A DNA stretch of 64,000 nt from an uncultured delta proteobacterium (GCA_963712115.1 CAVQGX010000046.1:32001-96000), one strand, 5' to 3'. Shown: positions 1 through 64,000, counted from the stretch's first letter. Translations and numbers: made by a program. The notes: generated by a model not told the origin, from the letters alone.

Positions 1-1
1 G

Positions 2-970
2 CTCGTCAAAGCTCTCAGCGAGGGAGGCAACCTAGAGCAAATAAGAGGATTATCCTACACAAGTGACAATCAAGTAATACATAACGCTGATCGAACCTAC
101 TCTGATGACCTTGACACCCTCCCTTTCCCGGCCAGACATCTGTTGGATATGGACAAATATCGAACATCCAAGATCGGAACCAGGAGCATCACCTCCATTC
201 TCACCAGCAGAGGCTGCCCATACCAGTGCTCTTTTTGTGCGTCGTCCAAGCTGGCAGGCACCTTCTGGAGGGCCAGATCAGTCGAATCAATCATCAAAGA
301 AATTCAATTTGTTAAAGACACTTACGGTTATCGGGCCTTTGCCTTTGTGGACGACAATTTCACCTTGAATCCCCAAAGGGTAATCGATCTCTGCAAGGAG
401 ATTTGTAAGCGTGGTTGGGATATACACTGGTGGTGCTTTTCCCGGGTTGACACTATTGTAAAAAATCCTGAGATGGTATCACTGATGTATGAGGCTGGTT
501 GTCGCTCTACCTACATTGGTATAGAGAGTAGAAACCAAGAAACTCTTGACTTTTACAACAAAAAAATTAGTGCAGACATATCCCGTGAGGCAATCTCTAT
601 TCTCAAGAACAAGAAAATAGAAATGACCGCGAGCTTCATAATTGGCGCACTCAATGAAGACAAAGAAATGGTGGAGGATACTTTACGATTTGCCAAATCC
701 CTCAATCCAAATACTGTCTCTTTTAGCATCCTCACCCCTTACCCGGGGACTGACTTGTTCGAACAAGTAAAAGACAGAATAATCACTTTCGACTGGCGAA
801 AATATGATGGTATTCACTCGGTTATAAGATTGAAACATTTCAAACCAATGCAAATCCAACTCACCCTCCTGCGTTTTTATATTTCCTTCTATCTCCGATC
901 TTTCGCATCCATCAAGGATTTTCTCAAGTTTTACCTCCGCCGAAAACTCCAATGGGGACATACCAACTAG
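2..970 (+). CDS. Radical SAM protein, probably cobalamin-binding (class B) family; 5' end lies outside the window
   Basis: Frame is open from base 2 (LVKALSEGGNLEQIRGL...DDLDTLPFPARHLL). Motifs TSRGCPYQCSFC (CxxxCxxC), FVDDNF, IGIES and LTPYPGT are typical of B12-binding radical SAM proteins. Confidence 0.85.
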   Translation, partial: LVKALSEGGNLEQIRGLSYTSDNQVIHNADRTYSDDLDTLPFPARHLLDMDKYRTSKIGTRSITSILTSRGCPYQCSFCASSKLAGTFWRARSVESIIKEIQFVKDTYGYRAFAFVDDNFTLNPQRVIDLCKEICKRGWDIHWWCFSRVDTIVKNPEMVSLMYEAGCRSTYIGIESRNQETLDFYNKKISADISREAISILKNKKIEMTASFIIGALNEDKEMVEDTLRFAKSLNPNTVSFSILTPYPGTDLFEQVKDRIITFDWRKYDGIHSVIRLKHFKPMQIQLTLLRFYISFYLRSFASIKDFLKFYLRRKLQWGHTN

Positions 971-1012
971 TGGTTTCCTTCCCACAGCTCTTTAGCGAAG
1001 CCGGATCTTATC

Positions 1013-1948
1013 TTGATGATTGAGAAAAATTATATACACCTATTCATTTTCATTATTGCTATTTATCTCACTGCGGCCACCTGCAAGCCAATACAAAGCG
1101 TGAGACCCTCGAAAAGTGAAGTACTCAAAGGCTCCTGCTTACAGCTCATGACATACAACATCAGAGTTGGAGCCGGTAGGGACGGACTGTTAACACCGGT
1201 AAAATATCTCTCCAGTTCTGAAAGCAAATTAACAAAAATCGGTCTGACAATAAGGTCTCTGGATCCAGATATCATTGCACTGCAGGAAGTCAGGGGCGCT
1301 GCCCAGGCAGAATTTCTAGCAGACTCTTTGGGCATGAACTACGTCTATCTATCCCACGAGGACTCTAGGCTCGAGTGGGGATTGGCAGTCTTATCCAGGT
1401 TCAAGATTACTGAATATTACGGAAAATTTATTCGCTACGATGAGAAAAAGCCGAGAGTGGCACTGTTATGCACAGTTGAATTGGATGGCTCGTCCATTAC
1501 TATAATCAATGTGCATTTTCATTTGGGTGATTATGATGAGCAAGTTGAAGAGACAATTAGATTAATGAGCAAGGTGACGGGACCGGTTATACTGATGGGT
1601 GATTTCAATCTAATTGATCCTGACGATGGGCTCTCCCCCATTACAAAGAAATTGGTTGATACTTGTGAGGTGGTGGACACCAAGAGTTCCCAGGAAGCCA
1701 AAGAGATAGGCACCCATAGATTCGGCTCAAAAAGGCTTGATTACATCTTTGTCGACCCTAATTATTTCTCTGTGCTGGAAGCTGGATTAGCACCAGAACA
1801 ACACAGGAGTGCCTCGGATCATATCGGCTACTTTGCCTGTGTGAGGCCAAAAAGCAAGGAGAGCGATGTTCAGGAGGCTAACCCAGAAATCCAGCAAGAG
1901 AAGGTAGAACTGCCAACCTTGCGTGGAGGTGGAGAAGTATTGGAGTGA
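1013..1948 (+). CDS. Exported endonuclease/exonuclease/phosphatase (EEP) family protein
   Basis: Motifs MTYNI, DIIALQEV, NVHF, MGDFN, RLDYIF and SDH; hydrophobic N-terminal signal. Confidence 0.85.
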   Translation: MMIEKNYIHLFIFIIAIYLTAATCKPIQSVRPSKSEVLKGSCLQLMTYNIRVGAGRDGLLTPVKYLSSSESKLTKIGLTIRSLDPDIIALQEVRGAAQAEFLADSLGMNYVYLSHEDSRLEWGLAVLSRFKITEYYGKFIRYDEKKPRVALLCTVELDGSSITIINVHFHLGDYDEQVEETIRLMSKVTGPVILMGDFNLIDPDDGLSPITKKLVDTCEVVDTKSSQEAKEIGTHRFGSKRLDYIFVDPNYFSVLEAGLAPEQHRSASDHIGYFACVRPKSKESDVQEANPEIQQEKVELPTLRGGGEVLE

Positions 1949-2102
1949 TGGAGTAATGGTAATTTCGGATCTCGGATCTCGGATTTCGGATTTAAAAACA
2001 TGAATTGGAAATCAGAAACTCAATCTAAAGTCGACAATCCGCATTCCGCATTCCCAAATCCGCAATCGAGTTGCTCCAACACTCCAGTACTCCAAGACTC
2101 CA
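1937..2102. repeat. Nested inverted tandem-repeat element (8-mer TGGAGTNN outer arms, 7-mer (T/C)TCGGAT / AATCCGC inner arms)
   Basis: tggagtga-tggagtaa ... ttcggat-ctcggat-ctcggat-ttcggat ... aatccgc-attccgc-attccca-aatccgc ... ctccaaca-ctccagta-ctccaaga-ctcca. Confidence 0.85.
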
Positions 2103-2159
2103 GGGGGATATGCAGAATGACCTGCCTCCGCATTTTGAATCACGGTACATAAGGACACA

Positions 2160-2810
2160 ATGAACGCAGTCGTTATCAGTGATTTGCACCTAGAGTCTGT
2201 CCACACTCTGTCTGGCCAGATAGCCCTTTTCATCGAAAGCTTACCTGAAGGATGCGATCTCATTCTCAACGGTGACATTATCGACAGCTCTTATCCAAAT
2301 TTGCCGCGGCAAAATCTACAAATCCTCGAGCTAATAGGGCAGGAGTCTTTTCGTAGAAATATTGTTTGGATCCGTGGAAACCATGACGACTGCTCTCTCC
2401 TTCGAAATAGGGGAAGAATCCATTTTAAACGCATCCACGCGATTGCCAACCGACTCTTGATCACCCACGGCAACGAACTCGATAAAACCAAGGCAAGGAT
2501 TCAACAGCTTCTCAGACCATTCAAGCTGATACAGTTTATCCTGGTAAAATCGGGCTTGAAACCGGTAAATGTAGCCCAATTTGCCAGTAGGTTCGAGCTT
2601 TTTTATAGGCTCTATCGAAAGAAACTCATGCTCGATGCGGTGAAATTCGCCAAAGAAAAAGGCTTTGGAGCCATTACCTGCGGTCATACGCACCACCCAG
2701 AGGATCGTAATGTCCAAGGTGTGCGTTACATCAATACCGGCGCCTGGACTGAATACCCGCCCCACTATCTAGTGGTCAATGACAGGGAGATTAGACTGAA
2801 GAGCGTCTAA
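2160..2810 (+). CDS. Calcineurin-like metallophosphoesterase, LpxH/UDP-2,3-diacylglucosamine hydrolase-like
   Basis: Motifs ISDLHL, NGDIID, RGNHD, THG, CGHTH and YINTGAW. Confidence 0.85.
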   Translation: MNAVVISDLHLESVHTLSGQIALFIESLPEGCDLILNGDIIDSSYPNLPRQNLQILELIGQESFRRNIVWIRGNHDDCSLLRNRGRIHFKRIHAIANRLLITHGNELDKTKARIQQLLRPFKLIQFILVKSGLKPVNVAQFASRFELFYRLYRKKLMLDAVKFAKEKGFGAITCGHTHHPEDRNVQGVRYINTGAWTEYPPHYLVVNDREIRLKSV

Positions 2811-2922
2811 GGGGCTGTCCCACAACCTCTCTTTTGCCCGCCTTTGTCATTCTGAGCGAAGCGAAGAATCTCATGGATTCAGGACTGGACGGCGACTCAG
2901 AATGACGTTGTGGGACAGCCTC
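2811..2922. mobile_element. MITE/REP-like element with 14-bp terminal inverted repeats and an internal 11-bp inverted repeat
   Basis: ggctgtcccacaac (2813-2826) / gttgtgggacagcc (2907-2920); internal gtcattctgag (2846-2856) / ctcagaatgac (2896-2906). Lies between convergent genes. Confidence 0.65.
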
Positions 2923-2933
2923 TCGGGGGGGAT

Positions 2934-3755
2934 TTAGACTGGGTTTAGATACTTTTCTATCGAGGTAAAGCGGAAATCAGCCAGAAGTTTGACAAGCTGC
3001 GATTTGCTCCCCCAGACACCTCCGTACAGGGCAAATTTCTTCGAGGGGGGAAGGCCGATAGAGCCCTTTCTTCCGCCGAACTCCCTGGGATGAAAATAAA
3101 AAAGTGTGGGCAGCTGGCGTCGGTTGAATTTCCGCACCCTTTGTTTAAGTATGGGGTAAGGCAAAAGCCTCAAGCCCCAGCTGCCTCCTGCGGGATAGTG
3201 GCCAAAGGGAGTCTTTAGTGTCAAGGGTGGCAATTCCCATAAGTCTCCCCTCGCTGTTTTTATCTTCCAGGGGGTACGAGGATAGGACTCGTTGCCAATG
3301 ATCTTTAGGGGAGCCAGGCTGGAGTCATAGACAAAGCCTTCTTCAGTTAGAATCTCTAAGGCCCAACTACTGCGATCGTTTATCGACCACTGGGGAGCCC
3401 GAAAACCAATTGGTCTCTTGTTTATCAACCCTGCAATACACTCAATTCCTCTGCGCAAAATCTGGCGAAAATCTTCTGGGCTCAGTTCGTAGACCAGCTC
3501 ATGATCCCAGCCGTGATAGCCAATTTCGTGTCCCATATCATGAATGCGCCGAACTAGGTCAGGATGCTTCTCCGCCACATAACCGAGTACGAAAAAAGTA
3601 GCCCTGGAGTTCGTCTTAGCGACCAAACTCAAGAGCTTCTCTGTGTCTGCAACCACGGTGGATGGAAATCTGTCCCACTTTTCCCTGGGGAGCAGATGCT
3701 CCACCTCACATATGTGGAACCAGTCTTCCAGGTCCACCGTCAGGAGATTCATCAC
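2934..3755 (-). CDS. Polysaccharide deacetylase (DUF3473-type)
   Basis: Motifs TVDLEDWFH, ATFFVLG, HEIGYHGWDH, GFRAPQWS, YDSS and FYFHPREF. Confidence 0.9.
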   Translation of the reverse strand: MMNLLTVDLEDWFHICEVEHLLPREKWDRFPSTVVADTEKLLSLVAKTNSRATFFVLGYVAEKHPDLVRRIHDMGHEIGYHGWDHELVYELSPEDFRQILRRGIECIAGLINKRPIGFRAPQWSINDRSSWALEILTEEGFVYDSSLAPLKIIGNESYPRTPWKIKTARGDLWELPPLTLKTPFGHYPAGGSWGLRLLPYPILKQRVRKFNRRQLPTLFYFHPREFGGRKGSIGLPPSKKFALYGGVWGSKSQLVKLLADFRFTSIEKYLNPV

Positions 3756-3828
3756 GCCATCGACTTTTATCGGAACTAGTTGGAGACAACAGTTAACCGC
3801 CTTGGTGGATCGTTCGGATCGAATTATA

Positions 3829-3925
3829 GTTCAGCCGGTTTTGCCGGTTAAGCCAGTTTGCTAGAAAGAAAGTCTGAAATCAGGCTTTCCACTGGCTCTA
3901 ACTGGCCTAACCAACGGACTGGCTT
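3829..3925. repeat. Inverted ~9-bp tandem-repeat array
   Basis: ttcagccgg-ttttgccgg-ttaagccag ... actggctct-aactggcct-aacc...actggct. Confidence 0.55.
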
Positions 3926-5307
3926 TATTTCCGTCTAACCTGCATATGTTCCCACAGCGGACCCTTGAGACCGAAGCGTCGCAGTTTTTCTTGTAGTCTT
4001 CTGTCGATGTTCACGTTTGAGCCCGGCAGAATCCAGTTCTTGTTCTCCTCCACATGTTCATGCAAAATATCGAGGACGAAAGGACGCACTGACTCAGCCA
4101 GATAGAAAGTCGGTTTCAACATAGACTCGTCTTCAATTATTAAATCTTCTTGGGAGGCAAAATCCGCCAGCTTTGTCCCTGGGAAAAGCCTTATCCCCAC
4201 CATGGCAATTACCGCAGTCGGTGACACCTCGTCCATCAGGGCAAGCGTCTCTAGGAGAGTTTCCTTGCTTTCCCCCGGTCCCCCGAAAACTAAGGAGTGG
4301 CAGGAGGGCAGCCCTACTTTGTGGCAGAGTTCCGATGCTCGCCGGACCTCCTCTTTGGTAAATGACTTTCCCAATCCTTTCAAAATCAAGTCGGAGCCTG
4401 CGTCAGTGCCAAACTCTACTCCGGTGCAGCCAGACTCTTTCATTAGAGACAGCAAAGACTCGGTTACAAACTGTGGATGGAGGTAGCAACTCCACTTCAC
4501 CTCTAGGTTTCTCTGCAGAAGTTCCTTGCATATAGATTGGGCATGGTGTGGTGGAAAATTGAACACATTATCAACCATAAAAACAGTGTCGACACCCTGA
4601 TCATAAAGCTGCTGGATTTCCTCCCCAACCTGCTTTGGCGGTCGCACCCGAATCTCTTTCCCCTCAATCAAGGGGTAAGTACAGTAGACACATGAAAAGC
4701 CACAGCCTCTTTTTGTCTGGACATTTCCCATTCCGCCAAAACGAAGGTACGCTTCATTGTCAAGCTTTTCCCTGCGGGGCATGATGATGTCCTGAATGGG
4801 AAACCGCTGTGGTGGAATTGGTTTTGGGGGTTTGCTGGAATGTGTAGTAATGACGCCGGGCACCTGATCAAGAGACTGGCCACGCTCCAACTGGTCAAGG
4901 AACCGAACAAGAGGAATCTCGCCTTCACCCACGATACCATAGTCTGCTTCCAGATCATTCAATATCTGTAGTGGCATGAGGCTGAATCCTGAACCCCCGA
5001 GAACGATGGGTGCGGAGGTAAGTTGTCGCAAATGTGAAACCACCTTCCGGTAAAGAGGCAAATAGGAATGGGTATTTGGATAGGCCACATTGTCTACATT
5101 GCGCAGGGAGAGTCCAATTACCTCAGGGCCAAAATTAGTCACGGCCCGCTCCAGAGCTTCGCCGTAATCATCAACAAAGCAGAGATCCAATACCTGGTGC
5201 TCATGGGAGCTTCGCTCGAGGGCACCACTCAAAAAGGCCAGCCCAAGAGGGAATACTGGATCCGGTAACATCTCTGTGTTAGGTGAGATCAGGAGAATAC
5301 GCATCAT
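3925..5307 (-). CDS. Lipid-biosynthesis-associated B12-binding radical SAM protein
   Basis: N-terminal B12 domain (PVFPLGLAFL, SLRNVDN, LGGSGFS, GEGE); QTKRGCGFSCVYCTYP; VDNVFN; C-terminal GPLW. Resembles the TIGR04072-type family, from memory. Confidence 0.85.
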   Translation of the reverse strand: MMRILLISPNTEMLPDPVFPLGLAFLSGALERSSHEHQVLDLCFVDDYGEALERAVTNFGPEVIGLSLRNVDNVAYPNTHSYLPLYRKVVSHLRQLTSAPIVLGGSGFSLMPLQILNDLEADYGIVGEGEIPLVRFLDQLERGQSLDQVPGVITTHSSKPPKPIPPQRFPIQDIIMPRREKLDNEAYLRFGGMGNVQTKRGCGFSCVYCTYPLIEGKEIRVRPPKQVGEEIQQLYDQGVDTVFMVDNVFNFPPHHAQSICKELLQRNLEVKWSCYLHPQFVTESLLSLMKESGCTGVEFGTDAGSDLILKGLGKSFTKEEVRRASELCHKVGLPSCHSLVFGGPGESKETLLETLALMDEVSPTAVIAMVGIRLFPGTKLADFASQEDLIIEDESMLKPTFYLAESVRPFVLDILHEHVEENKNWILPGSNVNIDRRLQEKLRRFGLKGPLWEHMQVRRK

Positions 5308-5337
5308 ACCGCCTTCAGGTCTGCGATTTTGCCTCAG

Positions 5338-5456
5338 CTGGAATGATGGAATAATGGAATATTGGAATTCTGGGAAGTAAAAGCAGATAAGCTATTTTCT
5401 AATTGGTCTAATTCCTCTCGACCCATCATTCCATTATTCCTCTATTCCATCATTCC
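5338..5456. repeat. Inverted 8-mer array (TGGAATAA variant)
   Basis: tggaatga-tggaataa-tggaatat-tggaattc-tggg ... cccatcatt-ccattatt-cctctatt-ccatcattcc. The right arm contains the stop codon of the CLF-like gene. Confidence 0.8.
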
Positions 5457-6685
5457 TGTTGCCTTGCAATGACGGTGCAAGCGCTCCCACCGCCAAAAGT
5501 AGAACCGAGGGCCATTCCGGCGACAAGAGTCTTCTCAGTTGCAGAGGCAAATCTTTGAGCTTTCCCAAAAAGACCAGTCAGGCTAGGTCCTCGCGCGGCC
5601 GGCGGAATATTTCCCTCGGTTAATGAAAGTAAAATAGCTGCCACGCTCAGGAGGCCAGCGGCACCGAATTCGCCAACCAAATAGCGAAGGGGCAGCCTGG
5701 GGATCTGATGCCACTGATGACCAAAAACCTGCTCCAAGACCGCAAGTTCGGCATTTTCGAGCTCATCAACCCCATTAGCGGCTAGCCCAATGATGCCAAC
5801 CTCTTCCACATTAATCTTGGCTTCTTTCAACGCTGCCCCCATCCCTTGGGCCATTGACCTGCCATCCGTTTCATAGTGCGCCTGAGTTACAACTCCACTT
5901 GTTAGCGTTAGCGACAAAATAGTTCCATAACTCTTTTTCTCAGGCCTCTCCGCAAAGTCCGCCCGCTCCAACACTAAGCAGGTAGCCCCTTCGCCGGCAA
6001 TGAATCCTTTACCTGTGGGAAATTGGCTGGGCTGGAGTGTTTTTCGCTGCCGCACGGGCTTCAAAGCACGAACCGAGGCAAGGCTGTGAAATAGGATGCT
6101 GGAGAGTTCGTCAACCCCTCCTACCAGCACAACGTCCGCTTGATCCTGCTCCAACAAGGCAATTCCGTAGGCCAGGGCACATTCACCGGAGAGGTGATTT
6201 TGGCAAAAGGTGCTATTGGGACCTTTCAGCCCGTGATACATGGCGACGTGGCTGGCAGGAGCGTTGGGCACCGTATCTGGAAAAAGTATTGGCTCAGCTG
6301 CCTGGGGACCATGATCCAAAAGGCTTACAAAAAACCCATCCGTCTGCTCCGTGCTGCCGAAGGCGGTTCCAAAGACCACGCCGATCCGGCGGCGATTCAG
6401 CTCCGAGATTTTCAAACCACTATCCCTTATGGCTTCGATGCTGGCGGCAACCGCAAGGCGAGACTGGCGACTTAGTCTGCGGTAAAAGCGAGGTTCCATA
6501 AAATCCTTAGCACTGAAATTGTCTATCTCAGCCCCAAGATTGCAGGCATATTTGCTAGTATCGAATCCCCTAATCGGTGCTATGCCAGACTTACCCCTGA
6601 CCAGCTCATGCCAAAAAGCTGATTTTCCAATACCCAGCCCGTTTAACATGCCCAAGCCGGTTATGATGATTGGTGCTTTTGCCAT
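5450..6685 (-). CDS. Beta-ketoacyl synthase-like chain length factor (catalytically inactive KS)
   Basis: KS fold motifs are present, but the TACSS Cys position reads QNHLS, HGTGT reads AANGV and GH reads GE. Confidence 0.8.
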   Translation of the reverse strand: MAKAPIIITGLGMLNGLGIGKSAFWHELVRGKSGIAPIRGFDTSKYACNLGAEIDNFSAKDFMEPRFYRRLSRQSRLAVAASIEAIRDSGLKISELNRRRIGVVFGTAFGSTEQTDGFFVSLLDHGPQAAEPILFPDTVPNAPASHVAMYHGLKGPNSTFCQNHLSGECALAYGIALLEQDQADVVLVGGVDELSSILFHSLASVRALKPVRQRKTLQPSQFPTGKGFIAGEGATCLVLERADFAERPEKKSYGTILSLTLTSGVVTQAHYETDGRSMAQGMGAALKEAKINVEEVGIIGLAANGVDELENAELAVLEQVFGHQWHQIPRLPLRYLVGEFGAAGLLSVAAILLSLTEGNIPPAARGPSLTGLFGKAQRFASATEKTLVAGMALGSTFGGGSACTVIARQQE

Positions 6686-6699
6686 GGTTTTTCTAGATT

Positions 6700-7920
6700 T
6701 TATGGATCTGTTCTGCCGAAGACTAGGGTGGTGTTGTTACCGCCGAAAGCAAAGGAGTTTGATATCGCCACCCCAATGCTGACCTTCCTGGGCTCATTGG
6801 GAACGTAGTCCAGGTCGCAGTCCGGATCTGGTTCCTCGTAGTTCAAAGTTGGAGGAAGCACCCCATGATAGAGGGCCAAAATGGCGGCAATGGCCTCCAC
6901 CGCTCCGGCTGCCCCGAGACAGTGTCCCAGGGCGGACTTCACCGAGCTTATGGGGAGCGAATGGGATCTTTCCCCAAAAAGTCTTTTGATGGCCAGGGTT
7001 TCCACTTTGTCGTTAATCACCGTTCCAGTGCCGTGGGCGTTGATATAATCCACTGCCTCTGGTGGTATTCCAGCAGAGGCAAGTGCATTGGACATGCTTC
7101 TCTCCGCTCCTTCTCCTTGGGAATCTGGAGAGGTCATGTGATAGGCATCGGCGGAAATGCCATATCCCATAACTTCTGCATATCCAGATACCCCATGGAG
7201 CTTCGCCAGTCGCTCAGATTCCAGAACCAAGATGGAACCACTCTCACCCAGTACCAATCCCTCCCGATTTCGATCAAAAGGTCGGCAGGTCTTGCGGTCC
7301 ACTGAACGTAGCGCATTGAAGCCGGAAAAAGTCAGCTCCGAGAGGGACTCAGCACCTCCCGCAACAACCACATCGGCCTTTCCTGACCGAATGAGATCCG
7401 CACCGTACCCTATGGCGGTGGCGCTGGAAGAGCAAGCTGTGGCAATGGTAGAGCGAACTCCGGAAAAGCCGTAGAGATTTCCAATGGCGTCGGTAAGATT
7501 GCAGGCGGGAAAAGGCATAAGCAAAGAAGGTCGGGGCCGGAGACGTCCCTCATAGAGCTGGCGGCGGTATTTCTCTGCCTCGAAAACACCACCGGCACCG
7601 GCGCCCATAACAACAGCGACTCGCTCCGGCGATACATTGCGCTCCATGATCTTCGCTTCCAGCAGGGCTTCTTGGGCGGCCCACAACCCCAGATGATCAC
7701 ACCGGCCCATGCGACGACATTTATGGGGAGAGAGCCTGGAGAGGAAATCAACATTCCGCACCTGCCCTCCCATACGACTGCGGTAGCCGGAGACCTCAAA
7801 AAGGTCAACCTCGCCAAGCCCACACTTTCCCTGGCTGAGCCCATTCCAAAACGTCTCTTTCTGCTCCCCCAGAGCGCAGATAATTCCAATGCCAGTAACG
7901 ATTACACCGGAATGAGGCAT
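6700..7920 (-). CDS. fabF: Beta-ketoacyl-ACP synthase (FabF/KS-alpha-like)
   Basis: Intact Cys-His-His triad: TACSSS, NAHGTGT, GHCLGAAG; also SNSFAFGG. Confidence 0.9.
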   Translation of the reverse strand: MPHSGVIVTGIGIICALGEQKETFWNGLSQGKCGLGEVDLFEVSGYRSRMGGQVRNVDFLSRLSPHKCRRMGRCDHLGLWAAQEALLEAKIMERNVSPERVAVVMGAGAGGVFEAEKYRRQLYEGRLRPRPSLLMPFPACNLTDAIGNLYGFSGVRSTIATACSSSATAIGYGADLIRSGKADVVVAGGAESLSELTFSGFNALRSVDRKTCRPFDRNREGLVLGESGSILVLESERLAKLHGVSGYAEVMGYGISADAYHMTSPDSQGEGAERSMSNALASAGIPPEAVDYINAHGTGTVINDKVETLAIKRLFGERSHSLPISSVKSALGHCLGAAGAVEAIAAILALYHGVLPPTLNYEEPDPDCDLDYVPNEPRKVSIGVAISNSFAFGGNNTTLVFGRTDP

Positions 7921-7984
7921 TTACCATATCCTATCGTTGCAGGGCTTCACCAACCTGGCAGTAGCCACATGTTGGCACGCCCTT

Positions 7985-8118
7985 TGGAGTAATGGAGTGT
8001 TGGAGCGTTGGAGTATTGCGAGATTTTATTAATCTCAAGAACTCCTTTATCCCAGTACCCCATTACTCCATACTCCAGTACTCCAGTACTCCAATACTCC
8101 AATACTCCAATACTCCAG
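7985..8118. repeat. Inverted 8-mer tandem array (TGGAGTAN / NTACTCCA)
   Basis: tggagtaa-tggagtgt-tggagcgt-tggagtat ... cattactc-catactc-cagtactc-cagtactc-caatactc x3. Confidence 0.9.
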
Positions 8119-8121
8119 ATC

Positions 8122-8853
8122 TCAGATCTCAAAATCCCTAAGATACCACCCTCTCCTCCAAAAAAGGCTTTTTAGAAATACCATGCAAATAAGGAAGGTA
8201 TCCGGAAAGGGTCTGAAAGAAGAGCTATCTTCATCACCCTCATGATAAATCGTTTTTATAGGGACGTATGTTATCTTCATTCCCAGCAAACCTGCCTTGA
8301 GCAATATTTCTGTCTCGGTATCATAACGGGTGGTCCAGAGTGGAATGGTCTCGAGAACTTCCCTGCCGTAGAGCCGGAATCCACTTTGGGTGTCTGTCAG
8401 AGGCTGTCCAACCGCCCAGGAGATACAGTAGACTCCGATTCTATTGGTCCAATATCTAATCCACGGCATCTTCTCGGTTTCCGCCATTCTAGAGCCAATA
8501 ACGATCTGTGACCTTGATTTGTCGTGTTCTTCAATCAGATTGGGGATTTCCACCGGGTCATGCTGCAGGTCCCCGTCCAAAGTGATGATACCCTCCCACG
8601 GTTTCTCTAGCAGATGCTTGAACCCGCTGCGTAAGGCCCAACCTTTCCCCTGGTTCTTGGCAATCCTGAGAACCTTGGCCCCACTTTCCTTTGCCAGACG
8701 GGCAGTGTCGTCCTGGGAACCGTCATCCACTACCAGAATTTCCCTTATGTGTTCACGAGTCTGACGCACCACCTCGGAGATGGTTTGAGAAAGGTTGTAA
8801 GCTGGAATAAGTGCACAAAATCTAAGAGAGGGCGCACTTTTTTGATCCACCAA
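8122..8853 (-). CDS. Glycosyltransferase family 2 (DPM1-like)
   Basis: Motifs LIPAYN, VVDDGSQD, NQGKG, TLDGDLQH and DTQSGFRLY. Confidence 0.9.
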   Translation of the reverse strand: MVDQKSAPSLRFCALIPAYNLSQTISEVVRQTREHIREILVVDDGSQDDTARLAKESGAKVLRIAKNQGKGWALRSGFKHLLEKPWEGIITLDGDLQHDPVEIPNLIEEHDKSRSQIVIGSRMAETEKMPWIRYWTNRIGVYCISWAVGQPLTDTQSGFRLYGREVLETIPLWTTRYDTETEILLKAGLLGMKITYVPIKTIYHEGDEDSSSFRPFPDTFLICMVFLKSLFWRRGWYLRDFEI

Positions 8854-8854
8854 T

Positions 8855-9340
8855 TCAGAACTCCAGATAAAGGGTCAGTGAAGCCTGCACCACTATCCTA
8901 TGGTCGACAAACCCCCTGGCGTCAAATTTATAAAGAGTGGAGTATTGCTTGACCAAACTTGCTGTGAGAAGCAACTCTTCCTCCTCATGCACCGGGTGTG
9001 CGAATGAGCACTCGTCAATGCGAACGAGAAATCCTTGGGCCCCTTGCCGAGGCTGTGGGTTTCCCTGGTCATAGCGAATACAAAGTGCTGCCAGTTGCCC
9101 CAGGGCTTCAACCACCAAAGTGGCTGGAAAAACCGAAACCCCACCATCTCGATTGATGTATGGGTGGTCGGTCTTGATCCGGAAAGTGCCTTCTACGCTG
9201 TGGCCAGATTTCAGTTTAGTAACTTTGTCGACAAAGAGAAAGGGGTATCTGTGGGGCAGTAAGTCCTGGACCTGCTCATGGGAAAGTGACATATTTTTAA
9301 AGCCGTGATTCGCCAGAAGAATGGGGTCGGGTCTGACCAA
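8855..9340 (-). CDS. FabZ-like hot-dog dehydratase lacking the catalytic His
   Basis: LLPHRYPFLFVD and FPATLVVEALGQ are present; the GHFP motif is replaced by RDGG. Confidence 0.8.
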   Translation of the reverse strand: MVRPDPILLANHGFKNMSLSHEQVQDLLPHRYPFLFVDKVTKLKSGHSVEGTFRIKTDHPYINRDGGVSVFPATLVVEALGQLAALCIRYDQGNPQPRQGAQGFLVRIDECSFAHPVHEEEELLLTASLVKQYSTLYKFDARGFVDHRIVVQASLTLYLEF

Positions 9341-9346
9341 ATTATT

Positions 9347-9772
9347 TTAGTCGGGCCAAAAGTATCGGACCATCGACTCCACCCGATCTTTTATGGCACC
9401 CGTGAGCTTGTATATCATGGTGCCATCAAGTTTCTGCAAGACTTGCACCGTTTCGCCCTTGGCCAGCAAAGACCTGTCATCCCGCAGCAAAATTTCGAAT
9501 CGAAATGTCAGAGATGCTGTCTGTGGTTTCAGAAGGTGTGTTTGAATTGTGATGATGTCATTAGTGCGGGCGGGTTTCTTGAATTCACACTGTGCACTCA
9601 CCACTGGAGCAATAAATCCTAGGGCGGTGAACTGTTCAGGGAGGAGAGAAAACTTCTCCAGCACTTTCATTCGAGCCAGTTCAAACCAGGCAAAGTAGTG
9701 ACCGTACCAGGTAATGCCCCATTGATCAACCTCATTGAACCTGACCGTGGTCGTAGTCTCAACCCACCGCAT
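9347..9772 (-). CDS. Acyl-CoA/ACP thioesterase (4HBT/YbgC family)
   Basis: VRFNEVDQWGITWYGHYFAWFELAR; FKKPA. Confidence 0.85.
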   Translation of the reverse strand: MRWVETTTTVRFNEVDQWGITWYGHYFAWFELARMKVLEKFSLLPEQFTALGFIAPVVSAQCEFKKPARTNDIITIQTHLLKPQTASLTFRFEILLRDDRSLLAKGETVQVLQKLDGTMIYKLTGAIKDRVESMVRYFWPD

Positions 9773-10061
9773 CTGAAGCCTTCTGAGCTGAGCTCTTTTC
9801 CAAGACGAAATCCCCTAAGGCGTTGACCGAGGCAAAAGCCCGTCGCCCCACTTCGGCGTCCGGGATCTCAACCTGATATTCCCTCTCGATGGCCACCACC
9901 AACTCCAGAGCATCAATAGAATCAAGGCCAAGCCCTTCACCAAACAAGGGTTCTGAATTAACAATGTCCTCGGGGCTGACATCTTCCAACCGCAGAGTTC
10001 GCACTATCAGTTCTTTTAGATTTGCAAGCAGATCGTTTCGCTCTAGCGGGAGAGTCTGCAA
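9759..10061 (-). CDS. Acyl carrier protein (aryl-polyene-cluster type)
   Basis: PLFGEGLGLDSIDALEL with the phosphopantetheine Ser; AAGGAGG RBS upstream. Confidence 0.9.
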   Translation of the reverse strand: MQTLPLERNDLLANLKELIVRTLRLEDVSPEDIVNSEPLFGEGLGLDSIDALELVVAIEREYQVEIPDAEVGRRAFASVNALGDFVLEKSSAQKASDAVG

Positions 10062-10104
10062 CGGTTGTTCCTCCTTACTCAGGTGTTTGTATCATGACCG
10101 GGCC

Positions 10105-10122
10105 ATGCAAGATTTGCTCCAA
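10105..10122 (-). promoter_or_regulatory. Possible sigma54 (-24/-12) promoter upstream of the ACP-TE-DH-GT-KS-CLF-rSAM genes
   Basis: Minus strand reads TTGGAGCAAATCTTGCAT, i.e. GG-N10-GC with TTGCA. Confidence 0.4.
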
Positions 10123-10130
10123 CAAACTAT

Positions 10131-10886
10131 TCAGGTCAGACCTCCATCAACGCTTATAACTTGCCCGGTAATATAAGAGGCTTCCTCGGACGCCAAAAAC
10201 AGCACTGTTCCGCTTACATCCTCCGGTTGCCCGAAGTGACCCATTGGAATTGCTTGCTTGAGTTCGGCCAGGGTTCTTGCAGGTAATGACCGGGTCATAT
10301 CGGTGTCTATCACCCCTGGAGACACGGCGTTAACAGTTATATTAATTTTGCCTACCTCTCTCGCCAAGGACTTGGTAAAACTCGCCACACCGCCTTTGGC
10401 AGCAGCGTAATTGGCCTGCCCCTCCCGGCCCATAAGTCCGCTGGGAGAGACAATGTTGATTATCCGTCCCCACCTTTGGGCTATCATGGGTTTTAGTGCC
10501 AGCTTAGAGCAGATGAAAGTACCCTGCAGGTTGACCCGCAGTACATCATGCCATTCTTTCTCCGACATGAACATCACCAGGTTGTCACGCCTTATTCCAG
10601 CGTTATTGACTAAAATATCCAGACGGCCAAACTGCTCTAGAATCTGGTCGAACAAAGCTTTCATCTGGTCAAAGTCAGACGCATCTGCCTGTTGAATCTG
10701 GGCCTCGGCACTACCCAGTTCGTCCTGAAATCTTCGCGCCTGCTCTTTATCCTGGGAGTAGGTTACCACAACCTGGGCACCCTCCTGAAGAAATCTTTTG
10801 GAGATGGCGGAGCCAATCCCGCGAATTCCACCGGTTATGAGAGCAATTTTATCTTTGAATCTCATGAAACCAAACTTTTTCGGCAC
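10131..10886 (-). CDS. fabG: 3-oxoacyl-ACP reductase
   Basis: TGGIRGIG, NNAG, GQANYAAAK (YxxxK), VSPG. Confidence 0.9.
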   Translation of the reverse strand: MPKKFGFMRFKDKIALITGGIRGIGSAISKRFLQEGAQVVVTYSQDKEQARRFQDELGSAEAQIQQADASDFDQMKALFDQILEQFGRLDILVNNAGIRRDNLVMFMSEKEWHDVLRVNLQGTFICSKLALKPMIAQRWGRIINIVSPSGLMGREGQANYAAAKGGVASFTKSLAREVGKINITVNAVSPGVIDTDMTRSLPARTLAELKQAIPMGHFGQPEDVSGTVLFLASEEASYITGQVISVDGGLT

Positions 10887-11209
10887 AATGATACGTTGGT
10901 CTATACAGGATAAGCTGACGCTAAAGAAGAGGTAGTGTTGTCTATCAGATTATGTTCCTGGCGTCAAGGTGGACTCTGGTAGTGATTCCTTTTCGCCATC
11001 TGCTGTGATTAGGAGCGAAGGGTATCTAAAGATCATTTCGGGTCATTTATTGGCAGAGTTCCTGTTCAGGGAAAAGCAATCATCAGAGGCCTGAAACCTG
11101 AGACTCGTGAAACCACAAGTTTGGTCAGTTGCTGATTTGTTTTGACCTATCCCATTGAAGCATCCCGCTATGCGGGGAAGGACCAGGTTTCCTAGACTCA
11201 AATGAGCCC

Positions 11210-12415
11210 ATGATTCATTTGACCAGAAAAGATCTGAAGAAAATCCGAGTTTTCGTTACAGACGGCTACTGGCGTAAGACAGTTGCCGCTGTTCGAGCCC
11301 TAGGTCGTATGGGATTGCGAGTTACCGTTAGTGAGTCTACTTATTTGGCTCCAGCACTCTTCTCCCGATACTGTTACCGCCGGGTGCGCAGTCCCTCCCC
11401 CGTTTTGCAGCCCTCCCAGTATCTCGATTTTCTCGAAGATTACCTCACTCATCATCCCCACCAGGTGCTCATGCCCATGGAGGAAGATACCCTTCTCTTG
11501 CTTGCTCAAAACAGGGAGAGATTTGCCCGCCTCACGCGACTCCCTTTTGCCGCCTACGACAACCTCCTCTTTGCTCGCGACAAACTCAAGGTGCTGAGAC
11601 AAGCTGAAGCCCTGGAGATACCGACCCCTAAAACCCATGAGATCACCAGCATTGATGAGATAGATCCACTTGCTCGGCAACTGCAATACCCGGTGGTGGT
11701 CAAACCAAGGGTGGGATCTGGAAGTGCAGGTATCTATTATGTAGCTGAGCCTTCTCAGCTCTCTTTTGCTCTGGAGCGGCTGTTACTCTCCGGACAATTG
11801 CCGCTGGTCCAGGAAAGATTGCCTGCTGACGGCGCAGGAATTGGCGCCAGTTTCCTCCTGGACCAAGAGCATCAAATACGTGCCAGCTTTATTCATCGAC
11901 GCATCCGAGAGTATCCGGTAGAGGGTGGTCCAAGCACTCTGCGAGAAAGTATTATCCACGATCAAGTAAGACATGATGGTGCCAGACTATTGCAAAACAT
12001 GCATTTAACCGGCGTGGCTATGGTTGAATTCAAAATAGACAGTCGTGACGGCAAGGCCAAGCTCCTCGAGGTAAATCCGCGCTTTTGGGGGTCATTGGCT
12101 CTGGCCATCAACGCCGGAGTGAATTTTCCTTACCTTCTCACCCTAATGGCTATGGACTTGGATTTCCCCCCGGTGCTTGATTACAGGTTGGGACATTTTT
12201 GTCGTTGGTTGCTGCCAGGAGACATCTTACATTTTCTCAAGAATCCCGGAAGGTGGCATCTAAAACCTAGCTTTTTTCAGTTCCGCAAGCCCAATTTGAC
12301 TTATGACATTGTTGATCTGAAAGATCCTTTGCCCATCCTGGGGAGCGTTCTGGCTTTGCTGCCTTTTTATCTAAGTCAGGACTTTATCCATGTCCGCACC
12401 CGTAGAGGAAGCTGA
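11210..12415 (+). CDS. ATP-grasp carboxylate-amine ligase
   Basis: RDK, PVVVKPRVGSGSAG, LVQE, MVEFK, LEVNPRFWGS. Confidence 0.85.
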   Translation: MIHLTRKDLKKIRVFVTDGYWRKTVAAVRALGRMGLRVTVSESTYLAPALFSRYCYRRVRSPSPVLQPSQYLDFLEDYLTHHPHQVLMPMEEDTLLLLAQNRERFARLTRLPFAAYDNLLFARDKLKVLRQAEALEIPTPKTHEITSIDEIDPLARQLQYPVVVKPRVGSGSAGIYYVAEPSQLSFALERLLLSGQLPLVQERLPADGAGIGASFLLDQEHQIRASFIHRRIREYPVEGGPSTLRESIIHDQVRHDGARLLQNMHLTGVAMVEFKIDSRDGKAKLLEVNPRFWGSLALAINAGVNFPYLLTLMAMDLDFPPVLDYRLGHFCRWLLPGDILHFLKNPGRWHLKPSFFQFRKPNLTYDIVDLKDPLPILGSVLALLPFYLSQDFIHVRTRRGS

Positions 12416-12499
12416 ACTCAAAACAAAAAGTCATTGAAAAATACTTGCAGTTAAGCTAAATAGTTAAGACTTTCGATCTCTGGCCCGGATATTTCACCA

Positions 12500-12732
12500 A
12501 ACGGCTCGGCGAGACCGTTATGATGGCCGTGCCTGCCCGCCATGCGAGCCCGCCCGGCATTCGCCTGAGGCGAAGCCAATGGCGGACGGGCAAGGCGAGG
12601 CGGGCGGGTCACCGGGCAACCGTAAGGGTTGGCCCTTTGTACATTGCGTTGCAGGGTGAGCTTGTCCTGCCTGTCCCGAGGGTAGTCGCGGGGAGCCTGC
12701 CGAAGGAACGCGCGAGGACGCCCGGTCTCCAT
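12500..12732. repeat. GC-rich composite of nested palindromes (REP-like)
   Basis: acggctc-ggc-gagaccgt; cctgcccgcc...ggcgggcggg enclosing ttcgcc-tga-ggcgaa; gggcaacc-gtaa-gggttggccc; ctgtcc...gagcctgccgaagg, which resembles 33781-33802. Confidence 0.6.
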
Positions 12733-12841
12733 CTCCTAGGGTCTTCAGCTCGGAGAGAAGTTTGGTCATGTCTACTTTGGCAGCAGACGATTGGTGGAAT
12801 ACCCGGGCTGGATTGGAAGGTCGAAATCTGGTGTTGAATTA

Positions 12842-13339
12842 ATGGGAGATTCGGTTTTATGGCTGCAGCAACATATTCATGATCACAGCCTCCTTTATTT
12901 CATAGCTCTCTATGTTGTGGGGGGAAGACCGGTAGCGATCTTAACCGCGAGCTTTGTTAAACTCAATCTTCTGTTTTTCTTCCCCCTCGTTGTTTTCATG
13001 GACATCTTACAGGTTCCCTGTTTTTACTACCTGTACGAACATACGTTCACCAGCGATCGGCTTAAGCGACTAAGTGGTTATTTTCAACGAAAGGGCGAGG
13101 TAGCCAAAGATCGAAGTTTCTTTCAAAGGTTGAAAACTCTAGGTGATGTGGGCGTAGTGCTCCTCACTATGCTGCCGGTCAAGGGAGGCGGCATGTGGAG
13201 CGGCGTGTTTCTGGCCCACATTACAGGTATGCCCAAAAAGACAAGCTATCCCCTGCTAATTGTTGGTAGCCTGCTGGGCAGTCTCATGTTTCTGGGCCTA
13301 GGCGATGGTCTAATTCGTTTCTACCACCTCATAGCCTGA
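12842..13339 (+). CDS. Small multidrug-export-like membrane protein
   Basis: Hydrophobic helices; LPVKGGGMWSG resembles the small multi-drug export family motif. ATG at 12842 chosen as start. Confidence 0.6.
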   Translation: MGDSVLWLQQHIHDHSLLYFIALYVVGGRPVAILTASFVKLNLLFFFPLVVFMDILQVPCFYYLYEHTFTSDRLKRLSGYFQRKGEVAKDRSFFQRLKTLGDVGVVLLTMLPVKGGGMWSGVFLAHITGMPKKTSYPLLIVGSLLGSLMFLGLGDGLIRFYHLIA

Positions 13340-13530
13340 TTGGCCTATTCCTTTCCCTTCCCCTGGCGTCTATAACCTGCGGTTGGGCGAGGAGGGGATT
13401 AAAATATACCGGTTCCCTTCGTGACACTTTATTTTGTGCTTGCTTATGTAATCTCCGGTGATAATAAGAAAATAGAAATGCTATATTTATTTAAATTCGT
13501 ATGTAAACTTCGGATTCTTGGAGGGAAATT

Positions 13531-14913
13531 TTGAAGACCAATAGCCATCGGCTGGAGGTTTACGCCATCAACTTGTTAATGGCTTCCCTGGCCAGCATTA
13601 ATAACGATAAGCTCTTCAAGCTCACTTATAGGTCGGTGGCTAAACTTGCCGAGAAACTAGCGAAAAGGGATTACTACGTCCGCAGAATTCGCTGGATCCG
13701 TGACCTCTTCGATCAAGGGCACCCTAGCCTGGAAATTACCAAGAAAATACTTAAAACACTTAATCCCCATCACCGCAAAACCATAATTCAGAGTTACGTC
13801 ATCAACCAACTCCTGGTGGGAACCAACAAGAGGAAAGCATTTGCTCAAGAGCCGGGAGGTTTCTATCCGCCGGGATTCCTGGTCCTCAGCCCATCCATGC
13901 GCTGCAACCTGAACTGTTTCGGCTGTTATGCCGGCAGTTACCAACAGAAGGAAGAATTGAGTTTTGAGACCATAGATCGGATTCTCAACGAGGCCAAGGA
14001 AATAGGCATTTATTTCATTACCGTTTCCGGAGGTGAGCCCTTTTTCCGCCAAGACATTTTCGACCTCTTTCGCAAGCACAATGACATGTCCTTCCTGGTC
14101 TACACTCACGGGGGCCTCATTGACGAAAAAATGGTTGAAAAGATTATCTCGGTGGGCAATGTGCTACCCTCCATAAGTATCGAAGGCTTAAAGGAGTACA
14201 CGGATCTGAGGCGGGGAAGTGGGCACTTCGACCGGGTTATGGGCGCCATGGACATGTTGCGGCAGGCCGGAGTGCTATTCGGCTATTCTGCCACCCAAAC
14301 CAGAGATAACCACGATACCATTACCAGCGATGAATTCGTTGATTTTATGATTGACAAGGGGTGTCTTCTCGGCTGCTACTTCATGTATGTTCCAGTGGGA
14401 AGGGACCCCAAGACAGAACTTATGCCCACTCCTGCCCAAAGAGATTACCTGAGGGGTTCACTTGGTCGCTGGCGAAATAGTAAGCCCATCCTTTTCATAG
14501 ATTTTTGGAACGATGGTCCCGTGGTAAATGGCTGCATGTCAGGCGGCCGCAAGTATGCCCATATCAATTCCAAGGGGGACGTAGAACCTTGCGTTTTCTG
14601 CCACTTTGCCACCCATAACGTCCACCACACATCTCTTAAAGAGGCTCTTAATTCGCCTCTTTTTCAGGCGATAAAAGGCAAAATACCATTCGATGATAAC
14701 TTGTATCGCCCTTGCATGCTGGTTGACCATCCAGAGGTAGGCCGGGAGATGGCCTTAAGGCACGGAGCTTACTTCACCCACGAGGGGGCGGAAGTCATCT
14801 TCACTGAACTGGCAGAAAAAATTGACGAGTTTGCTCACTCCTACAAGACCTTTGCTGATCCAGCTTGGCAGAAGCAATCCCAGTCGAAGCAGTCTCAAGG
14901 AGATAAGACATGA
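13531..14913 (+). CDS. Radical SAM protein with a C-terminal SPASM/twitch-like Cys region
   Basis: CNLNCFGC, SGGEP, GCMSGGR..HINSKGDVEPCVFC; TTG start with GGAGG RBS. Confidence 0.9.
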   Translation: MKTNSHRLEVYAINLLMASLASINNDKLFKLTYRSVAKLAEKLAKRDYYVRRIRWIRDLFDQGHPSLEITKKILKTLNPHHRKTIIQSYVINQLLVGTNKRKAFAQEPGGFYPPGFLVLSPSMRCNLNCFGCYAGSYQQKEELSFETIDRILNEAKEIGIYFITVSGGEPFFRQDIFDLFRKHNDMSFLVYTHGGLIDEKMVEKIISVGNVLPSISIEGLKEYTDLRRGSGHFDRVMGAMDMLRQAGVLFGYSATQTRDNHDTITSDEFVDFMIDKGCLLGCYFMYVPVGRDPKTELMPTPAQRDYLRGSLGRWRNSKPILFIDFWNDGPVVNGCMSGGRKYAHINSKGDVEPCVFCHFATHNVHHTSLKEALNSPLFQAIKGKIPFDDNLYRPCMLVDHPEVGREMALRHGAYFTHEGAEVIFTELAEKIDEFAHSYKTFADPAWQKQSQSKQSQGDKT

Positions 14914-16568
14914 GGCCACACCGTTGGATAAGACCAAGCTGCGTTATTGTTATTATTGCCTTGATTTTCTGGGCTTCCTATGTGTCCGCTGCTGCCCGCA
15001 CCAGGATTGCCGTGGTCGATCTCGAGTCGCAAGGACAAAAGGCTAAATCTGAAGAACTAGGCAAGATTGCAGCCCAATGGCTCGCCACCGCTTTCGTCAA
15101 CCAGGGCCGTTTCGACGTCATTGAGCGGCAAGCTTTAGAGGAGCTGATCGAAGAGCAGCAATTGGGCTCGAGCGGGGTCATTGATGTAAATACAGCAGCC
15201 CAGTTGGGGAGAGTGCTCGGGGCCACATACATAGTAACCGGTGCTGTTATAAGCCACAAACAAGGTATAGATTTAAATGTCAAGATCATTGAGACAGAAA
15301 GTGCCACAATCAAAGTTGCTGATCGACTGGCAGCTAACAGCGTTGGCACCATGTCCAACAAGATCGGACCTTTTGTGGCTCAATTGGTCAGCAAGTTCCC
15401 CTTGCGGGGATTTATCATCCATCAAAAGGGCGAGACTTTTATCCTCGATGTGGGAAAATCTGTCGGGGCAAAAGCTGCTATGAAGTTTGAAGTTTACCGG
15501 GAAGGCGAGATCATAAAACACCCCGTTTCCGGTGAGATTTTGGGCGTTGAAAAGATTCCTACAGGCAAACTAGAGGTGACTGAGGTTCAGGAGAAACTGG
15601 CCTTTGCCAGGGTGATCGAACAAAAAACCAACGAGACCGTGGCGGTTGGCCAAAATGTGGTTTCCCTAGGAGCAATTAAACCAGGACCTGGCACCACCCT
15701 TATCGGTGTTTCGTCTTTGGCAGGCACAAGCACCAGCCTCCGTTTTGCCCAAAGCTGGGGCAGGCAGGGCGTAGGCTCAGGAGATTTTTTAAAACCCTTT
15801 GGAATAGCTGCCGATGGCTTGGGCAACATTTATGTGGCAGACACCTACAACAACCGGGTTCAAGTATTCGACAACTCCGGGACCTTCATGAAAGCTTGGG
15901 GGCAAAAGGGAACCGGTTCCGGCAGTATGGCCCTCCCTTATGATGTGGCTGTCGACAGTGAGGGGAGTGTTTACCTAGCCGACACCTATAACTTTCGAGT
16001 CCAAAAATTCGATGCCAACGGTGTTTACCTTGGCCGGTGGGGCCAAAAGGGTAAGGGAAACGGCGATTTTGCCTTTTTGAGCGGGATTGCTGTGGGTCCG
16101 GATGGCGCCATTTACACTGTGGATGCTAAATTAAACCGGGTTCAAATTTTTGACAACCAGGGCAGGTTTTTGCGCTCTTGGGGCAGCAAGGGCAAAGGCA
16201 GCGGTTCTTTTGTTACCCCAATGGGAATTACCGTGGACGGAAACGGCAATGTTTACGTGGCTGATTCTAAAATGCGAAGAGTCCAGAAGTTTGACCCTCA
16301 AGGACGCTTTCTTGCCGCTTTCACTGACAGGCTGACGTATCCAGTAGATGTTGCCATTGACCCATCCTCTGGAAATTTGTTGATATTGGATGCCGCCAGC
16401 CATCTGATCTGGGAAATGAGTCCAACAGGACAGAGTCTCAGATCTTACGGAGGCCCAGGGAGGAGTTCCGGACAGTTCGTCGAACCTTATGGATTCTGTG
16501 CTGATGCAGCCAGCAACGTCTTTGTGGCGGACACGGGCAACTCACGGGTGCAGAAGTTTTCCCATTAA
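14910..16568 (+). CDS. Exported CsgG/HfaB-like + FlgT-C-like + six NHL repeat protein
   Basis: Signal peptide; GRFDVIERQALEELIEEQQL...LGATYIVTG; IKHPVSGEILG; six repeats of the type PxGIAVDxxGNIYVADxxNxRVQxF. Confidence 0.8.
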   Translation: MRPHRWIRPSCVIVIIALIFWASYVSAAARTRIAVVDLESQGQKAKSEELGKIAAQWLATAFVNQGRFDVIERQALEELIEEQQLGSSGVIDVNTAAQLGRVLGATYIVTGAVISHKQGIDLNVKIIETESATIKVADRLAANSVGTMSNKIGPFVAQLVSKFPLRGFIIHQKGETFILDVGKSVGAKAAMKFEVYREGEIIKHPVSGEILGVEKIPTGKLEVTEVQEKLAFARVIEQKTNETVAVGQNVVSLGAIKPGPGTTLIGVSSLAGTSTSLRFAQSWGRQGVGSGDFLKPFGIAADGLGNIYVADTYNNRVQVFDNSGTFMKAWGQKGTGSGSMALPYDVAVDSEGSVYLADTYNFRVQKFDANGVYLGRWGQKGKGNGDFAFLSGIAVGPDGAIYTVDAKLNRVQIFDNQGRFLRSWGSKGKGSGSFVTPMGITVDGNGNVYVADSKMRRVQKFDPQGRFLAAFTDRLTYPVDVAIDPSSGNLLILDAASHLIWEMSPTGQSLRSYGGPGRSSGQFVEPYGFCADAASNVFVADTGNSRVQKFSH

Positions 16569-16619
16569 GGTTGAAGTTACCTGGGTGTATTGCAACAAAT
16601 ATGAGTCAAATTACTGATC

Positions 16620-16650
16620 GAGCAGGCATCAAATGGCCTGCTCTTTTTTT
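16620..16650 (+). terminator. Intrinsic terminator
   Basis: gagcaggc-atcaaatg-gcctgctc followed by T7. Confidence 0.8.
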
Positions 16651-16710
16651 GCCAATAGCAGAATTAAAGCACATAGCCATGTACAAAGAAACAAATTTAC
16701 CACTGAAGCG

Positions 16711-16740
16711 ATGGAGTAATGGAGTGTTGGAGTATTGGAA
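16711..16740. repeat. 8-mer TGGAGTNN array (mainly one arm)
   Basis: tggagtaa-tggagtgt-tggagtat-tggaa. Confidence 0.7.
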
Positions 16741-16852
16741 AAAATGAGATATGTATGAATCTCAGTATCCCAAGGGGATCCTAATTGAGCCCTATATATT
16801 TCAGTTGGGCTTTATATCTTGAAACACCCAATACGGCTCTAGAATTTCGCTT

Positions 16853-19405
16853 ATGTCTCACTCCTTCTTCTCCCTCTTAGCGGACCGCATTGTCCGATCT
16901 CATAGGCTGATTCTGCTAATCGCCTCAGTTATCACTATTTTATCCATCCTCCTCATTACTCAACTCCGAATGGACTCCAGCTTAGACTCTCTCATGCCTT
17001 CCGGGGATAGCCAGGCCAGAAAATTGCTGGCAGATCTAATGGGCGCCGGACCTCAGGACGTGCTCGTAGTGGTTGTGAGTGTGGTTGAACCTGGAGGATT
17101 GGAAAGCGCCAAGCAAATCGTTGACGGTTTCGTTGAAGAAATGGCATCTTTTCCCAGCATAGACCACTTGGAAGCCAAGGTCACCACTCAGCAAAAGAAG
17201 TTCTTTTCCGAAATCTTACTGCCCCATGCTGGCCTCTTCCTGTCAGAGAAGGAACGGTTTGATTTACTCGAGCGGTTGAGCGACTCTTCCATTTCCCGCC
17301 AAATAAAAGAGAACAAGCGGTTTTTACTTATGCCGATGCAGAGTGGTGTTACCGACCTGATTCTTAAGGATCCTCTGGGCCTGCGATATTTATGGCTTTC
17401 CCGCTGGTTTGCCCAGCAGTCATTTGCCGGCCTTGAACTGGAGGATGGCTACCTGGTGGATAAGAGCCGGAGTCATCTTCTGGTCTTCATCAGACCGAAA
17501 GAGTCGGCTCGAAACATTACCTATACCAAGAAACTAATGGCAGCAGCCTCAGCGGCAGGGGAAGCCGCCATCAGCAGTTGGCGTAAATCTCACCCCGCGG
17601 CTGCCGTCACACCAAAAATCACCTTTGCTGGTGGATATGCTATTGCCCAGGAGGATGAAGCCCTAACCCGCAGAGATCTGCAAAGCAGCCTGCTGATTTC
17701 ATTTCTCGGGGTTAACATTTTGTTTTTTCTGGTTTTCCGGAAATTGCGCTTCCTCTTTTTAATGCTCTTGCCACTGGCCATGGCTCTTATCTGGACCTTC
17801 GGCCTTTTGCAGCTTATCTTCGGTCACGTCAACATACTTACCGGTGCTTTTGCCGCCGTGTTGCTTGGGCTTGGTATCGACTTTGCCATACACCTTCTCA
17901 ATCTGTACGTAACTGCCAGTCAGAGTCAGGACCAGGCGAGGGCCCTGCATCTCGCATTGACCCAAAGTGGCCGAGCCATCCTCATGGGGGGACTGACTAC
18001 GGCACTAGCCTTTTTCGCTCTCGGTATTTCCTCTTTCAGAGGGTTCCAGGAACTGGGCATTATCACCGGGATCGGCATCATTGCCTGCCTAACTGCCATG
18101 CTGGTGGTTTTGCCCGCCCTCCTCGTTTGGCAGCAGGGTAGTGCGGTTCCCTCGGGTTCTGCCAAGCCCATTCCCAACTTCGGGCTCAATTATCTCATAC
18201 GGCCTGTGGTGAAGCACCCGCGCCGGGTCTTATGGCTCAGCCTGGTCTTACTGGCAGCTTTAGGTATTGCAGCCTTGGATATTTCCTTTGAGGACGATCT
18301 ACGATCCTTACGACCTCAAAAGGCTGGTCGGATGGCCGTGGAAAAAGAGGTAGAGTCCATTCTGGGGGGGGCGAGCGGCTATGTACTCTTGGTAATGGAA
18401 GGCAAGGATGAAGAAACACTGCTAAATCAAGCCTGGCGGCTTGATAAGGCTTTGGCCAGCCTTCAAGATGCAGACCGGTTGTCGCATTATCGCAGCATCC
18501 TCGCCTACTACCCAGCGCCTGAAAGTCAGCGGTTGGCCCTGGATTTTTATCAGCGTTATGCTAATGAACTTAACCCCGACCGCATCGAGGCCACATTCAA
18601 AAAAGCTTTGCAGGAGAACGGTTTTCAATTCCTCCCCGAATACACCTCATACCTGAACTGGCTGAGGACGCTGGTAAGTCCAAAAGGCAGGGTGGATCGA
18701 CAGACTTTTAAGAAAGCGAATCTCGAGCAATTGCTTGATCTTTTTCTGGTGGGCCAAGGTCCAACCCGAAAACTGTTTACTTTTGTCTTCCCCCGGGAAG
18801 GTTTATGGGACAAAGACGATCTGACTAGCTTAAGCGCGGATCTTAGAAAGACTGCTCTAGAAAGCGGCCTCAATGGCAGCGAATGGCGGCTTGCAGGCTG
18901 GCCCATCTTGACGGATCATCTCAAAGGTTTGGTGTGGCGGGATCTTGCCGACTCTCTAGTTATTGCGGGGGTGGCTATTGCTGTGGCCTTACTCTTGGCT
19001 TTGCGACACCCTTTTTCCGCGGCGCTGGCTGCTATTCCCCTGGTAGGCGGCATAGTGGCCATGTTGGGGGTAATGGCCTTGTTGTCAATAAAGTTCAACT
19101 ACGCCAATTTCATTGTTCTGCCGCTGATTGTGGGAATAGGCATAGATGATGGCATCCACATTGTTCACCGCTGGCGCCAGGAGTCCAAAGAGAATCTCAC
19201 TAAGGTTCTCAATCAAATTGGCCGAGCCATTGTGCTCACCTCTCTGACCACAACTATCGGATTCGGTTCTCTAATCAGTTCTCACTATCCTGGTCTGCGC
19301 AGCATCGGCTGGGTTACCGCTTTGGGCATTCTGACCTGTCTTCTCGCGGCCCTTATCCTGTTGCCTGCGGTCTTATCCTGGATTGAGGCAAAGTCATATC
19401 ACTAA
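16853..19405 (+). CDS. MMPL/RND family lipid exporter
   Basis: Two transmembrane repeats with GLGIDFAIH and GIGIDDGIH; LTSLTTTIGFGSL; large periplasmic loops. Confidence 0.9.
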   Translation: MSHSFFSLLADRIVRSHRLILLIASVITILSILLITQLRMDSSLDSLMPSGDSQARKLLADLMGAGPQDVLVVVVSVVEPGGLESAKQIVDGFVEEMASFPSIDHLEAKVTTQQKKFFSEILLPHAGLFLSEKERFDLLERLSDSSISRQIKENKRFLLMPMQSGVTDLILKDPLGLRYLWLSRWFAQQSFAGLELEDGYLVDKSRSHLLVFIRPKESARNITYTKKLMAAASAAGEAAISSWRKSHPAAAVTPKITFAGGYAIAQEDEALTRRDLQSSLLISFLGVNILFFLVFRKLRFLFLMLLPLAMALIWTFGLLQLIFGHVNILTGAFAAVLLGLGIDFAIHLLNLYVTASQSQDQARALHLALTQSGRAILMGGLTTALAFFALGISSFRGFQELGIITGIGIIACLTAMLVVLPALLVWQQGSAVPSGSAKPIPNFGLNYLIRPVVKHPRRVLWLSLVLLAALGIAALDISFEDDLRSLRPQKAGRMAVEKEVESILGGASGYVLLVMEGKDEETLLNQAWRLDKALASLQDADRLSHYRSILAYYPAPESQRLALDFYQRYANELNPDRIEATFKKALQENGFQFLPEYTSYLNWLRTLVSPKGRVDRQTFKKANLEQLLDLFLVGQGPTRKLFTFVFPREGLWDKDDLTSLSADLRKTALESGLNGSEWRLAGWPILTDHLKGLVWRDLADSLVIAGVAIAVALLLALRHPFSAALAAIPLVGGIVAMLGVMALLSIKFNYANFIVLPLIVGIGIDDGIHIVHRWRQESKENLTKVLNQIGRAIVLTSLTTTIGFGSLISSHYPGLRSIGWVTALGILTCLLAALILLPAVLSWIEAKSYH

Positions 19406-19410
19406 GTCAA

Positions 19411-19476
19411 GTTTTGGACATTTGGATTTCGATCATTTGAATTTGTTTCGGATTTAGATATTCGATATTCGGATTT
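19411..19476. repeat. Half copy of the dispersed element at 63695-63854
   Basis: gttttggacatttggatttcg...tttgtttcggatttagatattcg closely matches the reverse complement of 63695-63760. Confidence 0.75.
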
Positions 19477-19560
19477 CATGCGTTATTGTATACAGTACGA
19501 ATAGGGTTTATTTTTGGCAAAAATTGAATGTTTTTGCACCCGAGATGGAAGGACCTGGTC

Positions 19561-20535
19561 ATGAAAGCCGCTTACCTGGGAATCGATGTAGGCTCTATTA
19601 GTACAAATTTGGTGCTCTTGGATGACAATGGCAGAGTGCTCCACAAGCAATACTTGAGAACCCGCGGCCAGCCTATGAAAGCCATGCAAGCCGGTCTCAT
19701 GGGTTTGGCCCAGAAAATGGATGGCGAGTTAGCTGTCAGCGGTGTGGGCACTACCGGTAGTGGTCGTTATCTGGCCGGCATTTTAATAGGTGCCGATGTG
19801 ATTAAAAACGAGATTACCGCCCATGCCGTGGCAGCTCTTCACTATGAGCCGGAGACTCAGACGATTATCGAAATTGGCGGCCAGGACTCCAAAAGCATAA
19901 TTTTGCGAAACTCCACTGTCATCGATTTTGCCATGAACACAGTCTGTGCCGCAGGCACCGGTTCCTTTCTGGATCAGCAGGCATACCGGTTGGGAATCCC
20001 TATAGAATCCTTTGGAGAACATGCCTTAAAGGCCAAAAAGCCGGTTAAAATTGCCAGTCGTTGTACAGTCTTCGCAGAGTCGGACATGATCCACAAACAA
20101 CAAATGGGACACAGTGTGGAAGACATCATAGCCGGACTTTGCCATGCCCTGGTACGCAATTACTTGAACAATCTGGTCAAGAGCCAGGAACTCCGTCGCC
20201 CCATCCTCTTCCAGGGGGGTGTGGCTGCCAATGTGGGCATGCGGTCTGCCTTTGAGCAAGTTCTGGGGAAAGAATTACTCGTGCCCCCGGATTTCGAGGT
20301 CATGGGGGCCATCGGTGCCGCTCTCTTAGCTAAGGAAGCGATGACCTCAATGGAGAAAACCCGCTTCCGTGGATTTGAAGTTGGGGGGATGCCTTACGAA
20401 CTGAGCGGTTTTGAATGTGAGGGGTGCTCCAATGGCTGTGAGGTAATGGAGGTCAAGATTCCTCTGGCCCAAAACCAGGAACGCTTGGTGCGCTGGGGGG
20501 ATCGATGCGGCAAATGGGAAACTGGTGATCTATAG
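19561..20535 (+). CDS. 2-hydroxyacyl-CoA dehydratase activase (BadF/BadG/BcrA/BcrD ATPase)
   Basis: GIDVGSISTN, TTGSGR, EIGGQDSK, MNTVCAAGTGSFLDQQA, RCTVFAESD, QGGVAAN; C-terminal CEGCSNGC...GDRCGK. Confidence 0.9.
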   Translation: MKAAYLGIDVGSISTNLVLLDDNGRVLHKQYLRTRGQPMKAMQAGLMGLAQKMDGELAVSGVGTTGSGRYLAGILIGADVIKNEITAHAVAALHYEPETQTIIEIGGQDSKSIILRNSTVIDFAMNTVCAAGTGSFLDQQAYRLGIPIESFGEHALKAKKPVKIASRCTVFAESDMIHKQQMGHSVEDIIAGLCHALVRNYLNNLVKSQELRRPILFQGGVAANVGMRSAFEQVLGKELLVPPDFEVMGAIGAALLAKEAMTSMEKTRFRGFEVGGMPYELSGFECEGCSNGCEVMEVKIPLAQNQERLVRWGDRCGKWETGDL

Positions 20536-22755
20536 AGGGAAAGAGGTTTTTTTACGGTTTATGAGATCTACAAAGGCCTCCAACCGGGTTTGTACCCCAC
20601 CCGCCGAAGTGTGCTCGTCGAAGATCAGAGTGAGCACCGGGATATTGTAGTCAGTAGAAACCTTAGCCAAGATCGTCTGAGCTACTAGCTCGGGCATGCA
20701 GGTAAAGGGCATGAGGTGAACGATACCGTCAAATCCCCTTTTGGCAAAAGCCACGGATTTTCCCACCGATTTTACGCTTTCACCTCCGGTAGGTTCACAC
20801 AGGTATGGTCTGGCCTGCCGGAGGGACCACTGGAACTGGTTCCGCCGAAAAAGCTTAAACCGATAACGGTCATTTAGCCAGTCACTGAGCCAAACGCCAC
20901 GGTGCACCTCAACTCCCATCTCGCCCAGCCTTTCCTCCACGTTCATATTGGCGTAATGTTCCAGTACCATAAAAATCTCACCTACAATTCCTACTCTGAG
21001 AATCTGGCGACTGCGGTCGTGGGCCACTGTGCTCAGTATCTGCCGCACCTTCCTTTTAGCCGACCACAGGTCACGGAATCGACCTGTTTCATCTATGATT
21101 TTAAGGCAGCGACGCAGGGCCCGGTCAGTGGCACGTCTCTCAACCTCCCTTGGCCGCAACCAGTGGGAACGACGTAAAGCCCAGTCCACCAGGGCGAGAC
21201 GATGAAGAATGAAGAAAAAGACTTTGTAGGAATCCCACTTGGTATTGAGCCCGGCGATCCTCTTGACCATGTCCAACATGTCACGAAGACTGTCCGGATC
21301 ATCCGCACGCCCCATCCGGAACTCGTAACCCAGATCTCTTAGGATCTGCTCCTGGATGACACTGTAGTAGCCGAAACGACAGGGGCCAAAGCCGCCAGGC
21401 ATCATAATATCGGTAGCGCCTTGATTGAGCGCCTGGATCATATTACCCAGATTCAGTTTAAACGGCAGGCAGGCACATTCAGGTGAATAGCGCGTACCCA
21501 GCATCAAGGCTTCTTTATTGGGACGGGGTGGCATGGTTATGTGGACGCCTAGATTTCTGAACACCTGTTCGAAACCCAGGTGGAGATGCCCCATGTGCGG
21601 AATAGTGAGATGCATTTTCTCGGATTTAGGTTTTTTTACAGACCCACCAGTACTATGCACCCCTTGTCTCTTACTCCATTCTCTCGACCGCAAGTTTCCA
21701 TTCTTTTTCCTCTGCTCCACCATGTCCAGAAATGCCTCTACTCGGGTATTTAACCCACCGTCGGCGGTGTGCTCATCCATGACCAGGCTGAGAATGGGCT
21801 TGTTCGAGTGTTTGGTGACGTAATACTCCACCAGAGCGTTGGTGAATGAATCTTGGCCGCAGCCAAAGCTGGAAACATTGATAATGCCATCGACCTCTGG
21901 ATCTTTCATGTAGTGCAAAGCGGCGGCCACCAGCTCCCTTCCCAATTGCCAGTAGACTTTCTTCGATAGTCTTTCACTCTCTTTTTCTATGATTGTCTTG
22001 GGCACGGACTCCGGGGTAACAATCTCAACAGCATGCCGTTCTAGCAAATTTAACAGGTCATGACTGAGGGCGCTATCAAAGGAGATGTAAGGCCGGCCAA
22101 TTACTGCTACTCGGTATCGAGGCGGAATTTCGGAATTACCGTTTTTCTGAGAAAAGGCTCTATCCCACGGTTTCAAAGCCTCATCCAGGGGATATCTCAG
22201 CAGCCTTTGTTCGAATTTCCCTTGAGCTTTCCAGGCAGCCTCCCAGGCAAGCTTCACCTGTGATGTGCTGCTGTTAAAATGGCGCCCCAAGTCGAAACAC
22301 GCCTCGGCAAATCCTTCCGGCTTGGGAAGTTTGGCATTTACCCTTGGGGTAAGAAGACCGGGTAGATCGGTAAAAACATTCCTAGCCATATCAGTCAATC
22401 CCAGGATCTTGGGACACATATAAGCATCGGGACTGACGCTGATGATCCTTGGTAGCAGGAGGTAGTCCACCTTATCTTTTAATCTGGAAACATGCTCGAG
22501 AAATACTTTAACGGGAAGGCAAAGATCACTGCGGGTGAGGCCTTGAGCGGTGTCGAAACTGGACCTCTTGGTGGGCTGTGAAACCAGGACATCGATCCCC
22601 AGGTGAGAGAAAAACGTTGCCCACAGGGGTTGGTATCTAAAATAGAGAAGACCGCGTGGAATGCCAACGACAGGTGCCCCAGGAGTAGATTGAACCCGGG
22701 AAGCTGTGTACCCCTCGAAGTCGTGTCCTTCTGGTGAATTCGCTGATAGAGTCAA
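20530..22755 (-). CDS. Acyl-CoA dehydratase-activase-related protein (DUF2229-type domain fused to a 2-hydroxyacyl-CoA dehydratase-like domain)
   Basis: VGIPRGL, CLPVK, CPK, SFGCGQD, DEHTA..TRVEAF; second half ACLPFK, GPCRFGYY, PFTCMPE, DEHTS..TRLEAF. Confidence 0.85.
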   Translation of the reverse strand: MTLSANSPEGHDFEGYTASRVQSTPGAPVVGIPRGLLYFRYQPLWATFFSHLGIDVLVSQPTKRSSFDTAQGLTRSDLCLPVKVFLEHVSRLKDKVDYLLLPRIISVSPDAYMCPKILGLTDMARNVFTDLPGLLTPRVNAKLPKPEGFAEACFDLGRHFNSSTSQVKLAWEAAWKAQGKFEQRLLRYPLDEALKPWDRAFSQKNGNSEIPPRYRVAVIGRPYISFDSALSHDLLNLLERHAVEIVTPESVPKTIIEKESERLSKKVYWQLGRELVAAALHYMKDPEVDGIINVSSFGCGQDSFTNALVEYYVTKHSNKPILSLVMDEHTADGGLNTRVEAFLDMVEQRKKNGNLRSREWSKRQGVHSTGGSVKKPKSEKMHLTIPHMGHLHLGFEQVFRNLGVHITMPPRPNKEALMLGTRYSPECACLPFKLNLGNMIQALNQGATDIMMPGGFGPCRFGYYSVIQEQILRDLGYEFRMGRADDPDSLRDMLDMVKRIAGLNTKWDSYKVFFFILHRLALVDWALRRSHWLRPREVERRATDRALRRCLKIIDETGRFRDLWSAKRKVRQILSTVAHDRSRQILRVGIVGEIFMVLEHYANMNVEERLGEMGVEVHRGVWLSDWLNDRYRFKLFRRNQFQWSLRQARPYLCEPTGGESVKSVGKSVAFAKRGFDGIVHLMPFTCMPELVAQTILAKVSTDYNIPVLTLIFDEHTSAGGVQTRLEAFVDLINRKKTSFPL

Positions 22756-22836
22756 CTGCTAGCGCTCCAGGTCTCTCCTCGTATTTAGTACCCAGTCTTT
22801 CGATCCTTTAGTTCTTTGCCGGAAGTGGACAGCTCT

Positions 22837-23214
22837 CTATTGCACATCACCTTCACCTGCCCCCCTCTTAGGTGCGGCCTTTAACTTCCGGTTGATTGAT
22901 ACTGTCCATTTCTTAGTGGACTGGCCGACCCGAATCTCACCATAGTTTCCCTGGTATTTCTGATAATGAACCCAGCCTTTGTTGAGGAGTTCTTCCTCTG
23001 TGTAGTAACCGTCTTTCTTGAGTTCTATCAAAATAGGCCGATCATAGCTCCATTCAAACTCCGCCGGGGTGGATCCTTTCTCGATACCATCCACATAGTA
23101 TTTGGCCCCTGGTGGCTCCGTGTTGAGTCGAATGATACCGTCCTTGCCAACGCAGCCAAAAGAACTCAAGAGTAAAACTAAACCCAGCACTGTAATCAAA
23201 GTGAATCTAGACAT
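22837..23214 (-). CDS. PEGA-domain lipoprotein
   Basis: Lipobox-like SFGC; NTEPPGAKYYVDGIEKGSTP; LKKDGY. Confidence 0.8.
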   Translation of the reverse strand: MSRFTLITVLGLVLLLSSFGCVGKDGIIRLNTEPPGAKYYVDGIEKGSTPAEFEWSYDRPILIELKKDGYYTEEELLNKGWVHYQKYQGNYGEIRVGQSTKKWTVSINRKLKAAPKRGAGEGDVQ

Positions 23215-23294
23215 TTTTACCTCACTCGGTTCTGGTTAGGGCCAGTCAAAATCCATTTTCTTCAAGACCTCTATGCTTGCCTTTTGTTTGGGAG

Positions 23295-24122
23295 TCAGCG
23301 TCGGGCCAGAGTGGTCTTACTCACCCCAGGCAACAGCAGACGATCACGCGTTACTTTTGCCAATTTCTCGCCTAGACTGCCAAACAACCACGCGGCCAGG
23401 TGCGCACTCTTTCTGGTTGGCTTGGTCCAGCCACAGACCGTGGTGCGAATATCTCGAAAGTCCAGTTGATCAAGGATTTTATATATAGTCACTGGTGAAA
23501 AGTCAAACAAATGAGAAGGGGCCTGATATAGTTTCATCCTCTTTGCCCAGGGCCTGAGCATTCTAGCAATAGGGGCGGTGTGCGGCCACCTCAACAACAG
23601 CAAACCACCGGTCCTGAGTAGCCGATGTGCCTCCCTGAGTACATCCCTCGGGTTTTGCAAGTGCTCGATCACATAAAATAGCGTGATGACATCGTAGCAA
23701 TTATCTTGCCAGTCTGGTCGTGGCAGGGGTCTGTCTGATACATTTAACCCTAACTTCTCTCGGGCGTAGCTTAGCCCGGTGGCTGAGATTTCAATTCCCT
23801 CCACCTGCCAGCCCAGCCGAGCCATCTCCTCCAAGAAAAAACCATAGCCACAGCCAATGTCCAGTAGTCGTCCCGGAACGGGGATCACTTGCTGAACTAG
23901 CCTGGCGCTCTTGGCGAAAACCTGGGCCATCAATTTGCGCCAACTTTCAATCCCTTGGAGATCGGCAGGTAGGTAGTCCTGATAATGACTGTGGAGAAAT
24001 CCCTTTGAGGGTTGCGGTTCGAGGAAGATGAGACCGCAGTTGACACAGCGCAGGTATTGCCACTCACCCTCACGAATAAAAGGTCTGGTTTTACTTAGTC
24101 GGCAAAGAAGACAGGAGGTCAC
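23295..24122 (-). CDS. Class I SAM-dependent methyltransferase with N-terminal Zn ribbon
   Basis: CLLC...CVNCG; LLDIGCGYG; VIEHL. GTG at 24122 follows a GAGGAGG RBS. Confidence 0.85.
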   Translation of the reverse strand: MTSCLLCRLSKTRPFIREGEWQYLRCVNCGLIFLEPQPSKGFLHSHYQDYLPADLQGIESWRKLMAQVFAKSARLVQQVIPVPGRLLDIGCGYGFFLEEMARLGWQVEGIEISATGLSYAREKLGLNVSDRPLPRPDWQDNCYDVITLFYVIEHLQNPRDVLREAHRLLRTGGLLLLRWPHTAPIARMLRPWAKRMKLYQAPSHLFDFSPVTIYKILDQLDFRDIRTTVCGWTKPTRKSAHLAAWLFGSLGEKLAKVTRDRLLLPGVSKTTLARR

Positions 24123-24727
24123 AACTGTCCTCCTCTCGGGGCCCCCCCATAAAAGGGGGTAATAGTCCTTCCTCACATTCCCTTTTCAGATTCAGCAAGG
24201 TGACTTCCGTCAGGGTGTTGTGCTTCTTCTCTCCCTGCTTCAGCAGCCACACCAATCGATAAAAGAAATTGGAAATATTATAGACCAGGGTATGACTCAC
24301 TCTGGTGCAGCTTCCTTTGGCTTTGAGCTCCCACACCTCGTAGCCCCCCCGAAAGGGTCCACTGTGGAACTGCAGTACCAAAAAACGATCCTTTTGTATT
24401 TGCACCACCTGAGAATCCCAGATGAGCTTTATCTTATAGATGGTTTCGGCTCGAATGGCGGTGCCAACTTGGTAAGGACCGGGGGTCACCTTTCTAAGTT
24501 GAACTCGATCAGAGGGTATCAAAGTCACGAACCGATCAAAATCGGTAAGAACATCGAACACGCGAGAAGGTGGAGCCTGTATAAAAGTGTGGTGTTCATT
24601 TACCTGTCCCTGATAGTTGAGAAACTCAAGTCTCTGCAGGAACAGGTGGAGGGGTAGCACAGCCATGCAAGGCCAAAACCACTAAAGCTATGACGAATAT
24701 TGATCGCGAACCGCCCAGTGAACACAT
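24091..24727 (-). CDS. SRPBCC/START-like (polyketide cyclase) protein, probably a lipoprotein with a frameshift near 24630
   Basis: IQAPPSRVFDVLTD and GPFRGGYEVWEL; an upstream frame from ATG 24727 encodes a signal peptide ending ALHGC. Confidence 0.65.
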
Positions 24728-24756
24728 GCAAGATTACGAACTCAGTTGAAGTTTGA

Positions 24757-24840
24757 AAGATTGCACATTTGAGATTTAAGATTGTAGATTTTTGATTTGA
24801 GTATAGGATTTGGAACTATCAATCTGCAATCTTAAATTTT
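24757..24840. repeat. 7-mer (AGATTNT / AATCTGC) inverted element, same family as 31879 and 40961
   Basis: agattgc...agatttaagattgtagattttt ... aatctgcaatcttaaatttt. Confidence 0.65.
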
Positions 24841-26164
24841 CTTACTTCCTCTCAGCATTCTGAATAGGCACGATCTAAAGGCCAGATTGTCGGGAACGAA
24901 AAATTGCGGATTTGTTCTGGCCCGGGCAAGTCGCAAGACTATGGATTTCATTGAAAGAGCTTTCTTATAAAGCCAAGTATATCCCTCTTCGAGCTGCTCT
25001 ACGGTCATTTTCCTGGGACGGAAGACAACATGAGAGTATCGTACCTTTCCCAATCCTTGTGCAGCAGTCTGCCCTCGCTTTCGATCTTCTGATAAAAGCC
25101 TGGTTCCTGGATAGGGTGTGAGAATGCTCGAAATATAGACTGTCAAAGTTGGACTTTCGGATGAATTTCTGCCATCTTGGGAAATATGGAGATATCATCG
25201 TTGTCGAAGCCAGATCATGAATGCTGCCTTGACGCCTATGCCGTAACGGTGCAACTTGGTCACTGCCCGCAGGTACTCGGCTGGTTTGTTGATCCGTTTT
25301 CCACATTCCGCCAGAGCATCCTCAGAAAGACTCTCCATGCCTATGAGAAGGCCGAGACACTTGGTTTCCGACATTAGCTTCAGTAATTCATCATCTTTGG
25401 CCACCGACACTCGAAGCCTGGCCAACCCACTGTATTTTGTAGGACTTCAGCATGTTTCAACAGCGTTAATGCAGTGTTTGCGATTGGCAATAATATTGTC
25501 ATCAACGAAAAATATGAGATTCTTGAGGGCGAAGAACTTGTCCACCGGCTTAACTTTCGCCACCATCTCCTCAACAAAACGGATGGGCTTGGTTCGGTAT
25601 TTGGCTCCGTAGTACTGGGTGACAGCGCAAAAATTGCAGTTGATCGGACACCCTCGGGTAGTTTCGATAAATTCCACAGGACTGTATATGCGTTTTATCA
25701 ATGATATCCCATCGAGGAGGCAGCGCCTCTGCCAGGTCTAACAATTTATTGGCCTGGTAAATCTCCTTCAGTTCTCCCCGCTTGAAGTCTTCCACCATCT
25801 GGGGCCAAACCTTTTCACCTTCTCCGATCGCCACGGCATCGCAATGCTCTAGGGCTTCCTCTGGAAGGGCAGACACGTGCATACCCCCCATAACCACAGT
25901 CTTCCCCCGCCGTTTGAACTCATCGGCTATCTCATACGCTCTGGTAGCGAGAGGAGTCATTACCGAGATCCCGATTAGATCGGCATCATCAGTGAAATCC
26001 ACCGGACTGATCCGCTCGTCTACCATCTTGACCTCGCAGTCCGGCGGCGTATGGGCAGCAATGGTAGGCAGGCCTAAAAATGGCAGCTTAAAGAAAAAAT
26101 CCGCTCCCAGGATCTTCTTGAGTCCTATGGGTGAGATCAACAATATCTTCAATGACATTTTCAC
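24832..26164 (-). pseudogene. B12-binding radical SAM gene broken by multiple frameshifts (pseudogene or assembly error)
   Basis: Collinear pieces in different frames: B12 domain (GGMHVS..GEGE), TTRGCPINCNFC/VDDNI, IGMES, GFDNDD, LTPYPGT. Confidence 0.85.
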
Positions 26165-26319
26165 ATTCCAGCGGAGAAATAGATGGTAAGCCTCGGTATT
26201 ATAGTTGAAATCATCAAGGTAAGAAAGAGTCTCTCAGTTGGGATCGAATTAGTACTTATTGAGAAAGCAATGTTGACAGGTAAAATAGTTTGCACTATCA
26301 AGGGAGATGGTGAAAGCCC

Positions 26320-27201
26320 ATGCGTGAACATTTCCTGGATAATCCATTTTGGTATAGGCAGGCTCTAAAAACGGTTCGCTCACTGCCTCCAGCCGCCTCC
26401 TACGGTTTGGCACGATTTGTTGCTGGCCTTGCCTATCTTTTTTCGCCACGGGATCGGCGTCATGTTTCAAACAATTTTGACCTTATCTTCAACGGCTATA
26501 ACCCCCCTGCTGGTAAAAAGTTGCTACTGTGGAGATTTTTTCAGAATTACGGCATCTACGTTGTCGATTTCTTTCGTCTTCTGAACATGACTTTGGAAGA
26601 AAGCCAGGCATTCGCTCAACTTTACCAGGGTCGCCAACATATCGATGCAGCCTTGGACAGAGGGAAAGGGGCGGTGCTCCTCACTGCTCATCTGGGCCAT
26701 TGGGAGATTGGAGGTCTGGGGCTCCGGGCCATGGGCTATCCGGTCAACGTAGTAGCCTTAAAGCACAACACCACATTCACCAATGCTCTGATAAATGTAA
26801 TGCGCATGCGTCATGGCATGCGGATTATTGAAGTGGAGGAGTCAGCCTATGGCGCCATTGAGTTGGTCAAGGCACTGAATCGAAATGAGGTTGTGGCTGT
26901 TTTGGCTGACAGGGTTTTTGCTGCCGACAGATCCGAGGTTACCACTTTTTTCAATCGTCCGGTGCACCTGCCAGTTGGCCCGGTGCTGCTGGCAATGGCT
27001 GCTCGTGCACCGATTGTTCCGGCCTTTTCGATTATGGAGGCTCCCGGACGCTATCGTGGCGTCGTCGAACCCCCCTTGGAACTAAAATATGGCCCGGATC
27101 GTAGAGAAGCATTGCAACACAACTTGCGACAAGTAGCTAAAGTTTTTGAAAAATACATCCGCCGCTATCCGGACCAGTGGTACATAGTGGATCCGTTATG
27201 A
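26320..27201 (+). CDS. Lipid A/phosphatidylinositol-mannoside-type (LpxL family) acyltransferase
   Basis: LLTAHLGHWE, LADR, FFNRP..P.GP, YPDQW. Confidence 0.88.
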   Translation: MREHFLDNPFWYRQALKTVRSLPPAASYGLARFVAGLAYLFSPRDRRHVSNNFDLIFNGYNPPAGKKLLLWRFFQNYGIYVVDFFRLLNMTLEESQAFAQLYQGRQHIDAALDRGKGAVLLTAHLGHWEIGGLGLRAMGYPVNVVALKHNTTFTNALINVMRMRHGMRIIEVEESAYGAIELVKALNRNEVVAVLADRVFAADRSEVTTFFNRPVHLPVGPVLLAMAARAPIVPAFSIMEAPGRYRGVVEPPLELKYGPDRREALQHNLRQVAKVFEKYIRRYPDQWYIVDPL

Positions 27202-27301
27202 GTATTGGAGTACTGGAGTAGTGGAGTAATGGTCCAAAACTTAAAGCACCTGTGAAACCCAATACTCCCACACTCCATTACTCCATTACTCCATCACTCC
27301 C
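27200..27301. repeat. Inverted 8-mer array (TGGAGTAN / NTACTCCA)
   Basis: gagtat-tggagtac-tggagtag-tggagtaa-tgg ... caatactcc-cacactc-cattactc-cattactc-catcactcc. Confidence 0.9.
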
Positions 27302-27316
27302 AAAAAAGTAATTGGT

Positions 27317-28048
27317 ATGAATGAGAAATCTTGGATTAATAGGTCAAAAGCTTTGACTCTTTTGCTCTGTTTAGGACTCATTCTGGTTGGCACTTTTGCC
27401 ATTACCTCTGAGGTTGGAAAGGCTGGAACTCATTTGACCGCGGCAGAAGTTCTGGATCAGCTGCAGGCCAAAGCAAAGGCATTGAAAAGTCTTGAAGGTT
27501 CTTTTGAACAAAGGAAATACTCCCGGCTTCTGGTAAGGCCCATTGAGTCGGCGGGCAAACTTTTCTGGCAGCCACCTGGTCGCTTCCGCTGGGAAGTGGT
27601 TCGACCTGCCCTTCTAACCCTAGTGGTGAGGGAAGATAAAATTCTGCTCCTTTACCCAGACCTGAAGAAAGTGACTCTTTATCGTGGACCGTCGGGGGTA
27701 GGATTTTTGGATCGATTCACCGGTGCGACCGGTGATCCGCAAACTTTTCAGAGCCAATATGCGATAGAAGTCGAACTGGTCGCCAAAGGGGAAGATATTA
27801 GATGGATACAGATGAACATGGAACCGAAATCTGCCGAGCATGCTCGTTATTTCAAACGGCTGGAAGTTAAAATAGATCCAGAAACCTGGCTACCAAATGA
27901 GATCGCCATCTTAGAGGGCAACGATGACTGGACCCTTATCTATCTGTCAAACTTGATAGAAAATGCCAACCTTTCAGACGGCCTATTTAGCGTTGAGCCG
28001 CCGGAAGGTTTTCAGGTTCAGAGTTATCAGTCCGGGAGACGGCCATGA
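27317..28048 (+). CDS. LolA-like periplasmic lipid/lipoprotein carrier
   Basis: Signal peptide; SLEGSFEQRK, GKLFWQPPGRFRWE, LFSVEPPEG. Confidence 0.85.
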   Translation: MNEKSWINRSKALTLLLCLGLILVGTFAITSEVGKAGTHLTAAEVLDQLQAKAKALKSLEGSFEQRKYSRLLVRPIESAGKLFWQPPGRFRWEVVRPALLTLVVREDKILLLYPDLKKVTLYRGPSGVGFLDRFTGATGDPQTFQSQYAIEVELVAKGEDIRWIQMNMEPKSAEHARYFKRLEVKIDPETWLPNEIAILEGNDDWTLIYLSNLIENANLSDGLFSVEPPEGFQVQSYQSGRRP

Positions 28049-28974
28049 AAGGCTGCGGCTTCTTGTTTCCAGGCCAGGGGGCCCAATATGTGGGTATGGG
28101 TCGTGATCTAGTCGAAAGGTTCGCTGAGAGTGAGGATCTGCTCAAGCGAGCCGAACTGCATCTTGATTTGCCCCTCGGAGAGATCATGTTTTCCGGCCCT
28201 GAGGAACGGCTCCATGAAGATCTCAACGCACAACTGGCAGTCTATACCGTAAGCTGCATGGTGGCCGATTTCCTGGCAAATAAATCCATTAGGGCAGCAA
28301 CGCTCGCACCCTATAGCTCCGGCATATATGGGGCCGCCTACGGAGCCGGAGTTGTGGACTTCGAAACCGGCCTCAACCTCATAGTAGAAGCCGACCGTTG
28401 TATCAATGAGGCCAACAGCCAGGGTGGTATGGCGGTCGTGCTCGGGCTCTCACTCGCAGAGGTGGAGGAGATGTGCGCAAGGGTGGAGGGGCAGGTTGAA
28501 GTGAGCATAGTAAACACTCGACATCAAATCATCGTCTCCGGCGAGGGGCCGGCTCTAGATGGGCTGCTAAAACTGGCAGCGGACTCAGAAGCCCTGAAGA
28601 CAGATCGGCTCCCTGCGGCGGCACCTTACCACTGTAGTCTCCTTACCTCGGCCGATCACTGTCTTGCTAAGAAGATTGCCAAGATCCCAATGAATGAGCC
28701 CCATACTCCTATTCTCTCTTACATCGACCAAAAACCATTAGTTAAAGCAGATCAGGTGGCGACGTTGCTCTCCATCCAGCTTCGAAGTCAGGTTCAGTGG
28801 GTAGGGGTAGTTGAGGAATTGGTCCGGCAGAATCTGGGACCTATGGTTGAAATTGGACCCGGCCAGATGCTTGGTCGCTCGGTAAGGTGGATTAACCGCC
28901 AGGCCCAGGTGCTTTACACTGATACAGCGGTGGCTCTGGAAAACACCGTCAAAAGCCTCCAAGATTCAAACTGA
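28045..28974 (+). CDS. FabD-like acyltransferase with an atypical active site
   Basis: FLFPGQGAQYVGMG, PYSSG (for GHSxG), APYHCSLL, EIGPGQML. Confidence 0.85.
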   Translation: MKGCGFLFPGQGAQYVGMGRDLVERFAESEDLLKRAELHLDLPLGEIMFSGPEERLHEDLNAQLAVYTVSCMVADFLANKSIRAATLAPYSSGIYGAAYGAGVVDFETGLNLIVEADRCINEANSQGGMAVVLGLSLAEVEEMCARVEGQVEVSIVNTRHQIIVSGEGPALDGLLKLAADSEALKTDRLPAAAPYHCSLLTSADHCLAKKIAKIPMNEPHTPILSYIDQKPLVKADQVATLLSIQLRSQVQWVGVVEELVRQNLGPMVEIGPGQMLGRSVRWINRQAQVLYTDTAVALENTVKSLQDSN

Positions 28975-28989
28975 CCTGGTCATAGAAAA

Positions 28990-30720
28990 ATGGAAAAACT
29001 AATGTCGCCTCATAGACTCTGGCTATTCATCCTACTTCTAGTTCTGCTCTCCTGTACTCGTGAACGAATGACCGTCACAGGGGCTGAGCGCTTGTACGGC
29101 AAGAATAAGGTACAAGATACCAATTACGTCTGGAAGGAGATTCAAGGGGATGGCTATCGGGTTATTTATCCGGAACAGTTGAGAAGGCGAGCCCTCGACG
29201 TGGCCCATATTTATGGAGCCCACCTTGGACGTATCAGCCAAGATCTGGATCTCCCCTTTGACAAGACCATTCCCGTATTTATTTACCCTTCCCAGAAAGA
29301 GTATGAGACCACGAACATTGTAACTGGGTTAGTAAGAGGAAGCGGCGGTTTCACTGAATTTTTTAAAGAGAGAGTTGTATTTCCCGTAGCAAGCAATGAT
29401 AAACGTCTGCAGCGGTTGGCTCTGCACGAGATCACCCACGCTGTCCAACTCAGGTACCTCCTAGACGGTCCTTACCGCTCACTGCAGATCATCCTCACCG
29501 GTGTGCTCTCGCCTCTGTGGTTCATGGAAGGGGTTGCTCAATATGAATCTAATTCTTGGGACTCTACCACTGCCATGTATGTTCGGGATGCGGTCATGGA
29601 TCATAGACTCATTCCCCTTAACCAATTGCGAGGTTTTAGCCATTTGCCCCCCCACCAGATACGTCTGGCCTACTACCAGAGTGATCTTTTCATTCAGTTT
29701 CTGGTTGACACCTATGGCCAAGATACCATCCCCCGTCTCCTCCGGCTGATAAAAAATAAGCTTAACCTTCGCAGCGCTCTCCATCAGGTTACCGGCAAGG
29801 ATCCCAATCACCTGGAGTGGGCTTGGCGAGAATATGCCAATAGTCGGCTCCGCGTGGGCGGAGAGGGGTGGCAAGATCCATTTAACCAAGTCCAGCTTCT
29901 CACCGCCAATAAGGGCTGGAATCTTTTTCCTACCTATAGTCCCGACGGCAGCAGAATTGCTTTCTTATCCGATTGGGAAAATGAATCATTCGAGTTTTCC
30001 CTTTACCTATTGGAAAGGTCAACCGGTCGGCTCACCAGGCTGCAAGAACGGTATTTGTACCCTGCTCCTTTGGGCTGGTCTCACGATGGCACCCGGCTGG
30101 TATTTGTCAGTGATCAAGATAACCGCAGCGATCTTTTTCTTTACGATGTGGACCGGAAAAAGGCAAAACCTATCAAGCAGGACATTAGAGTAAATAACTT
30201 TCCAGCTTTTCTCCCAGGAGATGTGGAGGTGGGATTCGTTGCAACAGTTGATGGTTTTGCCGATATCTATAAAATCAACCTGGAGAATGGCAAGCTCACA
30301 CCTTTGACCCAGACCACAAACGACGAAGCCTATCCCCATTGGTCTAAAGATGGCAATTTTTTAATATTCTCCAGAGAGTACCAGATGCAATTCGATCTGG
30401 TACTCAAAGATCTTTTAAGCGGCAAAGAAACCCGCCTTACCAACACGGCACAAGATGAAATATGGCCGTTTTTCCTGCCTGAGGCCAAGGCAATCCTCTT
30501 CGTCTCCGACGAGACTGGCATCTTCAATCTCCACCTCCTGGATCTGCAGAGCGGTGCCATTCACCGTCTGTCCGAAGTGATAGGTGGAACATTCTCCCCC
30601 CGGGTCAGCCCTGATGGAAAACGCTTGCTCTTCAGTTATTTTCGCCACGGACAATACAAGATTTTTGAAGGTACCATGTTGCCATGGGAGACGGGAGTCG
30701 CAAATGGTAGCAGGCCTTGA
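28990..30720 (+). CDS. Lipoprotein with a peptidase-MA-like (HExxH) domain and TolB/PD40 propeller
   Basis: Lipobox LLSC; LHEITHAVQ...PLWFMEGVAQY; repeated PxxSPDGxxxxF. Confidence 0.85.
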   Translation: MEKLMSPHRLWLFILLLVLLSCTRERMTVTGAERLYGKNKVQDTNYVWKEIQGDGYRVIYPEQLRRRALDVAHIYGAHLGRISQDLDLPFDKTIPVFIYPSQKEYETTNIVTGLVRGSGGFTEFFKERVVFPVASNDKRLQRLALHEITHAVQLRYLLDGPYRSLQIILTGVLSPLWFMEGVAQYESNSWDSTTAMYVRDAVMDHRLIPLNQLRGFSHLPPHQIRLAYYQSDLFIQFLVDTYGQDTIPRLLRLIKNKLNLRSALHQVTGKDPNHLEWAWREYANSRLRVGGEGWQDPFNQVQLLTANKGWNLFPTYSPDGSRIAFLSDWENESFEFSLYLLERSTGRLTRLQERYLYPAPLGWSHDGTRLVFVSDQDNRSDLFLYDVDRKKAKPIKQDIRVNNFPAFLPGDVEVGFVATVDGFADIYKINLENGKLTPLTQTTNDEAYPHWSKDGNFLIFSREYQMQFDLVLKDLLSGKETRLTNTAQDEIWPFFLPEAKAILFVSDETGIFNLHLLDLQSGAIHRLSEVIGGTFSPRVSPDGKRLLFSYFRHGQYKIFEGTMLPWETGVANGSRP

Positions 30721-31867
30721 TGGTTGCCGGGCAAAAACCGGCAAGATTCAGGTGACAAAGCCATTTGGGCCGCGCAGACTATTGTTTTTTGTGCTGGTGG
30801 CCCTTCTCCCCTTTTTCTTAGTCTTGCCCTGCCAGGCCGAAACCTTTAAAGAGCAAGACTACCGTGACAGCTTTTCCACTGACTTCTTTTTTCCTTACCT
30901 CGACTACAACGAAAAGGATGGAATCATTCCCGGTGTGGATTGGCAGGCCAGCAATTACACCGGAGACCATGTACTTAGCTTCCGTGGTGGCATCGGGACA
31001 AAAAGTGGCAAGGAGCAACTGTTGGCAGGCTACACTTACCTCGGTTGGTATCCCGCTGTTGGCTTAAACCTCTTCGATAAAAACACTTTTTTCGGTGACC
31101 TAAAGGACACAGGCAACGATAAGGATGACTGGCGCAGAGAGGTTGGTGGCAGTCTTACTTTTAGCTTTCCTCTCGATTTGTACCACAGGATAGTTCCCGG
31201 CTATGAAATTGCATGGGTGGATTTGCCTGATGAATGGCAGCGGCTCAATGGTCTCATTCTCAGTTTGGTCCGTGATACTGCCGATTATTACCTCATGGAG
31301 ATTATTTCCGGCAGTCAAGTGAATCTCACCGCAAAATATGGTAACCAGGCCCTGGGAAGTGAGAGCACCTTTCAAAGTTATGCCGGAGATCTGTGGCATT
31401 ACGCCAACCTGGACCTGGAGGAATATTTTGGAGCCGGTCAACGGCTGGTAACATCATTGCGGATCCATGGTGGGGTTAAAAAGGATGATCCCAGATTGTT
31501 TGTTTTGGGAGGCGAGACTAGTCTGCGAGGCTACGACTTCAACGAGTTTTCTGGTGAGAAGATGTGGGCTGCCAGTCTAGAACTGCGCTATCCCTTCTTG
31601 GTCATAGACCGCACTACCACCGCTTGGGATCTCTTTCATTTTCACCAGCTGCTCGGTGTTGCTTTTGTGGACAGTGGTCAAATCTGGCGAGACTATAACG
31701 ATAGTAGCTCCATATCCGGTGCGGAAGTCGGCGTGGGTGGTGGAGTCCGACTGCAAATGTTCGTATTTGGCAAAATTCCCTTTGAGGTAGGTTTTGACCT
31801 TGGACAGAGCGTAACTGACCGCGACCGCAATCCAAAAGTCTATTTGATTTTGAGGCTGGGAGCTTAA
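30704..31867 (+). CDS. Omp85 (BamA/TamA-like) beta-barrel without POTRA domains
   Basis: Signal peptide; LGGETSLRGYD loop-6 motif, ASLELRYP, AFVDSGQIW, VGVGGGVR. ATG at 30704 follows GGGAG. Confidence 0.8.
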   Translation: MVAGLDGCRAKTGKIQVTKPFGPRRLLFFVLVALLPFFLVLPCQAETFKEQDYRDSFSTDFFFPYLDYNEKDGIIPGVDWQASNYTGDHVLSFRGGIGTKSGKEQLLAGYTYLGWYPAVGLNLFDKNTFFGDLKDTGNDKDDWRREVGGSLTFSFPLDLYHRIVPGYEIAWVDLPDEWQRLNGLILSLVRDTADYYLMEIISGSQVNLTAKYGNQALGSESTFQSYAGDLWHYANLDLEEYFGAGQRLVTSLRIHGGVKKDDPRLFVLGGETSLRGYDFNEFSGEKMWAASLELRYPFLVIDRTTTAWDLFHFHQLLGVAFVDSGQIWRDYNDSSSISGAEVGVGGGVRLQMFVFGKIPFEVGFDLGQSVTDRDRNPKVYLILRLGA

Positions 31868-31878
31868 GGATTAACTGA

Positions 31879-31995
31879 GGATTGCTGATTTTAGATTGTA
31901 GATTTCAGATTTACCCATTGTGCATTCGCGGAATGATGAAATTCCGAAATACTCAATCTGCAATCTGCAATCTTAACTCTTAAATTTTAAATACC
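31879..31995. repeat. Dispersed MITE-like element with 7-mer arms (copy related to 40961-41050)
   Basis: agattgtagatttcagatttacccattgtgc...atgaaattccgaaatactcaatctgcaatc matches 40976-41048. Confidence 0.75.
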
Positions 31996-32024
31996 GTTAC
32001 TCCAGAAAGTACAAGAAATAGCCT

Positions 32025-33671
32025 ATGAAACTTCTTTGTTGGCAAGGCTCACCGGGCAAAGCACCTCTGATCCTTTTAATACTAGTCTGTTTACTCCTGA
32101 TTACGCTCAGTACCGGGAGAGCCACAGCTGGAGAGAATAATCCAAAGATAATCATTCTCGAATTTCACGGTTTGAAGAGAGAAATTCTGGCTGAAAGCTT
32201 AGAGGATCTGCCTAATTTCCGGGAAATTATTAAGGGGGTCAATGACGACCAGGCTTATGTCTATCTACCCCAAGTCTTTACCACCATTCCCGCTGCCTCC
32301 CAGCCAGCTGTAACCTCCATGTACACCGGACTTTATCCTCAACGCACCGGGGTGGTTTCTACTATTTGGTTTGACCGAGCCACCTACCAAATCCGCACTC
32401 TCATCTCCTATTCACAAGACAGGATCAACAACATTTTAAAGGCTGGGGAGGTCAAGTCCCTGTTTGACTACGTCGGTCAATCAGGCAAACGATCCATGAC
32501 CACTATGCTCATGCTCACCAAAGGGGCTAATTGGTCAATTAAATCCGGCATGTTTTTCTGGGGTAATGCTTCTGTTCTTAATGCTTTTCGCCATGGTAAA
32601 TGGGTTCCTAACAGCCATTACGTGGACAACAAAACCCTCGACGGTTTTCTCACTGGCCATGTATCGGCTTATAGGAGAAGTCTTGCAGGTATCTACCAAT
32701 ATGACCATCTGATCCCAGATGTAATGGTAGTCCAACTGTTGGGTACTGACCTGTTTTCCCATTATCCCGTGGGTGATTTCAAAGAACGTCAGGCTTCCAT
32801 GAACGAAATCCAGAAGCATTACGTTCAAACCGTACTGGATCCGCTCATGGGCAGGTTGATCAGTGCTCTAAAAGAGTTGGGAACCTATGAGGACACCATT
32901 TTTATCCTGGCTTCGGAACACGGGTCCATCCGCATCCAAAAACATATTCCCGATAACACCTTAGCTCATAGTCTCCGCCACCATTTCAAGCTGCCAAATT
33001 GGTTAAGAAGCAACAGTCGGGCGGATGCTGTCATCATGCTAGGGGCTTGCACCAAAGAGGTGTACCTCAAGAACCGGCAAACCGGCAAATGGATGGATCC
33101 ACCCCGAATGCTGGCAGATGTCAAGCCGGCGGTGGATCTTATCCTGGCCAACCCGGAGGTGAAAACCTCTATGAAGGCAATGGTTGTACGCCAGTATCCT
33201 GGTGAACGGCACGAGGGTTTGGCAGAGAAAGACCAGTGGTGGTTCTTTGACTGGCAAGCATATCAGGCGGCCGGCGGCGAAGCTATTGCATTCCGTCAGG
33301 CCTTGCGGCCTCTAAGTGAACTGGCAGATAACTTTGAATTGGGCCAATATCTGCTTCAGGGGCTCAGAAGACAATACACCAGAGAGACGGCTCCGGACAT
33401 AAAGCTGATCAACAAGAAAGGATATTATTTCGAGCGTGACTTCGACAAGTATGGACATCACGGCAGTTACTATCCCGACGACTGCATCGTGTCGTTCTGG
33501 GTGGCAGGACCCGGACTGTCGCCAGTTGTCCCCGGCCAACATATCTATGAGGCTCATGCTTCAACATTGGACCTGGTTCCCATGGTAACTCACCTATTGG
33601 GAATACCCATACCTGAAGGGCTAGACGGATCTAATCCCCTGGCAAACTTGCAGACCAATACTGATCAATAA
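32025..33671 (+). CDS. Exported alkaline phosphatase superfamily (phosphodiesterase/NPP-like) protein
   Basis: ILEFHGL, PAASQP..SMYTGLYP, TDLFSH, LASEHG, HHGS, TLDLVP. Confidence 0.75.
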   Translation: MKLLCWQGSPGKAPLILLILVCLLLITLSTGRATAGENNPKIIILEFHGLKREILAESLEDLPNFREIIKGVNDDQAYVYLPQVFTTIPAASQPAVTSMYTGLYPQRTGVVSTIWFDRATYQIRTLISYSQDRINNILKAGEVKSLFDYVGQSGKRSMTTMLMLTKGANWSIKSGMFFWGNASVLNAFRHGKWVPNSHYVDNKTLDGFLTGHVSAYRRSLAGIYQYDHLIPDVMVVQLLGTDLFSHYPVGDFKERQASMNEIQKHYVQTVLDPLMGRLISALKELGTYEDTIFILASEHGSIRIQKHIPDNTLAHSLRHHFKLPNWLRSNSRADAVIMLGACTKEVYLKNRQTGKWMDPPRMLADVKPAVDLILANPEVKTSMKAMVVRQYPGERHEGLAEKDQWWFFDWQAYQAAGGEAIAFRQALRPLSELADNFELGQYLLQGLRRQYTRETAPDIKLINKKGYYFERDFDKYGHHGSYYPDDCIVSFWVAGPGLSPVVPGQHIYEAHASTLDLVPMVTHLLGIPIPEGLDGSNPLANLQTNTDQ

Positions 33672-33674
33672 GTT

Positions 33675-33802
33675 AGGTGTTCAGGTGTCAGATAATGCCC
33701 TCATGTTTGCTCTCCTGGCACCTGACACCCGAAACCAGACACCTTATTGATTGGAATTTGCGCCATGCGCTATGCTCTACCTGTCCTGAGCCTGTCGAAG
33801 GG
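33675..33802. repeat. Composite repeat: 7-mer CTGACAC inverted array + TATGCNC units + GTCCTGAGCCTGTCGAAGG REP-like motif
   Basis: ggtgttcaggtgtcag ... ctggcac-ctgacac-ccgaaac-cagacac; cgccatgcgctatgctct; ctgtcctgagcctgtcgaaggg. Confidence 0.7.
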
Positions 33803-33842
33803 CAGATGATGCCTTGCTGGTGGATCAGGGCACCATCGTTAT

Positions 33843-33871
33843 TTGACATAAAGCCCTGGCGTTTCTATAAT
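33843..33871 (+). promoter_or_regulatory. Perfect-consensus sigma70 promoter
   Basis: TTGACA (33843-48), 17-nt spacer, TATAAT (33866-71); 50 nt upstream of the ATG at 33922, which has an AAGGAG RBS. Confidence 0.8.
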
Positions 33872-33921
33872 CTGCAGCCAATCTCTTAATGGCTATCACT
33901 AAAAAATAAGGAGACCAATCC

Positions 33922-34788
33922 ATGGGCAACAGGATAGGGTTATCTGCCTTCGTCGTTATCTTGACACTTCTGGTAAGTGGAGGGATATCAAATCTTTCGG
34001 CCCAGTCAACCACTTGGGCGGAAAATCCTTTACTCGACTGGGAAAGAGACAATCTCCAGGCCTTCGACAGAAACAATTACGACAAAGTTATCGACATGGC
34101 GCAAAACCAAGCAAATGATCCCAACGGCAATGCTTTTCTCTTCATCTACTATGGCCATGCCCAGAAATACTATTTGGAGCGCAACCGAACGTCTGCCGTT
34201 TACTACAAGCAACAATATCACATGACCCTAAATCGACTTTCAGGGGCCAATCTGGCCGTGCTGACAAGATTAATTGCCATGCCCCAGACGTCCTGGAATA
34301 AGAAAATTAACAATCAGTTTTTGGATGCAGCATTCGAAAAAGCAGCCACCATGGAGTATCTGGGTGCCGTCCTTTTCTATCTAGAGAGCCCGAATCCGGA
34401 TGTGGCCAAAGGTGCAATTGGAGGTCTGAAGGCCATTTTACAGGAGAAGCGTAACATAGTCATGAACGGCGGCACTCTGAGCAGTTCTGACCGGGCCTGG
34501 ATGAGCGACAACCGCCTGTTGCAGCTGCTGGTCAAAAAGGCAGGTGAAACCTCCAGCCCTGCTACCGGTTTCATCTCGAAGATTCCAGCCTTTGCCCGTC
34601 AAAAGGTACTGGGCGGTGCCCCTGCTTGCTTAGCCCTAATTGAAGACCCGGCTTTGCCCATGTTGCGCCAGGCTGCCACCATGGGTAATGCCAGCGCAGC
34701 TGCTGTAATCCAATTAATTCAAGATGCCAGGGGCGCCCGTCTTGCCAAGTACGCCAATAGTACCTGGTACAGCGCCACAGGCCCCTAG
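33922..34788 (+). CDS. Exported hypothetical protein (helical, possibly HEAT-like)
   Basis: Signal peptide, RBS and promoter present; no recognisable family motif. Confidence 0.7.
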   Translation: MGNRIGLSAFVVILTLLVSGGISNLSAQSTTWAENPLLDWERDNLQAFDRNNYDKVIDMAQNQANDPNGNAFLFIYYGHAQKYYLERNRTSAVYYKQQYHMTLNRLSGANLAVLTRLIAMPQTSWNKKINNQFLDAAFEKAATMEYLGAVLFYLESPNPDVAKGAIGGLKAILQEKRNIVMNGGTLSSSDRAWMSDNRLLQLLVKKAGETSSPATGFISKIPAFARQKVLGGAPACLALIEDPALPMLRQAATMGNASAAAVIQLIQDARGARLAKYANSTWYSATGP

Positions 34789-34980
34789 CCTGGATGAACC
34801 TTTTTCCTTGTGGATTTGCCGTCTACAATGGTGAGTATCTTGTGAGGCCAGGATGAGCTTATAACCCAGAAGAGACAGCAGAAGATCATTTTCATTGCTA
34901 AATCACCCACAACTTTGCAATGGGCTGAATCCGCAGCTACAAGGCAAACATTTTTGGGGAAACTCCTGGTTAGATAATAC

Positions 34981-35000
34981 TTTTCATCTTTAGATGAAAA
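34981..35000. promoter_or_regulatory. Perfect palindrome, candidate operator
   Basis: TTTTCATCT-TT-AGATGAAAA in an AT-rich intergenic region. Confidence 0.45.
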
Positions 35001-35047
35001 TGTTATAAATATATTTCAACAATTTGTTGTAATAATTAATTGATTTC

Positions 35048-35120
35048 GGTCTGATCTGAATTGTCCTCTCGGCAGGGATTGCACCGCAAGAATTCTATTG
35101 CCTTGGATAACAATCAGACC
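35048..35120 (+). ncRNA. Candidate structured leader RNA (long irregular hairpin)
   Basis: Nested pairings ggtctgat/atcagacc, ttgtcc/ggataa and ggcag/ttgcc, ending just before the GAGGAGG upstream of ORF 35144. Confidence 0.35.
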
Positions 35121-35143
35121 CAGATGAGGAGGCAGGGGAATTA

Positions 35144-35338
35144 ATGCCTACGCCCGCTAAGGAATTACAGAAAGAGCTCAGATACGGTAACGTAACTGCC
35201 CATAGATACTTTGACTGCCCCCACTACCAGAAGTGCCTAGAGGAGGCGGTGAAGAAGTACTGGGTGAGCTTTTCATGCCGCAATTGCCCAGAATTTAAAG
35301 AGTATAAAAAAACACAAGGCGCCACAAAGGTGCGCTAG
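35144..35338 (+). CDS. Small Cys-rich hypothetical protein (possible Zn/Fe-S binding)
   Basis: C-x5-C-x13-C-x2-C (DCPHYQKC...SCRNC); purine-rich RBS. Confidence 0.65.
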   Translation: MPTPAKELQKELRYGNVTAHRYFDCPHYQKCLEEAVKKYWVSFSCRNCPEFKEYKKTQGATKVR

Positions 35339-35638
35339 TAATGGGCCCTCGCCCCCGGACGCGTTTTAGCCGGGGCTAACGACTCTCCGTTCGAAGACTA
35401 TATCTCCACAACCAAACTAGCCCTCCGAGGAATTAGAGGGGATAATTGACGTGAGATGGCAGATGATGACAAAGACTGTCAGAAATCGCAACCAAACCTT
35501 TCTAGTTAGCTTTGTGAGCCGGCATTTGTAGCAGAAAACAAAAATATTCTATAAGTATGTGCCATTTCAAGCATTATCATTGTGACCCAAGAGATTATCA
35601 TGGGTAATTTAAACGCTTTGGTGCAGTCTTTAGGGCTA

Positions 35639-35655
35639 TTGGCACTGATATTGCT
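35639..35655 (+). promoter_or_regulatory. Sigma54 promoter of the pilin gene
   Basis: TTGGCAC-TGATA-TTGCT matches TGGCAC-N5-TTGCW. Confidence 0.8.
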
Positions 35656-35772
35656 AGATCACCATGATTGAAAGACCGGTGGATAGGTCTTTTGCCCTGG
35701 TTCCATATAGGTCGGGCGTATACTATAGGACACCGAAACCGAATGATTTTGTTCCAGCAGGAGGAAACGGAT

Positions 35773-36192
35773 ATGCGCTGCAAGATAACCCCTTTCCCCA
35801 TCTCCAATAAAAAAGGCTTCACTCTAATCGAGCTGTTGATGGTTATTGCTATCTTAGGAGTGCTCTCCACCATCGCAATCAAGACTGTCCAGGAAGAAAG
35901 GATGAAGGCCAACGACGCCCAAACCATATCTTTCATGCGAAATTTGTTGACCAGAGCCGAAACTGATTTGCCCACGTTCGTGGGAACGGTACCTGGCGGA
36001 ACATCCCCACCTGGTTATCCGGAGATCAGCTTAAATTCCGGAATGACTTTGACGGTCCTTTATGATGCTGACCTGGATGGTGCTAACAGATGGGACTTTT
36101 ATTTGGCCCACGAGGGGGGAAAACTGGGTTTCTACTTTTGGCTTCCCAGCGATGAATGCCCCTACGACCTGAAGCCAGCGGTTGGCTCCTGA
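35773..36192 (+). CDS. Type IV pilin-like protein (prepilin cleavage/methylation motif)
   Basis: KKG|FTLIELLMVIAILGVL; ATG at 35773 follows GGAGG. Confidence 0.85.
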   Translation: MRCKITPFPISNKKGFTLIELLMVIAILGVLSTIAIKTVQEERMKANDAQTISFMRNLLTRAETDLPTFVGTVPGGTSPPGYPEISLNSGMTLTVLYDADLDGANRWDFYLAHEGGKLGFYFWLPSDECPYDLKPAVGS

Positions 36193-36567
36193 TCCAGCCA
36201 TACCATCCGATAAATTGGTGCCGACCTTTGATTCACGGAATGATTACGACGTAGCAGGATATCGCGCCTTGGCGGGGATATAAGACAAGTCAAGGCACCA
36301 TTTGTCCCCTGTGGGAGAAACCGAAACGGCTCGGAAGAATCCGGATTGCTCTCTATTTTCTCTGTCCAAGACAGCCCTAGCCTGTTTTCCCTTTTCTTAG
36401 TGAGTAGATCGTTTTTCTTTCAGCTTTGCCAGACAAATAACACATTTCTTTTTCTACTAGCCATTTCGGCTTGCATATTTCTTGCATATAAGATATAGAC
36501 AATTATCCACTGTGAAATCAAACTGTTCCAAGATTATGCTGAACACAATATCACCGGGGGGTGACGG

Positions 36568-37386
36568 ATGAAAGACAAGAAAATCATAATTCTTGCCGTC
36601 ATTCTATTGGCGCTGGTAGGTTACTACGTCTGGTACGCCAACAAGACCAAGGTTGTGGAACGTCCATCCAGCGCAGTTCAAAGGGCGGAGCGTAACCCTC
36701 AGATAGCACTCTTAAGACAAGTGAACAAGGCAATCTTAGCCCATAAAAAAGATAAGGGGAATGTACCCAAAAGCCTGGATGAGCTCAAAGGTAAATACCT
36801 CGATCCCAAGACTATCCAAGAGGCAAATGATAGAGAGTTTGAGTATCAGTACGTCAATGCTCAGGCTTACCGTCTGATTGCCCCGAAAACCAGCGGAGCA
36901 GTCAGGGTTGCGGCCAAGAAACCTGGGGGCAAGAAAGAGCCGGCAGGGGCCGCCTCCTCTGCGGCGAGTGCATCACCGGCTGCCACCACAGTACTTTCTA
37001 CCACCGACACCGGGTGGAAATATGATCCCACTGGCAAGCCTGATCCTTTCAAACCCTTCATCCTGGCCAGCGCAGCCACAGAGGAAGCCCCTACCGTGGT
37101 TCGCCGTCAGCTTACACCACTTCAGAAAATGCCCCTGAGTGAGATCCAAGCCGGTCTCAAGGCGATCATCTGGGGGCAGCTAGGCAACAAGGCTTTAGTG
37201 GAAGACGCCACCGGTAAGGGATACGTGGTTCAGGAGGGGACTTACGTTGGTCAGCACGACGGCATAGTCAAAAAGATATACCAAGACAGGATAATTGTTG
37301 AGGAGTACAGACGAGACCCCGCTAAAGGTCAATTGGAGCCAACTGAGGTAGTTCTGAAGCTGAAGAAGGTCGAGGCCGAAGAATAA
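36568..37386 (+). CDS. PilP-domain protein with N-terminal membrane anchor and pseudopilin-like domain
   Basis: C-terminal YDPTGKPDPFKPF, LTPLQK, ALVEDATGKGYVVQEGTYVG..DG.V are PilP-like. Confidence 0.75.
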   Translation: MKDKKIIILAVILLALVGYYVWYANKTKVVERPSSAVQRAERNPQIALLRQVNKAILAHKKDKGNVPKSLDELKGKYLDPKTIQEANDREFEYQYVNAQAYRLIAPKTSGAVRVAAKKPGGKKEPAGAASSAASASPAATTVLSTTDTGWKYDPTGKPDPFKPFILASAATEEAPTVVRRQLTPLQKMPLSEIQAGLKAIIWGQLGNKALVEDATGKGYVVQEGTYVGQHDGIVKKIYQDRIIVEEYRRDPAKGQLEPTEVVLKLKKVEAEE

Positions 37387-37795
37387 GCCAGCTTAATCAG
37401 TTCCATTAATAAGCAAAACTCTCCTTTATTACGCTCCAAAGAGCGCATTCATAGCCCCAACCAGCTGTGAATCCGAACACCCTTCCGAGATGACACCCTA
37501 AAATTGTGCGATAATTTGCCAGCATGGACCAAAGAAGTTAATTCCCCTAGCCAGTCCTCTTCCTGGTGATAACTGATTTTATTTTCATCCAGTGGAATTC
37601 TTTGTGCTAAAATTAACATGTTTTAGCTTGCCTGGATACTCCATGAATTGTCTTCCCGAGGCATGTTCGCAGTCACGCCAGGGCGTCAATTCATGAAATA
37701 TCCGGACTAGACTTGAAATGTGTACCCTGAGATGTTAAAGGCAGGTTGTACGAAGACGGAAAAGACTTGTGGCGCTTTGCAACGACGGGGTAGAT

Positions 37796-38320
37796 ATGAC
37801 AGCTTCCGACTTGGATCACGAAGAACGGGCACTGATCCAAGAGATTACAGCCTTGCTGCCCGGATTCGAAAAACACAGGGGAAACCTCATTCCCATTCTC
37901 CAGTCCATCCAAGAGAAACATTCTTTTCTTGCCTCCATCGCCATGGAAATGGTGGCAAGTCATCTAAACATCACTCCCAGCGAAGTTTATGGAGTAGCTA
38001 CGTTTTACAATCAGTTTCGCTTTCACCCCCCGGGCAGGAACCAGATAAAGGTTTGTCTTGGTACCGCCTGCCACGTAGCCGGAGGCGACATTATTCTGGA
38101 AAACTTCGAACGAAAACTGGGGATAAAGGACGGAGAGACCACTGCCGACCGTGAATACAGTATCGAAAGAGTGGCTTGTGTAGGATGCTGCGCCCTAGCA
38201 CCCGTCGCCGTGGTTAATGACAATGTTCAGGGACATATGCAACCGAGCAAGGTTGAGGGTATATTCGTACAATTCCAGATTGAGCGAGAACGGGAAGAAA
38301 GGGATAAAGCGAGTGAGTGA
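37796..38320 (+). CDS. NuoE/HoxE/HydC-like [2Fe-2S] subunit
   Basis: GVATFYNQF, VCLGTACHV, VACVGCCALAP. Confidence 0.92.
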   Translation: MTASDLDHEERALIQEITALLPGFEKHRGNLIPILQSIQEKHSFLASIAMEMVASHLNITPSEVYGVATFYNQFRFHPPGRNQIKVCLGTACHVAGGDIILENFERKLGIKDGETTADREYSIERVACVGCCALAPVAVVNDNVQGHMQPSKVEGIFVQFQIEREREERDKASE

Positions 38321-40253
38321 GCAAAAGGCAAAAAAACGCTTTGCTCCCATTCAGACGGAGTCGGAACGGCGTATGGCGGAGCGAGAAAGAGAATCCACTC
38401 CAACTATCTTTCTTGTCATGTCCACTTGCGGCCTAGCTTCTGGAGCAACTGAGACCAAACAGGCCTTCGAAGAAGCCCTTTCTGAAAAGTCCATTGAAGC
38501 TCGAATCGTCCCCGTGGGCTGTCTCGGCCACTGTTATGCGGAACCCCTGGTAATCATCGATCATCCCAGTGCGGGATTCCCGCCCATCTGTTATTACCAA
38601 ATCAATGCTGACCGGGCGCGAATCTTGGTCAGATCCTACCTAGAAGGAGGAGATCCTGTTCTTAAATACGTTTTGGGCGCCATGGAAGAAAACGATCTGA
38701 TTCCCGCAGTAATGGATTTTCCCCGCTTCAACCTGGAACAACGTTTGGTCATGGAACACTGCGGCCGCATAGACCCAGACGACATTAATCAATACATCGC
38801 CAAAGGGGGATACTCCGGCTTGGTCAAGGCTCTGGATTCTGCTCCCGAAGAGGTAATTAACCTAGTAGAGGAATCGGGGCTGCGGGGCAGAGGTGGTGCC
38901 GGTTTTCCCACTGGACGCAAGTGGCGAATTGCCAGAGCTGCTGAGGCAGATGGGAAATTTGTTATTTGCAACGGTGATGAAGGGGACCCAGGCGCCTACA
39001 TGGACCGCACCATTCTAGAAAGCAATCCGCACCAGTTGCTGGAAGGTCTCGCCATTTGTGCTTATGCAGTAGGAGCCAGTCGATCCATTGTCTATGTGAG
39101 GGCGGAATATCCCCTTGCCGTAAAGGCAGTCCAGAAGGCAATAAAGAGTGCCGAGGAACTCTCCCTCCTCGGGGCTTCCATTCTCGGGACATCATTCAAT
39201 CTCGAAGTCTCAGTATTTCAAGGTTCCGGGGCTTTCGTTTGCGGCGAGGAAACAGCCCTTATCCAGTCCATCGAGGGAAAGCGTGGAATGCCACAGCACC
39301 GCCCGCCCTTCCCGGTGGAAAAGGGACTTTGGGGACGGCCGACTGTGGTCAACAACGTTAAGACCCTATCCTCCGTGCCCACCATCATCCTAAGGGGGGC
39401 TGAATGGTTTCGAACCATCGGTACTGAGCACAGCCCTGGAACCGCCATTTTCTCTGTGGTGGGCAATGTCAAACATCCAGGGCTAGTTGAAATTGCCATG
39501 GGCACAAGTCTGCGGACGCTTATCTTTGATGTCTGTGGTGGAATCCCCAACAAAAAGGAGTTCAAGGCGGTGCAGATCGGCGGACCCTCGGGCGGTTGTT
39601 TGCCTGCCAGCTTCCTCGATACCCCAATTGATTTCGATTCCCTCACCCAAGCAGGGGCGATGATGGGATCCGGCGGCATGGTGGTGATGGACGAGGACAG
39701 CTGCATGGTGGACGTATCCAGGTATTTTCTTGACTTCACCCAGAAAGAATCTTGCGGCAAATGCACCTTTTGCCGCATAGGGACTAATCATCTTCTCACT
39801 ATTTTACAACGTATCACCAAGGGCGAAGGTCGGGAGAAAGACCTCGAACTACTGGAGACACTAAGCAAGGACATCAAAGATGGCTCTCTCTGTGGACTGG
39901 GTAAAACTGCTCCCAACCCAGTGCTAACCTCACTCAAATATTTTCGGGACGAATACGAAGCGCACATCAATGAGAAGAGATGCCCGGCTTTGAAGTGTAG
40001 ACCTCTTACCGCCTTTTACATCGACTTGGAAAAATGCGCCCGGGGATGTGAAGTTTGTGTTGGCTGCTGTCCGGTGGATGCTATTTTCACCACCAAGGGG
40101 AGAAAAAAAGCTGTAGACCAGGAGCTCTGTGTCAAATGTGGAGAATGCAGGGTGGTCTGCCCTCCGGAATACGACGCGATATTGAAAGTTTCACCGCCGG
40201 AGCTAGCTCCCATTATCGAGCGGCCACCTGAGGAGAAAAAAGACAGGCCGTGA
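38313..40253 (+). CDS. NuoF/HoxF/HydB-like NAD(H)/FMN-binding subunit with extra Fe-S domains
   Basis: GLRGRGGAGFPTG, CNGDEGDPGAYMDR, GAFVCGEET, ESCGKCTFCR, two C-terminal ferredoxin motifs; GTG at 38313. Confidence 0.92.
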   Translation: MSEQKAKKRFAPIQTESERRMAERERESTPTIFLVMSTCGLASGATETKQAFEEALSEKSIEARIVPVGCLGHCYAEPLVIIDHPSAGFPPICYYQINADRARILVRSYLEGGDPVLKYVLGAMEENDLIPAVMDFPRFNLEQRLVMEHCGRIDPDDINQYIAKGGYSGLVKALDSAPEEVINLVEESGLRGRGGAGFPTGRKWRIARAAEADGKFVICNGDEGDPGAYMDRTILESNPHQLLEGLAICAYAVGASRSIVYVRAEYPLAVKAVQKAIKSAEELSLLGASILGTSFNLEVSVFQGSGAFVCGEETALIQSIEGKRGMPQHRPPFPVEKGLWGRPTVVNNVKTLSSVPTIILRGAEWFRTIGTEHSPGTAIFSVVGNVKHPGLVEIAMGTSLRTLIFDVCGGIPNKKEFKAVQIGGPSGGCLPASFLDTPIDFDSLTQAGAMMGSGGMVVMDEDSCMVDVSRYFLDFTQKESCGKCTFCRIGTNHLLTILQRITKGEGREKDLELLETLSKDIKDGSLCGLGKTAPNPVLTSLKYFRDEYEAHINEKRCPALKCRPLTAFYIDLEKCARGCEVCVGCCPVDAIFTTKGRKKAVDQELCVKCGECRVVCPPEYDAILKVSPPELAPIIERPPEEKKDRP

Positions 40254-40282
40254 ATCTCTGAAGCCAGATAGGCGCAAGGGAA

Positions 40283-40948
40283 ATGATCGAACTGATTGTC
40301 GACGAAAAAGAGATCAAGACGGAAACAGGAAAGTCTGTTCTCCAAGCATGTCTCGAGAATGGCATATTCATCCCCAATCTGTGTTTCATAAAAACAAGGC
40401 AGCACCCTCATGCCTCATGCAGATTGTGCTTCGTAGAAATCGATGGATTTGGCAGGCCTGTGACCTCGTGCACGAAGAAAGTAGGCGAAGGGTTGGTGGT
40501 GAGAACCGACACACCACCAGTGAGACGTTTGCAGCGCATGGCCTTTAAGCTTCTCATGTCAGGACATCCTTGTGACGCAAAAGTTTGTCCGGTCAAAGGT
40601 GGCTGTCAGCTGATCCGCATTGCCAAGCACCTCAAGGTCGGTTTGAACCCAAAACCTCTAGAGTTCATCGAACGAGAAGTTGCGCAAGAAGTCGACCTCA
40701 CTTTTTTCACCTATTACCCATTTCGCTGCGTACTTTGCGGGAAATGCGTCTATGTTTGCCGACAAAGAAATGGCCATAATCTTTTGACTTTTGCTCAACG
40801 GGGCTTCGACACCGTCATTGGTTTTTTCGGTAGCGTCGATCCAGCGGATCTACCCTGTCACACCTGCCTAGCCTGCGCCACAATTTGTCCCACCGGTGCC
40901 CTCATACCAAAGCCCGAGCTGATCAAAGGAGCCAACACCAACCCTTAA
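40283..40948 (+). CDS. HoxU/NuoG-N-terminal-like Fe-S subunit without a catalytic domain
   Basis: IPNLC..ASCRLC..VTSC; CVLCGKCVYVC; QRGFDT; CHTCLACATICPTGAL. Confidence 0.88.
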   Translation: MIELIVDEKEIKTETGKSVLQACLENGIFIPNLCFIKTRQHPHASCRLCFVEIDGFGRPVTSCTKKVGEGLVVRTDTPPVRRLQRMAFKLLMSGHPCDAKVCPVKGGCQLIRIAKHLKVGLNPKPLEFIEREVAQEVDLTFFTYYPFRCVLCGKCVYVCRQRNGHNLLTFAQRGFDTVIGFFGSVDPADLPCHTCLACATICPTGALIPKPELIKGANTNP

Positions 40949-40960
40949 CTGGTCGTCTAT

Positions 40961-41050
40961 GGTATTTAAGAATTAAGATTGTAGATTTTAGATTTACGCA
41001 TAGTGCCTAGGGGGAGACATGAAATTCCGAGTTACCCAATCTACAATCCT
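40961..41050. repeat. Dispersed MITE-like element with 7-mer arms
   Basis: Similar to 31879-31995; begins ggtatttaagaattaaga, whose reverse complement resembles the end of the 31.9-kb copy. Confidence 0.7.
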
Positions 41051-41118
41051 CGGTAATCCATCCCCGCGACGATCATTTTGCGCCTTGTGGCGAAAGACTG
41101 CACTGCTGATTGTGGTCT

Positions 41119-42252
41119 TTAAAAAAGTGCTTGGTACATGGGCATCCGCTGCGTGACCCGCTGGAGGTAGTCCCTTGTCTCTTGAGGTGTCCGTTGTCGG
41201 AGAACCACGTAAAGCTGCTCTGGAGTCATGTTAGAGGTGGGATACCGACGGATGATCTTACGCTGGATAGAAGTGGGGCCCCAGTTGTAACCACAAATGG
41301 AAAGATACAGATTCTTCACCGGGTGCGTTTCTGTGGCGAAATGCTTGTAGATTAATAAGTTTAGATAGGCCGTTCCCAATTCGATATTGTTTGTGGGCTG
41401 GTAAAGGTAGTTGGCGGGAAGGACCCTATCATGTCCATAGACATACTGATAAGCTTCCCTCGCCCCATAAATTGGCACGAGTTGCATGAGTCCATAGGCC
41501 GGGACATGGGATCGTGCCAGGGGATCGAAATATGACTCAGTGTGCATTACTGCCATCACCAACTCTGGTCGCAAGCGAAATCTTTGGGATTGCCGTTTTA
41601 CTTCAGTGATATAGGGTCGTGCCCGCACTTCGGTATGATCGGGGATCAGTTTCATGGGGACAGAGAGCTTGTATCGGGGCAAACCATCTTTACCTAAGAG
41701 AGGTTTTGGGTCGCGCTTGAGTCGTGGAAAAATTTCTTCATTGAGATAGCGATCCAGGTTTTGTTGAGTGACAGGTTGTCCACTGCTATCGACGATTTGC
41801 CCTGCCAGGATGGAACGCCCAGAGGGGTTGTTGGATGAAAGGGCCTTGGCCAACTGCCTCCTAATCCGCTCTTTGCTTAGCTCGGTGATCCGGGTCTCGC
41901 TGGTCTTAATCATGGTAGCTAAAACCATGTCACCGTTTTCGAAGTTCACATAGGAACGAGTGGAGTACTGGTCACTGTAATCCACCCATTCTTTTTTTGT
42001 GGTGGTGAGGCTATCTAGCCAGATGCGGTCAATCTCCGCCACCATCCGCTCCCAGGCTTTCTGCTGTTCCCGGAGCATTTGCTGCCACTCCTGCTCCGTC
42101 TCTATAAACAAGTCTTCCCCTTCTTTGGTTAATTCCTCCCATTGCTCTTGTTGAAGTCTTTGATCTTCTTCAAAGTCTTCCTTCTGACCGGAGGCCATTG
42201 TAACCGTGAAAACCAAAATAGCAGTCAGGCAAATTGCCAATAATTCTCGCAT
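41119..42252 (-). CDS. MltC-like lytic murein transglycosylase
   Basis: HTESYFDPLARSHVPAYGLMQL; NIELGTAYL; YNWG; ETRDYL. Confidence 0.88.
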   Translation of the reverse strand: MRELLAICLTAILVFTVTMASGQKEDFEEDQRLQQEQWEELTKEGEDLFIETEQEWQQMLREQQKAWERMVAEIDRIWLDSLTTTKKEWVDYSDQYSTRSYVNFENGDMVLATMIKTSETRITELSKERIRRQLAKALSSNNPSGRSILAGQIVDSSGQPVTQQNLDRYLNEEIFPRLKRDPKPLLGKDGLPRYKLSVPMKLIPDHTEVRARPYITEVKRQSQRFRLRPELVMAVMHTESYFDPLARSHVPAYGLMQLVPIYGAREAYQYVYGHDRVLPANYLYQPTNNIELGTAYLNLLIYKHFATETHPVKNLYLSICGYNWGPTSIQRKIIRRYPTSNMTPEQLYVVLRQRTPQETRDYLQRVTQRMPMYQALF

Positions 42253-42487
42253 AACCCACCTACACCAGGAGAAGGACAGAAGTCTATTTGCTACGGTTTA
42301 GCCATTGGCTGTGCCGAATTTTGGGCATTATCCCCTTTCAGAGTCATTGAGTCAACCACAGGCAAAGTAGAACTTTACTGGTTCCAATACTTGGGTTAAT
42401 TCGTTATAATCCTTCCACGAAAAGTCAGAGGATACTTTTTTGAGGCCTGTTAATACCACTGACACCGCCAGAACAGAAGGTTTTCCC

Positions 42488-42925
42488 ATGCCGCAGGTTG
42501 GTCCCGGAACATACGTCACTATCGAATATGACGCCTTCCTGGAGTCTGGGACAAGAGTGCTCGGCACCAATAAGAAGGATCCCCTGGTCTTTCGTTTTGG
42601 TTCGGGTGAGGTCTTTCCTAAAATAGAGGAGCAGATTATCGGACTCAATCCTGGAACTGAAAGGGAATTTATGCTTGAGCCCGATGAAGCCTTTGGTAAG
42701 TTTGATGAGACCAGGGTTCTGCGCGTACCACTGGAAGAATTTCCTAAGGGCAAAAAACTCAAGAAAGGCACCCTCCTCCAGGTGGAAATATCAGCAGGCG
42801 AAACAGGTCTTTGTTTCGTAGGTGACATCCAGGATGACTATTTCGTCCTCGATTTCAACCATCCCTTAGCCGGAAGAACTCTTAAATATCGGATAAGAGT
42901 TGTGGACGTCCACCAGATCACTTAA
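42488..42925 (+). CDS. SlyD-like FKBP peptidyl-prolyl isomerase
   Basis: LEPDEAFG, LDFNHPLAGRTL. Confidence 0.9.
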   Translation: MPQVGPGTYVTIEYDAFLESGTRVLGTNKKDPLVFRFGSGEVFPKIEEQIIGLNPGTEREFMLEPDEAFGKFDETRVLRVPLEEFPKGKKLKKGTLLQVEISAGETGLCFVGDIQDDYFVLDFNHPLAGRTLKYRIRVVDVHQIT

Positions 42926-42968
42926 CCCGGTTTGGCTTTGCAACATTAGGGTTAAGTTGAAGGCTGCC

Positions 42969-43991
42969 TTACTTTTTCTGCTCCTTAGCACTGTAAAGCA
43001 TCTCGTCAGCTTTCCTCAGGAGAGAGTGAGGATCCTCTACTCCAACATCTCCTATTGAAGAGATCCCATAACTGACCGAAACCGATATCTGCTCGCCACC
43101 AGCATCCATAGGGTTTCTGTGAAAATAGTTTTGCAGCCGCTGAATAAGGAGGAGACACTCTTGGGTGCTTGTACCCGGGAGAATGATTACAAATTCATCC
43201 CCTGCATACCTGGAGACCAAATCGCTATCACGAGTCAGCTCCTCAAGAACTTCCGCGACATATTGCAATAATTCGTCACCTCGGTCGTGGCCATAGTTGT
43301 CATTCACAGCCTTGAAATCATCTAAGTCCAAAAATGCCAGGGTTAGGGTGGACTTATATCGCTCAGCCCTTTTATATTCGCGCTTGAGCACCTTCTCCAT
43401 CACCCTCCGATTGACAAGACCTGTAAGGGGATCTCTCCAGGCGAACCATTTTAATTTTTCATGGGCTGTAACGTTGGATAGGCAGATGGACACCTTGACT
43501 GCGAGTTGCTCCAGCAATCGAGTGTCCATTCCAGGTCGATACCTTAGCCTGGAAAGATCTGCCTGGTTCAGGCTGCCAATGACTTCACCATCAAGGGTTA
43601 TGGGGGCGATGGCAAGAGAGCGAATGAAGTACATTTGGCCCTGGGGAAGAAGCTGGTAATAGGGTTTAAGGTCGCCACTAATGAGGATTGGTTTGGTCTC
43701 GTTCTCGATGAGGTTAAGAAAACTGTTCTTGCTTATAACGTTCAACCGCTCTTTGAGGATTTTCGATGCCTCCAGAGTTTTGATCAGGTCTGATACCTCG
43801 CTTTTGTCTATCATAGATATCCAGACATAGGGTACACCGAATTTTTCTCTAATCTCTGTGAGCAGCTTTTCAAAGAGATCCTTGAAGTTAAGGATAGACA
43901 AGATACTGACCTCGATTTCAAAAAATTTCTGAGCAATTTCTTCGTTTACCCTCAGGGTCTCAACTAGATCTTCTTCCATACGATTAGTCAT
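42969..43991 (-). CDS. GAF/DUF484-sensor diguanylate cyclase (AGDEF variant)
   Basis: DPLTGLVNRR, DLDDFKAVND.YGH..GD, RDSD I-site, RYAGDEF. Confidence 0.88.
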   Translation of the reverse strand: MTNRMEEDLVETLRVNEEIAQKFFEIEVSILSILNFKDLFEKLLTEIREKFGVPYVWISMIDKSEVSDLIKTLEASKILKERLNVISKNSFLNLIENETKPILISGDLKPYYQLLPQGQMYFIRSLAIAPITLDGEVIGSLNQADLSRLRYRPGMDTRLLEQLAVKVSICLSNVTAHEKLKWFAWRDPLTGLVNRRVMEKVLKREYKRAERYKSTLTLAFLDLDDFKAVNDNYGHDRGDELLQYVAEVLEELTRDSDLVSRYAGDEFVIILPGTSTQECLLLIQRLQNYFHRNPMDAGGEQISVSVSYGISSIGDVGVEDPHSLLRKADEMLYSAKEQKK

Positions 43992-44011
43992 TGTTCATCC
44001 AACATTTCTTT

Positions 44012-44406
44012 GTGCTCGCTGCGCTCCGCTCAGCTCCCTGCCAGATCTCCTTCGGAGATGTCCGTTGTCCGTCGTTCAAGTCGATCTATCATCCGGCTTC
44101 GCCGGATTCGTTCAAACCGTTGAAATCGTTAAAGTCGTTTGAATCGTTCAAATCGTAAAGGCTCAAGGAGCCAGTAGCAAGAATGAAAGAACACTCTTTA
44201 TGTTTTTGCCTCCTGGATTCTGAATTCTGACTCCTGGATTCTTTTTCAACGTCGCCTGATGACTCCTCTGGGTATTACCAAATCCGCAATTCGAAATTCT
44301 GTCCTCTGACCTCCGACTTCTGACCTCTGATCTCTCTCTTCCCCATGCTCTATGCTCTATGCCTCTTACGCGACGGACCACTGACTCCTTGGTGCCTAGT
44401 GCCTAG
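44012..44406. repeat. Composite array of several short-period repeat families
   Basis: 9-mer tcgttcaaa units; aggagccagtagc/ctcctggattctg; aaatccgc; tctgacc units; tatgctc units; gtgccta units. Confidence 0.8.
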
Positions 44407-44432
44407 TTAAAATAACTGCCTGTTGCTATACT

Positions 44433-45614
44433 CTACTTACCCTCTAAAAGAGTCCCCGGAACTATGGCCTCATCACCGAATTTTTCTGAGATAGTGTCAA
44501 GGGCCTTGTTCAGTCTCCTCCTCTTATCCGGTTCTTCCACTGCAAAAAGAGCAAGCTGCTTTGTTTCATCCGAGTCACTGAGCTGCGACAAAGATATACC
44601 AAAGAGCCTTACCGGCCTTCTGCCCACCTCGGTCTTCCCCAAGAGATCACAACAAGTCTGAAATATCTTTCTGCTGTCATCCGTTGGCTCTCCGAGGGTA
44701 ATTGAGCGGGTAATTTGGACAAAGTCGTAATACTTCACTTTGAGGGTTACTGTCTTGCCGACTAAACCGTAACCTCGAAGTCTTTTCGCCACCCTGGTGG
44801 CAAGAGAAAGTAGTTGTTTTCTTGCCTCTGCTAAATCGGAGATGTCCATGGGATAAGTGTCCTCATGGCCAATGGACTTGACCTCCCGCTCCGGCTCCAC
44901 CTCCCTTTGGTCAACTCCCTTGGCCAGGAGATAGAGATGCAAGCCTTGTTTTCCCAACTTCCTCACCAAAAGCTTTGAGGAAAGAAGGCCTAGATCTCCA
45001 ATGGTTTTTACCCCCAGATGTGCAAGGATCTTGCGAGTTGCCTTCCCCACTCCCCACAGCTTTTCAATTGGCAGTGGTTCCAGGAATTCTTCCACTTTTC
45101 CTTCCGGCACAATGGTGAGCCCATCGGGCTTTTGCATGTCAGAGGCGATCTTGGCCACAAATTTGCTGGGAGCAACCCCGGCAGAAACCGTAAGTCCCGT
45201 CTCCTCGACCACCTGTTCCTTGATCTTTCTGGCAATCTCCTCCGGGGGTCCGAAAAGACGGGTGGAGCCAGTAACATCCAAGAAGGCCTCATCCAATGAT
45301 AGAGGCTCAATTAGAGGGCTAAAAAGCTGAAAAATTTTAAAAATCTGCTGTGAAACCTCCTGGTATCTCCACATTCTCACCGGCAGGAAAACCCCCTGGG
45401 GACACAGTCGTGCGGCAGTGGCAATTGGCTGAGCTGAATGGACGCCAAACTTCCGGGCCTCATAGGAGGCCGATGAGACTACACCTCTCTCTTTGCTGCC
45501 GCCAACAATAACCGGTTTTCCTCTCAACTCGGGACTATCCAAAACCTCTACGGCAGCATAGAAGGCATCCATGTCGAGGTGAATGATTGCTCTGGTCCAG
45601 CTAGAAGTCTCCAT
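44433..45614 (-). CDS. dinB: DNA polymerase IV
   Basis: HLDMDAFYAAVE, SYEARKFGV, SLDEAFLD, AKIASD.QKPDG. Confidence 0.95.
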   Translation of the reverse strand: METSSWTRAIIHLDMDAFYAAVEVLDSPELRGKPVIVGGSKERGVVSSASYEARKFGVHSAQPIATAARLCPQGVFLPVRMWRYQEVSQQIFKIFQLFSPLIEPLSLDEAFLDVTGSTRLFGPPEEIARKIKEQVVEETGLTVSAGVAPSKFVAKIASDMQKPDGLTIVPEGKVEEFLEPLPIEKLWGVGKATRKILAHLGVKTIGDLGLLSSKLLVRKLGKQGLHLYLLAKGVDQREVEPEREVKSIGHEDTYPMDISDLAEARKQLLSLATRVAKRLRGYGLVGKTVTLKVKYYDFVQITRSITLGEPTDDSRKIFQTCCDLLGKTEVGRRPVRLFGISLSQLSDSDETKQLALFAVEEPDKRRRLNKALDTISEKFGDEAIVPGTLLEGK

Positions 45615-45679
45615 GGAGTTAGTAACCCACTATTCAGAATTCTATTTTTCCAGTCTGCTTGTTTGGCCGGTTTGCCTAC

Positions 45680-46567
45680 TTACAACCCCCTCATCCATTC
45701 AGGTTTCAGATCAATTTCACCCCGCAGTGCCGCATCAATGAGATTCAAAGTCTTCTCCCGGTCTTTAGGCAACCTGGCCTTGACTGGCAGGTAATTGGAG
45801 GCATGGTTCGACATGAAAAGACCCCCACTTAGATGAGTGTGCTCGAACATTTCTCGCAATTCCAGGAGAAGCTCACGGGTGTCAGGAAGTTCGAATCGAC
45901 CTGCCCTATAAGCATCTTCAAGGGGTGTGTTTGGCAGGATCATTACGGTTAGAGCACCTATATAATTTGGATCCATGGCGCTGAGAAGTTTTCCTGTTGC
46001 CCTGGCGTGTTTGAGGGAGTCCGAGGGACCAGCAATTCCCAGGAGAACCGTCACCGAAAGCTTGATCCCGGCCTCCTTTATTCTTCTCCCCTGTTTGATC
46101 AGGTTTTCTGCCGTGGTCCCTTTGCAGACCTGCCTAAGTGTTTCGTCATCGCCGCTTTCAACACCCAGATAAAGAATACCAAGGCCCTTTTCCTTAAGCT
46201 GAACCAAATCCTCATCACTTTTCATCTTGACGCTCTTGGCATTGGCATAGGCGCCAACCCTTCTCACCCAAGGGAGGTGCTCTTTGATCATGTCCAATAT
46301 CCACACCAGCTTTCGCTGTGGAATTATTAGTGCATCTCCATCCATTAGGAATAGCCGATGTTGATTGCCCATGTATTTCGAGGCAAACCGTATATCCGCC
46401 ATAATGGTGTGGTCATCTTTAATGGTGAAACGCTTATCTTTATAAGTCCCACAAAAGGTACACTTATTATGAGAACACCCTAGTGTCACTTGGAGCAGGA
46501 TGCTGAATGCTTCGCTGGGGGGGCGAATGATGGTTCCTTCGTAGTTCATGCCCTCGGATTCTCTCAT
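45680..46567 (-). CDS. Radical SAM protein of unknown function
   Basis: YEG.IIRPPSEA, GCSHNKCTFC, GVESG, SNHASNY. Confidence 0.9.
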   Translation of the reverse strand: MRESEGMNYEGTIIRPPSEAFSILLQVTLGCSHNKCTFCGTYKDKRFTIKDDHTIMADIRFASKYMGNQHRLFLMDGDALIIPQRKLVWILDMIKEHLPWVRRVGAYANAKSVKMKSDEDLVQLKEKGLGILYLGVESGDDETLRQVCKGTTAENLIKQGRRIKEAGIKLSVTVLLGIAGPSDSLKHARATGKLLSAMDPNYIGALTVMILPNTPLEDAYRAGRFELPDTRELLLELREMFEHTHLSGGLFMSNHASNYLPVKARLPKDREKTLNLIDAALRGEIDLKPEWMRGL

Positions 46568-46722
46568 CTTATTCCCTCTTCCAAGCTAGCAGGATTCAGT
46601 CTGTCAAGATTTTATCACAATGTGCATAGGGAGAAACTGATAGCTGACCACTGAAAGCTTAACTGGTATATTAGGTGCTTCCACCTTTTTTGGAAAGACT
46701 TTTCAAAAGTTAGGTTCTGGCT

Positions 46723-48240
46723 GTGACCATTGCACTGATGAAAAAATCCAGAGTTCTCGTGCTTACCGCCGCCTTACTGGCGGTTTTCTTAGGTGCCCTG
46801 GATGCTCTCATCATTGGGGCAGCAATGCCCACCATCATTGCCGACCTGGGGGGCCTAGAGCTCTACAGTTGGGTTTTCTCAGCCTACATGCTGACCCGCA
46901 CCATTGCCTTGCCCTTGTTCGGCAAATTAGCTGATCTCTACAGCAGTAAAAAACTCTTCGTTTTTGCGGTGGGAACTTTTCTCATGGGCTCCTTACTAGC
47001 GGGCATGGTGGATAGTATGCCACAGCTTGTGTTCTTGCGGGCCTTACAGGGCATCGGGGCGGGGGGAAATTTCGCCCTCGCCTACATCGTGGTCTCTGAA
47101 GTGTCTTCGCCAGAGGAGCGCGGCCGGATGATGGGACTTATCAGCTTCGTCTGGGGAGTCTCATCCGTTTTGGGTCCGATTATGGGGGGCTTGATTGTCA
47201 CTTATCTAACTTGGCCTTGGGTGTTCTACATTAACCTGCCTGTCGGCGGTTTGGCAGTTTTTTGTATCCTTCGATATTTCCAGGAATCGCGCCAGAAAAA
47301 GAGTGGTGCTACTGTTGACTACCTAGGCGCCTTTGCTTTGACTACTTCAATCCTGGCCTTGTTATTTGCCTTCCTCCTCTTAGGTGAGGCTCACGTCTGG
47401 TATTCACCAGACCTGATTGCTCTTGTTGTGCTTTCTGCCTCTGCGGGCGGTCTTTTCTGCTACGCTGAAAAAAGGGCCTCGGAGCCAATCCTACCCCTGC
47501 ATTTCTTGCGGACACCCGGTTTTACTTTGCCCAACGGAGCTGCCTTTTGCAGCAGTTTTGCAATATTTTCCCTCCTGGCTTTCCTTCCCCTCTTCATTCA
47601 GGGTACTCTGGGAAGAACCGCCGCAGAGCTTGGCCTGGTAATGGTACCCCTGAGCTTGGGGTGGTCGGCCGGTGCATTGGTATGCGGCTTTGTTGTGAAC
47701 CGACTCGGAGAGAAACTATCTGGTGTGGTGGGAGCAATTCTCATGTTTGTCAGTATTGCTCTGACTTTAACCTTCAACTCGGATACAGGTCTATTTTATT
47801 TTAGTATGGTTGTTTGCCCCATCGGTATTGGTATGGGATTTGTCTCCGTTTCCACCTTACTCAAGGTACAAAACAGCTTACACGAGAAAGACCTGGGCAT
47901 TGCCACATCTTCACAACAATTTGCCAGAACCTTGGGGGGAACTATAGGAATTGGTTTTTCCGGCGCTCTGGTATCCCATTACATTGACAAGTCGATCAAC
48001 AGCCTGCTGAACTCTCCGCTGCGCTCGGAGATACCACCAGATATGGCGACTCAGCTCTCCCAAAATCTGCAAGAATTTCTTCGTCCAGAAATTGTGGAAT
48101 CCCTTTCTACCAAGGCTATTACAGCCATCCGGGCATCTATTGGCGAGGGGGTGGAAGCTGTTTTCTGGACGGCATTGCTTGTATCTTCTCTCAGCATTAT
48201 AATGTGTAAAATGATGCCGGAAAGGAAAGTTGTACGGTGA
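46723..48240 (+). CDS. MFS drug:H+ antiporter (DHA2/14-TMS type)
   Basis: AMPTII, GKLADLY, RALQGIGAG, WVFYINLPVG. Confidence 0.9.
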   Translation: MTIALMKKSRVLVLTAALLAVFLGALDALIIGAAMPTIIADLGGLELYSWVFSAYMLTRTIALPLFGKLADLYSSKKLFVFAVGTFLMGSLLAGMVDSMPQLVFLRALQGIGAGGNFALAYIVVSEVSSPEERGRMMGLISFVWGVSSVLGPIMGGLIVTYLTWPWVFYINLPVGGLAVFCILRYFQESRQKKSGATVDYLGAFALTTSILALLFAFLLLGEAHVWYSPDLIALVVLSASAGGLFCYAEKRASEPILPLHFLRTPGFTLPNGAAFCSSFAIFSLLAFLPLFIQGTLGRTAAELGLVMVPLSLGWSAGALVCGFVVNRLGEKLSGVVGAILMFVSIALTLTFNSDTGLFYFSMVVCPIGIGMGFVSVSTLLKVQNSLHEKDLGIATSSQQFARTLGGTIGIGFSGALVSHYIDKSINSLLNSPLRSEIPPDMATQLSQNLQEFLRPEIVESLSTKAITAIRASIGEGVEAVFWTALLVSSLSIIMCKMMPERKVVR

Positions 48241-48779
48241 TACCCACTGAGAAAGAATGTTACGATCTGATGGATCAGTACCGGATGTTGGACAACGTTA
48301 GAGAGCACAGTATTGTGGTAGCTGAGATTGTCAGGGCCATCTCTCAAGGCCTTGTGACTTCCGGAGTGCAGATTTCGGTAGATAAGGCAGTAGCAGGGGC
48401 TTTGCTGCACGACATCGCTAAGACCCAGTGTCTCCAAACAGGTGGGGATCACGCCGCCCTTGGTAGGGAAATATGTTTACAACACCACTTAGATGAAATC
48501 GCCGACATCGTCGCTGAGCACGTTTGGCTGAAGAGCTACTCCCTCGATGGAGTGTATTCCGAAAAAGAAATTGTCTACTATGGAGACAAGAGGATTTTAC
48601 ACACCTCAGTAGTCAGTCTGGATGAGAGGATGCATGACATCATAGATCGCTACGGTAGGAATGACTCCAGACTCACACAACTGGTACGGATGAATTTTGA
48701 TATTTGCCAAGGGATTGAAAGGAAGTTGTTTAAAAGACTGGATTTCAGGCCTGAAGAATTGACCAGGATGATCTTGTAG
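48237..48779 (+). CDS. HD-domain phosphohydrolase
   Basis: EHS, LLHDIAK, DHA, EH, YGDKR. Confidence 0.85.
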   Translation: MIPTEKECYDLMDQYRMLDNVREHSIVVAEIVRAISQGLVTSGVQISVDKAVAGALLHDIAKTQCLQTGGDHAALGREICLQHHLDEIADIVAEHVWLKSYSLDGVYSEKEIVYYGDKRILHTSVVSLDERMHDIIDRYGRNDSRLTQLVRMNFDICQGIERKLFKRLDFRPEELTRMIL

Positions 48780-48800
48780 CTTGAATAACCTGCACGACTG

Positions 48801-48998
48801 TCATTCTTCCACCCAACAAATACAGCCGGTAGGGCAGAAATTGATGGCCTCCTGAACCTCCAGCTCAGGGTAACTGTCACATTCGATCACCTCAATGTAA
48901 CCCATGCTTTCATTGTGGCAGAATACCTCAGGACAGACTTCTACGCAGCCATCACATTCGACACATTCACCCAAGTCAACCTCAGGAACCTTCGCCAT
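48801..48998 (-). CDS. Ferredoxin
   Basis: CVECDGCVEVCPEVF ... CPTGCI. Confidence 0.9.
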   Translation of the reverse strand: MAKVPEVDLGECVECDGCVEVCPEVFCHNESMGYIEVIECDSYPELEVQEAINFCPTGCICWVEE

Positions 48999-49026
48999 AA
49001 ATTATCAGCCTTCCAATTAGACCATA

Positions 49027-49111
49027 GAATATCGAATGTAGAACAAGGAACCGCAGAATAATGAAGTGATTACTTCGAAATTCGATATTTCTTGTTCGAT
49101 ATTCTGCGGTT
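49027..49111. repeat. Inverted 7-mer-type array
   Basis: agaatatcgaatgtagaacaagg...gaagt / acttc...ttcttgttcgatattct. Confidence 0.65.
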
Positions 49112-49845
49112 TAACTCGCCGGATCCTTCCCAATCCAATCCCTGGCTTCCAAGCTCTGTCCATTAATATGAGTATCAGCCCTGGCCAGCCAGACAAAAAC
49201 CGGGGAGATATCTTCCGGAGCGGGCAAGGTCTTGGGATCTTCCTGGGGATAGGCTGCAGCCCTCATCTGGGTGCGGGTTCCTCCCGGATTTACTGCATTA
49301 ACCCTTATGTTTTCTCCCAGCAACTCCTGGGCCCAAACCTGAGTTAACCCCTCCACCCCGAACTTGCTCACCACATAAGCTCCCCACTCAGCACGGCCCA
49401 CGCGGCCTACTCCGCTAGAGATAAATATCACTGAGGGATGGTCACCTTTCCTCAGGAGCGGTAAGAGTTTCTGGGTAAGGAGAAACGGGACGGCGAGATT
49501 GATCCGGATGACTTCATCCCACTCTTTCTGAGGATAGGTAGCCAACGGAGTCTTGGGACCTAGAATCCCTGCACTATGAACCAGTACGTCCAGTTTGTCA
49601 TGTAGCCTGACGAACCTCTCAACCAGTGCTTCCGATCCTCCAAGGGTGTTCAGATCAGCGGCAATACAGTTATGCTTCGGCGATTCTGGCAAGCTTGCCA
49701 AACACTTACGCAGTGTTGCCTTGTCTCTACCGTGGAGCGTGACAATTGCCCCATTATCTGCAAAGACCCGGGCAATTCCCAGACCGATCCCCCGACTAGA
49801 GCCAGTGATCAAACAGACCCTGCCGGCTAAAAGCTCATTAGCCAT
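49111..49845 (-). CDS. Short-chain dehydrogenase/reductase (YciK-like)
   Basis: TGSSRGIG, WGAYVVSK, VNPGGTRTQMRAAAYP. Confidence 0.88.
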   Translation of the reverse strand: MANELLAGRVCLITGSSRGIGLGIARVFADNGAIVTLHGRDKATLRKCLASLPESPKHNCIAADLNTLGGSEALVERFVRLHDKLDVLVHSAGILGPKTPLATYPQKEWDEVIRINLAVPFLLTQKLLPLLRKGDHPSVIFISSGVGRVGRAEWGAYVVSKFGVEGLTQVWAQELLGENIRVNAVNPGGTRTQMRAAAYPQEDPKTLPAPEDISPVFVWLARADTHINGQSLEARDWIGKDPAS

Positions 49846-49919
49846 TATCCAAGACCTCTCTTTTTACCCAAAACTTACCGGGTAAAAAGTGGGTAAAAAT
49901 ATGTATATCACTTGTGTTG

Positions 49920-50669
49920 TCAAACTATTAGATTTGCCAGGGAATTATCGAGTTTGTCCACTATCCGGTCAACTCTTTCTTTGTCACCCGTACTGAGAAC
50001 ATGGCTAACAATTTCGAATTTAAGCTTAACAGCCCTCTGCAACCCCAGCGAGATGGAGGCCAGCAAAAAGCTCAAATCAGAGAAATACTCTTGATGAAAC
50101 TTGTCGTGCCATGGTACCAGTTCTTCTGATATTGCCTCAATTCTATCGGATGTTTGCAGAAGCAATGCATCCTCCACCAATGCATCTCCCTCCAACTCTA
50201 CGTATGGGCAGTAGTCCAAGTGGAAGTCAACAACCTCCTGCGGCAGCGAAACTCCCAACCTTTGCCACTGCCGCTGGCTGAGGGTCTTTGCCTGTCGGCT
50301 CTGTTCTGCCTTTTTCCGGTAATGCTCTTCTGTCCAAAGTCCATAGGCCCTGCAACCAAAAAATCTGTTCCGATAAATTAAACAGTTCTGACCTTCCAAA
50401 AATGGACACGATAGAATCTCAACCGGGTTCAAAAAGAAATAGCGGATCAGTCGTCTGTTCATCCACAACCTTTGCTCGGGTTTCATCTCCAGCAGCTGTT
50501 GAACTGCTGACAGGGCCTCGAGCAAATTCATCTCAGGAAGAAGAGAGCAGCAGTGCGTTCGCCGTCGGCACCGTGTACCCGGCAATTGAGCATAGGCCTC
50601 TTTCAAGGCCGACCTGTGCTCAGTTGATCTCTCTAGTAGCGCTCCTATCACTTCGCTGGAAAATGCCAC
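49920..50669 (-). CDS. YkgJ-family cysteine cluster protein
   Basis: CRRRTHCC; CPFL....CLIY..R..GCRAY. Confidence 0.75.
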   Translation of the reverse strand: MAFSSEVIGALLERSTEHRSALKEAYAQLPGTRCRRRTHCCSLLPEMNLLEALSAVQQLLEMKPEQRLWMNRRLIRYFFLNPVEILSCPFLEGQNCLIYRNRFFGCRAYGLWTEEHYRKKAEQSRQAKTLSQRQWQRLGVSLPQEVVDFHLDYCPYVELEGDALVEDALLLQTSDRIEAISEELVPWHDKFHQEYFSDLSFLLASISLGLQRAVKLKFEIVSHVLSTGDKERVDRIVDKLDNSLANLIV

Positions 50670-50769
50670 TCGAACTCAACCTCTTTTGGCAGGCAGCGCC
50701 AATTATTCAGCCCATGGAGTTGGATTGAAAAACGCCTCAAACTTACGGATGTCTGCATTTTAGTTTCTA

Positions 50770-50804
50770 CATTACTCCAGTACTCCACTACTCCATTACT
50801 CCAG
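50770..50804. repeat. 8-mer NTACTCCA array
   Basis: cattactc-cagtactc-cactactc-cattactc-cag. Confidence 0.8.
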
Positions 50805-50827
50805 TTCCTTGCTGCCTGCTGCCTTCT

Positions 50828-51946
50828 CTATACAAACTTTTCCTTCCAAACTCGCATCTTCTGATGGGGCCACCGTACGCAGAAGGCTGGTTTTCCTTTG
50901 ATTACCAATTGGGTGCAAGTATCGCACTCTGGGTCGCAATGAAGGATCTCATTCTCTCTTCCCTGCTCTACTTTTTCAGGCCATTTTGGATCTGTCCATA
51001 AAACCCTGGCAAGACCGATTAAATCCGCCTTGCCGCTGGCAATTATGTGCTCCGCCACCTCTCCGGTGTCTATTCTGCCAGCGGTAATAACGGGCACATC
51101 AATCTTTTTCTTGACTGCCGCAGCCAAATCAACCATGTAACCCTTATTTTTGGATCTTTCTATAATCTCCGGCAAGAAAAAGGACTCATAGGTCCCCCCC
51201 ATCACTGAAATATATTCGACCCCTGCTGAAGCCAGAGATTTGGCGAATTCCGTTGACTCTTCCAGCTTGAGACCATGGGGAAGCCATTCCTCCGCCAGAA
51301 ACCTATAGCCTACGGGAAAATCTCCTACCGCATCTTTTACTGCGGACAATACTTCCAGGGGAAACCTCTGGCGATTCTCTAAGGTCCCGCCGTACTCATC
51401 CTCTCTTTTGTTGGTCAGGGGAGAGACGAACTGGGCGAGCAAATAGCCAGTGCCTCCGTGCAGTTCTACCATGTCGAACCCAGCCTTTTTGACCCTGAGA
51501 GCTCCATTGGCAAATTTGCCCACTATCTCCCCTATGTCATTCTTGCTCAAGGCCCTGGGGAACCGGCCAAAGGTTTCCACCGCTGAAGGTGCCACTGGCT
51601 GCGCAAAACCGGCAAAACGTCCGGCGTGGTTGATTTGCAGACAAGCCAGAGCACCTTGCCCTTTTATGGTCGCTGCAAGTCGAGTCAGACCCTCTAAATT
51701 ATCATCAGTATCTGCTCTTATTGTTCTGTTGGAACCACTACCTTCAGGGTGATCAACGGTGGCATTCTCAACCACCACCAAAGCCACGCCGCTCTTTGCC
51801 ATTTCCTGATAATAATCCAATAGTAAGCTGCTAACAGTGCCACCCTCTCCAGCATAACCAAGGTAGAGGGGCGCCATGGTTATACGGTTTCTTAAGCTGA
51901 GTTTACCTATATTCAGTGGTGAAAACAGATTATTGAATGTAGTCAT
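50828..51946 (-). CDS. NADH:flavin oxidoreductase (old yellow enzyme family) with C-terminal Cys motif
   Basis: NRITMAP, QINHAGR, ELHGGTGYL..QF.SP..N.R.D.YGG, CDPECDTC...C. Confidence 0.9.
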   Translation of the reverse strand: MTTFNNLFSPLNIGKLSLRNRITMAPLYLGYAGEGGTVSSLLLDYYQEMAKSGVALVVVENATVDHPEGSGSNRTIRADTDDNLEGLTRLAATIKGQGALACLQINHAGRFAGFAQPVAPSAVETFGRFPRALSKNDIGEIVGKFANGALRVKKAGFDMVELHGGTGYLLAQFVSPLTNKREDEYGGTLENRQRFPLEVLSAVKDAVGDFPVGYRFLAEEWLPHGLKLEESTEFAKSLASAGVEYISVMGGTYESFFLPEIIERSKNKGYMVDLAAAVKKKIDVPVITAGRIDTGEVAEHIIASGKADLIGLARVLWTDPKWPEKVEQGRENEILHCDPECDTCTQLVIKGKPAFCVRWPHQKMRVWKEKFV

Positions 51947-52010
51947 AGCACACCTCCTTCAGGGCAACGACAGAAAGTTAGAACCACAGAGTGCACGGCG
52001 CCAATTCATC

Positions 52011-52110
52011 AAATAGTCGATTAGTCAGATCGTCAAGTCGTTCAATGGTTAACTGGTCAAGTAGGCTATTTCTCACCATTTGACGAATAAACGAATTGAC
52101 GATTTAACTT
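52011..52110. repeat. Inverted 8-mer array (different family)
   Basis: aaatagtc-gattagtc-agatcgtc-aagtcgtt-caatggtt-aactggtc ... tgacgaat-aaacgaat-tgacgatt. Confidence 0.65.
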
Positions 52111-52211
52111 AATTACACCTGTCTGCTATCAGCTACCAGCTGAATATTCGTTATGCTCTATGCGCTTTGCCTCGATTGTGCTCTTGGTGGTGCAAGCTAT
52201 CGCACAGCCAT

Positions 52212-53201
52212 TTACCAGCGAATCAGACTGCTGCCCCAGGTTAGACCACCCCCAAAACCGCAAAGAAGCACGAGATCTCCTTTTTGGATACGACCCTGTT
52301 GATTGGCCTCATCCAAGGCAATTGCCATACTTGCTGAGGAGATGTTGCCATAACGATCTATGTTTACAAAGATGCGATCCATGGGTACTCTGAGCTTCTT
52401 GGCCATGGCCTGCATGATTCTAATATTCGCCTGATGGGGAATATACAAAGCAATTTGATCCGCGGTGAGTCTATTTACTTCCAAGGCCTCCTCACAGGCC
52501 ATAGTAAAATGTTCCACCGCCACCCGAAAGGTCGTGGGAGCATCAACGAGTTGCAGGTAATGAACTCCTCGATCTACGCTTTCATGGCTTATGGGGGTAG
52601 TCCTTGAACCGCCCCCGGGCATTAGAAGATTCTCCCCCCTGGAACCATCCGTGTGAAGGATAGTAGATATAATCTCGGCACCATTCCTACTCCCGGTGTC
52701 CAATATTACAGCCCCCGCCCCGTCACCCCAAAGTATGGAGGAACTGCGATCCTGCCAGTTTACCGTTCGACTCATCACTTCCGCAGCTACTACCATGGCA
52801 TTCGCAAAGGTTCCAACTTTTAAATAGTGCTCTGCCACCGAAAGACCAAAAAGAAAGCCACAGCAGGCAGCTGTAACGTCAAAGGAGACCGCTCCACTGG
52901 CACCAATTCTCTTTTCCAACCAGTTAGCGCCGGATGGACAACAGGTATCTGGAGTGATTGTGGCCATAATCAAAAGATCAAGGTCGTTCGGTTCCATTCC
53001 TGCCCGAGCTAGAGCCTGGAAAGCCGCCTTTTGACCCAAATCCGAAGCTGCTTGATCAGGTTGAGCCAGACGCCGCTCACTGATGCCTGTTCGTTTGCGA
53101 ATCCACTCATCAGAGGTGTCAACCATTTTTTCAAGATCAAAATTAGAAAGGACCTTTTCCGGTAAGTAGGATCCTGTTCCTGCAATCCTAATTGCTTTCA
53201 T
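52212..53201 (-). CDS. fabH: 3-oxoacyl-ACP synthase III
   Basis: AACCGF, PHQAN and GNISSAS form the Cys-His-Asn triad; GFGGGLTWG. Confidence 0.93.
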   Translation of the reverse strand: MKAIRIAGTGSYLPEKVLSNFDLEKMVDTSDEWIRKRTGISERRLAQPDQAASDLGQKAAFQALARAGMEPNDLDLLIMATITPDTCCPSGANWLEKRIGASGAVSFDVTAACCGFLFGLSVAEHYLKVGTFANAMVVAAEVMSRTVNWQDRSSSILWGDGAGAVILDTGSRNGAEIISTILHTDGSRGENLLMPGGGSRTTPISHESVDRGVHYLQLVDAPTTFRVAVEHFTMACEEALEVNRLTADQIALYIPHQANIRIMQAMAKKLRVPMDRIFVNIDRYGNISSASMAIALDEANQQGRIQKGDLVLLCGFGGGLTWGSSLIRW

Positions 53202-53376
53202 GACAGTTTATCCCCCCCAATGGCTAAGAGAACTTTACCTCTTTTGGCAGACTGACCTAATCTCTACTAAAACATCCGGGCCATGCCTCCGGCCCACAGG
53301 GCCCAGGGCCCGGCGGGAGGACCCTGCTTTGGACTGCCCCCAGAGCTGGTCTTTCCTTTGCGCGAAAGTCTGCTGG

Positions 53377-53510
53377 AATAATGAAATCCCAAACTACAAG
53401 CACCAAATTTCCGGGTTTCAGGTTTTACCCTTTGTCTTTATTTTCCTGACACCTGACACCCGAAACCTGACACCTTACAGTGACCACCCACTACTGGCCA
53501 ATAGCCAATG
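53377..53510. repeat. 7-mer arrays (CTGACAC family)
   Basis: gggtttcaggtt ... cctgaca-cctgaca-cccgaaa-cctgaca. Confidence 0.65.
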
Positions 53511-53662
53511 TTAAAAACATGTTAATTACTCTGTTGATAATAATATTTGGTTTTTTCTCCGTTTTTAGCATTTTTTTCTTGAGAAATGAGAAAAAATATT
53601 TTACACTCCGCTCTTATTACTCCTCACTCTGGCTAAAGCAAACCTGAGTTCAGGAAAATCTG

Positions 53663-54796
53663 ATGGGATCCCCACCACTCGCAACTTCCGACCTCAACGG
53701 CCGAACCAATCTCGATGGAACTGGAGGGGTGGAAGATTGTGTCCACCGCTACCACCGCCTTTTCGAAAACGCCCCTTTAGTGGCCTACAGCTTGGACGGC
53801 CAGCTTCGTACTCTCTACATCAGCCCTTATTGTCTCAAGATATTTGGCTATAGTGATGAGGAAATCCAAAAAGATTATCTTTTCTGGGACAGACATATAC
53901 ACCCCGAGGATCAGCAGCGAGTTCACCTCCGCAGAGAACGTTACCTAAAAGAGGGCAAGAGTTTCAATATTGAATATCGAATCATCCACCAAGATCAAAC
54001 GGTGCGACACATTATTAACCACACAATTCCCATCACCCATAACAACAAGATTAACCTGATTGACGGCTTTATCTTTGACATCACAGCCAGAAAACACTTA
54101 GAAGATCAGCTCATACTCACAGAGAGGATCAAAGTCCTCAACGACATGTCTTTGGGGGTGGCCCACGAGATCAGAAATCCACTTACCTCTATCGGTGGTT
54201 TTGCCCGTTTGCTCGAGCGCAGGATGGCGCAAAGCGATCCCAATCGTTCCCACCTTGAGATTATTCTTAAGGAGGTATCCCGCCTGGAAGCGACGCTCAA
54301 TCGAGTTCTGGACGGGTTCAAGCGAATTCGCTTGCACCAGGTGCCAGCTGATATAAATGCAATCCTCGCCAGGGTCCTCAATCAGCTGAGCCACGAATTT
54401 CATCACACGGGTATCCAGCTCACTACTAAACTGAGTAATAGGATACCCGAAATAGAATTGGATCGGCATCTTATCGAGGAAGGCCTCCGTTCCATAATCA
54501 AGACCTCCATACGGGGCATGCAAAGTGGTGGTGAACTCACCATTACCACTGCCCCCAACCATCGCCATGTGGTGATCGAAATCTGTGGCTGGAATCTCAA
54601 TCCGGGACCTCTCGATAAATGTCAGCTGTTCTTTCCCTTTTACCGTGAACCAGCATTTGATGGCGGGATCGGCATTCCCCTCTCTCAGCAAATCATCGCC
54701 CAACATGGTGGCAACGTAGTTATCAAGAACGGCTCTGACCGGAAGGCAAGCCTAGTGATCACCCTGCCCATGCCTCGCCAGGCCCCAAGCAAGTAA
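53663..54796 (+). CDS. PAS-domain histidine kinase-like protein with a degenerate ATPase domain
   Basis: IHPED PAS motif; H-box AHEIRNPL; no NAxxA N-box or DxGxG G1 box. Confidence 0.85.
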   Translation: MGSPPLATSDLNGRTNLDGTGGVEDCVHRYHRLFENAPLVAYSLDGQLRTLYISPYCLKIFGYSDEEIQKDYLFWDRHIHPEDQQRVHLRRERYLKEGKSFNIEYRIIHQDQTVRHIINHTIPITHNNKINLIDGFIFDITARKHLEDQLILTERIKVLNDMSLGVAHEIRNPLTSIGGFARLLERRMAQSDPNRSHLEIILKEVSRLEATLNRVLDGFKRIRLHQVPADINAILARVLNQLSHEFHHTGIQLTTKLSNRIPEIELDRHLIEEGLRSIIKTSIRGMQSGGELTITTAPNHRHVVIEICGWNLNPGPLDKCQLFFPFYREPAFDGGIGIPLSQQIIAQHGGNVVIKNGSDRKASLVITLPMPRQAPSK

Positions 54797-55032
54797 CCCG
54801 TCATCTTTGCTCACAACCATCCCCAGTTAGCTCTATTAAGGCTTGAATTCTCCCCCTTGTGACTTTATAAATGAAGTTAGCTACGTTTCACTCCGCTACT
54901 CCATTATTCCAGGAGCGTAGCAGAAGGCAGTGGGGACCAAAATCTGTTTAACCCAATAGCTTTTATACTTCCGTGAAAGTTAACTAATATAGGCCCAAAT
55001 CTAGCCCCAGAGTTTTGAATTTAGAGGAGCCA

Positions 55033-56457
55033 ATGCACCAGCACCAGAGTAAGATGGAAAGAGTTCGTGAGAGGGTCAGAGAAAAGCGCGAAAATTATAC
55101 CCTTTACAACTTCGAGCGTCTCCAGGAAGAGGCCTTTGCCTCCTTCTTTGATTTGGCCCAAGAATATACTACCCTAGAAAATCTCTATCTTGTTTGCACC
55201 CTCGTGCCCAAGGAATTTTTTGATCTCGATGTTCGTCTTTACTTGCTGGATGAAGACGGTATAACCCTTAGTCTTGTTTGCTCCAGCAATAATGGGCTCG
55301 AAAAGGACTCCTCAGCCGGAAATCCTGAGGTAGTGGTCCAAGAAAGCCCTTATTTCTCGGGAGAGTCATATGTGATTCCCATTCGAGGCAACAAGGCGGT
55401 GGGGGAACTTTTGCCATTCCAGTATCTCAAGGATATCCTCGGCATGTTTGAGATATATCCTGCTGAAAAAATCACCGAACAGCAGCGTTTTTTTCTAGAG
55501 AAATTCACCAATCGCATTGGCTACAATCTGCATCAAAAGCAGCTAATCCATCAAAACCTACATCACATCAAATTCATCAACCAACTGGTTGCGGACATCG
55601 ATCACAATGTCATCTCGCCTAATCTTTACTATCGGCTATTTCTGCGAAAGCTTAAACGGCAGATCAAAGAGAATGTTGTTATCCAGGAAAAAGTACGTGA
55701 GTTGGTATCTTTCTGCCCGGAGATCGATAATCGGACTTGCCAAAAACTGCGGGAAATATACCACGGCCTAGGTGACAACATCGCCACCCTGGATGAGTCA
55801 AGAAAAGAGATGGAAAGGCATTACGAGCGCACCAGCCTCTACCTGGAAACCTTACTAAGACGTGAACATTTCCGCCACGGGACCTACGTTCTCCGTAAGC
55901 AACGTTGCAACTTCAGAACGGAAATCATCGAACCCACTTTGGCCCGTTACTTGCCGCAGTTCAAGCAAAGGGAAATCAAGGTTGACAACCGCTTGGAAGA
56001 AGTTCCAGACGAACTATTGGAGCTGGTCGTTGACAAAGGCCTTCTCGCGCAAGTTTATGACAATTTTTTTTCCAATGCAGTGAAATACACTGAGGAGATC
56101 GAAGACGAGTACGGCTACAAGGTGAAGTTCTTATCCTATGGAAAGAAACTTTTAACAGACTATTTTAGCCAGGGGATAGACGGGATTAAGTTCACCGTTT
56201 TCACCACCGGCAAACCAGTTGACCCTGACGAGAGTGATCGCGTTTTTGACGAGGGCTACAGGAGTGCCGGAAGCGAATTAGAGGTAGGCACTGGTCACGG
56301 CCTACACTTTGTCAAACACGTAATCGAGATCCACGGTGGAGAGGTGGGAGTGGAGCCCCAAAAGTATGGAAACACCTTTTACTTCATTTTGCCACAAAGA
56401 CATGACAAGGTGGATGTGACCAGTGACGAAGAAGCAACCAGGAGAATAATATGGTGA
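55033..56457 (+). CDS. Sensor histidine kinase with atypical H-box
   Basis: DIDHNVISP; N-box NFFSNAVKY; G2 GTGHGL; IHGG; ATG at 55033 follows GAGGAG. Confidence 0.8.
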   Translation: MHQHQSKMERVRERVREKRENYTLYNFERLQEEAFASFFDLAQEYTTLENLYLVCTLVPKEFFDLDVRLYLLDEDGITLSLVCSSNNGLEKDSSAGNPEVVVQESPYFSGESYVIPIRGNKAVGELLPFQYLKDILGMFEIYPAEKITEQQRFFLEKFTNRIGYNLHQKQLIHQNLHHIKFINQLVADIDHNVISPNLYYRLFLRKLKRQIKENVVIQEKVRELVSFCPEIDNRTCQKLREIYHGLGDNIATLDESRKEMERHYERTSLYLETLLRREHFRHGTYVLRKQRCNFRTEIIEPTLARYLPQFKQREIKVDNRLEEVPDELLELVVDKGLLAQVYDNFFSNAVKYTEEIEDEYGYKVKFLSYGKKLLTDYFSQGIDGIKFTVFTTGKPVDPDESDRVFDEGYRSAGSELEVGTGHGLHFVKHVIEIHGGEVGVEPQKYGNTFYFILPQRHDKVDVTSDEEATRRIIW

Positions 56458-56765
56458 GGAAGTTGCTCTGGTGGACCGCATGCGGTGCCAGTGCAATAAT
56501 GTCCATCTTTTTCCTTTTTGTGGGCATCAGTCTCTGCATAGCCTCTTACAATCTCAATCATCCCCATCAATTTATCCTCACCTTTTTTGCCTCCAACCTG
56601 ATCATACTAATCAGCGTTGTGATCATTGTTGCGGTTATCATCAGAGTTATAGGTCGTCTGCGCCATGGTGGTCCACAGCCGGCTGTGGACAGTTCCCAAC
56701 TGACTCCAGATTCTTCTGGATCCGCGGATCCTATAGATTCTACCGGAAGCAGTCCTCGGCGTTGA
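56451..56765 (+). CDS. Small two-TM membrane protein
   Basis: Two hydrophobic helices; overlaps the kinase stop codon. Confidence 0.6.
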   Translation: MVRKLLWWTACGASAIMSIFFLFVGISLCIASYNLNHPHQFILTFFASNLIILISVVIIVAVIIRVIGRLRHGGPQPAVDSSQLTPDSSGSADPIDSTGSSPRR

Positions 56766-56794
56766 AATCCCCATTCCCAGCCCGGATTTTTCCC

Positions 56795-57712
56795 ATGCCC
56801 AACTTAACACCTGAAGAGTACTTTGCTCCATTTTCTCAAATAATTCCAAATTTTGCCGCTTTCTGTAGCAAACTATCCGCTCCCCTGCCAGTACACTTCC
56901 GGATGAACACCCTAAAAGCCCCTGTGAGAGAGACTCGCTTGCGCTTAGAACAGCAAGGCATTGCTTTAGTGAAAGAAGATCCACTCAAATTAGTATACCG
57001 AGCCGAGAATATTAGCCAACCTGGACATCTCTTGGAATTCTCTTTGGGTCACCTGCACTCTCAGGCCTTCTCATCAGTACTGGCTGCTTTTGCTCTTGGA
57101 CCCGAGCCGGGCGAAACAGTGTTAGATCTCTGTGCTGCGCCTGGAAGCAAGACTAGCCTCATTGCTCAGTTAATGCAAAATAAAGGAATAATTGTGGCCA
57201 ACGACAGAAACCCAGACCGTCTTATTCCTCTACGAGCAAATTTAAAAAGGTTGGGTGTGACCAACACGGTGATCACTCGCTATCCGGGCCAACAATTTCC
57301 CAGGAGATTTTTCTTTGACCGAGTTCTGGTGGATGTACCATGTTCAGCCGAGGGCACCTTACGTGCCGGTCCGAATGGAACCTTCAGACAGTCAACTTGG
57401 GCTAGCCAAAAACTAACTAGATTGCAACGTGACCTTCTCCTAGTGGCATTTGATCTGCTCAAGGTTGGCGGCACCTTGGTTTATTCCACCTGCACCTATT
57501 CTCCCGATGAAAATGAAAGCGCGGTCCAGTTTTTACTAAAAACCAGGCCGGCAGAGATTCAACCCATTGAAATTGACCTGCCACACAGTCCTGGTCTGGA
57601 GCAATGGAAGGATACCTCCTATGATCCCTCCATCAAATACTGCTGGCGGATCTACCCCCACCAAATCGATACAGTGGGATTCTTCATGGCCAGAGTTGTT
57701 AAAGGATCCTGA
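56795..57712 (+). CDS. RsmB/RsmF (NOP2/Sun) RNA m5C methyltransferase, catalytic domain only
   Basis: VLDLCAAPGSKT, DVPCSAEG, YSTCT..PDENE. Confidence 0.9.
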   Translation: MPNLTPEEYFAPFSQIIPNFAAFCSKLSAPLPVHFRMNTLKAPVRETRLRLEQQGIALVKEDPLKLVYRAENISQPGHLLEFSLGHLHSQAFSSVLAAFALGPEPGETVLDLCAAPGSKTSLIAQLMQNKGIIVANDRNPDRLIPLRANLKRLGVTNTVITRYPGQQFPRRFFFDRVLVDVPCSAEGTLRAGPNGTFRQSTWASQKLTRLQRDLLLVAFDLLKVGGTLVYSTCTYSPDENESAVQFLLKTRPAEIQPIEIDLPHSPGLEQWKDTSYDPSIKYCWRIYPHQIDTVGFFMARVVKGS

Positions 57713-58172
57713 GCGAGATCATCTGTTGGGATTCTTCCGCCATCGCTTCGGCATCTCCAGAGCGGTTTTTTCCAATTATTACCTTTACAGGCGAAGGCGT
57801 ACTGTATGGGTGTTTAATAAGGATGATCGCTTGAGGGATTTGGCTTCGCTGCAGGTGGAATCGGTTGGCATACCACTGCTCCGCTGGGTGGGAACTCACC
57901 TCAAACCAACTTCGGTGGCATTGCAGCTCTTTGGTGCTCATGCAGACAGGAATATAGTCAGTCTGCCATCAGACCAGTTGCGTGATCTGGTTAAAAGCAA
58001 AGAAATCAAGAGTGAATTCGCCGGCAGTCCAGGTTATGTCATTGTCGCCAGCAACTCTGTAATCATTGGTTGCGCTCTCTACTTACCCGGCCGGCTTATC
58101 TCCCAGTTCCCCCGACATATGTTTACATCTCAGACCTGGGAATATGTTCTGCAAGACAGGGGAGATGGGTGA
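57696..58172 (+). CDS. Putative PUA/NIP7-like partner of the m5C methyltransferase (start uncertain)
   Basis: Overlaps the methyltransferase stop codon; G+xLLR...KPT...GYVIV..IGC resembles RsmF C-terminal domains. Confidence 0.55.
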   Translation: MLKDPERDHLLGFFRHRFGISRAVFSNYYLYRRRRTVWVFNKDDRLRDLASLQVESVGIPLLRWVGTHLKPTSVALQLFGAHADRNIVSLPSDQLRDLVKSKEIKSEFAGSPGYVIVASNSVIIGCALYLPGRLISQFPRHMFTSQTWEYVLQDRGDG

Positions 58173-58218
58173 GGCGTGACTCGAGATGGTGGGTCCTTCT
58201 AGATAAGATGGTATGGAT

Positions 58219-58509
58219 TTAGGACTCAGTAACGCTCTTGGTGCTGCTTTCGCTCGTTTCCGACTTGCTACCCTTATCCTCTTTATCACCACTATCGGTA
58301 GAGCTTCTCTCCGCTTGACTGCCAGGTTTTTTCCCGGCGTAGTCGGTTACATACCAGCCATTGCCCTTAAGGTGAAAACTGTTCAAAGAGATAAGCTTCT
58401 TCAGATTCCCTTTACAGTGCGGACAATCAGTCAAGGGAGGATCAGAGAATTTTTGCAATGCTTCAGTTGTCTGGTGACATCTTCCGCACTCGTACTCATA
58501 AATAGGCAC
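58219..58509 (-). CDS. FmdB-family zinc ribbon protein
   Basis: MPIYEYECGRC...CPHC...F.LKG.GWY.TDY. Confidence 0.9.
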   Translation of the reverse strand: MPIYEYECGRCHQTTEALQKFSDPPLTDCPHCKGNLKKLISLNSFHLKGNGWYVTDYAGKKPGSQAERSSTDSGDKEDKGSKSETSESSTKSVTES

Positions 58510-58590
58510 TTTTAATCACCTCCAACAATCATGTCGAATATGCGACCAGGTTCACAACCTGATTTTTATATAATCAGCTTCCGTAGTTTG

Positions 58591-59130
58591 TCAAGTGGGA
58601 GCAGCGAGAGAGTGATCTTTGAGTTGTTCCATGAACTGGTAGCCACGGTAGACTTCCAGAACGTAATCCAGGTGAGGAATTCTCAGACTGCCGAGTACCC
58701 TTTGGGTGATCTCATGAACCCTCATTTCCTCTTGCTGACGCTCCGGGGGTTCAGCATCGAAGCGTTGGAGAAATTTACAGAAACGAACAATGTGAACCAA
58801 TTCGTGAGTAACCACATAGACACCGAGAGGAAGCAGTTTCACCCTTTCATCCCGTTCTACTGCCGCCATTATGTTTTGGTCTTGCAGACAGATCTTGAAG
58901 TAATCATAATGCCGTTGCCTGGAAAGGTCGTGGTCGGGTTTGCCACTGTAGCGGGTGATCTGGGCAAAGGCATGGTCTGCTACCTCATCCGGGCTGAGCT
59001 CAGCAAGAGTGCGGATATCGTAGCGCACATGTTTCCACTGGGCGGTGGAAATCTTGAAATGATTGGCCGTCACATCCTCAGCAACTTCCACCGCCTGAGA
59101 GACCACCTGGATTTCTGCTGGGCTGAACAT
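58591..59130 (-). CDS. Hypothetical protein with an HExxH metalloprotease-like motif
   Basis: VTHELVHIVRF ... EEMRVH. Confidence 0.65.
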   Translation of the reverse strand: MFSPAEIQVVSQAVEVAEDVTANHFKISTAQWKHVRYDIRTLAELSPDEVADHAFAQITRYSGKPDHDLSRQRHYDYFKICLQDQNIMAAVERDERVKLLPLGVYVVTHELVHIVRFCKFLQRFDAEPPERQQEEMRVHEITQRVLGSLRIPHLDYVLEVYRGYQFMEQLKDHSLAAPT

Positions 59131-59140
59131 GACCGTTAGC

Positions 59141-59458
59141 CTACTTGCCCTCAGCTGCTATTACCTCTTCCACCCATCCCATAGCGGCAATCATTGCCGG
59201 AAATCCTACCGTAGTCAGAGCCAGCAGCAAGGCATGATAGATTTCTGCGGTGGAAGCTCCCTGCTCAAGGGCTTTACGGGCATGAGACTTCACAGCCCCC
59301 GGAGAGACCGCACCTACAGCGATTCCCAAATTAATCAAATACCGTGTCTTGGCATCCAGAGGTCCGGCTGATTGGCACTTGGCTCCCAACTGTTCATAGA
59401 GTTTGGCAATGTCGGGATACTGACTCTCAAATTTCTTGAATGGCTTAGGCAAGTACAT
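59141..59458 (-). CDS. Carboxymuconolactone decarboxylase family protein
   Basis: LDAKTRYLI, SHARKALEQGAS..EI, GFP. Confidence 0.88.
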   Translation of the reverse strand: MYLPKPFKKFESQYPDIAKLYEQLGAKCQSAGPLDAKTRYLINLGIAVGAVSPGAVKSHARKALEQGASTAEIYHALLLALTTVGFPAMIAAMGWVEEVIAAEGK

Positions 59459-59479
59459 TATTATCTCCTTTCGTTGTAC

Positions 59480-59551
59480 GCATAGCGCAGAGCGCCAAGC
59501 GCATAGCGGTAATCCATTTTAGGTTTTACGCTCCGCGCTATGCCCTTTGCG
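59480..59551. repeat. Inverted 7-mer array (GCATAGC / GCTATGC)
   Basis: gcatagc-gcagagc-gccaagc-gcatagc ... gctccgc-gctatgc-cctttgc. Confidence 0.8.
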
Positions 59552-59555
59552 TCTA

Positions 59556-60329
59556 TCACTCCGGCCAAACTGGCCCCCTTTTTTCCAAGAAAGAGGCCAT
59601 ACCTTCCCGAGCTACTGGCATCACCCCGTTAACCGAAATAACCTCACTGGCGTAGGCATAGGCCAGCCTTTCAGACATCTCAATCTGTCGGTAAAAGGCC
59701 TCCTTTCCTACTCCGAGGACTGTTCGGCTAAACTGGCAAATATGCTCAGCCAGTTTTTTTACAGTTTCATCGAGCTCCTCTGTTGGCACTACCCTGTTGA
59801 CTAGTCCAAACTGTAACGCTTCTTGAGCTGAGATGAACTCCCCGGTGAACAGCATCTCTAGGGCTTTTTTCCGACCCACTACTCGACTCAAAGGCACCAT
59901 TGGCGTTGTACAAAAGAATCCTATCTTCACTCCAGGGGTGGCGAAGCGCGCATCCTCGGTGGCAACCGCCAAATCACATGCCGCCACTAGTTGACAGCCG
60001 GCAGCGGTGGCAATTCCATGCACAGCCGCAATTACCGGTTGCGGAATCTCGCGCAGCAAGAGCATCATGTTCATACAGGTTGCGAAAATTTTACGATATT
60101 CATTCAGTCCACCATCTGCGAGTTCTTTCAGGTCATGCCCGGCTGAAAACACCGGACCGCTACCTCTGAGGATCACTACCCTCACCTCTTGGCGTCTCGC
60201 CAGATCTTTGAGAGCATGGCCCATCTCCTCTAGAGTGTTTAGGGACAGAGCGTTCCTCTTTTCCGGCCGGTTCAGAAGGATATTACTTATACGACCGTCA
60301 GTTTGGACCTGGATGTCCTTGTAATTCAT
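59556..60329 (-). CDS. Enoyl-CoA hydratase/isomerase family protein
   Basis: LNRPEKRNAL, FSAGHDLKE, ATAAGCQLVAACD. Confidence 0.9.
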   Translation of the reverse strand: MNYKDIQVQTDGRISNILLNRPEKRNALSLNTLEEMGHALKDLARRQEVRVVILRGSGPVFSAGHDLKELADGGLNEYRKIFATCMNMMLLLREIPQPVIAAVHGIATAAGCQLVAACDLAVATEDARFATPGVKIGFFCTTPMVPLSRVVGRKKALEMLFTGEFISAQEALQFGLVNRVVPTEELDETVKKLAEHICQFSRTVLGVGKEAFYRQIEMSERLAYAYASEVISVNGVMPVAREGMASFLEKRGPVWPE

Positions 60330-60340
60330 TGCTACTCCTG

Positions 60341-60475
60341 TTCGCTGTGGTCAGTTGTAGTTTCACTTCGTTCACCTTTTGGAGCGTGGTGCTTGGCGCA
60401 TGGAGTTTTCGTTTTAGCCCTATGCTCCATGCCCCATGCTCTATGCTCTATGCCGTTTACACAACAGACAACTGA
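60341..60475. repeat. Nested inverted 7-mer arrays
   Basis: gtcagttg ... ggagcgt-ggtgctt-ggcgcat-ggag ... tatgctc-catgccc-catgctc-tatgctc-tatgc ... caactgac. Confidence 0.75.
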
Positions 60476-60486
60476 CCTCCTAGATG

Positions 60487-60765
60487 TTATTTTCCTCTGA
60501 TTGCAGTTAGATATTTAATGATTATCTCCGCCTCTTCGTCGCTTATCCGATCACCAGCACGGGCTTTCATCCTCATCACCGTCTGTCGCCATTCCTCCCC
60601 ACTTTTGCTCATGCTCAAAGGCTTGTCGTAGGGATGGCACATAGAACAACGGTTTTCAAAAAGGGCTTTAGCATCACTATCCGCTGCTTTTATGTCCGCC
60701 GCCTGAATCAAGCTAAATGCAACCAACGGAACTAGGAACAATCCAATTTTCAATAAACTTCTCAT
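60487..60765 (-). CDS. Small monohaem c-type cytochrome
   Basis: Signal peptide; CSMCH; W..TV.RM. Confidence 0.85.
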   Translation of the reverse strand: MRSLLKIGLFLVPLVAFSLIQAADIKAADSDAKALFENRCSMCHPYDKPLSMSKSGEEWRQTVMRMKARAGDRISDEEAEIIIKYLTAIRGK

Positions 60766-60853
60766 TACAAATCCTCCTGCTTTAGGAATCTAAGGTGGTG
60801 CGGTCCGACAGAGACCACCGTCCGGTTGACATGGATAGAGTTTGCTGGTCTTT

Positions 60854-62437
60854 TTATGGAATAGCCAACAGTTGCACAGAATTAACGTTGGCAAGATCCA
60901 TAAGGTCTTCCATGGTCTTTTCGTCCACCGGGCTATCAACCCTGAGGAGCAGAACATTCTCTCCCGTTTCAATGATCTGGCCGGCTTTCCACATTGAGAT
61001 ATTGATATTGTGCTTGCCAAAGCAGGTGCCGATGCTCCCGAACGTCCCGGGCACATCTTCATTGTAAATGAGCACCAGATTTCCCCTCATGTCTGCCTCT
61101 AGAGAAATGTCATTGAAACGAACGAGCCTAGGTTCCTTTTTTCCAAACAACGTTCCCGAGGCCGATGTTTCTTCAGCCGTACTCCTCACCCGAATGGTAA
61201 TAAGATTCAGGTAATCCTGGGCCTCCTCACTCCGGGAATCCTTGACAAAAATCCCCCTTTCCCTGGCCAGAATCGGAGCGTTCACATAGTTTACCTCGTG
61301 TTGGAGGATAGGCTCCAAAAGCCCTTTCAGGGCTGACAGGGTGATAGGTGCTGTGTCCAGCTGAGCAACACCGCCCATGTATTCGATGGTCACCTCTTTC
61401 ATGGCGCCCTGAGTTGTCTGTCCCAGAAAAGACCCTAATCTCTCAGCCAATGTGAGGTAATGGCAAATCTCGCTCATAAGTTCGCAGGTTATCTGGGGAG
61501 TATTTACCGCATTACGAATGCCCCCAGCGAGAAGAAACTCTTTTATCTGCTCGGCCACGGACACGGCCACATTCTCTTGGGCTTCACCGGTGGAGGCCCC
61601 TAGATGGGGAGTGCAGATCACTTGATCTAATTTGAGAAGTGGATGGTCCCCGGGCGGTTCTTGTTCAAACACATCGAGGGCTGCCCCTGCTACCTTGCCA
61701 TTGGAAATTGCCTCATATAGGTCCTGCTCGCTGACAATGCCGCCCCGGGCGCAGTTAATTATCATGACACCGTCCTTCATTTTGGCGAAGGCCTCACGGT
61801 TGAGCAGTCCCTTTGTCTCCCTGGTGAGAGGTGTGTGTACGCTTATGTAGTCTGAGCTCTGGAAAAGCCGATCTAAATCAACGGGAACAACCCCCAGTTT
61901 CTGAATGGTCTCAGGCTCCATGTGGGGGTCGTAGGCAATCACTTGCATCCGCAACCCTAGGGCACGTTCGGCCACAATCCGTCCGATGCGGCCGATGCCC
62001 ATTATTCCCAAGGTTTTGCGGAATACTTCTTGTCCAAGAAATCTCTTTTTTTCCCATTTTCCGGTTTTCATAGAAGTGGTGGCTTGATGGATATTCCTGG
62101 ACAGGGCCATAAGCATGGCTATGGAGTGTTCGGCCGTGGTAATCACATTTCCATCAGGGGTGTTCATTACCACAATACCTCGTTTGCTCGCCGCCGGGAT
62201 ATCTACGTTATCCAGCCCTATTCCGGCTCGACCAATTACTCTTAGCCTCCCAGCCGCCGCAATTAGCTCCGAAGTCACCTTGGTGCCACTCCTGATGATT
62301 AGTGCCTCAGCATCACTGATAGCACTCTTGAGATCTTCCGGAGAAAGCCCGGGTTTGAATTCCACCTCGAATTCAGGGACACTGCTTAGCAGATCAATCC
62401 CTTTCTGAGCGAGGTTGTCACTAATAAGGATTTTCAT
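60854..62437 (-). CDS. serA: D-3-phosphoglycerate dehydrogenase
   Basis: GRAGIGLDNVD, GIGRIG, NCARGG, DVFEQEP, TPHLGAST; C-terminal ACT-like region. Confidence 0.93.
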   Translation of the reverse strand: MKILISDNLAQKGIDLLSSVPEFEVEFKPGLSPEDLKSAISDAEALIIRSGTKVTSELIAAAGRLRVIGRAGIGLDNVDIPAASKRGIVVMNTPDGNVITTAEHSIAMLMALSRNIHQATTSMKTGKWEKKRFLGQEVFRKTLGIMGIGRIGRIVAERALGLRMQVIAYDPHMEPETIQKLGVVPVDLDRLFQSSDYISVHTPLTRETKGLLNREAFAKMKDGVMIINCARGGIVSEQDLYEAISNGKVAGAALDVFEQEPPGDHPLLKLDQVICTPHLGASTGEAQENVAVSVAEQIKEFLLAGGIRNAVNTPQITCELMSEICHYLTLAERLGSFLGQTTQGAMKEVTIEYMGGVAQLDTAPITLSALKGLLEPILQHEVNYVNAPILARERGIFVKDSRSEEAQDYLNLITIRVRSTAEETSASGTLFGKKEPRLVRFNDISLEADMRGNLVLIYNEDVPGTFGSIGTCFGKHNINISMWKAGQIIETGENVLLLRVDSPVDEKTMEDLMDLANVNSVQLLAIP

Positions 62438-62578
62438 TTAATTTTGTCCTCCTGAAACTCTAATTTAATTTTTTCAAGAATAGCTTAGTTAAGCGAATAT
62501 ATACCTCCCAGACTGTTCCTAAGATGATTGTCCGTAGCCTAACTAGCTAATCTTGAGAGCGCAAGAAAAAAGTGGTCA

Positions 62579-63238
62579 TTATGTCTCAAAGCTTGTCTCC
62601 AGCTTTGGCGAGCCTAGCCGACGTCGCATCACATAAACAAGAAGGTAAACAAAAGGCGTATCTAGTAAGGCGATCCCCACTTTTACAACCCATTGTCCCA
62701 ATATGAGTGGCATCACCGGCATGGAACCATAGAAAGCAATGGTAATGAACACCACACTGTCCAATAATTGGGAGACAATCGTAGAGGCATTGTTCCGCAA
62801 CCATAGAAATCGTTCGGTAGTCACTCGCTTCCAGAAATGGAAGGCCCAGACATCATGATACTGACTGAAGAGATAGGCGGTTAGACTGGCTACCATTATT
62901 CGGGCGCTACTCCCAAGGATGGTCTGGTATGATTGCTGATGGGGCCAGAAAGAGGCTGGAGGCCATACAATACTTGCGGTTGTCAGGACAAAGACTAGCA
63001 CCAGAGTAATAAACCCGCCCATAACCACTGTCTGAGCCTGCTCTTTACCCCAGATCTCACTGATGACATCCGTGATCAGGAAGGTGAGGCAATAGGCTAA
63101 CACCCCGGCCGGAACAACTAGTGATCCCACCGCAATAATTTTGCTTGCCATCACAGCAGCAAGCACCAAGCTCCCGGCATAAATGCAAGCCAGTAGAGCC
63201 AGGTATTTTAGCCCTCGCTGCGAATCATTCGATGTCAT
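62579..63238 (-). CDS. Queuosine precursor transporter (QPTR/YhhQ, Vut_1 family)
   Basis: TFLITDVISEIWG, SQYHDV, WLRNNAST.VSQLLD; adjacent to queF. Confidence 0.9.
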   Translation of the reverse strand: MTSNDSQRGLKYLALLACIYAGSLVLAAVMASKIIAVGSLVVPAGVLAYCLTFLITDVISEIWGKEQAQTVVMGGFITLVLVFVLTTASIVWPPASFWPHQQSYQTILGSSARIMVASLTAYLFSQYHDVWAFHFWKRVTTERFLWLRNNASTIVSQLLDSVVFITIAFYGSMPVMPLILGQWVVKVGIALLDTPFVYLLVYVMRRRLGSPKLETSFET

Positions 63239-63635
63239 GAGCTTTATGCTCCACCCTTACAGTCAACCCTATCCCACCTCTGGGATTCATTTCACTTTCC
63301 ACCTCCATCCAGCGGGGACGGCATATTTCGACCAGATCGTCGAGGATGCGATTGGCCATATCCTCAGCGAACATGCCACTTTGCCTATAACTGAAAAGAT
63401 ACAGCTTCAGTGATTTGGACTCCAGACATTGACGATAGGGGATATAGGTTATGGTTATTCGGTAAAAGTCGGGTTGACCGGTGATTGGACACAAACTGGT
63501 CAATTCACTGGTGGTGAAAGTCACCTTGTAGCCCCGATCCGGATGGGGGTTGTCAAAAGTCTCCAATAGCTTTGGATTCACTTCGTATTCATACTTGGTC
63601 TCACCACTGCCAAGATGCCGGAAGTTATCAGTCAT
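63225..63635 (-). CDS. queF: preQ0 reductase (unimodular QueF)
   Basis: ELTSLCPITGQPDF, ESKSLKLYLFSY, PRGGI. Confidence 0.92.
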   Translation of the reverse strand: MTDNFRHLGSGETKYEYEVNPKLLETFDNPHPDRGYKVTFTTSELTSLCPITGQPDFYRITITYIPYRQCLESKSLKLYLFSYRQSGMFAEDMANRILDDLVEICRPRWMEVESEMNPRGGIGLTVRVEHKAHDIE

Positions 63636-63694
63636 CGTTCTTTCCCCCAAATCTGTAAGACATCAAAAGCTCACCACAGAGACTCACGGGAGAA

Positions 63695-63854
63695 AAATCC
63701 GAAATCCGAATATCTAAATCCGAAACAAACTCGAATTTCCGAAATCCAAATGACCAAAACACCGGACCTGTCTCTTTGGGTAGTCATGTTTTGAACATTT
63801 GAGCATTCGGATTTTAGATTTGTTTCGTGCTTCGGATTTAGGATTTAGGATTTT
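63695..63854. repeat. Long inverted repeat built from 7-mer AAATCCG-type units
   Basis: aaatccgaaatccgaatatctaaatccgaaacaaa...caaatgaccaaaac / gttttgaacatttg...tttgtttcg...cggatttaggatttaggatttt. Confidence 0.85.
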
Positions 63855-64000
63855 GAGTGTACACCCCCTATGTAATCTCTGTGTTTTCTCCGTTAGGAAT
63901 AACCGAATTTTAGAACCTTTTCTCCTGATGAGCAAGGATGTTCGCAGGCAAGGAAATATTTGTTGGCAATTTTAAGTTCACAAATGTTAACCTGGATGTT

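Follow-up and report, generated by a model that had tools for sequence, protein, structure and literature searches.

The window analysed here (64,000 nt from an uncultured delta proteobacterium, GCA_963712115.1 CAVQGX010000046.1:32001-96000) contains, at positions 2-33671, 29 genes with the domains named in the original prediction, 28 of them intact and one a pseudogene (Pfam, curated-family models). Pfam matches were obtained for 29 of the 34 ORFs submitted; there were none for two overlapping Arg-rich ORFs (12451-12837), two pseudogene fragments and orf288 (33922-34788). Each class named for this cluster of about 30 genes was found at its given place, including three phosphoesterases (EEP, 1013-1948; metallophos, 2160-2810; alkaline-phosphatase type, 32025-33671), the GT2, LpxL-type acyltransferase, ATP-grasp, methyltransferase, SRPBCC and deacetylase genes, and the MMPL, LolA-like, Omp85 and TolB-peptidase genes. 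The genes are densely packed in four operon-like blocks, and shuffled sequence contains promoter-like and terminator-like sites at least as often. The locus was compared with 80 loci anchored on the family of the SPASM enzyme g16, using 10-kb flanks, beyond which 1013-2810 and 28990-33671 lie; core counts refer to the 24 related lipid loci with full flanks.

2-970, +: B12-type radical SAM protein, BchE/HpnJ-like, orthogroup C (g01); 5' end lost at the window edge
1013-1948, +: endonuclease/exonuclease/phosphatase-family (EEP) phosphoesterase, signal/anchor N-terminus; membership by position only
2160-2810, +: calcineurin-like metallophosphoesterase (Pfam); membership by position only
2934-3755, -: polysaccharide deacetylase (Polysacc_deac_1 + DUF3473), at the end of the minus-strand operon
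3925-5307, -: B12-binding radical SAM protein, orthogroup A (g05), TIGR04072 'lipid biosynthesis B12-binding/radical SAM protein'
5450-6685, -: CLF-like inactive ketosynthase (Pfam, alignment)
6700-7920, -: active FabF-like ketosynthase (KS), Cys-His-Lys-His intact
8122-8853, -: GT2 of lipid-phosphate sugar transferase type (ApeJ N-half, ArnC/PpgS-like); 24/24 loci
8855-9340, -: FabZ-like hotdog protein (DH), Arg for catalytic His, Glu retained
9347-9772, -: 4HBT thioesterase (TE), ApeK-like (28% identity; Pfam); 23/24 loci
9759-10061, -: dedicated ACP, ApeE-like (NF006617); 24/24 loci
10131-10886, -: 3-oxoacyl-ACP reductase (KR; TIGR01830)
11210-12415, +: ATP-grasp ligase, at the start of the divergent plus-strand operon; 10/24 loci
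12791-13339, +: small membrane protein (Sm_multidrug_ex; Pfam); 8/80 loci
13531-14913, +: radical SAM/SPASM enzyme with N-terminal helical domain (g16; Pfam)
14910-16568, +: secreted CsgG/LpoB-like and NHL propeller protein (Pfam, N-terminus)
16853-19405, +: MMPL/RND lipid exporter, HpnN-like, ApeM-like (g18; Pfam, predicted function)
19528-20535, +: BcrAD/BadFG ATPase 'activase' (g19; TIGR00241)
20530-22755, -: fused alpha/beta DUF2229 and HGD-D iron-sulfur protein, PlsA/Ger-type architecture (g20; Pfam)
22837-23214, -: PEGA-domain lipoprotein (Pfam); found only in L001
23295-24176, -: class I SAM methyltransferase (Pfam)
24091-24666, -: SRPBCC lipid-binding/cyclase-fold protein (Pfam)
24832-26164, -: pseudogene of a B12 radical SAM protein, orthogroup B (tree, reading-frame check)
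26320-27201, +: LpxL-type (Lip_A_acyltrans) acyltransferase, ApeJ C-half match; 23/24 loci
27317-28048, +: LolA-like periplasmic lipid carrier (Pfam, curated-family models)
28045-28974, +: FabD-like acyltransferase (AT; Pfam, curated-family models); 19/24 loci
28990-30720, +: lipoprotein with MA-peptidase and TolB-like propeller; membership by operon spacing only
30584-31867, +: Omp85-family outer-membrane barrel; membership by operon spacing only
32025-33671, +: secreted alkaline-phosphatase-superfamily phosphodiesterase (Pfam); membership uncertain

The predicted chain-building set (KS, inactive CLF-like KS, ACP, KR, His-less DH, TE and AT) was recovered in full, with the active-site states described. 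In the CLF-like protein, His replaces the active-site Cys and both catalytic His residues are gone; in orthologue alignments the Cys was absent from all 17 CLF rows, and Cys-His-Lys-His was retained in 20 of 21 KS rows. Judged from these residues, the KS is predicted to be active and the CLF inactive across related loci. The FabZ catalytic His is aligned with Arg in the DH and is absent from 11 of 12 aligned DH orthologue rows (L059 being the exception). The DSL motif of the ACP is conserved in the orthologue alignment, and both the ACP (72 bits to NF006617, cutoff 70) and the KR (304.9 bits to TIGR01830, cutoff 297.75) score above their family cutoffs. The KS is 40% identical to E. coli FabF versus 32% to ApeO/ApeR, and in a tree KS and CLF each formed a separate clade that excluded E. 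coli FabF, ApeO and ApeR. Neither an enoyl reductase nor an AMP-binding enzyme was detected in 2-34788 by Pfam and curated-family models, confirming the predicted lack of enoyl reductase, acyl-ACP synthetase and aryl-starter genes.

All four predicted radical SAM genes are present, but 24832-26164 is a pseudogene, with a single frameshift at ~25.70 kb plus two in-frame stops (TGA, 25447-25449 and 25195-25197), and g01 is truncated. The orthogroup B copy in other loci is adjacent to LpxL/ACP genes. Although g01 matches Pfam Radical_SAM and scores far under cutoff against BchE (190 bits) and HpnJ (172 bits), it is probably of B12 type since it groups with full-length in-cluster orthologues bearing that domain. 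The suggested TIGR04072-type link was borne out by g05 (410.3 bits, cutoff 360). The most conserved marker of the cluster family is g16. As for the radical acyl-CoA dehydratase/activase pair originally proposed, both genes exist (g19 scores 206 bits to TIGR00241, cutoff 125), but they are better read as a split, distant PlsA/Ger-type B plus D/H enzyme. Conserved Cys residues span the two homologous halves of g20, which is colinear with the C-half of ~1400-aa BBD proteins.

Several locus proteins have predicted envelope signal or lipoprotein N-termini, and the MMPL protein has 12 predicted TM segments. The deacetylase scores 220 bits against TIGR03006, under its cutoff of 276. Apart from a 27% match in L074, the 10-kb flanks of the other loci contained no homologue of the EEP protein. 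The CsgG/NHL protein, whose gene is followed by a terminator-like hairpin (16620-16643), occurs in 3 of 80 loci by ORF clustering, to which tblastn adds L005, L006 and L002.

The locus is one member of a family of gene clusters that is conserved in both Desulfobacterota and Nitrospirota. Of the 24 loci, all carry a B12 radical SAM gene, GT2 and ACP; the deacetylase is found in 18, KS/CLF in 13, KR in 12, and activase and DUF2229 together in nine, while tblastn recovered MMPL in four and LolA in three, counts limited by flank length and low identity. KS/CLF and KR were each lacking from the 10-kb flanks of 11-12 loci, so a dedicated chain-building part is not universal. As anticipated, the FAS core in other genomes is accompanied by radical SAM and activase genes and by some of the export genes. 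Gene order differs between lineages: Geobacterales loci, in which the deacetylase adjoins GT2, have the g16 homologue between GT2 and the LpxL-type gene, and Syntrophales-type loci have it between GT2 and DUF2229 genes. This recurrence of the same genes around the SPASM gene in other bacterial orders, in varying arrangement, indicates clustering beyond chance. None of the 13 full-flank loci from other phyla contained the lipid cluster genes.

Direct comparison with the E. coli CFT073 ape proteins (E 1e-3) upheld the suggested likeness to aryl polyene architecture, although the KS is nearer FabF and an aryl-starter enzyme is missing. Identities are low overall (25-45%): ACP-ApeE 45% (3.5e-21), KR-ApeQ 37%, TE-ApeK 28%, MMPL-ApeM 26%, and, to ApeJ, GT2 25% over 232 aa (3.7e-17) and the LpxL-type protein 27% over 224 aa (5.4e-13). 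At this threshold the CFT073 set gave no match for DH, LolA, ApeC, ApeB or ApeD. Shared with the ape clusters of E. coli CFT073 and Xenorhabdus doucetiae are an ApeE-like ACP, KS with an inactive partner, KR, hotdog protein, 4HBT thioesterase, LolA-like and MMPL export proteins, and GT2 and LpxL-like functions, which are fused as ApeJ in E. coli and separate here. ApeJ acts twice, first attaching GalNAc to a phosphoglycerolipid and then transferring the chain from the ACP onto that sugar; the structure of the lipid product, APEL, is given in the same study (bioRxiv 10.1101/2020.12.19.423268). The predicted proteins thus show the same lipid-anchoring logic as the CFT073 cluster. In contrast to ape, which has two each of KS, ACP and DH, the present locus has one of each, and its CLF is full-length and FabF-like, not a short ApeC. 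ApeD (PlsC-type), ApeN and ApeG are absent, as is an ApeH-type adenylating enzyme, implying that no aryl starter is used. Two to four cobalamin radical SAM proteins, the SPASM enzyme, deacetylase, ATP-grasp ligase and activase/DUF2229 are extra.

These comparisons lead us to propose, at about an even chance, that a specialised glycolipid of the envelope is made here by an aryl-polyene-like pathway in which anaerobic radical chemistry replaces the aryl starter; we infer all steps past the ACP. By homology, the FabD-like AT would load the dedicated ACP, on which the KS/CLF heterodimer and KR would elongate a chain that is probably not fully reduced, because there is no enoyl reductase and the FabZ-like protein lacks the usual His. 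The GT2 and LpxL-type proteins would be counterparts of the two ApeJ halves. The deacetylase may then liberate a sugar amine by ArnC/ArnD-like logic, which the ATP-grasp ligase may re-acylate. Unactivated carbons, in either the chain or the head group, would be methylated, cyclised or cross-linked by the cobalamin radical SAM enzymes (TIGR04072, BchE/HpnJ-like) and the SPASM enzyme. The activase and the DUF2229/HGD-D protein would use ATP to drive a reduction or a dehydration, which may convert ester to ether in the manner of PlsA/Ger. Delivery of the product to the outer membrane would fall to the MMPL and LolA-like proteins, perhaps together with those of Omp85 and TolB-like type. In hopanoid side-chain tailoring and export, the glycosyltransferase HpnI, deacetylase HpnK, B12 radical SAM enzyme HpnJ and MMPL protein HpnN act in a similar way, and ArnC and ArnD have like roles. 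The matching logic is transfer of an N-acetyl amino sugar onto a lipid, deacetylation, cobalamin radical SAM reworking and HpnN-like export. HpnJ (for g01) and HpnN (for g18) are among the best-scoring curated models, but scores are far under cutoffs (172 vs 578 and 270 vs 752 bits, respectively) and hopanoid genes are absent here.

The genes could instead remodel bulk membrane lipids, which we consider rather unlikely. Lipid tails would be coupled or cross-linked by the SPASM enzyme, as they are by Mss, the membrane-spanning lipid synthase of bacteria, or by Tes in archaea, cobalamin enzymes would add mid-chain methyl branches or rings, and activase/DUF2229 would turn ester into ether like Ger/PlsA, yielding branched, ether-linked or membrane-spanning (brGDGT-like) lipids in anaerobes. 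In keeping with this, g19 and g20 together carry the BcrAD_BadFG, DUF2229 and HGD-D set of Ger/PlsA (Sahonero-Canavesi et al. 2022), which is defined by these B, D and H domains (PMC13159169); they are split, however, into one B and one D/H gene, the BBD fusion that is reportedly conserved among ether producers is missing, identity of g20 to BBD proteins is just 21-27% (21% for a Desulfobacterales one), and activase/DUF2229 is confined to nine of 24 loci. Compared by description, Mss (Sahonero-Canavesi et al. 2022) is, like g16, an anaerobe-restricted SPASM-type enzyme, and all phyla with g16 homologues are on the list given for Mss homologues in PMC13159169 (section 9), but the predicted g16 fold is not specifically Tes-like: its model best matches the generic SPASM enzymes SkfB, SuiB and anSME (TM 0.50-0.56), with GDGT-MAS/Tes at rank 40 (TM 0.40; by sequence E 2.3e-5, radical SAM core only). 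Homologues of g16 also pair with B12 radical SAM genes outside the cluster (L026, L029, L030, L022/L023), and adjoin lipid genes in independent contexts (Aas-like fusion, MFS and MlaA in L022/L023; MFS-LpxL fusion and GT4 in L073; PAP2 in L029). In other phyla they stand alone beside housekeeping genes, which fits an enzyme acting on ordinary membrane lipids. Remodelling leaves the dedicated ACP, TE, GT2 and LpxL-type genes unexplained.

It is improbable that the locus is a mosaic in which a FAS-like operon, a RiPP-like module (ATP-grasp, SPASM enzyme and small exporter), an activase system and envelope proteins are unrelated neighbours. ATP-grasp and SPASM radical SAM genes are a common RiPP pairing, regions 1013-2810, 14910-16568, 22837-23214 and 28990-33671 have little or no comparative support (the first and last being those beyond the flanks), and promoter-like and terminator-like sites do not exceed their frequency in shuffles. 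Against this, no conserved small peptide ORF was seen beside g16 in the loci compared, the genes are packed in operon-like blocks, and g16 co-occurs with GT2, ACP, TE and LpxL-type genes in 23-24 of 24 loci, inserted between GT2 and LpxL-type or DUF2229 genes. Ladderanes or ladderane-like cyclobutane lipids, suggested by the TIGR04072 label that g05 meets and by the antiSMASH 'ladderane' class, routinely flagged in Desulfobacterota (Cariaco preprint), are a highly improbable product. The link to 'ladderane-type' loci itself is sound: FASII and radical SAM clusters are common to Kuenenia stuttgartiensis, Desulfotalea psychrophila, Geobacter and Pelobacter (Rattray et al. 2009, PMC2649909), and anammox Cluster I, as described in the Introduction of preprint 10.64898/2026.05.19.726425, comprises ACP, FabZ-like protein, KS, inactive KS and B12 radical SAM protein. 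As here, the TIGR04072 gene adjoins KS and a catalytically dead KS, with ACP, FabZ-like, GT, deacetylase, methyltransferase and MMPL-type genes, and the Cys-to-Phe CLF of Geobacterales loci is the substitution listed for G. sulfurreducens NP_951518 (PMC2649909, Table 2). Yet Rattray et al. found no ladderanes in D. psychrophila, with its syntenic cluster (PMC2649909), and the hosts here are not anammox bacteria and are not expected to have ladderanes. Phytoene-dehydrogenase-like (Pfam, 2-34788) and phenylacetyl-CoA-ligase-like genes are absent, and this lineage adds activase/DUF2229, ATP-grasp ligase, CsgG/NHL and PEGA proteins. The top PDB match of the KS is 9s5h_B (6.6e-100), which is probably from the anammox heterodimer, but Thermus FabF scores nearly equally (338 vs 331 bits), the CLF is closer to FabF (166 bits) than to 9s5h_C (149 bits), and the DH matches ordinary FabZ (8.6e-18) more strongly than the anammox FabZ entries 7qv0/8ayi (~7e-11).

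The original description of an undescribed system does not stand, given the report of Rattray et al.; literature searches found no product assigned to such clusters. The cluster kind has been noticed since 2009. The locus represents a genuine gene cluster, conserved among anaerobic bacteria that resemble sulfate reducers; with one radical SAM gene broken, the host genome may make a simpler product of the proposed glycolipid pathway, or none.

The ORF listing and the Pfam and NCBIfam scans bore out the gene inventory originally predicted for window positions 2-33671, and placed its genes in four tightly packed blocks.

Gene blocks of the lipid locus (window coordinates; rSAM, radical SAM)
Block 1, plus strand: 5'-truncated BchE/HpnJ-like rSAM (2-970), EEP phosphoesterase, metallophosphoesterase
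Block 2, 10886 to 2934, minus-strand operon: KR, ACP, thioesterase (TE), FabZ-like protein (DH), GT2, ketosynthase (KS), its inactive partner (CLF), B12 rSAM, deacetylase
Block 3, 11210-20535, plus strand, divergent: ATP-grasp ligase, small membrane protein, rSAM/SPASM protein (g16, 13531-14913), CsgG/NHL protein, MMPL protein, activase (g19)
Block 3, second set, 24666 to 20530, minus strand: SRPBCC protein, methyltransferase, PEGA lipoprotein, DUF2229/HGD-D protein (g20)
Block 4, 26320-33671, plus strand: LpxL-type acyltransferase, LolA-like protein, FabD-like AT, MA-peptidase/TolB lipoprotein, Omp85, phosphodiesterase

Curated NCBIfam cutoffs were reached by five locus proteins: the B12 rSAM at 3925-5307 (TIGR04072, 410.3 bits against a cutoff of 360, with model positions 1-441 of 443 aligned), the ACP (NF006617, 72 bits against 70), the KR (TIGR01830, 305 bits against 298, exactly 297.75), the KS (the subfamily model NF005589, 423 bits against 387) and the activase (TIGR00241, 206 bits against 125). 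Neither the truncated rSAM at 2-970 (92 bits) nor the fragment of a broken rSAM discussed below (27.5 bits) reached the TIGR04072 cutoff. Among the housekeeping Fab equivalog models, only that for KR was passed, with the KS scoring 428 bits against 494 for FabF (TIGR03150), the DH 74 against 155 for FabZ (TIGR01750) and the AT 179 against 261 for FabD (TIGR00128). PDB sequence searches returned only generic matches for the methyltransferase and 9ls6_A as the best match of the ACP (3e-14). The genes at 1013-2810 and 28990-33671 are separated from g16 by over 10 kb and are putative cluster members by position and operon spacing; those beyond ~34.8 kb are housekeeping genes unrelated to it. At the right-hand border, a secreted 288-aa protein (33922-34788) had no Pfam or NCBIfam match and only weak, sub-threshold HEAT-repeat leads in the ESM Atlas (score ≤0.88). 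At 49111-53201 (minus strand), 15 kb past the cluster, there is another group of lipid-related genes, for an SDR, a protein without Pfam assignment, an Old-Yellow-Enzyme-type FMN oxidoreductase and FabH; although positionally unlinked to the cluster, this group might conceivably provide it with a starter KS and a reductase. A small rSAM protein of 295 aa (45680-46567, minus strand) is flanked by genes for a DinB-type polymerase and an MFS transporter.

Searches of the whole window with Rfam at the gathering threshold and with ARAGORN found no RNA families or tRNAs, and no cobalamin riboswitch was present at the same Rfam threshold. A promoter and terminator scan of 1-20000 did no better than on shuffled sequence, its sole result in a sensible position being a hairpin at 16620-16643. 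The spacer between the ATP-grasp and small-membrane-protein genes contains a GC-rich, strongly folding stretch at ~12515-12790 (58% GC over 12416-12790; -151.5 kcal/mol for 375 nt). Since only the first 99 nt of 12416-12790 match the closest relative, this stretch looks, from that alignment, like an insertion of ~270 nt; it had no Rfam match and no second copy within the window.

All four rSAM genes of the original prediction are present, but the one at 24832-26164 (minus strand) is, judging from its reading frames, a pseudogene. Its N-terminal B12 domain and rSAM core sit in different frames: the reading frame shifts near 25.70 kb, two in-frame TGA codons follow at 25447-25449 and 25195-25197, and in blastx the whole region aligns, in two frames, with an intact B12 rSAM that elsewhere adjoins LpxL-type and ACP genes. 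Every other cluster gene appears intact. Assembly errors do occur in such data, since on the contig of the closest relative (L001) the CLF and MMPL genes are each split into two ORFs (2051-3165 and 13138-15505), likely through frameshifts or assembly errors of that MAG; two stop-creating substitutions are, however, unlikely to be errors. Selenocysteine read-through of the two TGA codons was rejected in view of the accompanying frameshift and the poorly aligning C-terminal part.

We anchored the genome scan on g16. Its family is highly conserved, with 3596 of 8000 candidates matching at E ≤ 1e-20 (53-97% identity among the 120 matches listed) and 989 representative clusters at E ≤ 1e-30, and 593 of 599 stretches matched in the genome scan encode a relative. 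From the best 80 loci of the scan, taken with up to 10 kb per side, tblastn with all window proteins and ORF clustering identified lipid genes in 42; apart from L073, labelled simply "uncultured bacterium", these are annotated as belonging to Desulfobacterota lineages or Nitrospirota. In 37 loci each of the two flanks reached 8 kb or more, and 24 of these loci carry lipid genes.

Genes in the 24 full-flank loci that carry lipid genes
GT2, ACP and B12 rSAM: 24/24 each
TE and LpxL-type acyltransferase: 23/24 each
AT: 19/24
Deacetylase: 18/24
KS and CLF: 13/24
KR: 12/24
ATP-grasp ligase: 10/24
Activase and DUF2229: 9/24
MMPL: 4/24
LolA: 3/24

The proposed co-occurrence of rSAM and activase genes, and of some export genes, with the FAS core elsewhere was upheld. 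None of the tabulated lipid genes occurs in the remaining 13 full-flank loci, most of which belong to other phyla, among them Actinomycetota, Synergistota and Omnitrophota; locus L023 of this set holds a second Geobacteraceae copy of the g16 homologue with a B12 rSAM beside it. By these comparisons, the conserved core consists of GT2, ACP, TE, LpxL-type acyltransferase, B12 rSAM and SPASM rSAM and is also found in Geobacterales. The closest relative is syntenic from the deacetylase to the SRPBCC gene (70-94% identity), and gene order otherwise varies among lineages. In Geobacterales the order is deacetylase, GT2, SPASM rSAM, LpxL-type, ACP, rSAM, AT, TE, TIGR04072, KR, KS, CLF, DH, LolA and MMPL, and in Syntrophales-type loci it is ATP-grasp, GT2, SPASM rSAM, DUF2229 (two genes), activase, rSAM, LpxL-type, ACP, AT, TE, rSAM and rSAM. 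The cobalamin rSAMs fall into orthogroups: A (TIGR04072), B (LpxL-adjacent) and C (BchE/HpnJ-like, including 2-970), full-length members of the last having the B12 domain. Since it is the orthogroup B enzyme that is broken in the window, this genome may lack one tailoring step.

Comparison by blastp with the aryl polyene (ape) cluster of E. coli CFT073 revealed matches of the ACP to ApeE (45% identity, 3.5e-21), the KR to ApeQ (37%), the KS to ApeO and ApeR (32% each), the TE to ApeK (28%), the MMPL protein to ApeM (26% over 319 aa), and the GT2 and LpxL-type enzymes to the N- and C-terminal halves of ApeJ (25% and 27%, respectively), so that ApeJ corresponds to two separate genes here. The resemblance to ApeQ, ApeM, ApeJ and ApeK is weak and is one of analogous parts rather than orthology. 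At E 1e-3 there was no ape match for the DH, LolA or methyltransferase proteins, nor for the CLF against ApeC. Whereas the ape system has two ketosynthases (ApeO and ApeR), an ApeC-type chain length factor, two ACPs (ApeE and ApeF) and the dehydratase pair ApeI/ApeP, the locus has one active KS, a full-length inactive FabF-like protein that does not match ApeC, a single ApeE-like ACP and one FabZ-like protein matching neither dehydratase. In agreement with the original prediction, the Pfam/NCBIfam scan of the ORFs in 2-34788 found neither an enoyl reductase nor an AMP-binding enzyme; in contrast to the aryl starter activation of ape clusters (the acyl-CoA synthetase-like ApeH), no ORF in this interval has an AMP-binding domain.

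In active-site alignments, 20 of 21 KS rows retain Cys-His-Lys-His. None of the 17 CLF rows keeps the Cys, which has given way to His (6), Glu (2) or Phe (9), and both His are lost from the CLF as well. In the FabZ-like protein an Arg aligns with the catalytic His of FabZ and the Glu is retained, and 11 of 12 orthologue rows have no His at this position (L059 has one). With 40% identity, the KS is closer to E. coli FabF than to ApeO or ApeR (32%). For the phylogeny against ApeO and ApeR named beforehand as a check, a tree with few reference sequences, none of them from anammox bacteria, groups all cluster KSs in one clade to the exclusion of FabF, ApeO and ApeR; the CLFs make up a further clade.

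The best PDB match of the KS was 9s5h_B (338 bits), which we take to be probably the anammox KS/CLF-like heterodimer of a 2026 preprint; since Thermus FabF scores 331 bits, this relation is not specific. The available part of that preprint (10.64898/2026.05.19.726425) reports a KS/CLF-like heterodimer of anammox FabF homologues and an anammox "Cluster I" in which a KS and a dead KS partner lie beside a cobalamin rSAM, with an ACP and FabZ, all of which occur in our locus; the phytoene-dehydrogenase-like flavoenzyme of Cluster I, in contrast, has no counterpart, as no amine-oxidase/phytoene-dehydrogenase domain was found by Pfam in the 34 ORFs. The accessible sections of Rattray et al. 2009 (PMC2649909) describe FASII clusters with rSAM genes common to Kuenenia, Desulfotalea, Geobacter and Pelobacter, as well as inactive FabF paralogues such as G. 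sulfurreducens NP_951518, whose Phe163 agrees with the Phe in our Geobacterales CLF rows. Thus, the locus does not represent an undescribed system as originally proposed: clusters of this kind have been known bioinformatically since 2009 and are routinely flagged. New in this lineage relative to the 2009 clusters are the activase/DUF2229 pair, the ATP-grasp ligase and the CsgG/NHL protein. Our literature search returned no publication mentioning "TIGR04072" and none stating what non-anammox clusters of this type make; a Cariaco Basin preprint finds "ladderane" BGCs of Desulfobacterota to be expressed and describes them as lacking a known function.

The DUF2229/HGD-D protein g20 has two homologous halves with conserved cysteines, which are separate genes in Syntrophales-type loci. 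In most of its matches to ~1400-aa proteins with two BcrAD_BadFG domains and a DUF2229 (63 matches, 21-27% identity), 79-98% of its length aligns colinearly with their C-terminal half. The B/D/H domain set is that described for the ether-forming Ger/PlsA enzymes in the available text of Sahonero-Canavesi et al. (PMC13159169), where the fused core of two BcrAD_BadFG domains and DUF2229 is reported as conserved in all alkyl-ether producers. Tmari_0479 and SHJ90043 are verified Ger proteins. Because this set is common to both, the g19/g20 pair is, in terms of domains, a distant relative of the Ger/PlsA class, although a split one, with a single BcrAD_BadFG on its own gene and DUF2229 plus HGD-D on g20. 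The pair would carry out an ATP-driven reduction or dehydration, ester-to-ether conversion being one candidate reaction.

For the SPASM rSAM g16, a lipid role is well supported by context, given its independent lipid-gene settings and its pairing with a B12 rSAM, which recurs outside the cluster. Its phyletic spread agrees with that of the Mss homologues listed in PMC13159169, which takes E ≤ 1e-50 and ≥30% identity to WP_129545148.1 or Tmari_0825 as the criterion for Mss, and its nearest ESM Atlas clusters are rSAM/SPASM proteins of the same length, commonest in Bacillota. Generic SPASM enzymes (SkfB and SuiB, TM 0.50-0.56) were the best fold matches of its AF2 model (pLDDT 95.3), with Tes (GDGT-MAS, 7tol) at rank 40 (TMq 0.40); a Tes-like catalytic architecture is claimed for Mss in the accessible text of PMC13274423.

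Homologues of g16 occur in several other settings. In Geobacterales, a second copy (L022 203-9990, L023 1608-11332) follows an AMP-binding/PP-binding/acyltransferase (Aas-like) fusion, an MFS gene, an unknown ORF, an MlaA lipoprotein, a B12 rSAM and a methyltransferase. In L073 (1782-6810), the homologue comes after a 760-aa fusion of MFS transporter and LpxL-type acyltransferase and a GT4 glycosyltransferase. Two Zixibacteria loci (L026 9950-12812 and L029 5759-10887), neither with FAS-like genes, place it next to a BchE/HpnJ-like B12 rSAM 43-47% identical to 2-970, L029 having in addition a methyltransferase, a TP_methylase and a PAP2 phosphatase nearby. Finally, in about ten Actinomycetota loci (L034 and others) a homologue of 42-49% identity stands alone beside thrS, infC, rplT and pheST. 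A RiPP reading of the ATP-grasp and SPASM pair was rejected.

The best-supported reading, held with moderate confidence, combines a dedicated chain line, rSAM editing, anchoring on an amino-sugar phospholipid, and MMPL/LolA export. The comparisons described here establish which domains are present, that the genes are conserved in association, and that there is homology to ApeE and ApeJ; the sequence of steps, their substrates and what the rSAMs catalyse we infer as follows. A type II line (AT, ACP, KS/CLF, KR and the unusual hotdog protein, with no ER) would build the chain, and oxygen-free editing of it would fall to the cobalamin and SPASM rSAMs, joined in some lineages by the activase enzyme. 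An amino-sugar phospholipid head would be made and tailored by GT2, the deacetylase and the ATP-grasp ligase, the LpxL-type enzyme would attach the chain to it, and the lipid would be exported by the MMPL and LolA-like proteins. The ape precedent bears on the anchoring step: ApeJ transfers GalNAc onto a phosphoglycerolipid, after which it uses the chain carried by ApeE to acylate this sugar, and export of the product is thought to use ApeM/L/N (bioRxiv 10.1101/2020.12.19.423268). Because ApeJ glycosylates a lipid and then acylates the sugar from ApeE, the invariant ACP, TE, GT2 and LpxL-type genes are best read, by analogy, as the same anchoring module.

The main rival, which we consider less likely, is that the enzymes edit bulk membrane lipids to branched, ether or membrane-spanning forms; the Ger/PlsA relationship and the Mss-like spread of g16 speak for it. 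That the locus is a mosaic of unrelated loci seems decidedly improbable, since the genes recur together while their order varies, which argues for functional linkage. Ladderane synthesis is scarcely credible: the cluster type is shared with Kuenenia, and yet, according to the available sections of PMC2649909, no ladderanes were found in D. psychrophila. A bolder proposal, for which the chances are rather poor, is that the SPASM rSAM (13531-14913) and the cobalamin rSAMs are a conserved pair constituting an oxygen-free lipid-tail editing machine (C-C coupling, rings, mid-chain methylation). Acting alongside a dedicated ACP line, ApeJ-like anchoring and a split ester reductase of the Ger type, it would make a hitherto unseen class of branched, cyclised, ether-linked or tail-coupled envelope glycolipids of Desulfobacterota and Nitrospirota. 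If true, brGDGT-like or mid-chain-methyl biomarker lipids could have an anaerobic origin in these glycolipids.

Such clusters are widespread in anoxic sediments and expressed in situ, according to the available part of the Cariaco preprint, and they automatically receive a "ladderane" label although their hosts are not known to make ladderanes, a routine mis-annotation that identification of the product would correct. It would also give a function to the TIGR04072-type enzymes, which are prime suspects in the unsolved ladderane pathway. Since the conserved core is present in Geobacterales too, tractable relatives, rather than the uncultured lineage, offer an experimental route. The product might also show how strict anaerobes manage, in the absence of oxygen, to branch, cyclise or etherify lipids, a question relevant to where sedimentary biomarker lipids come from.
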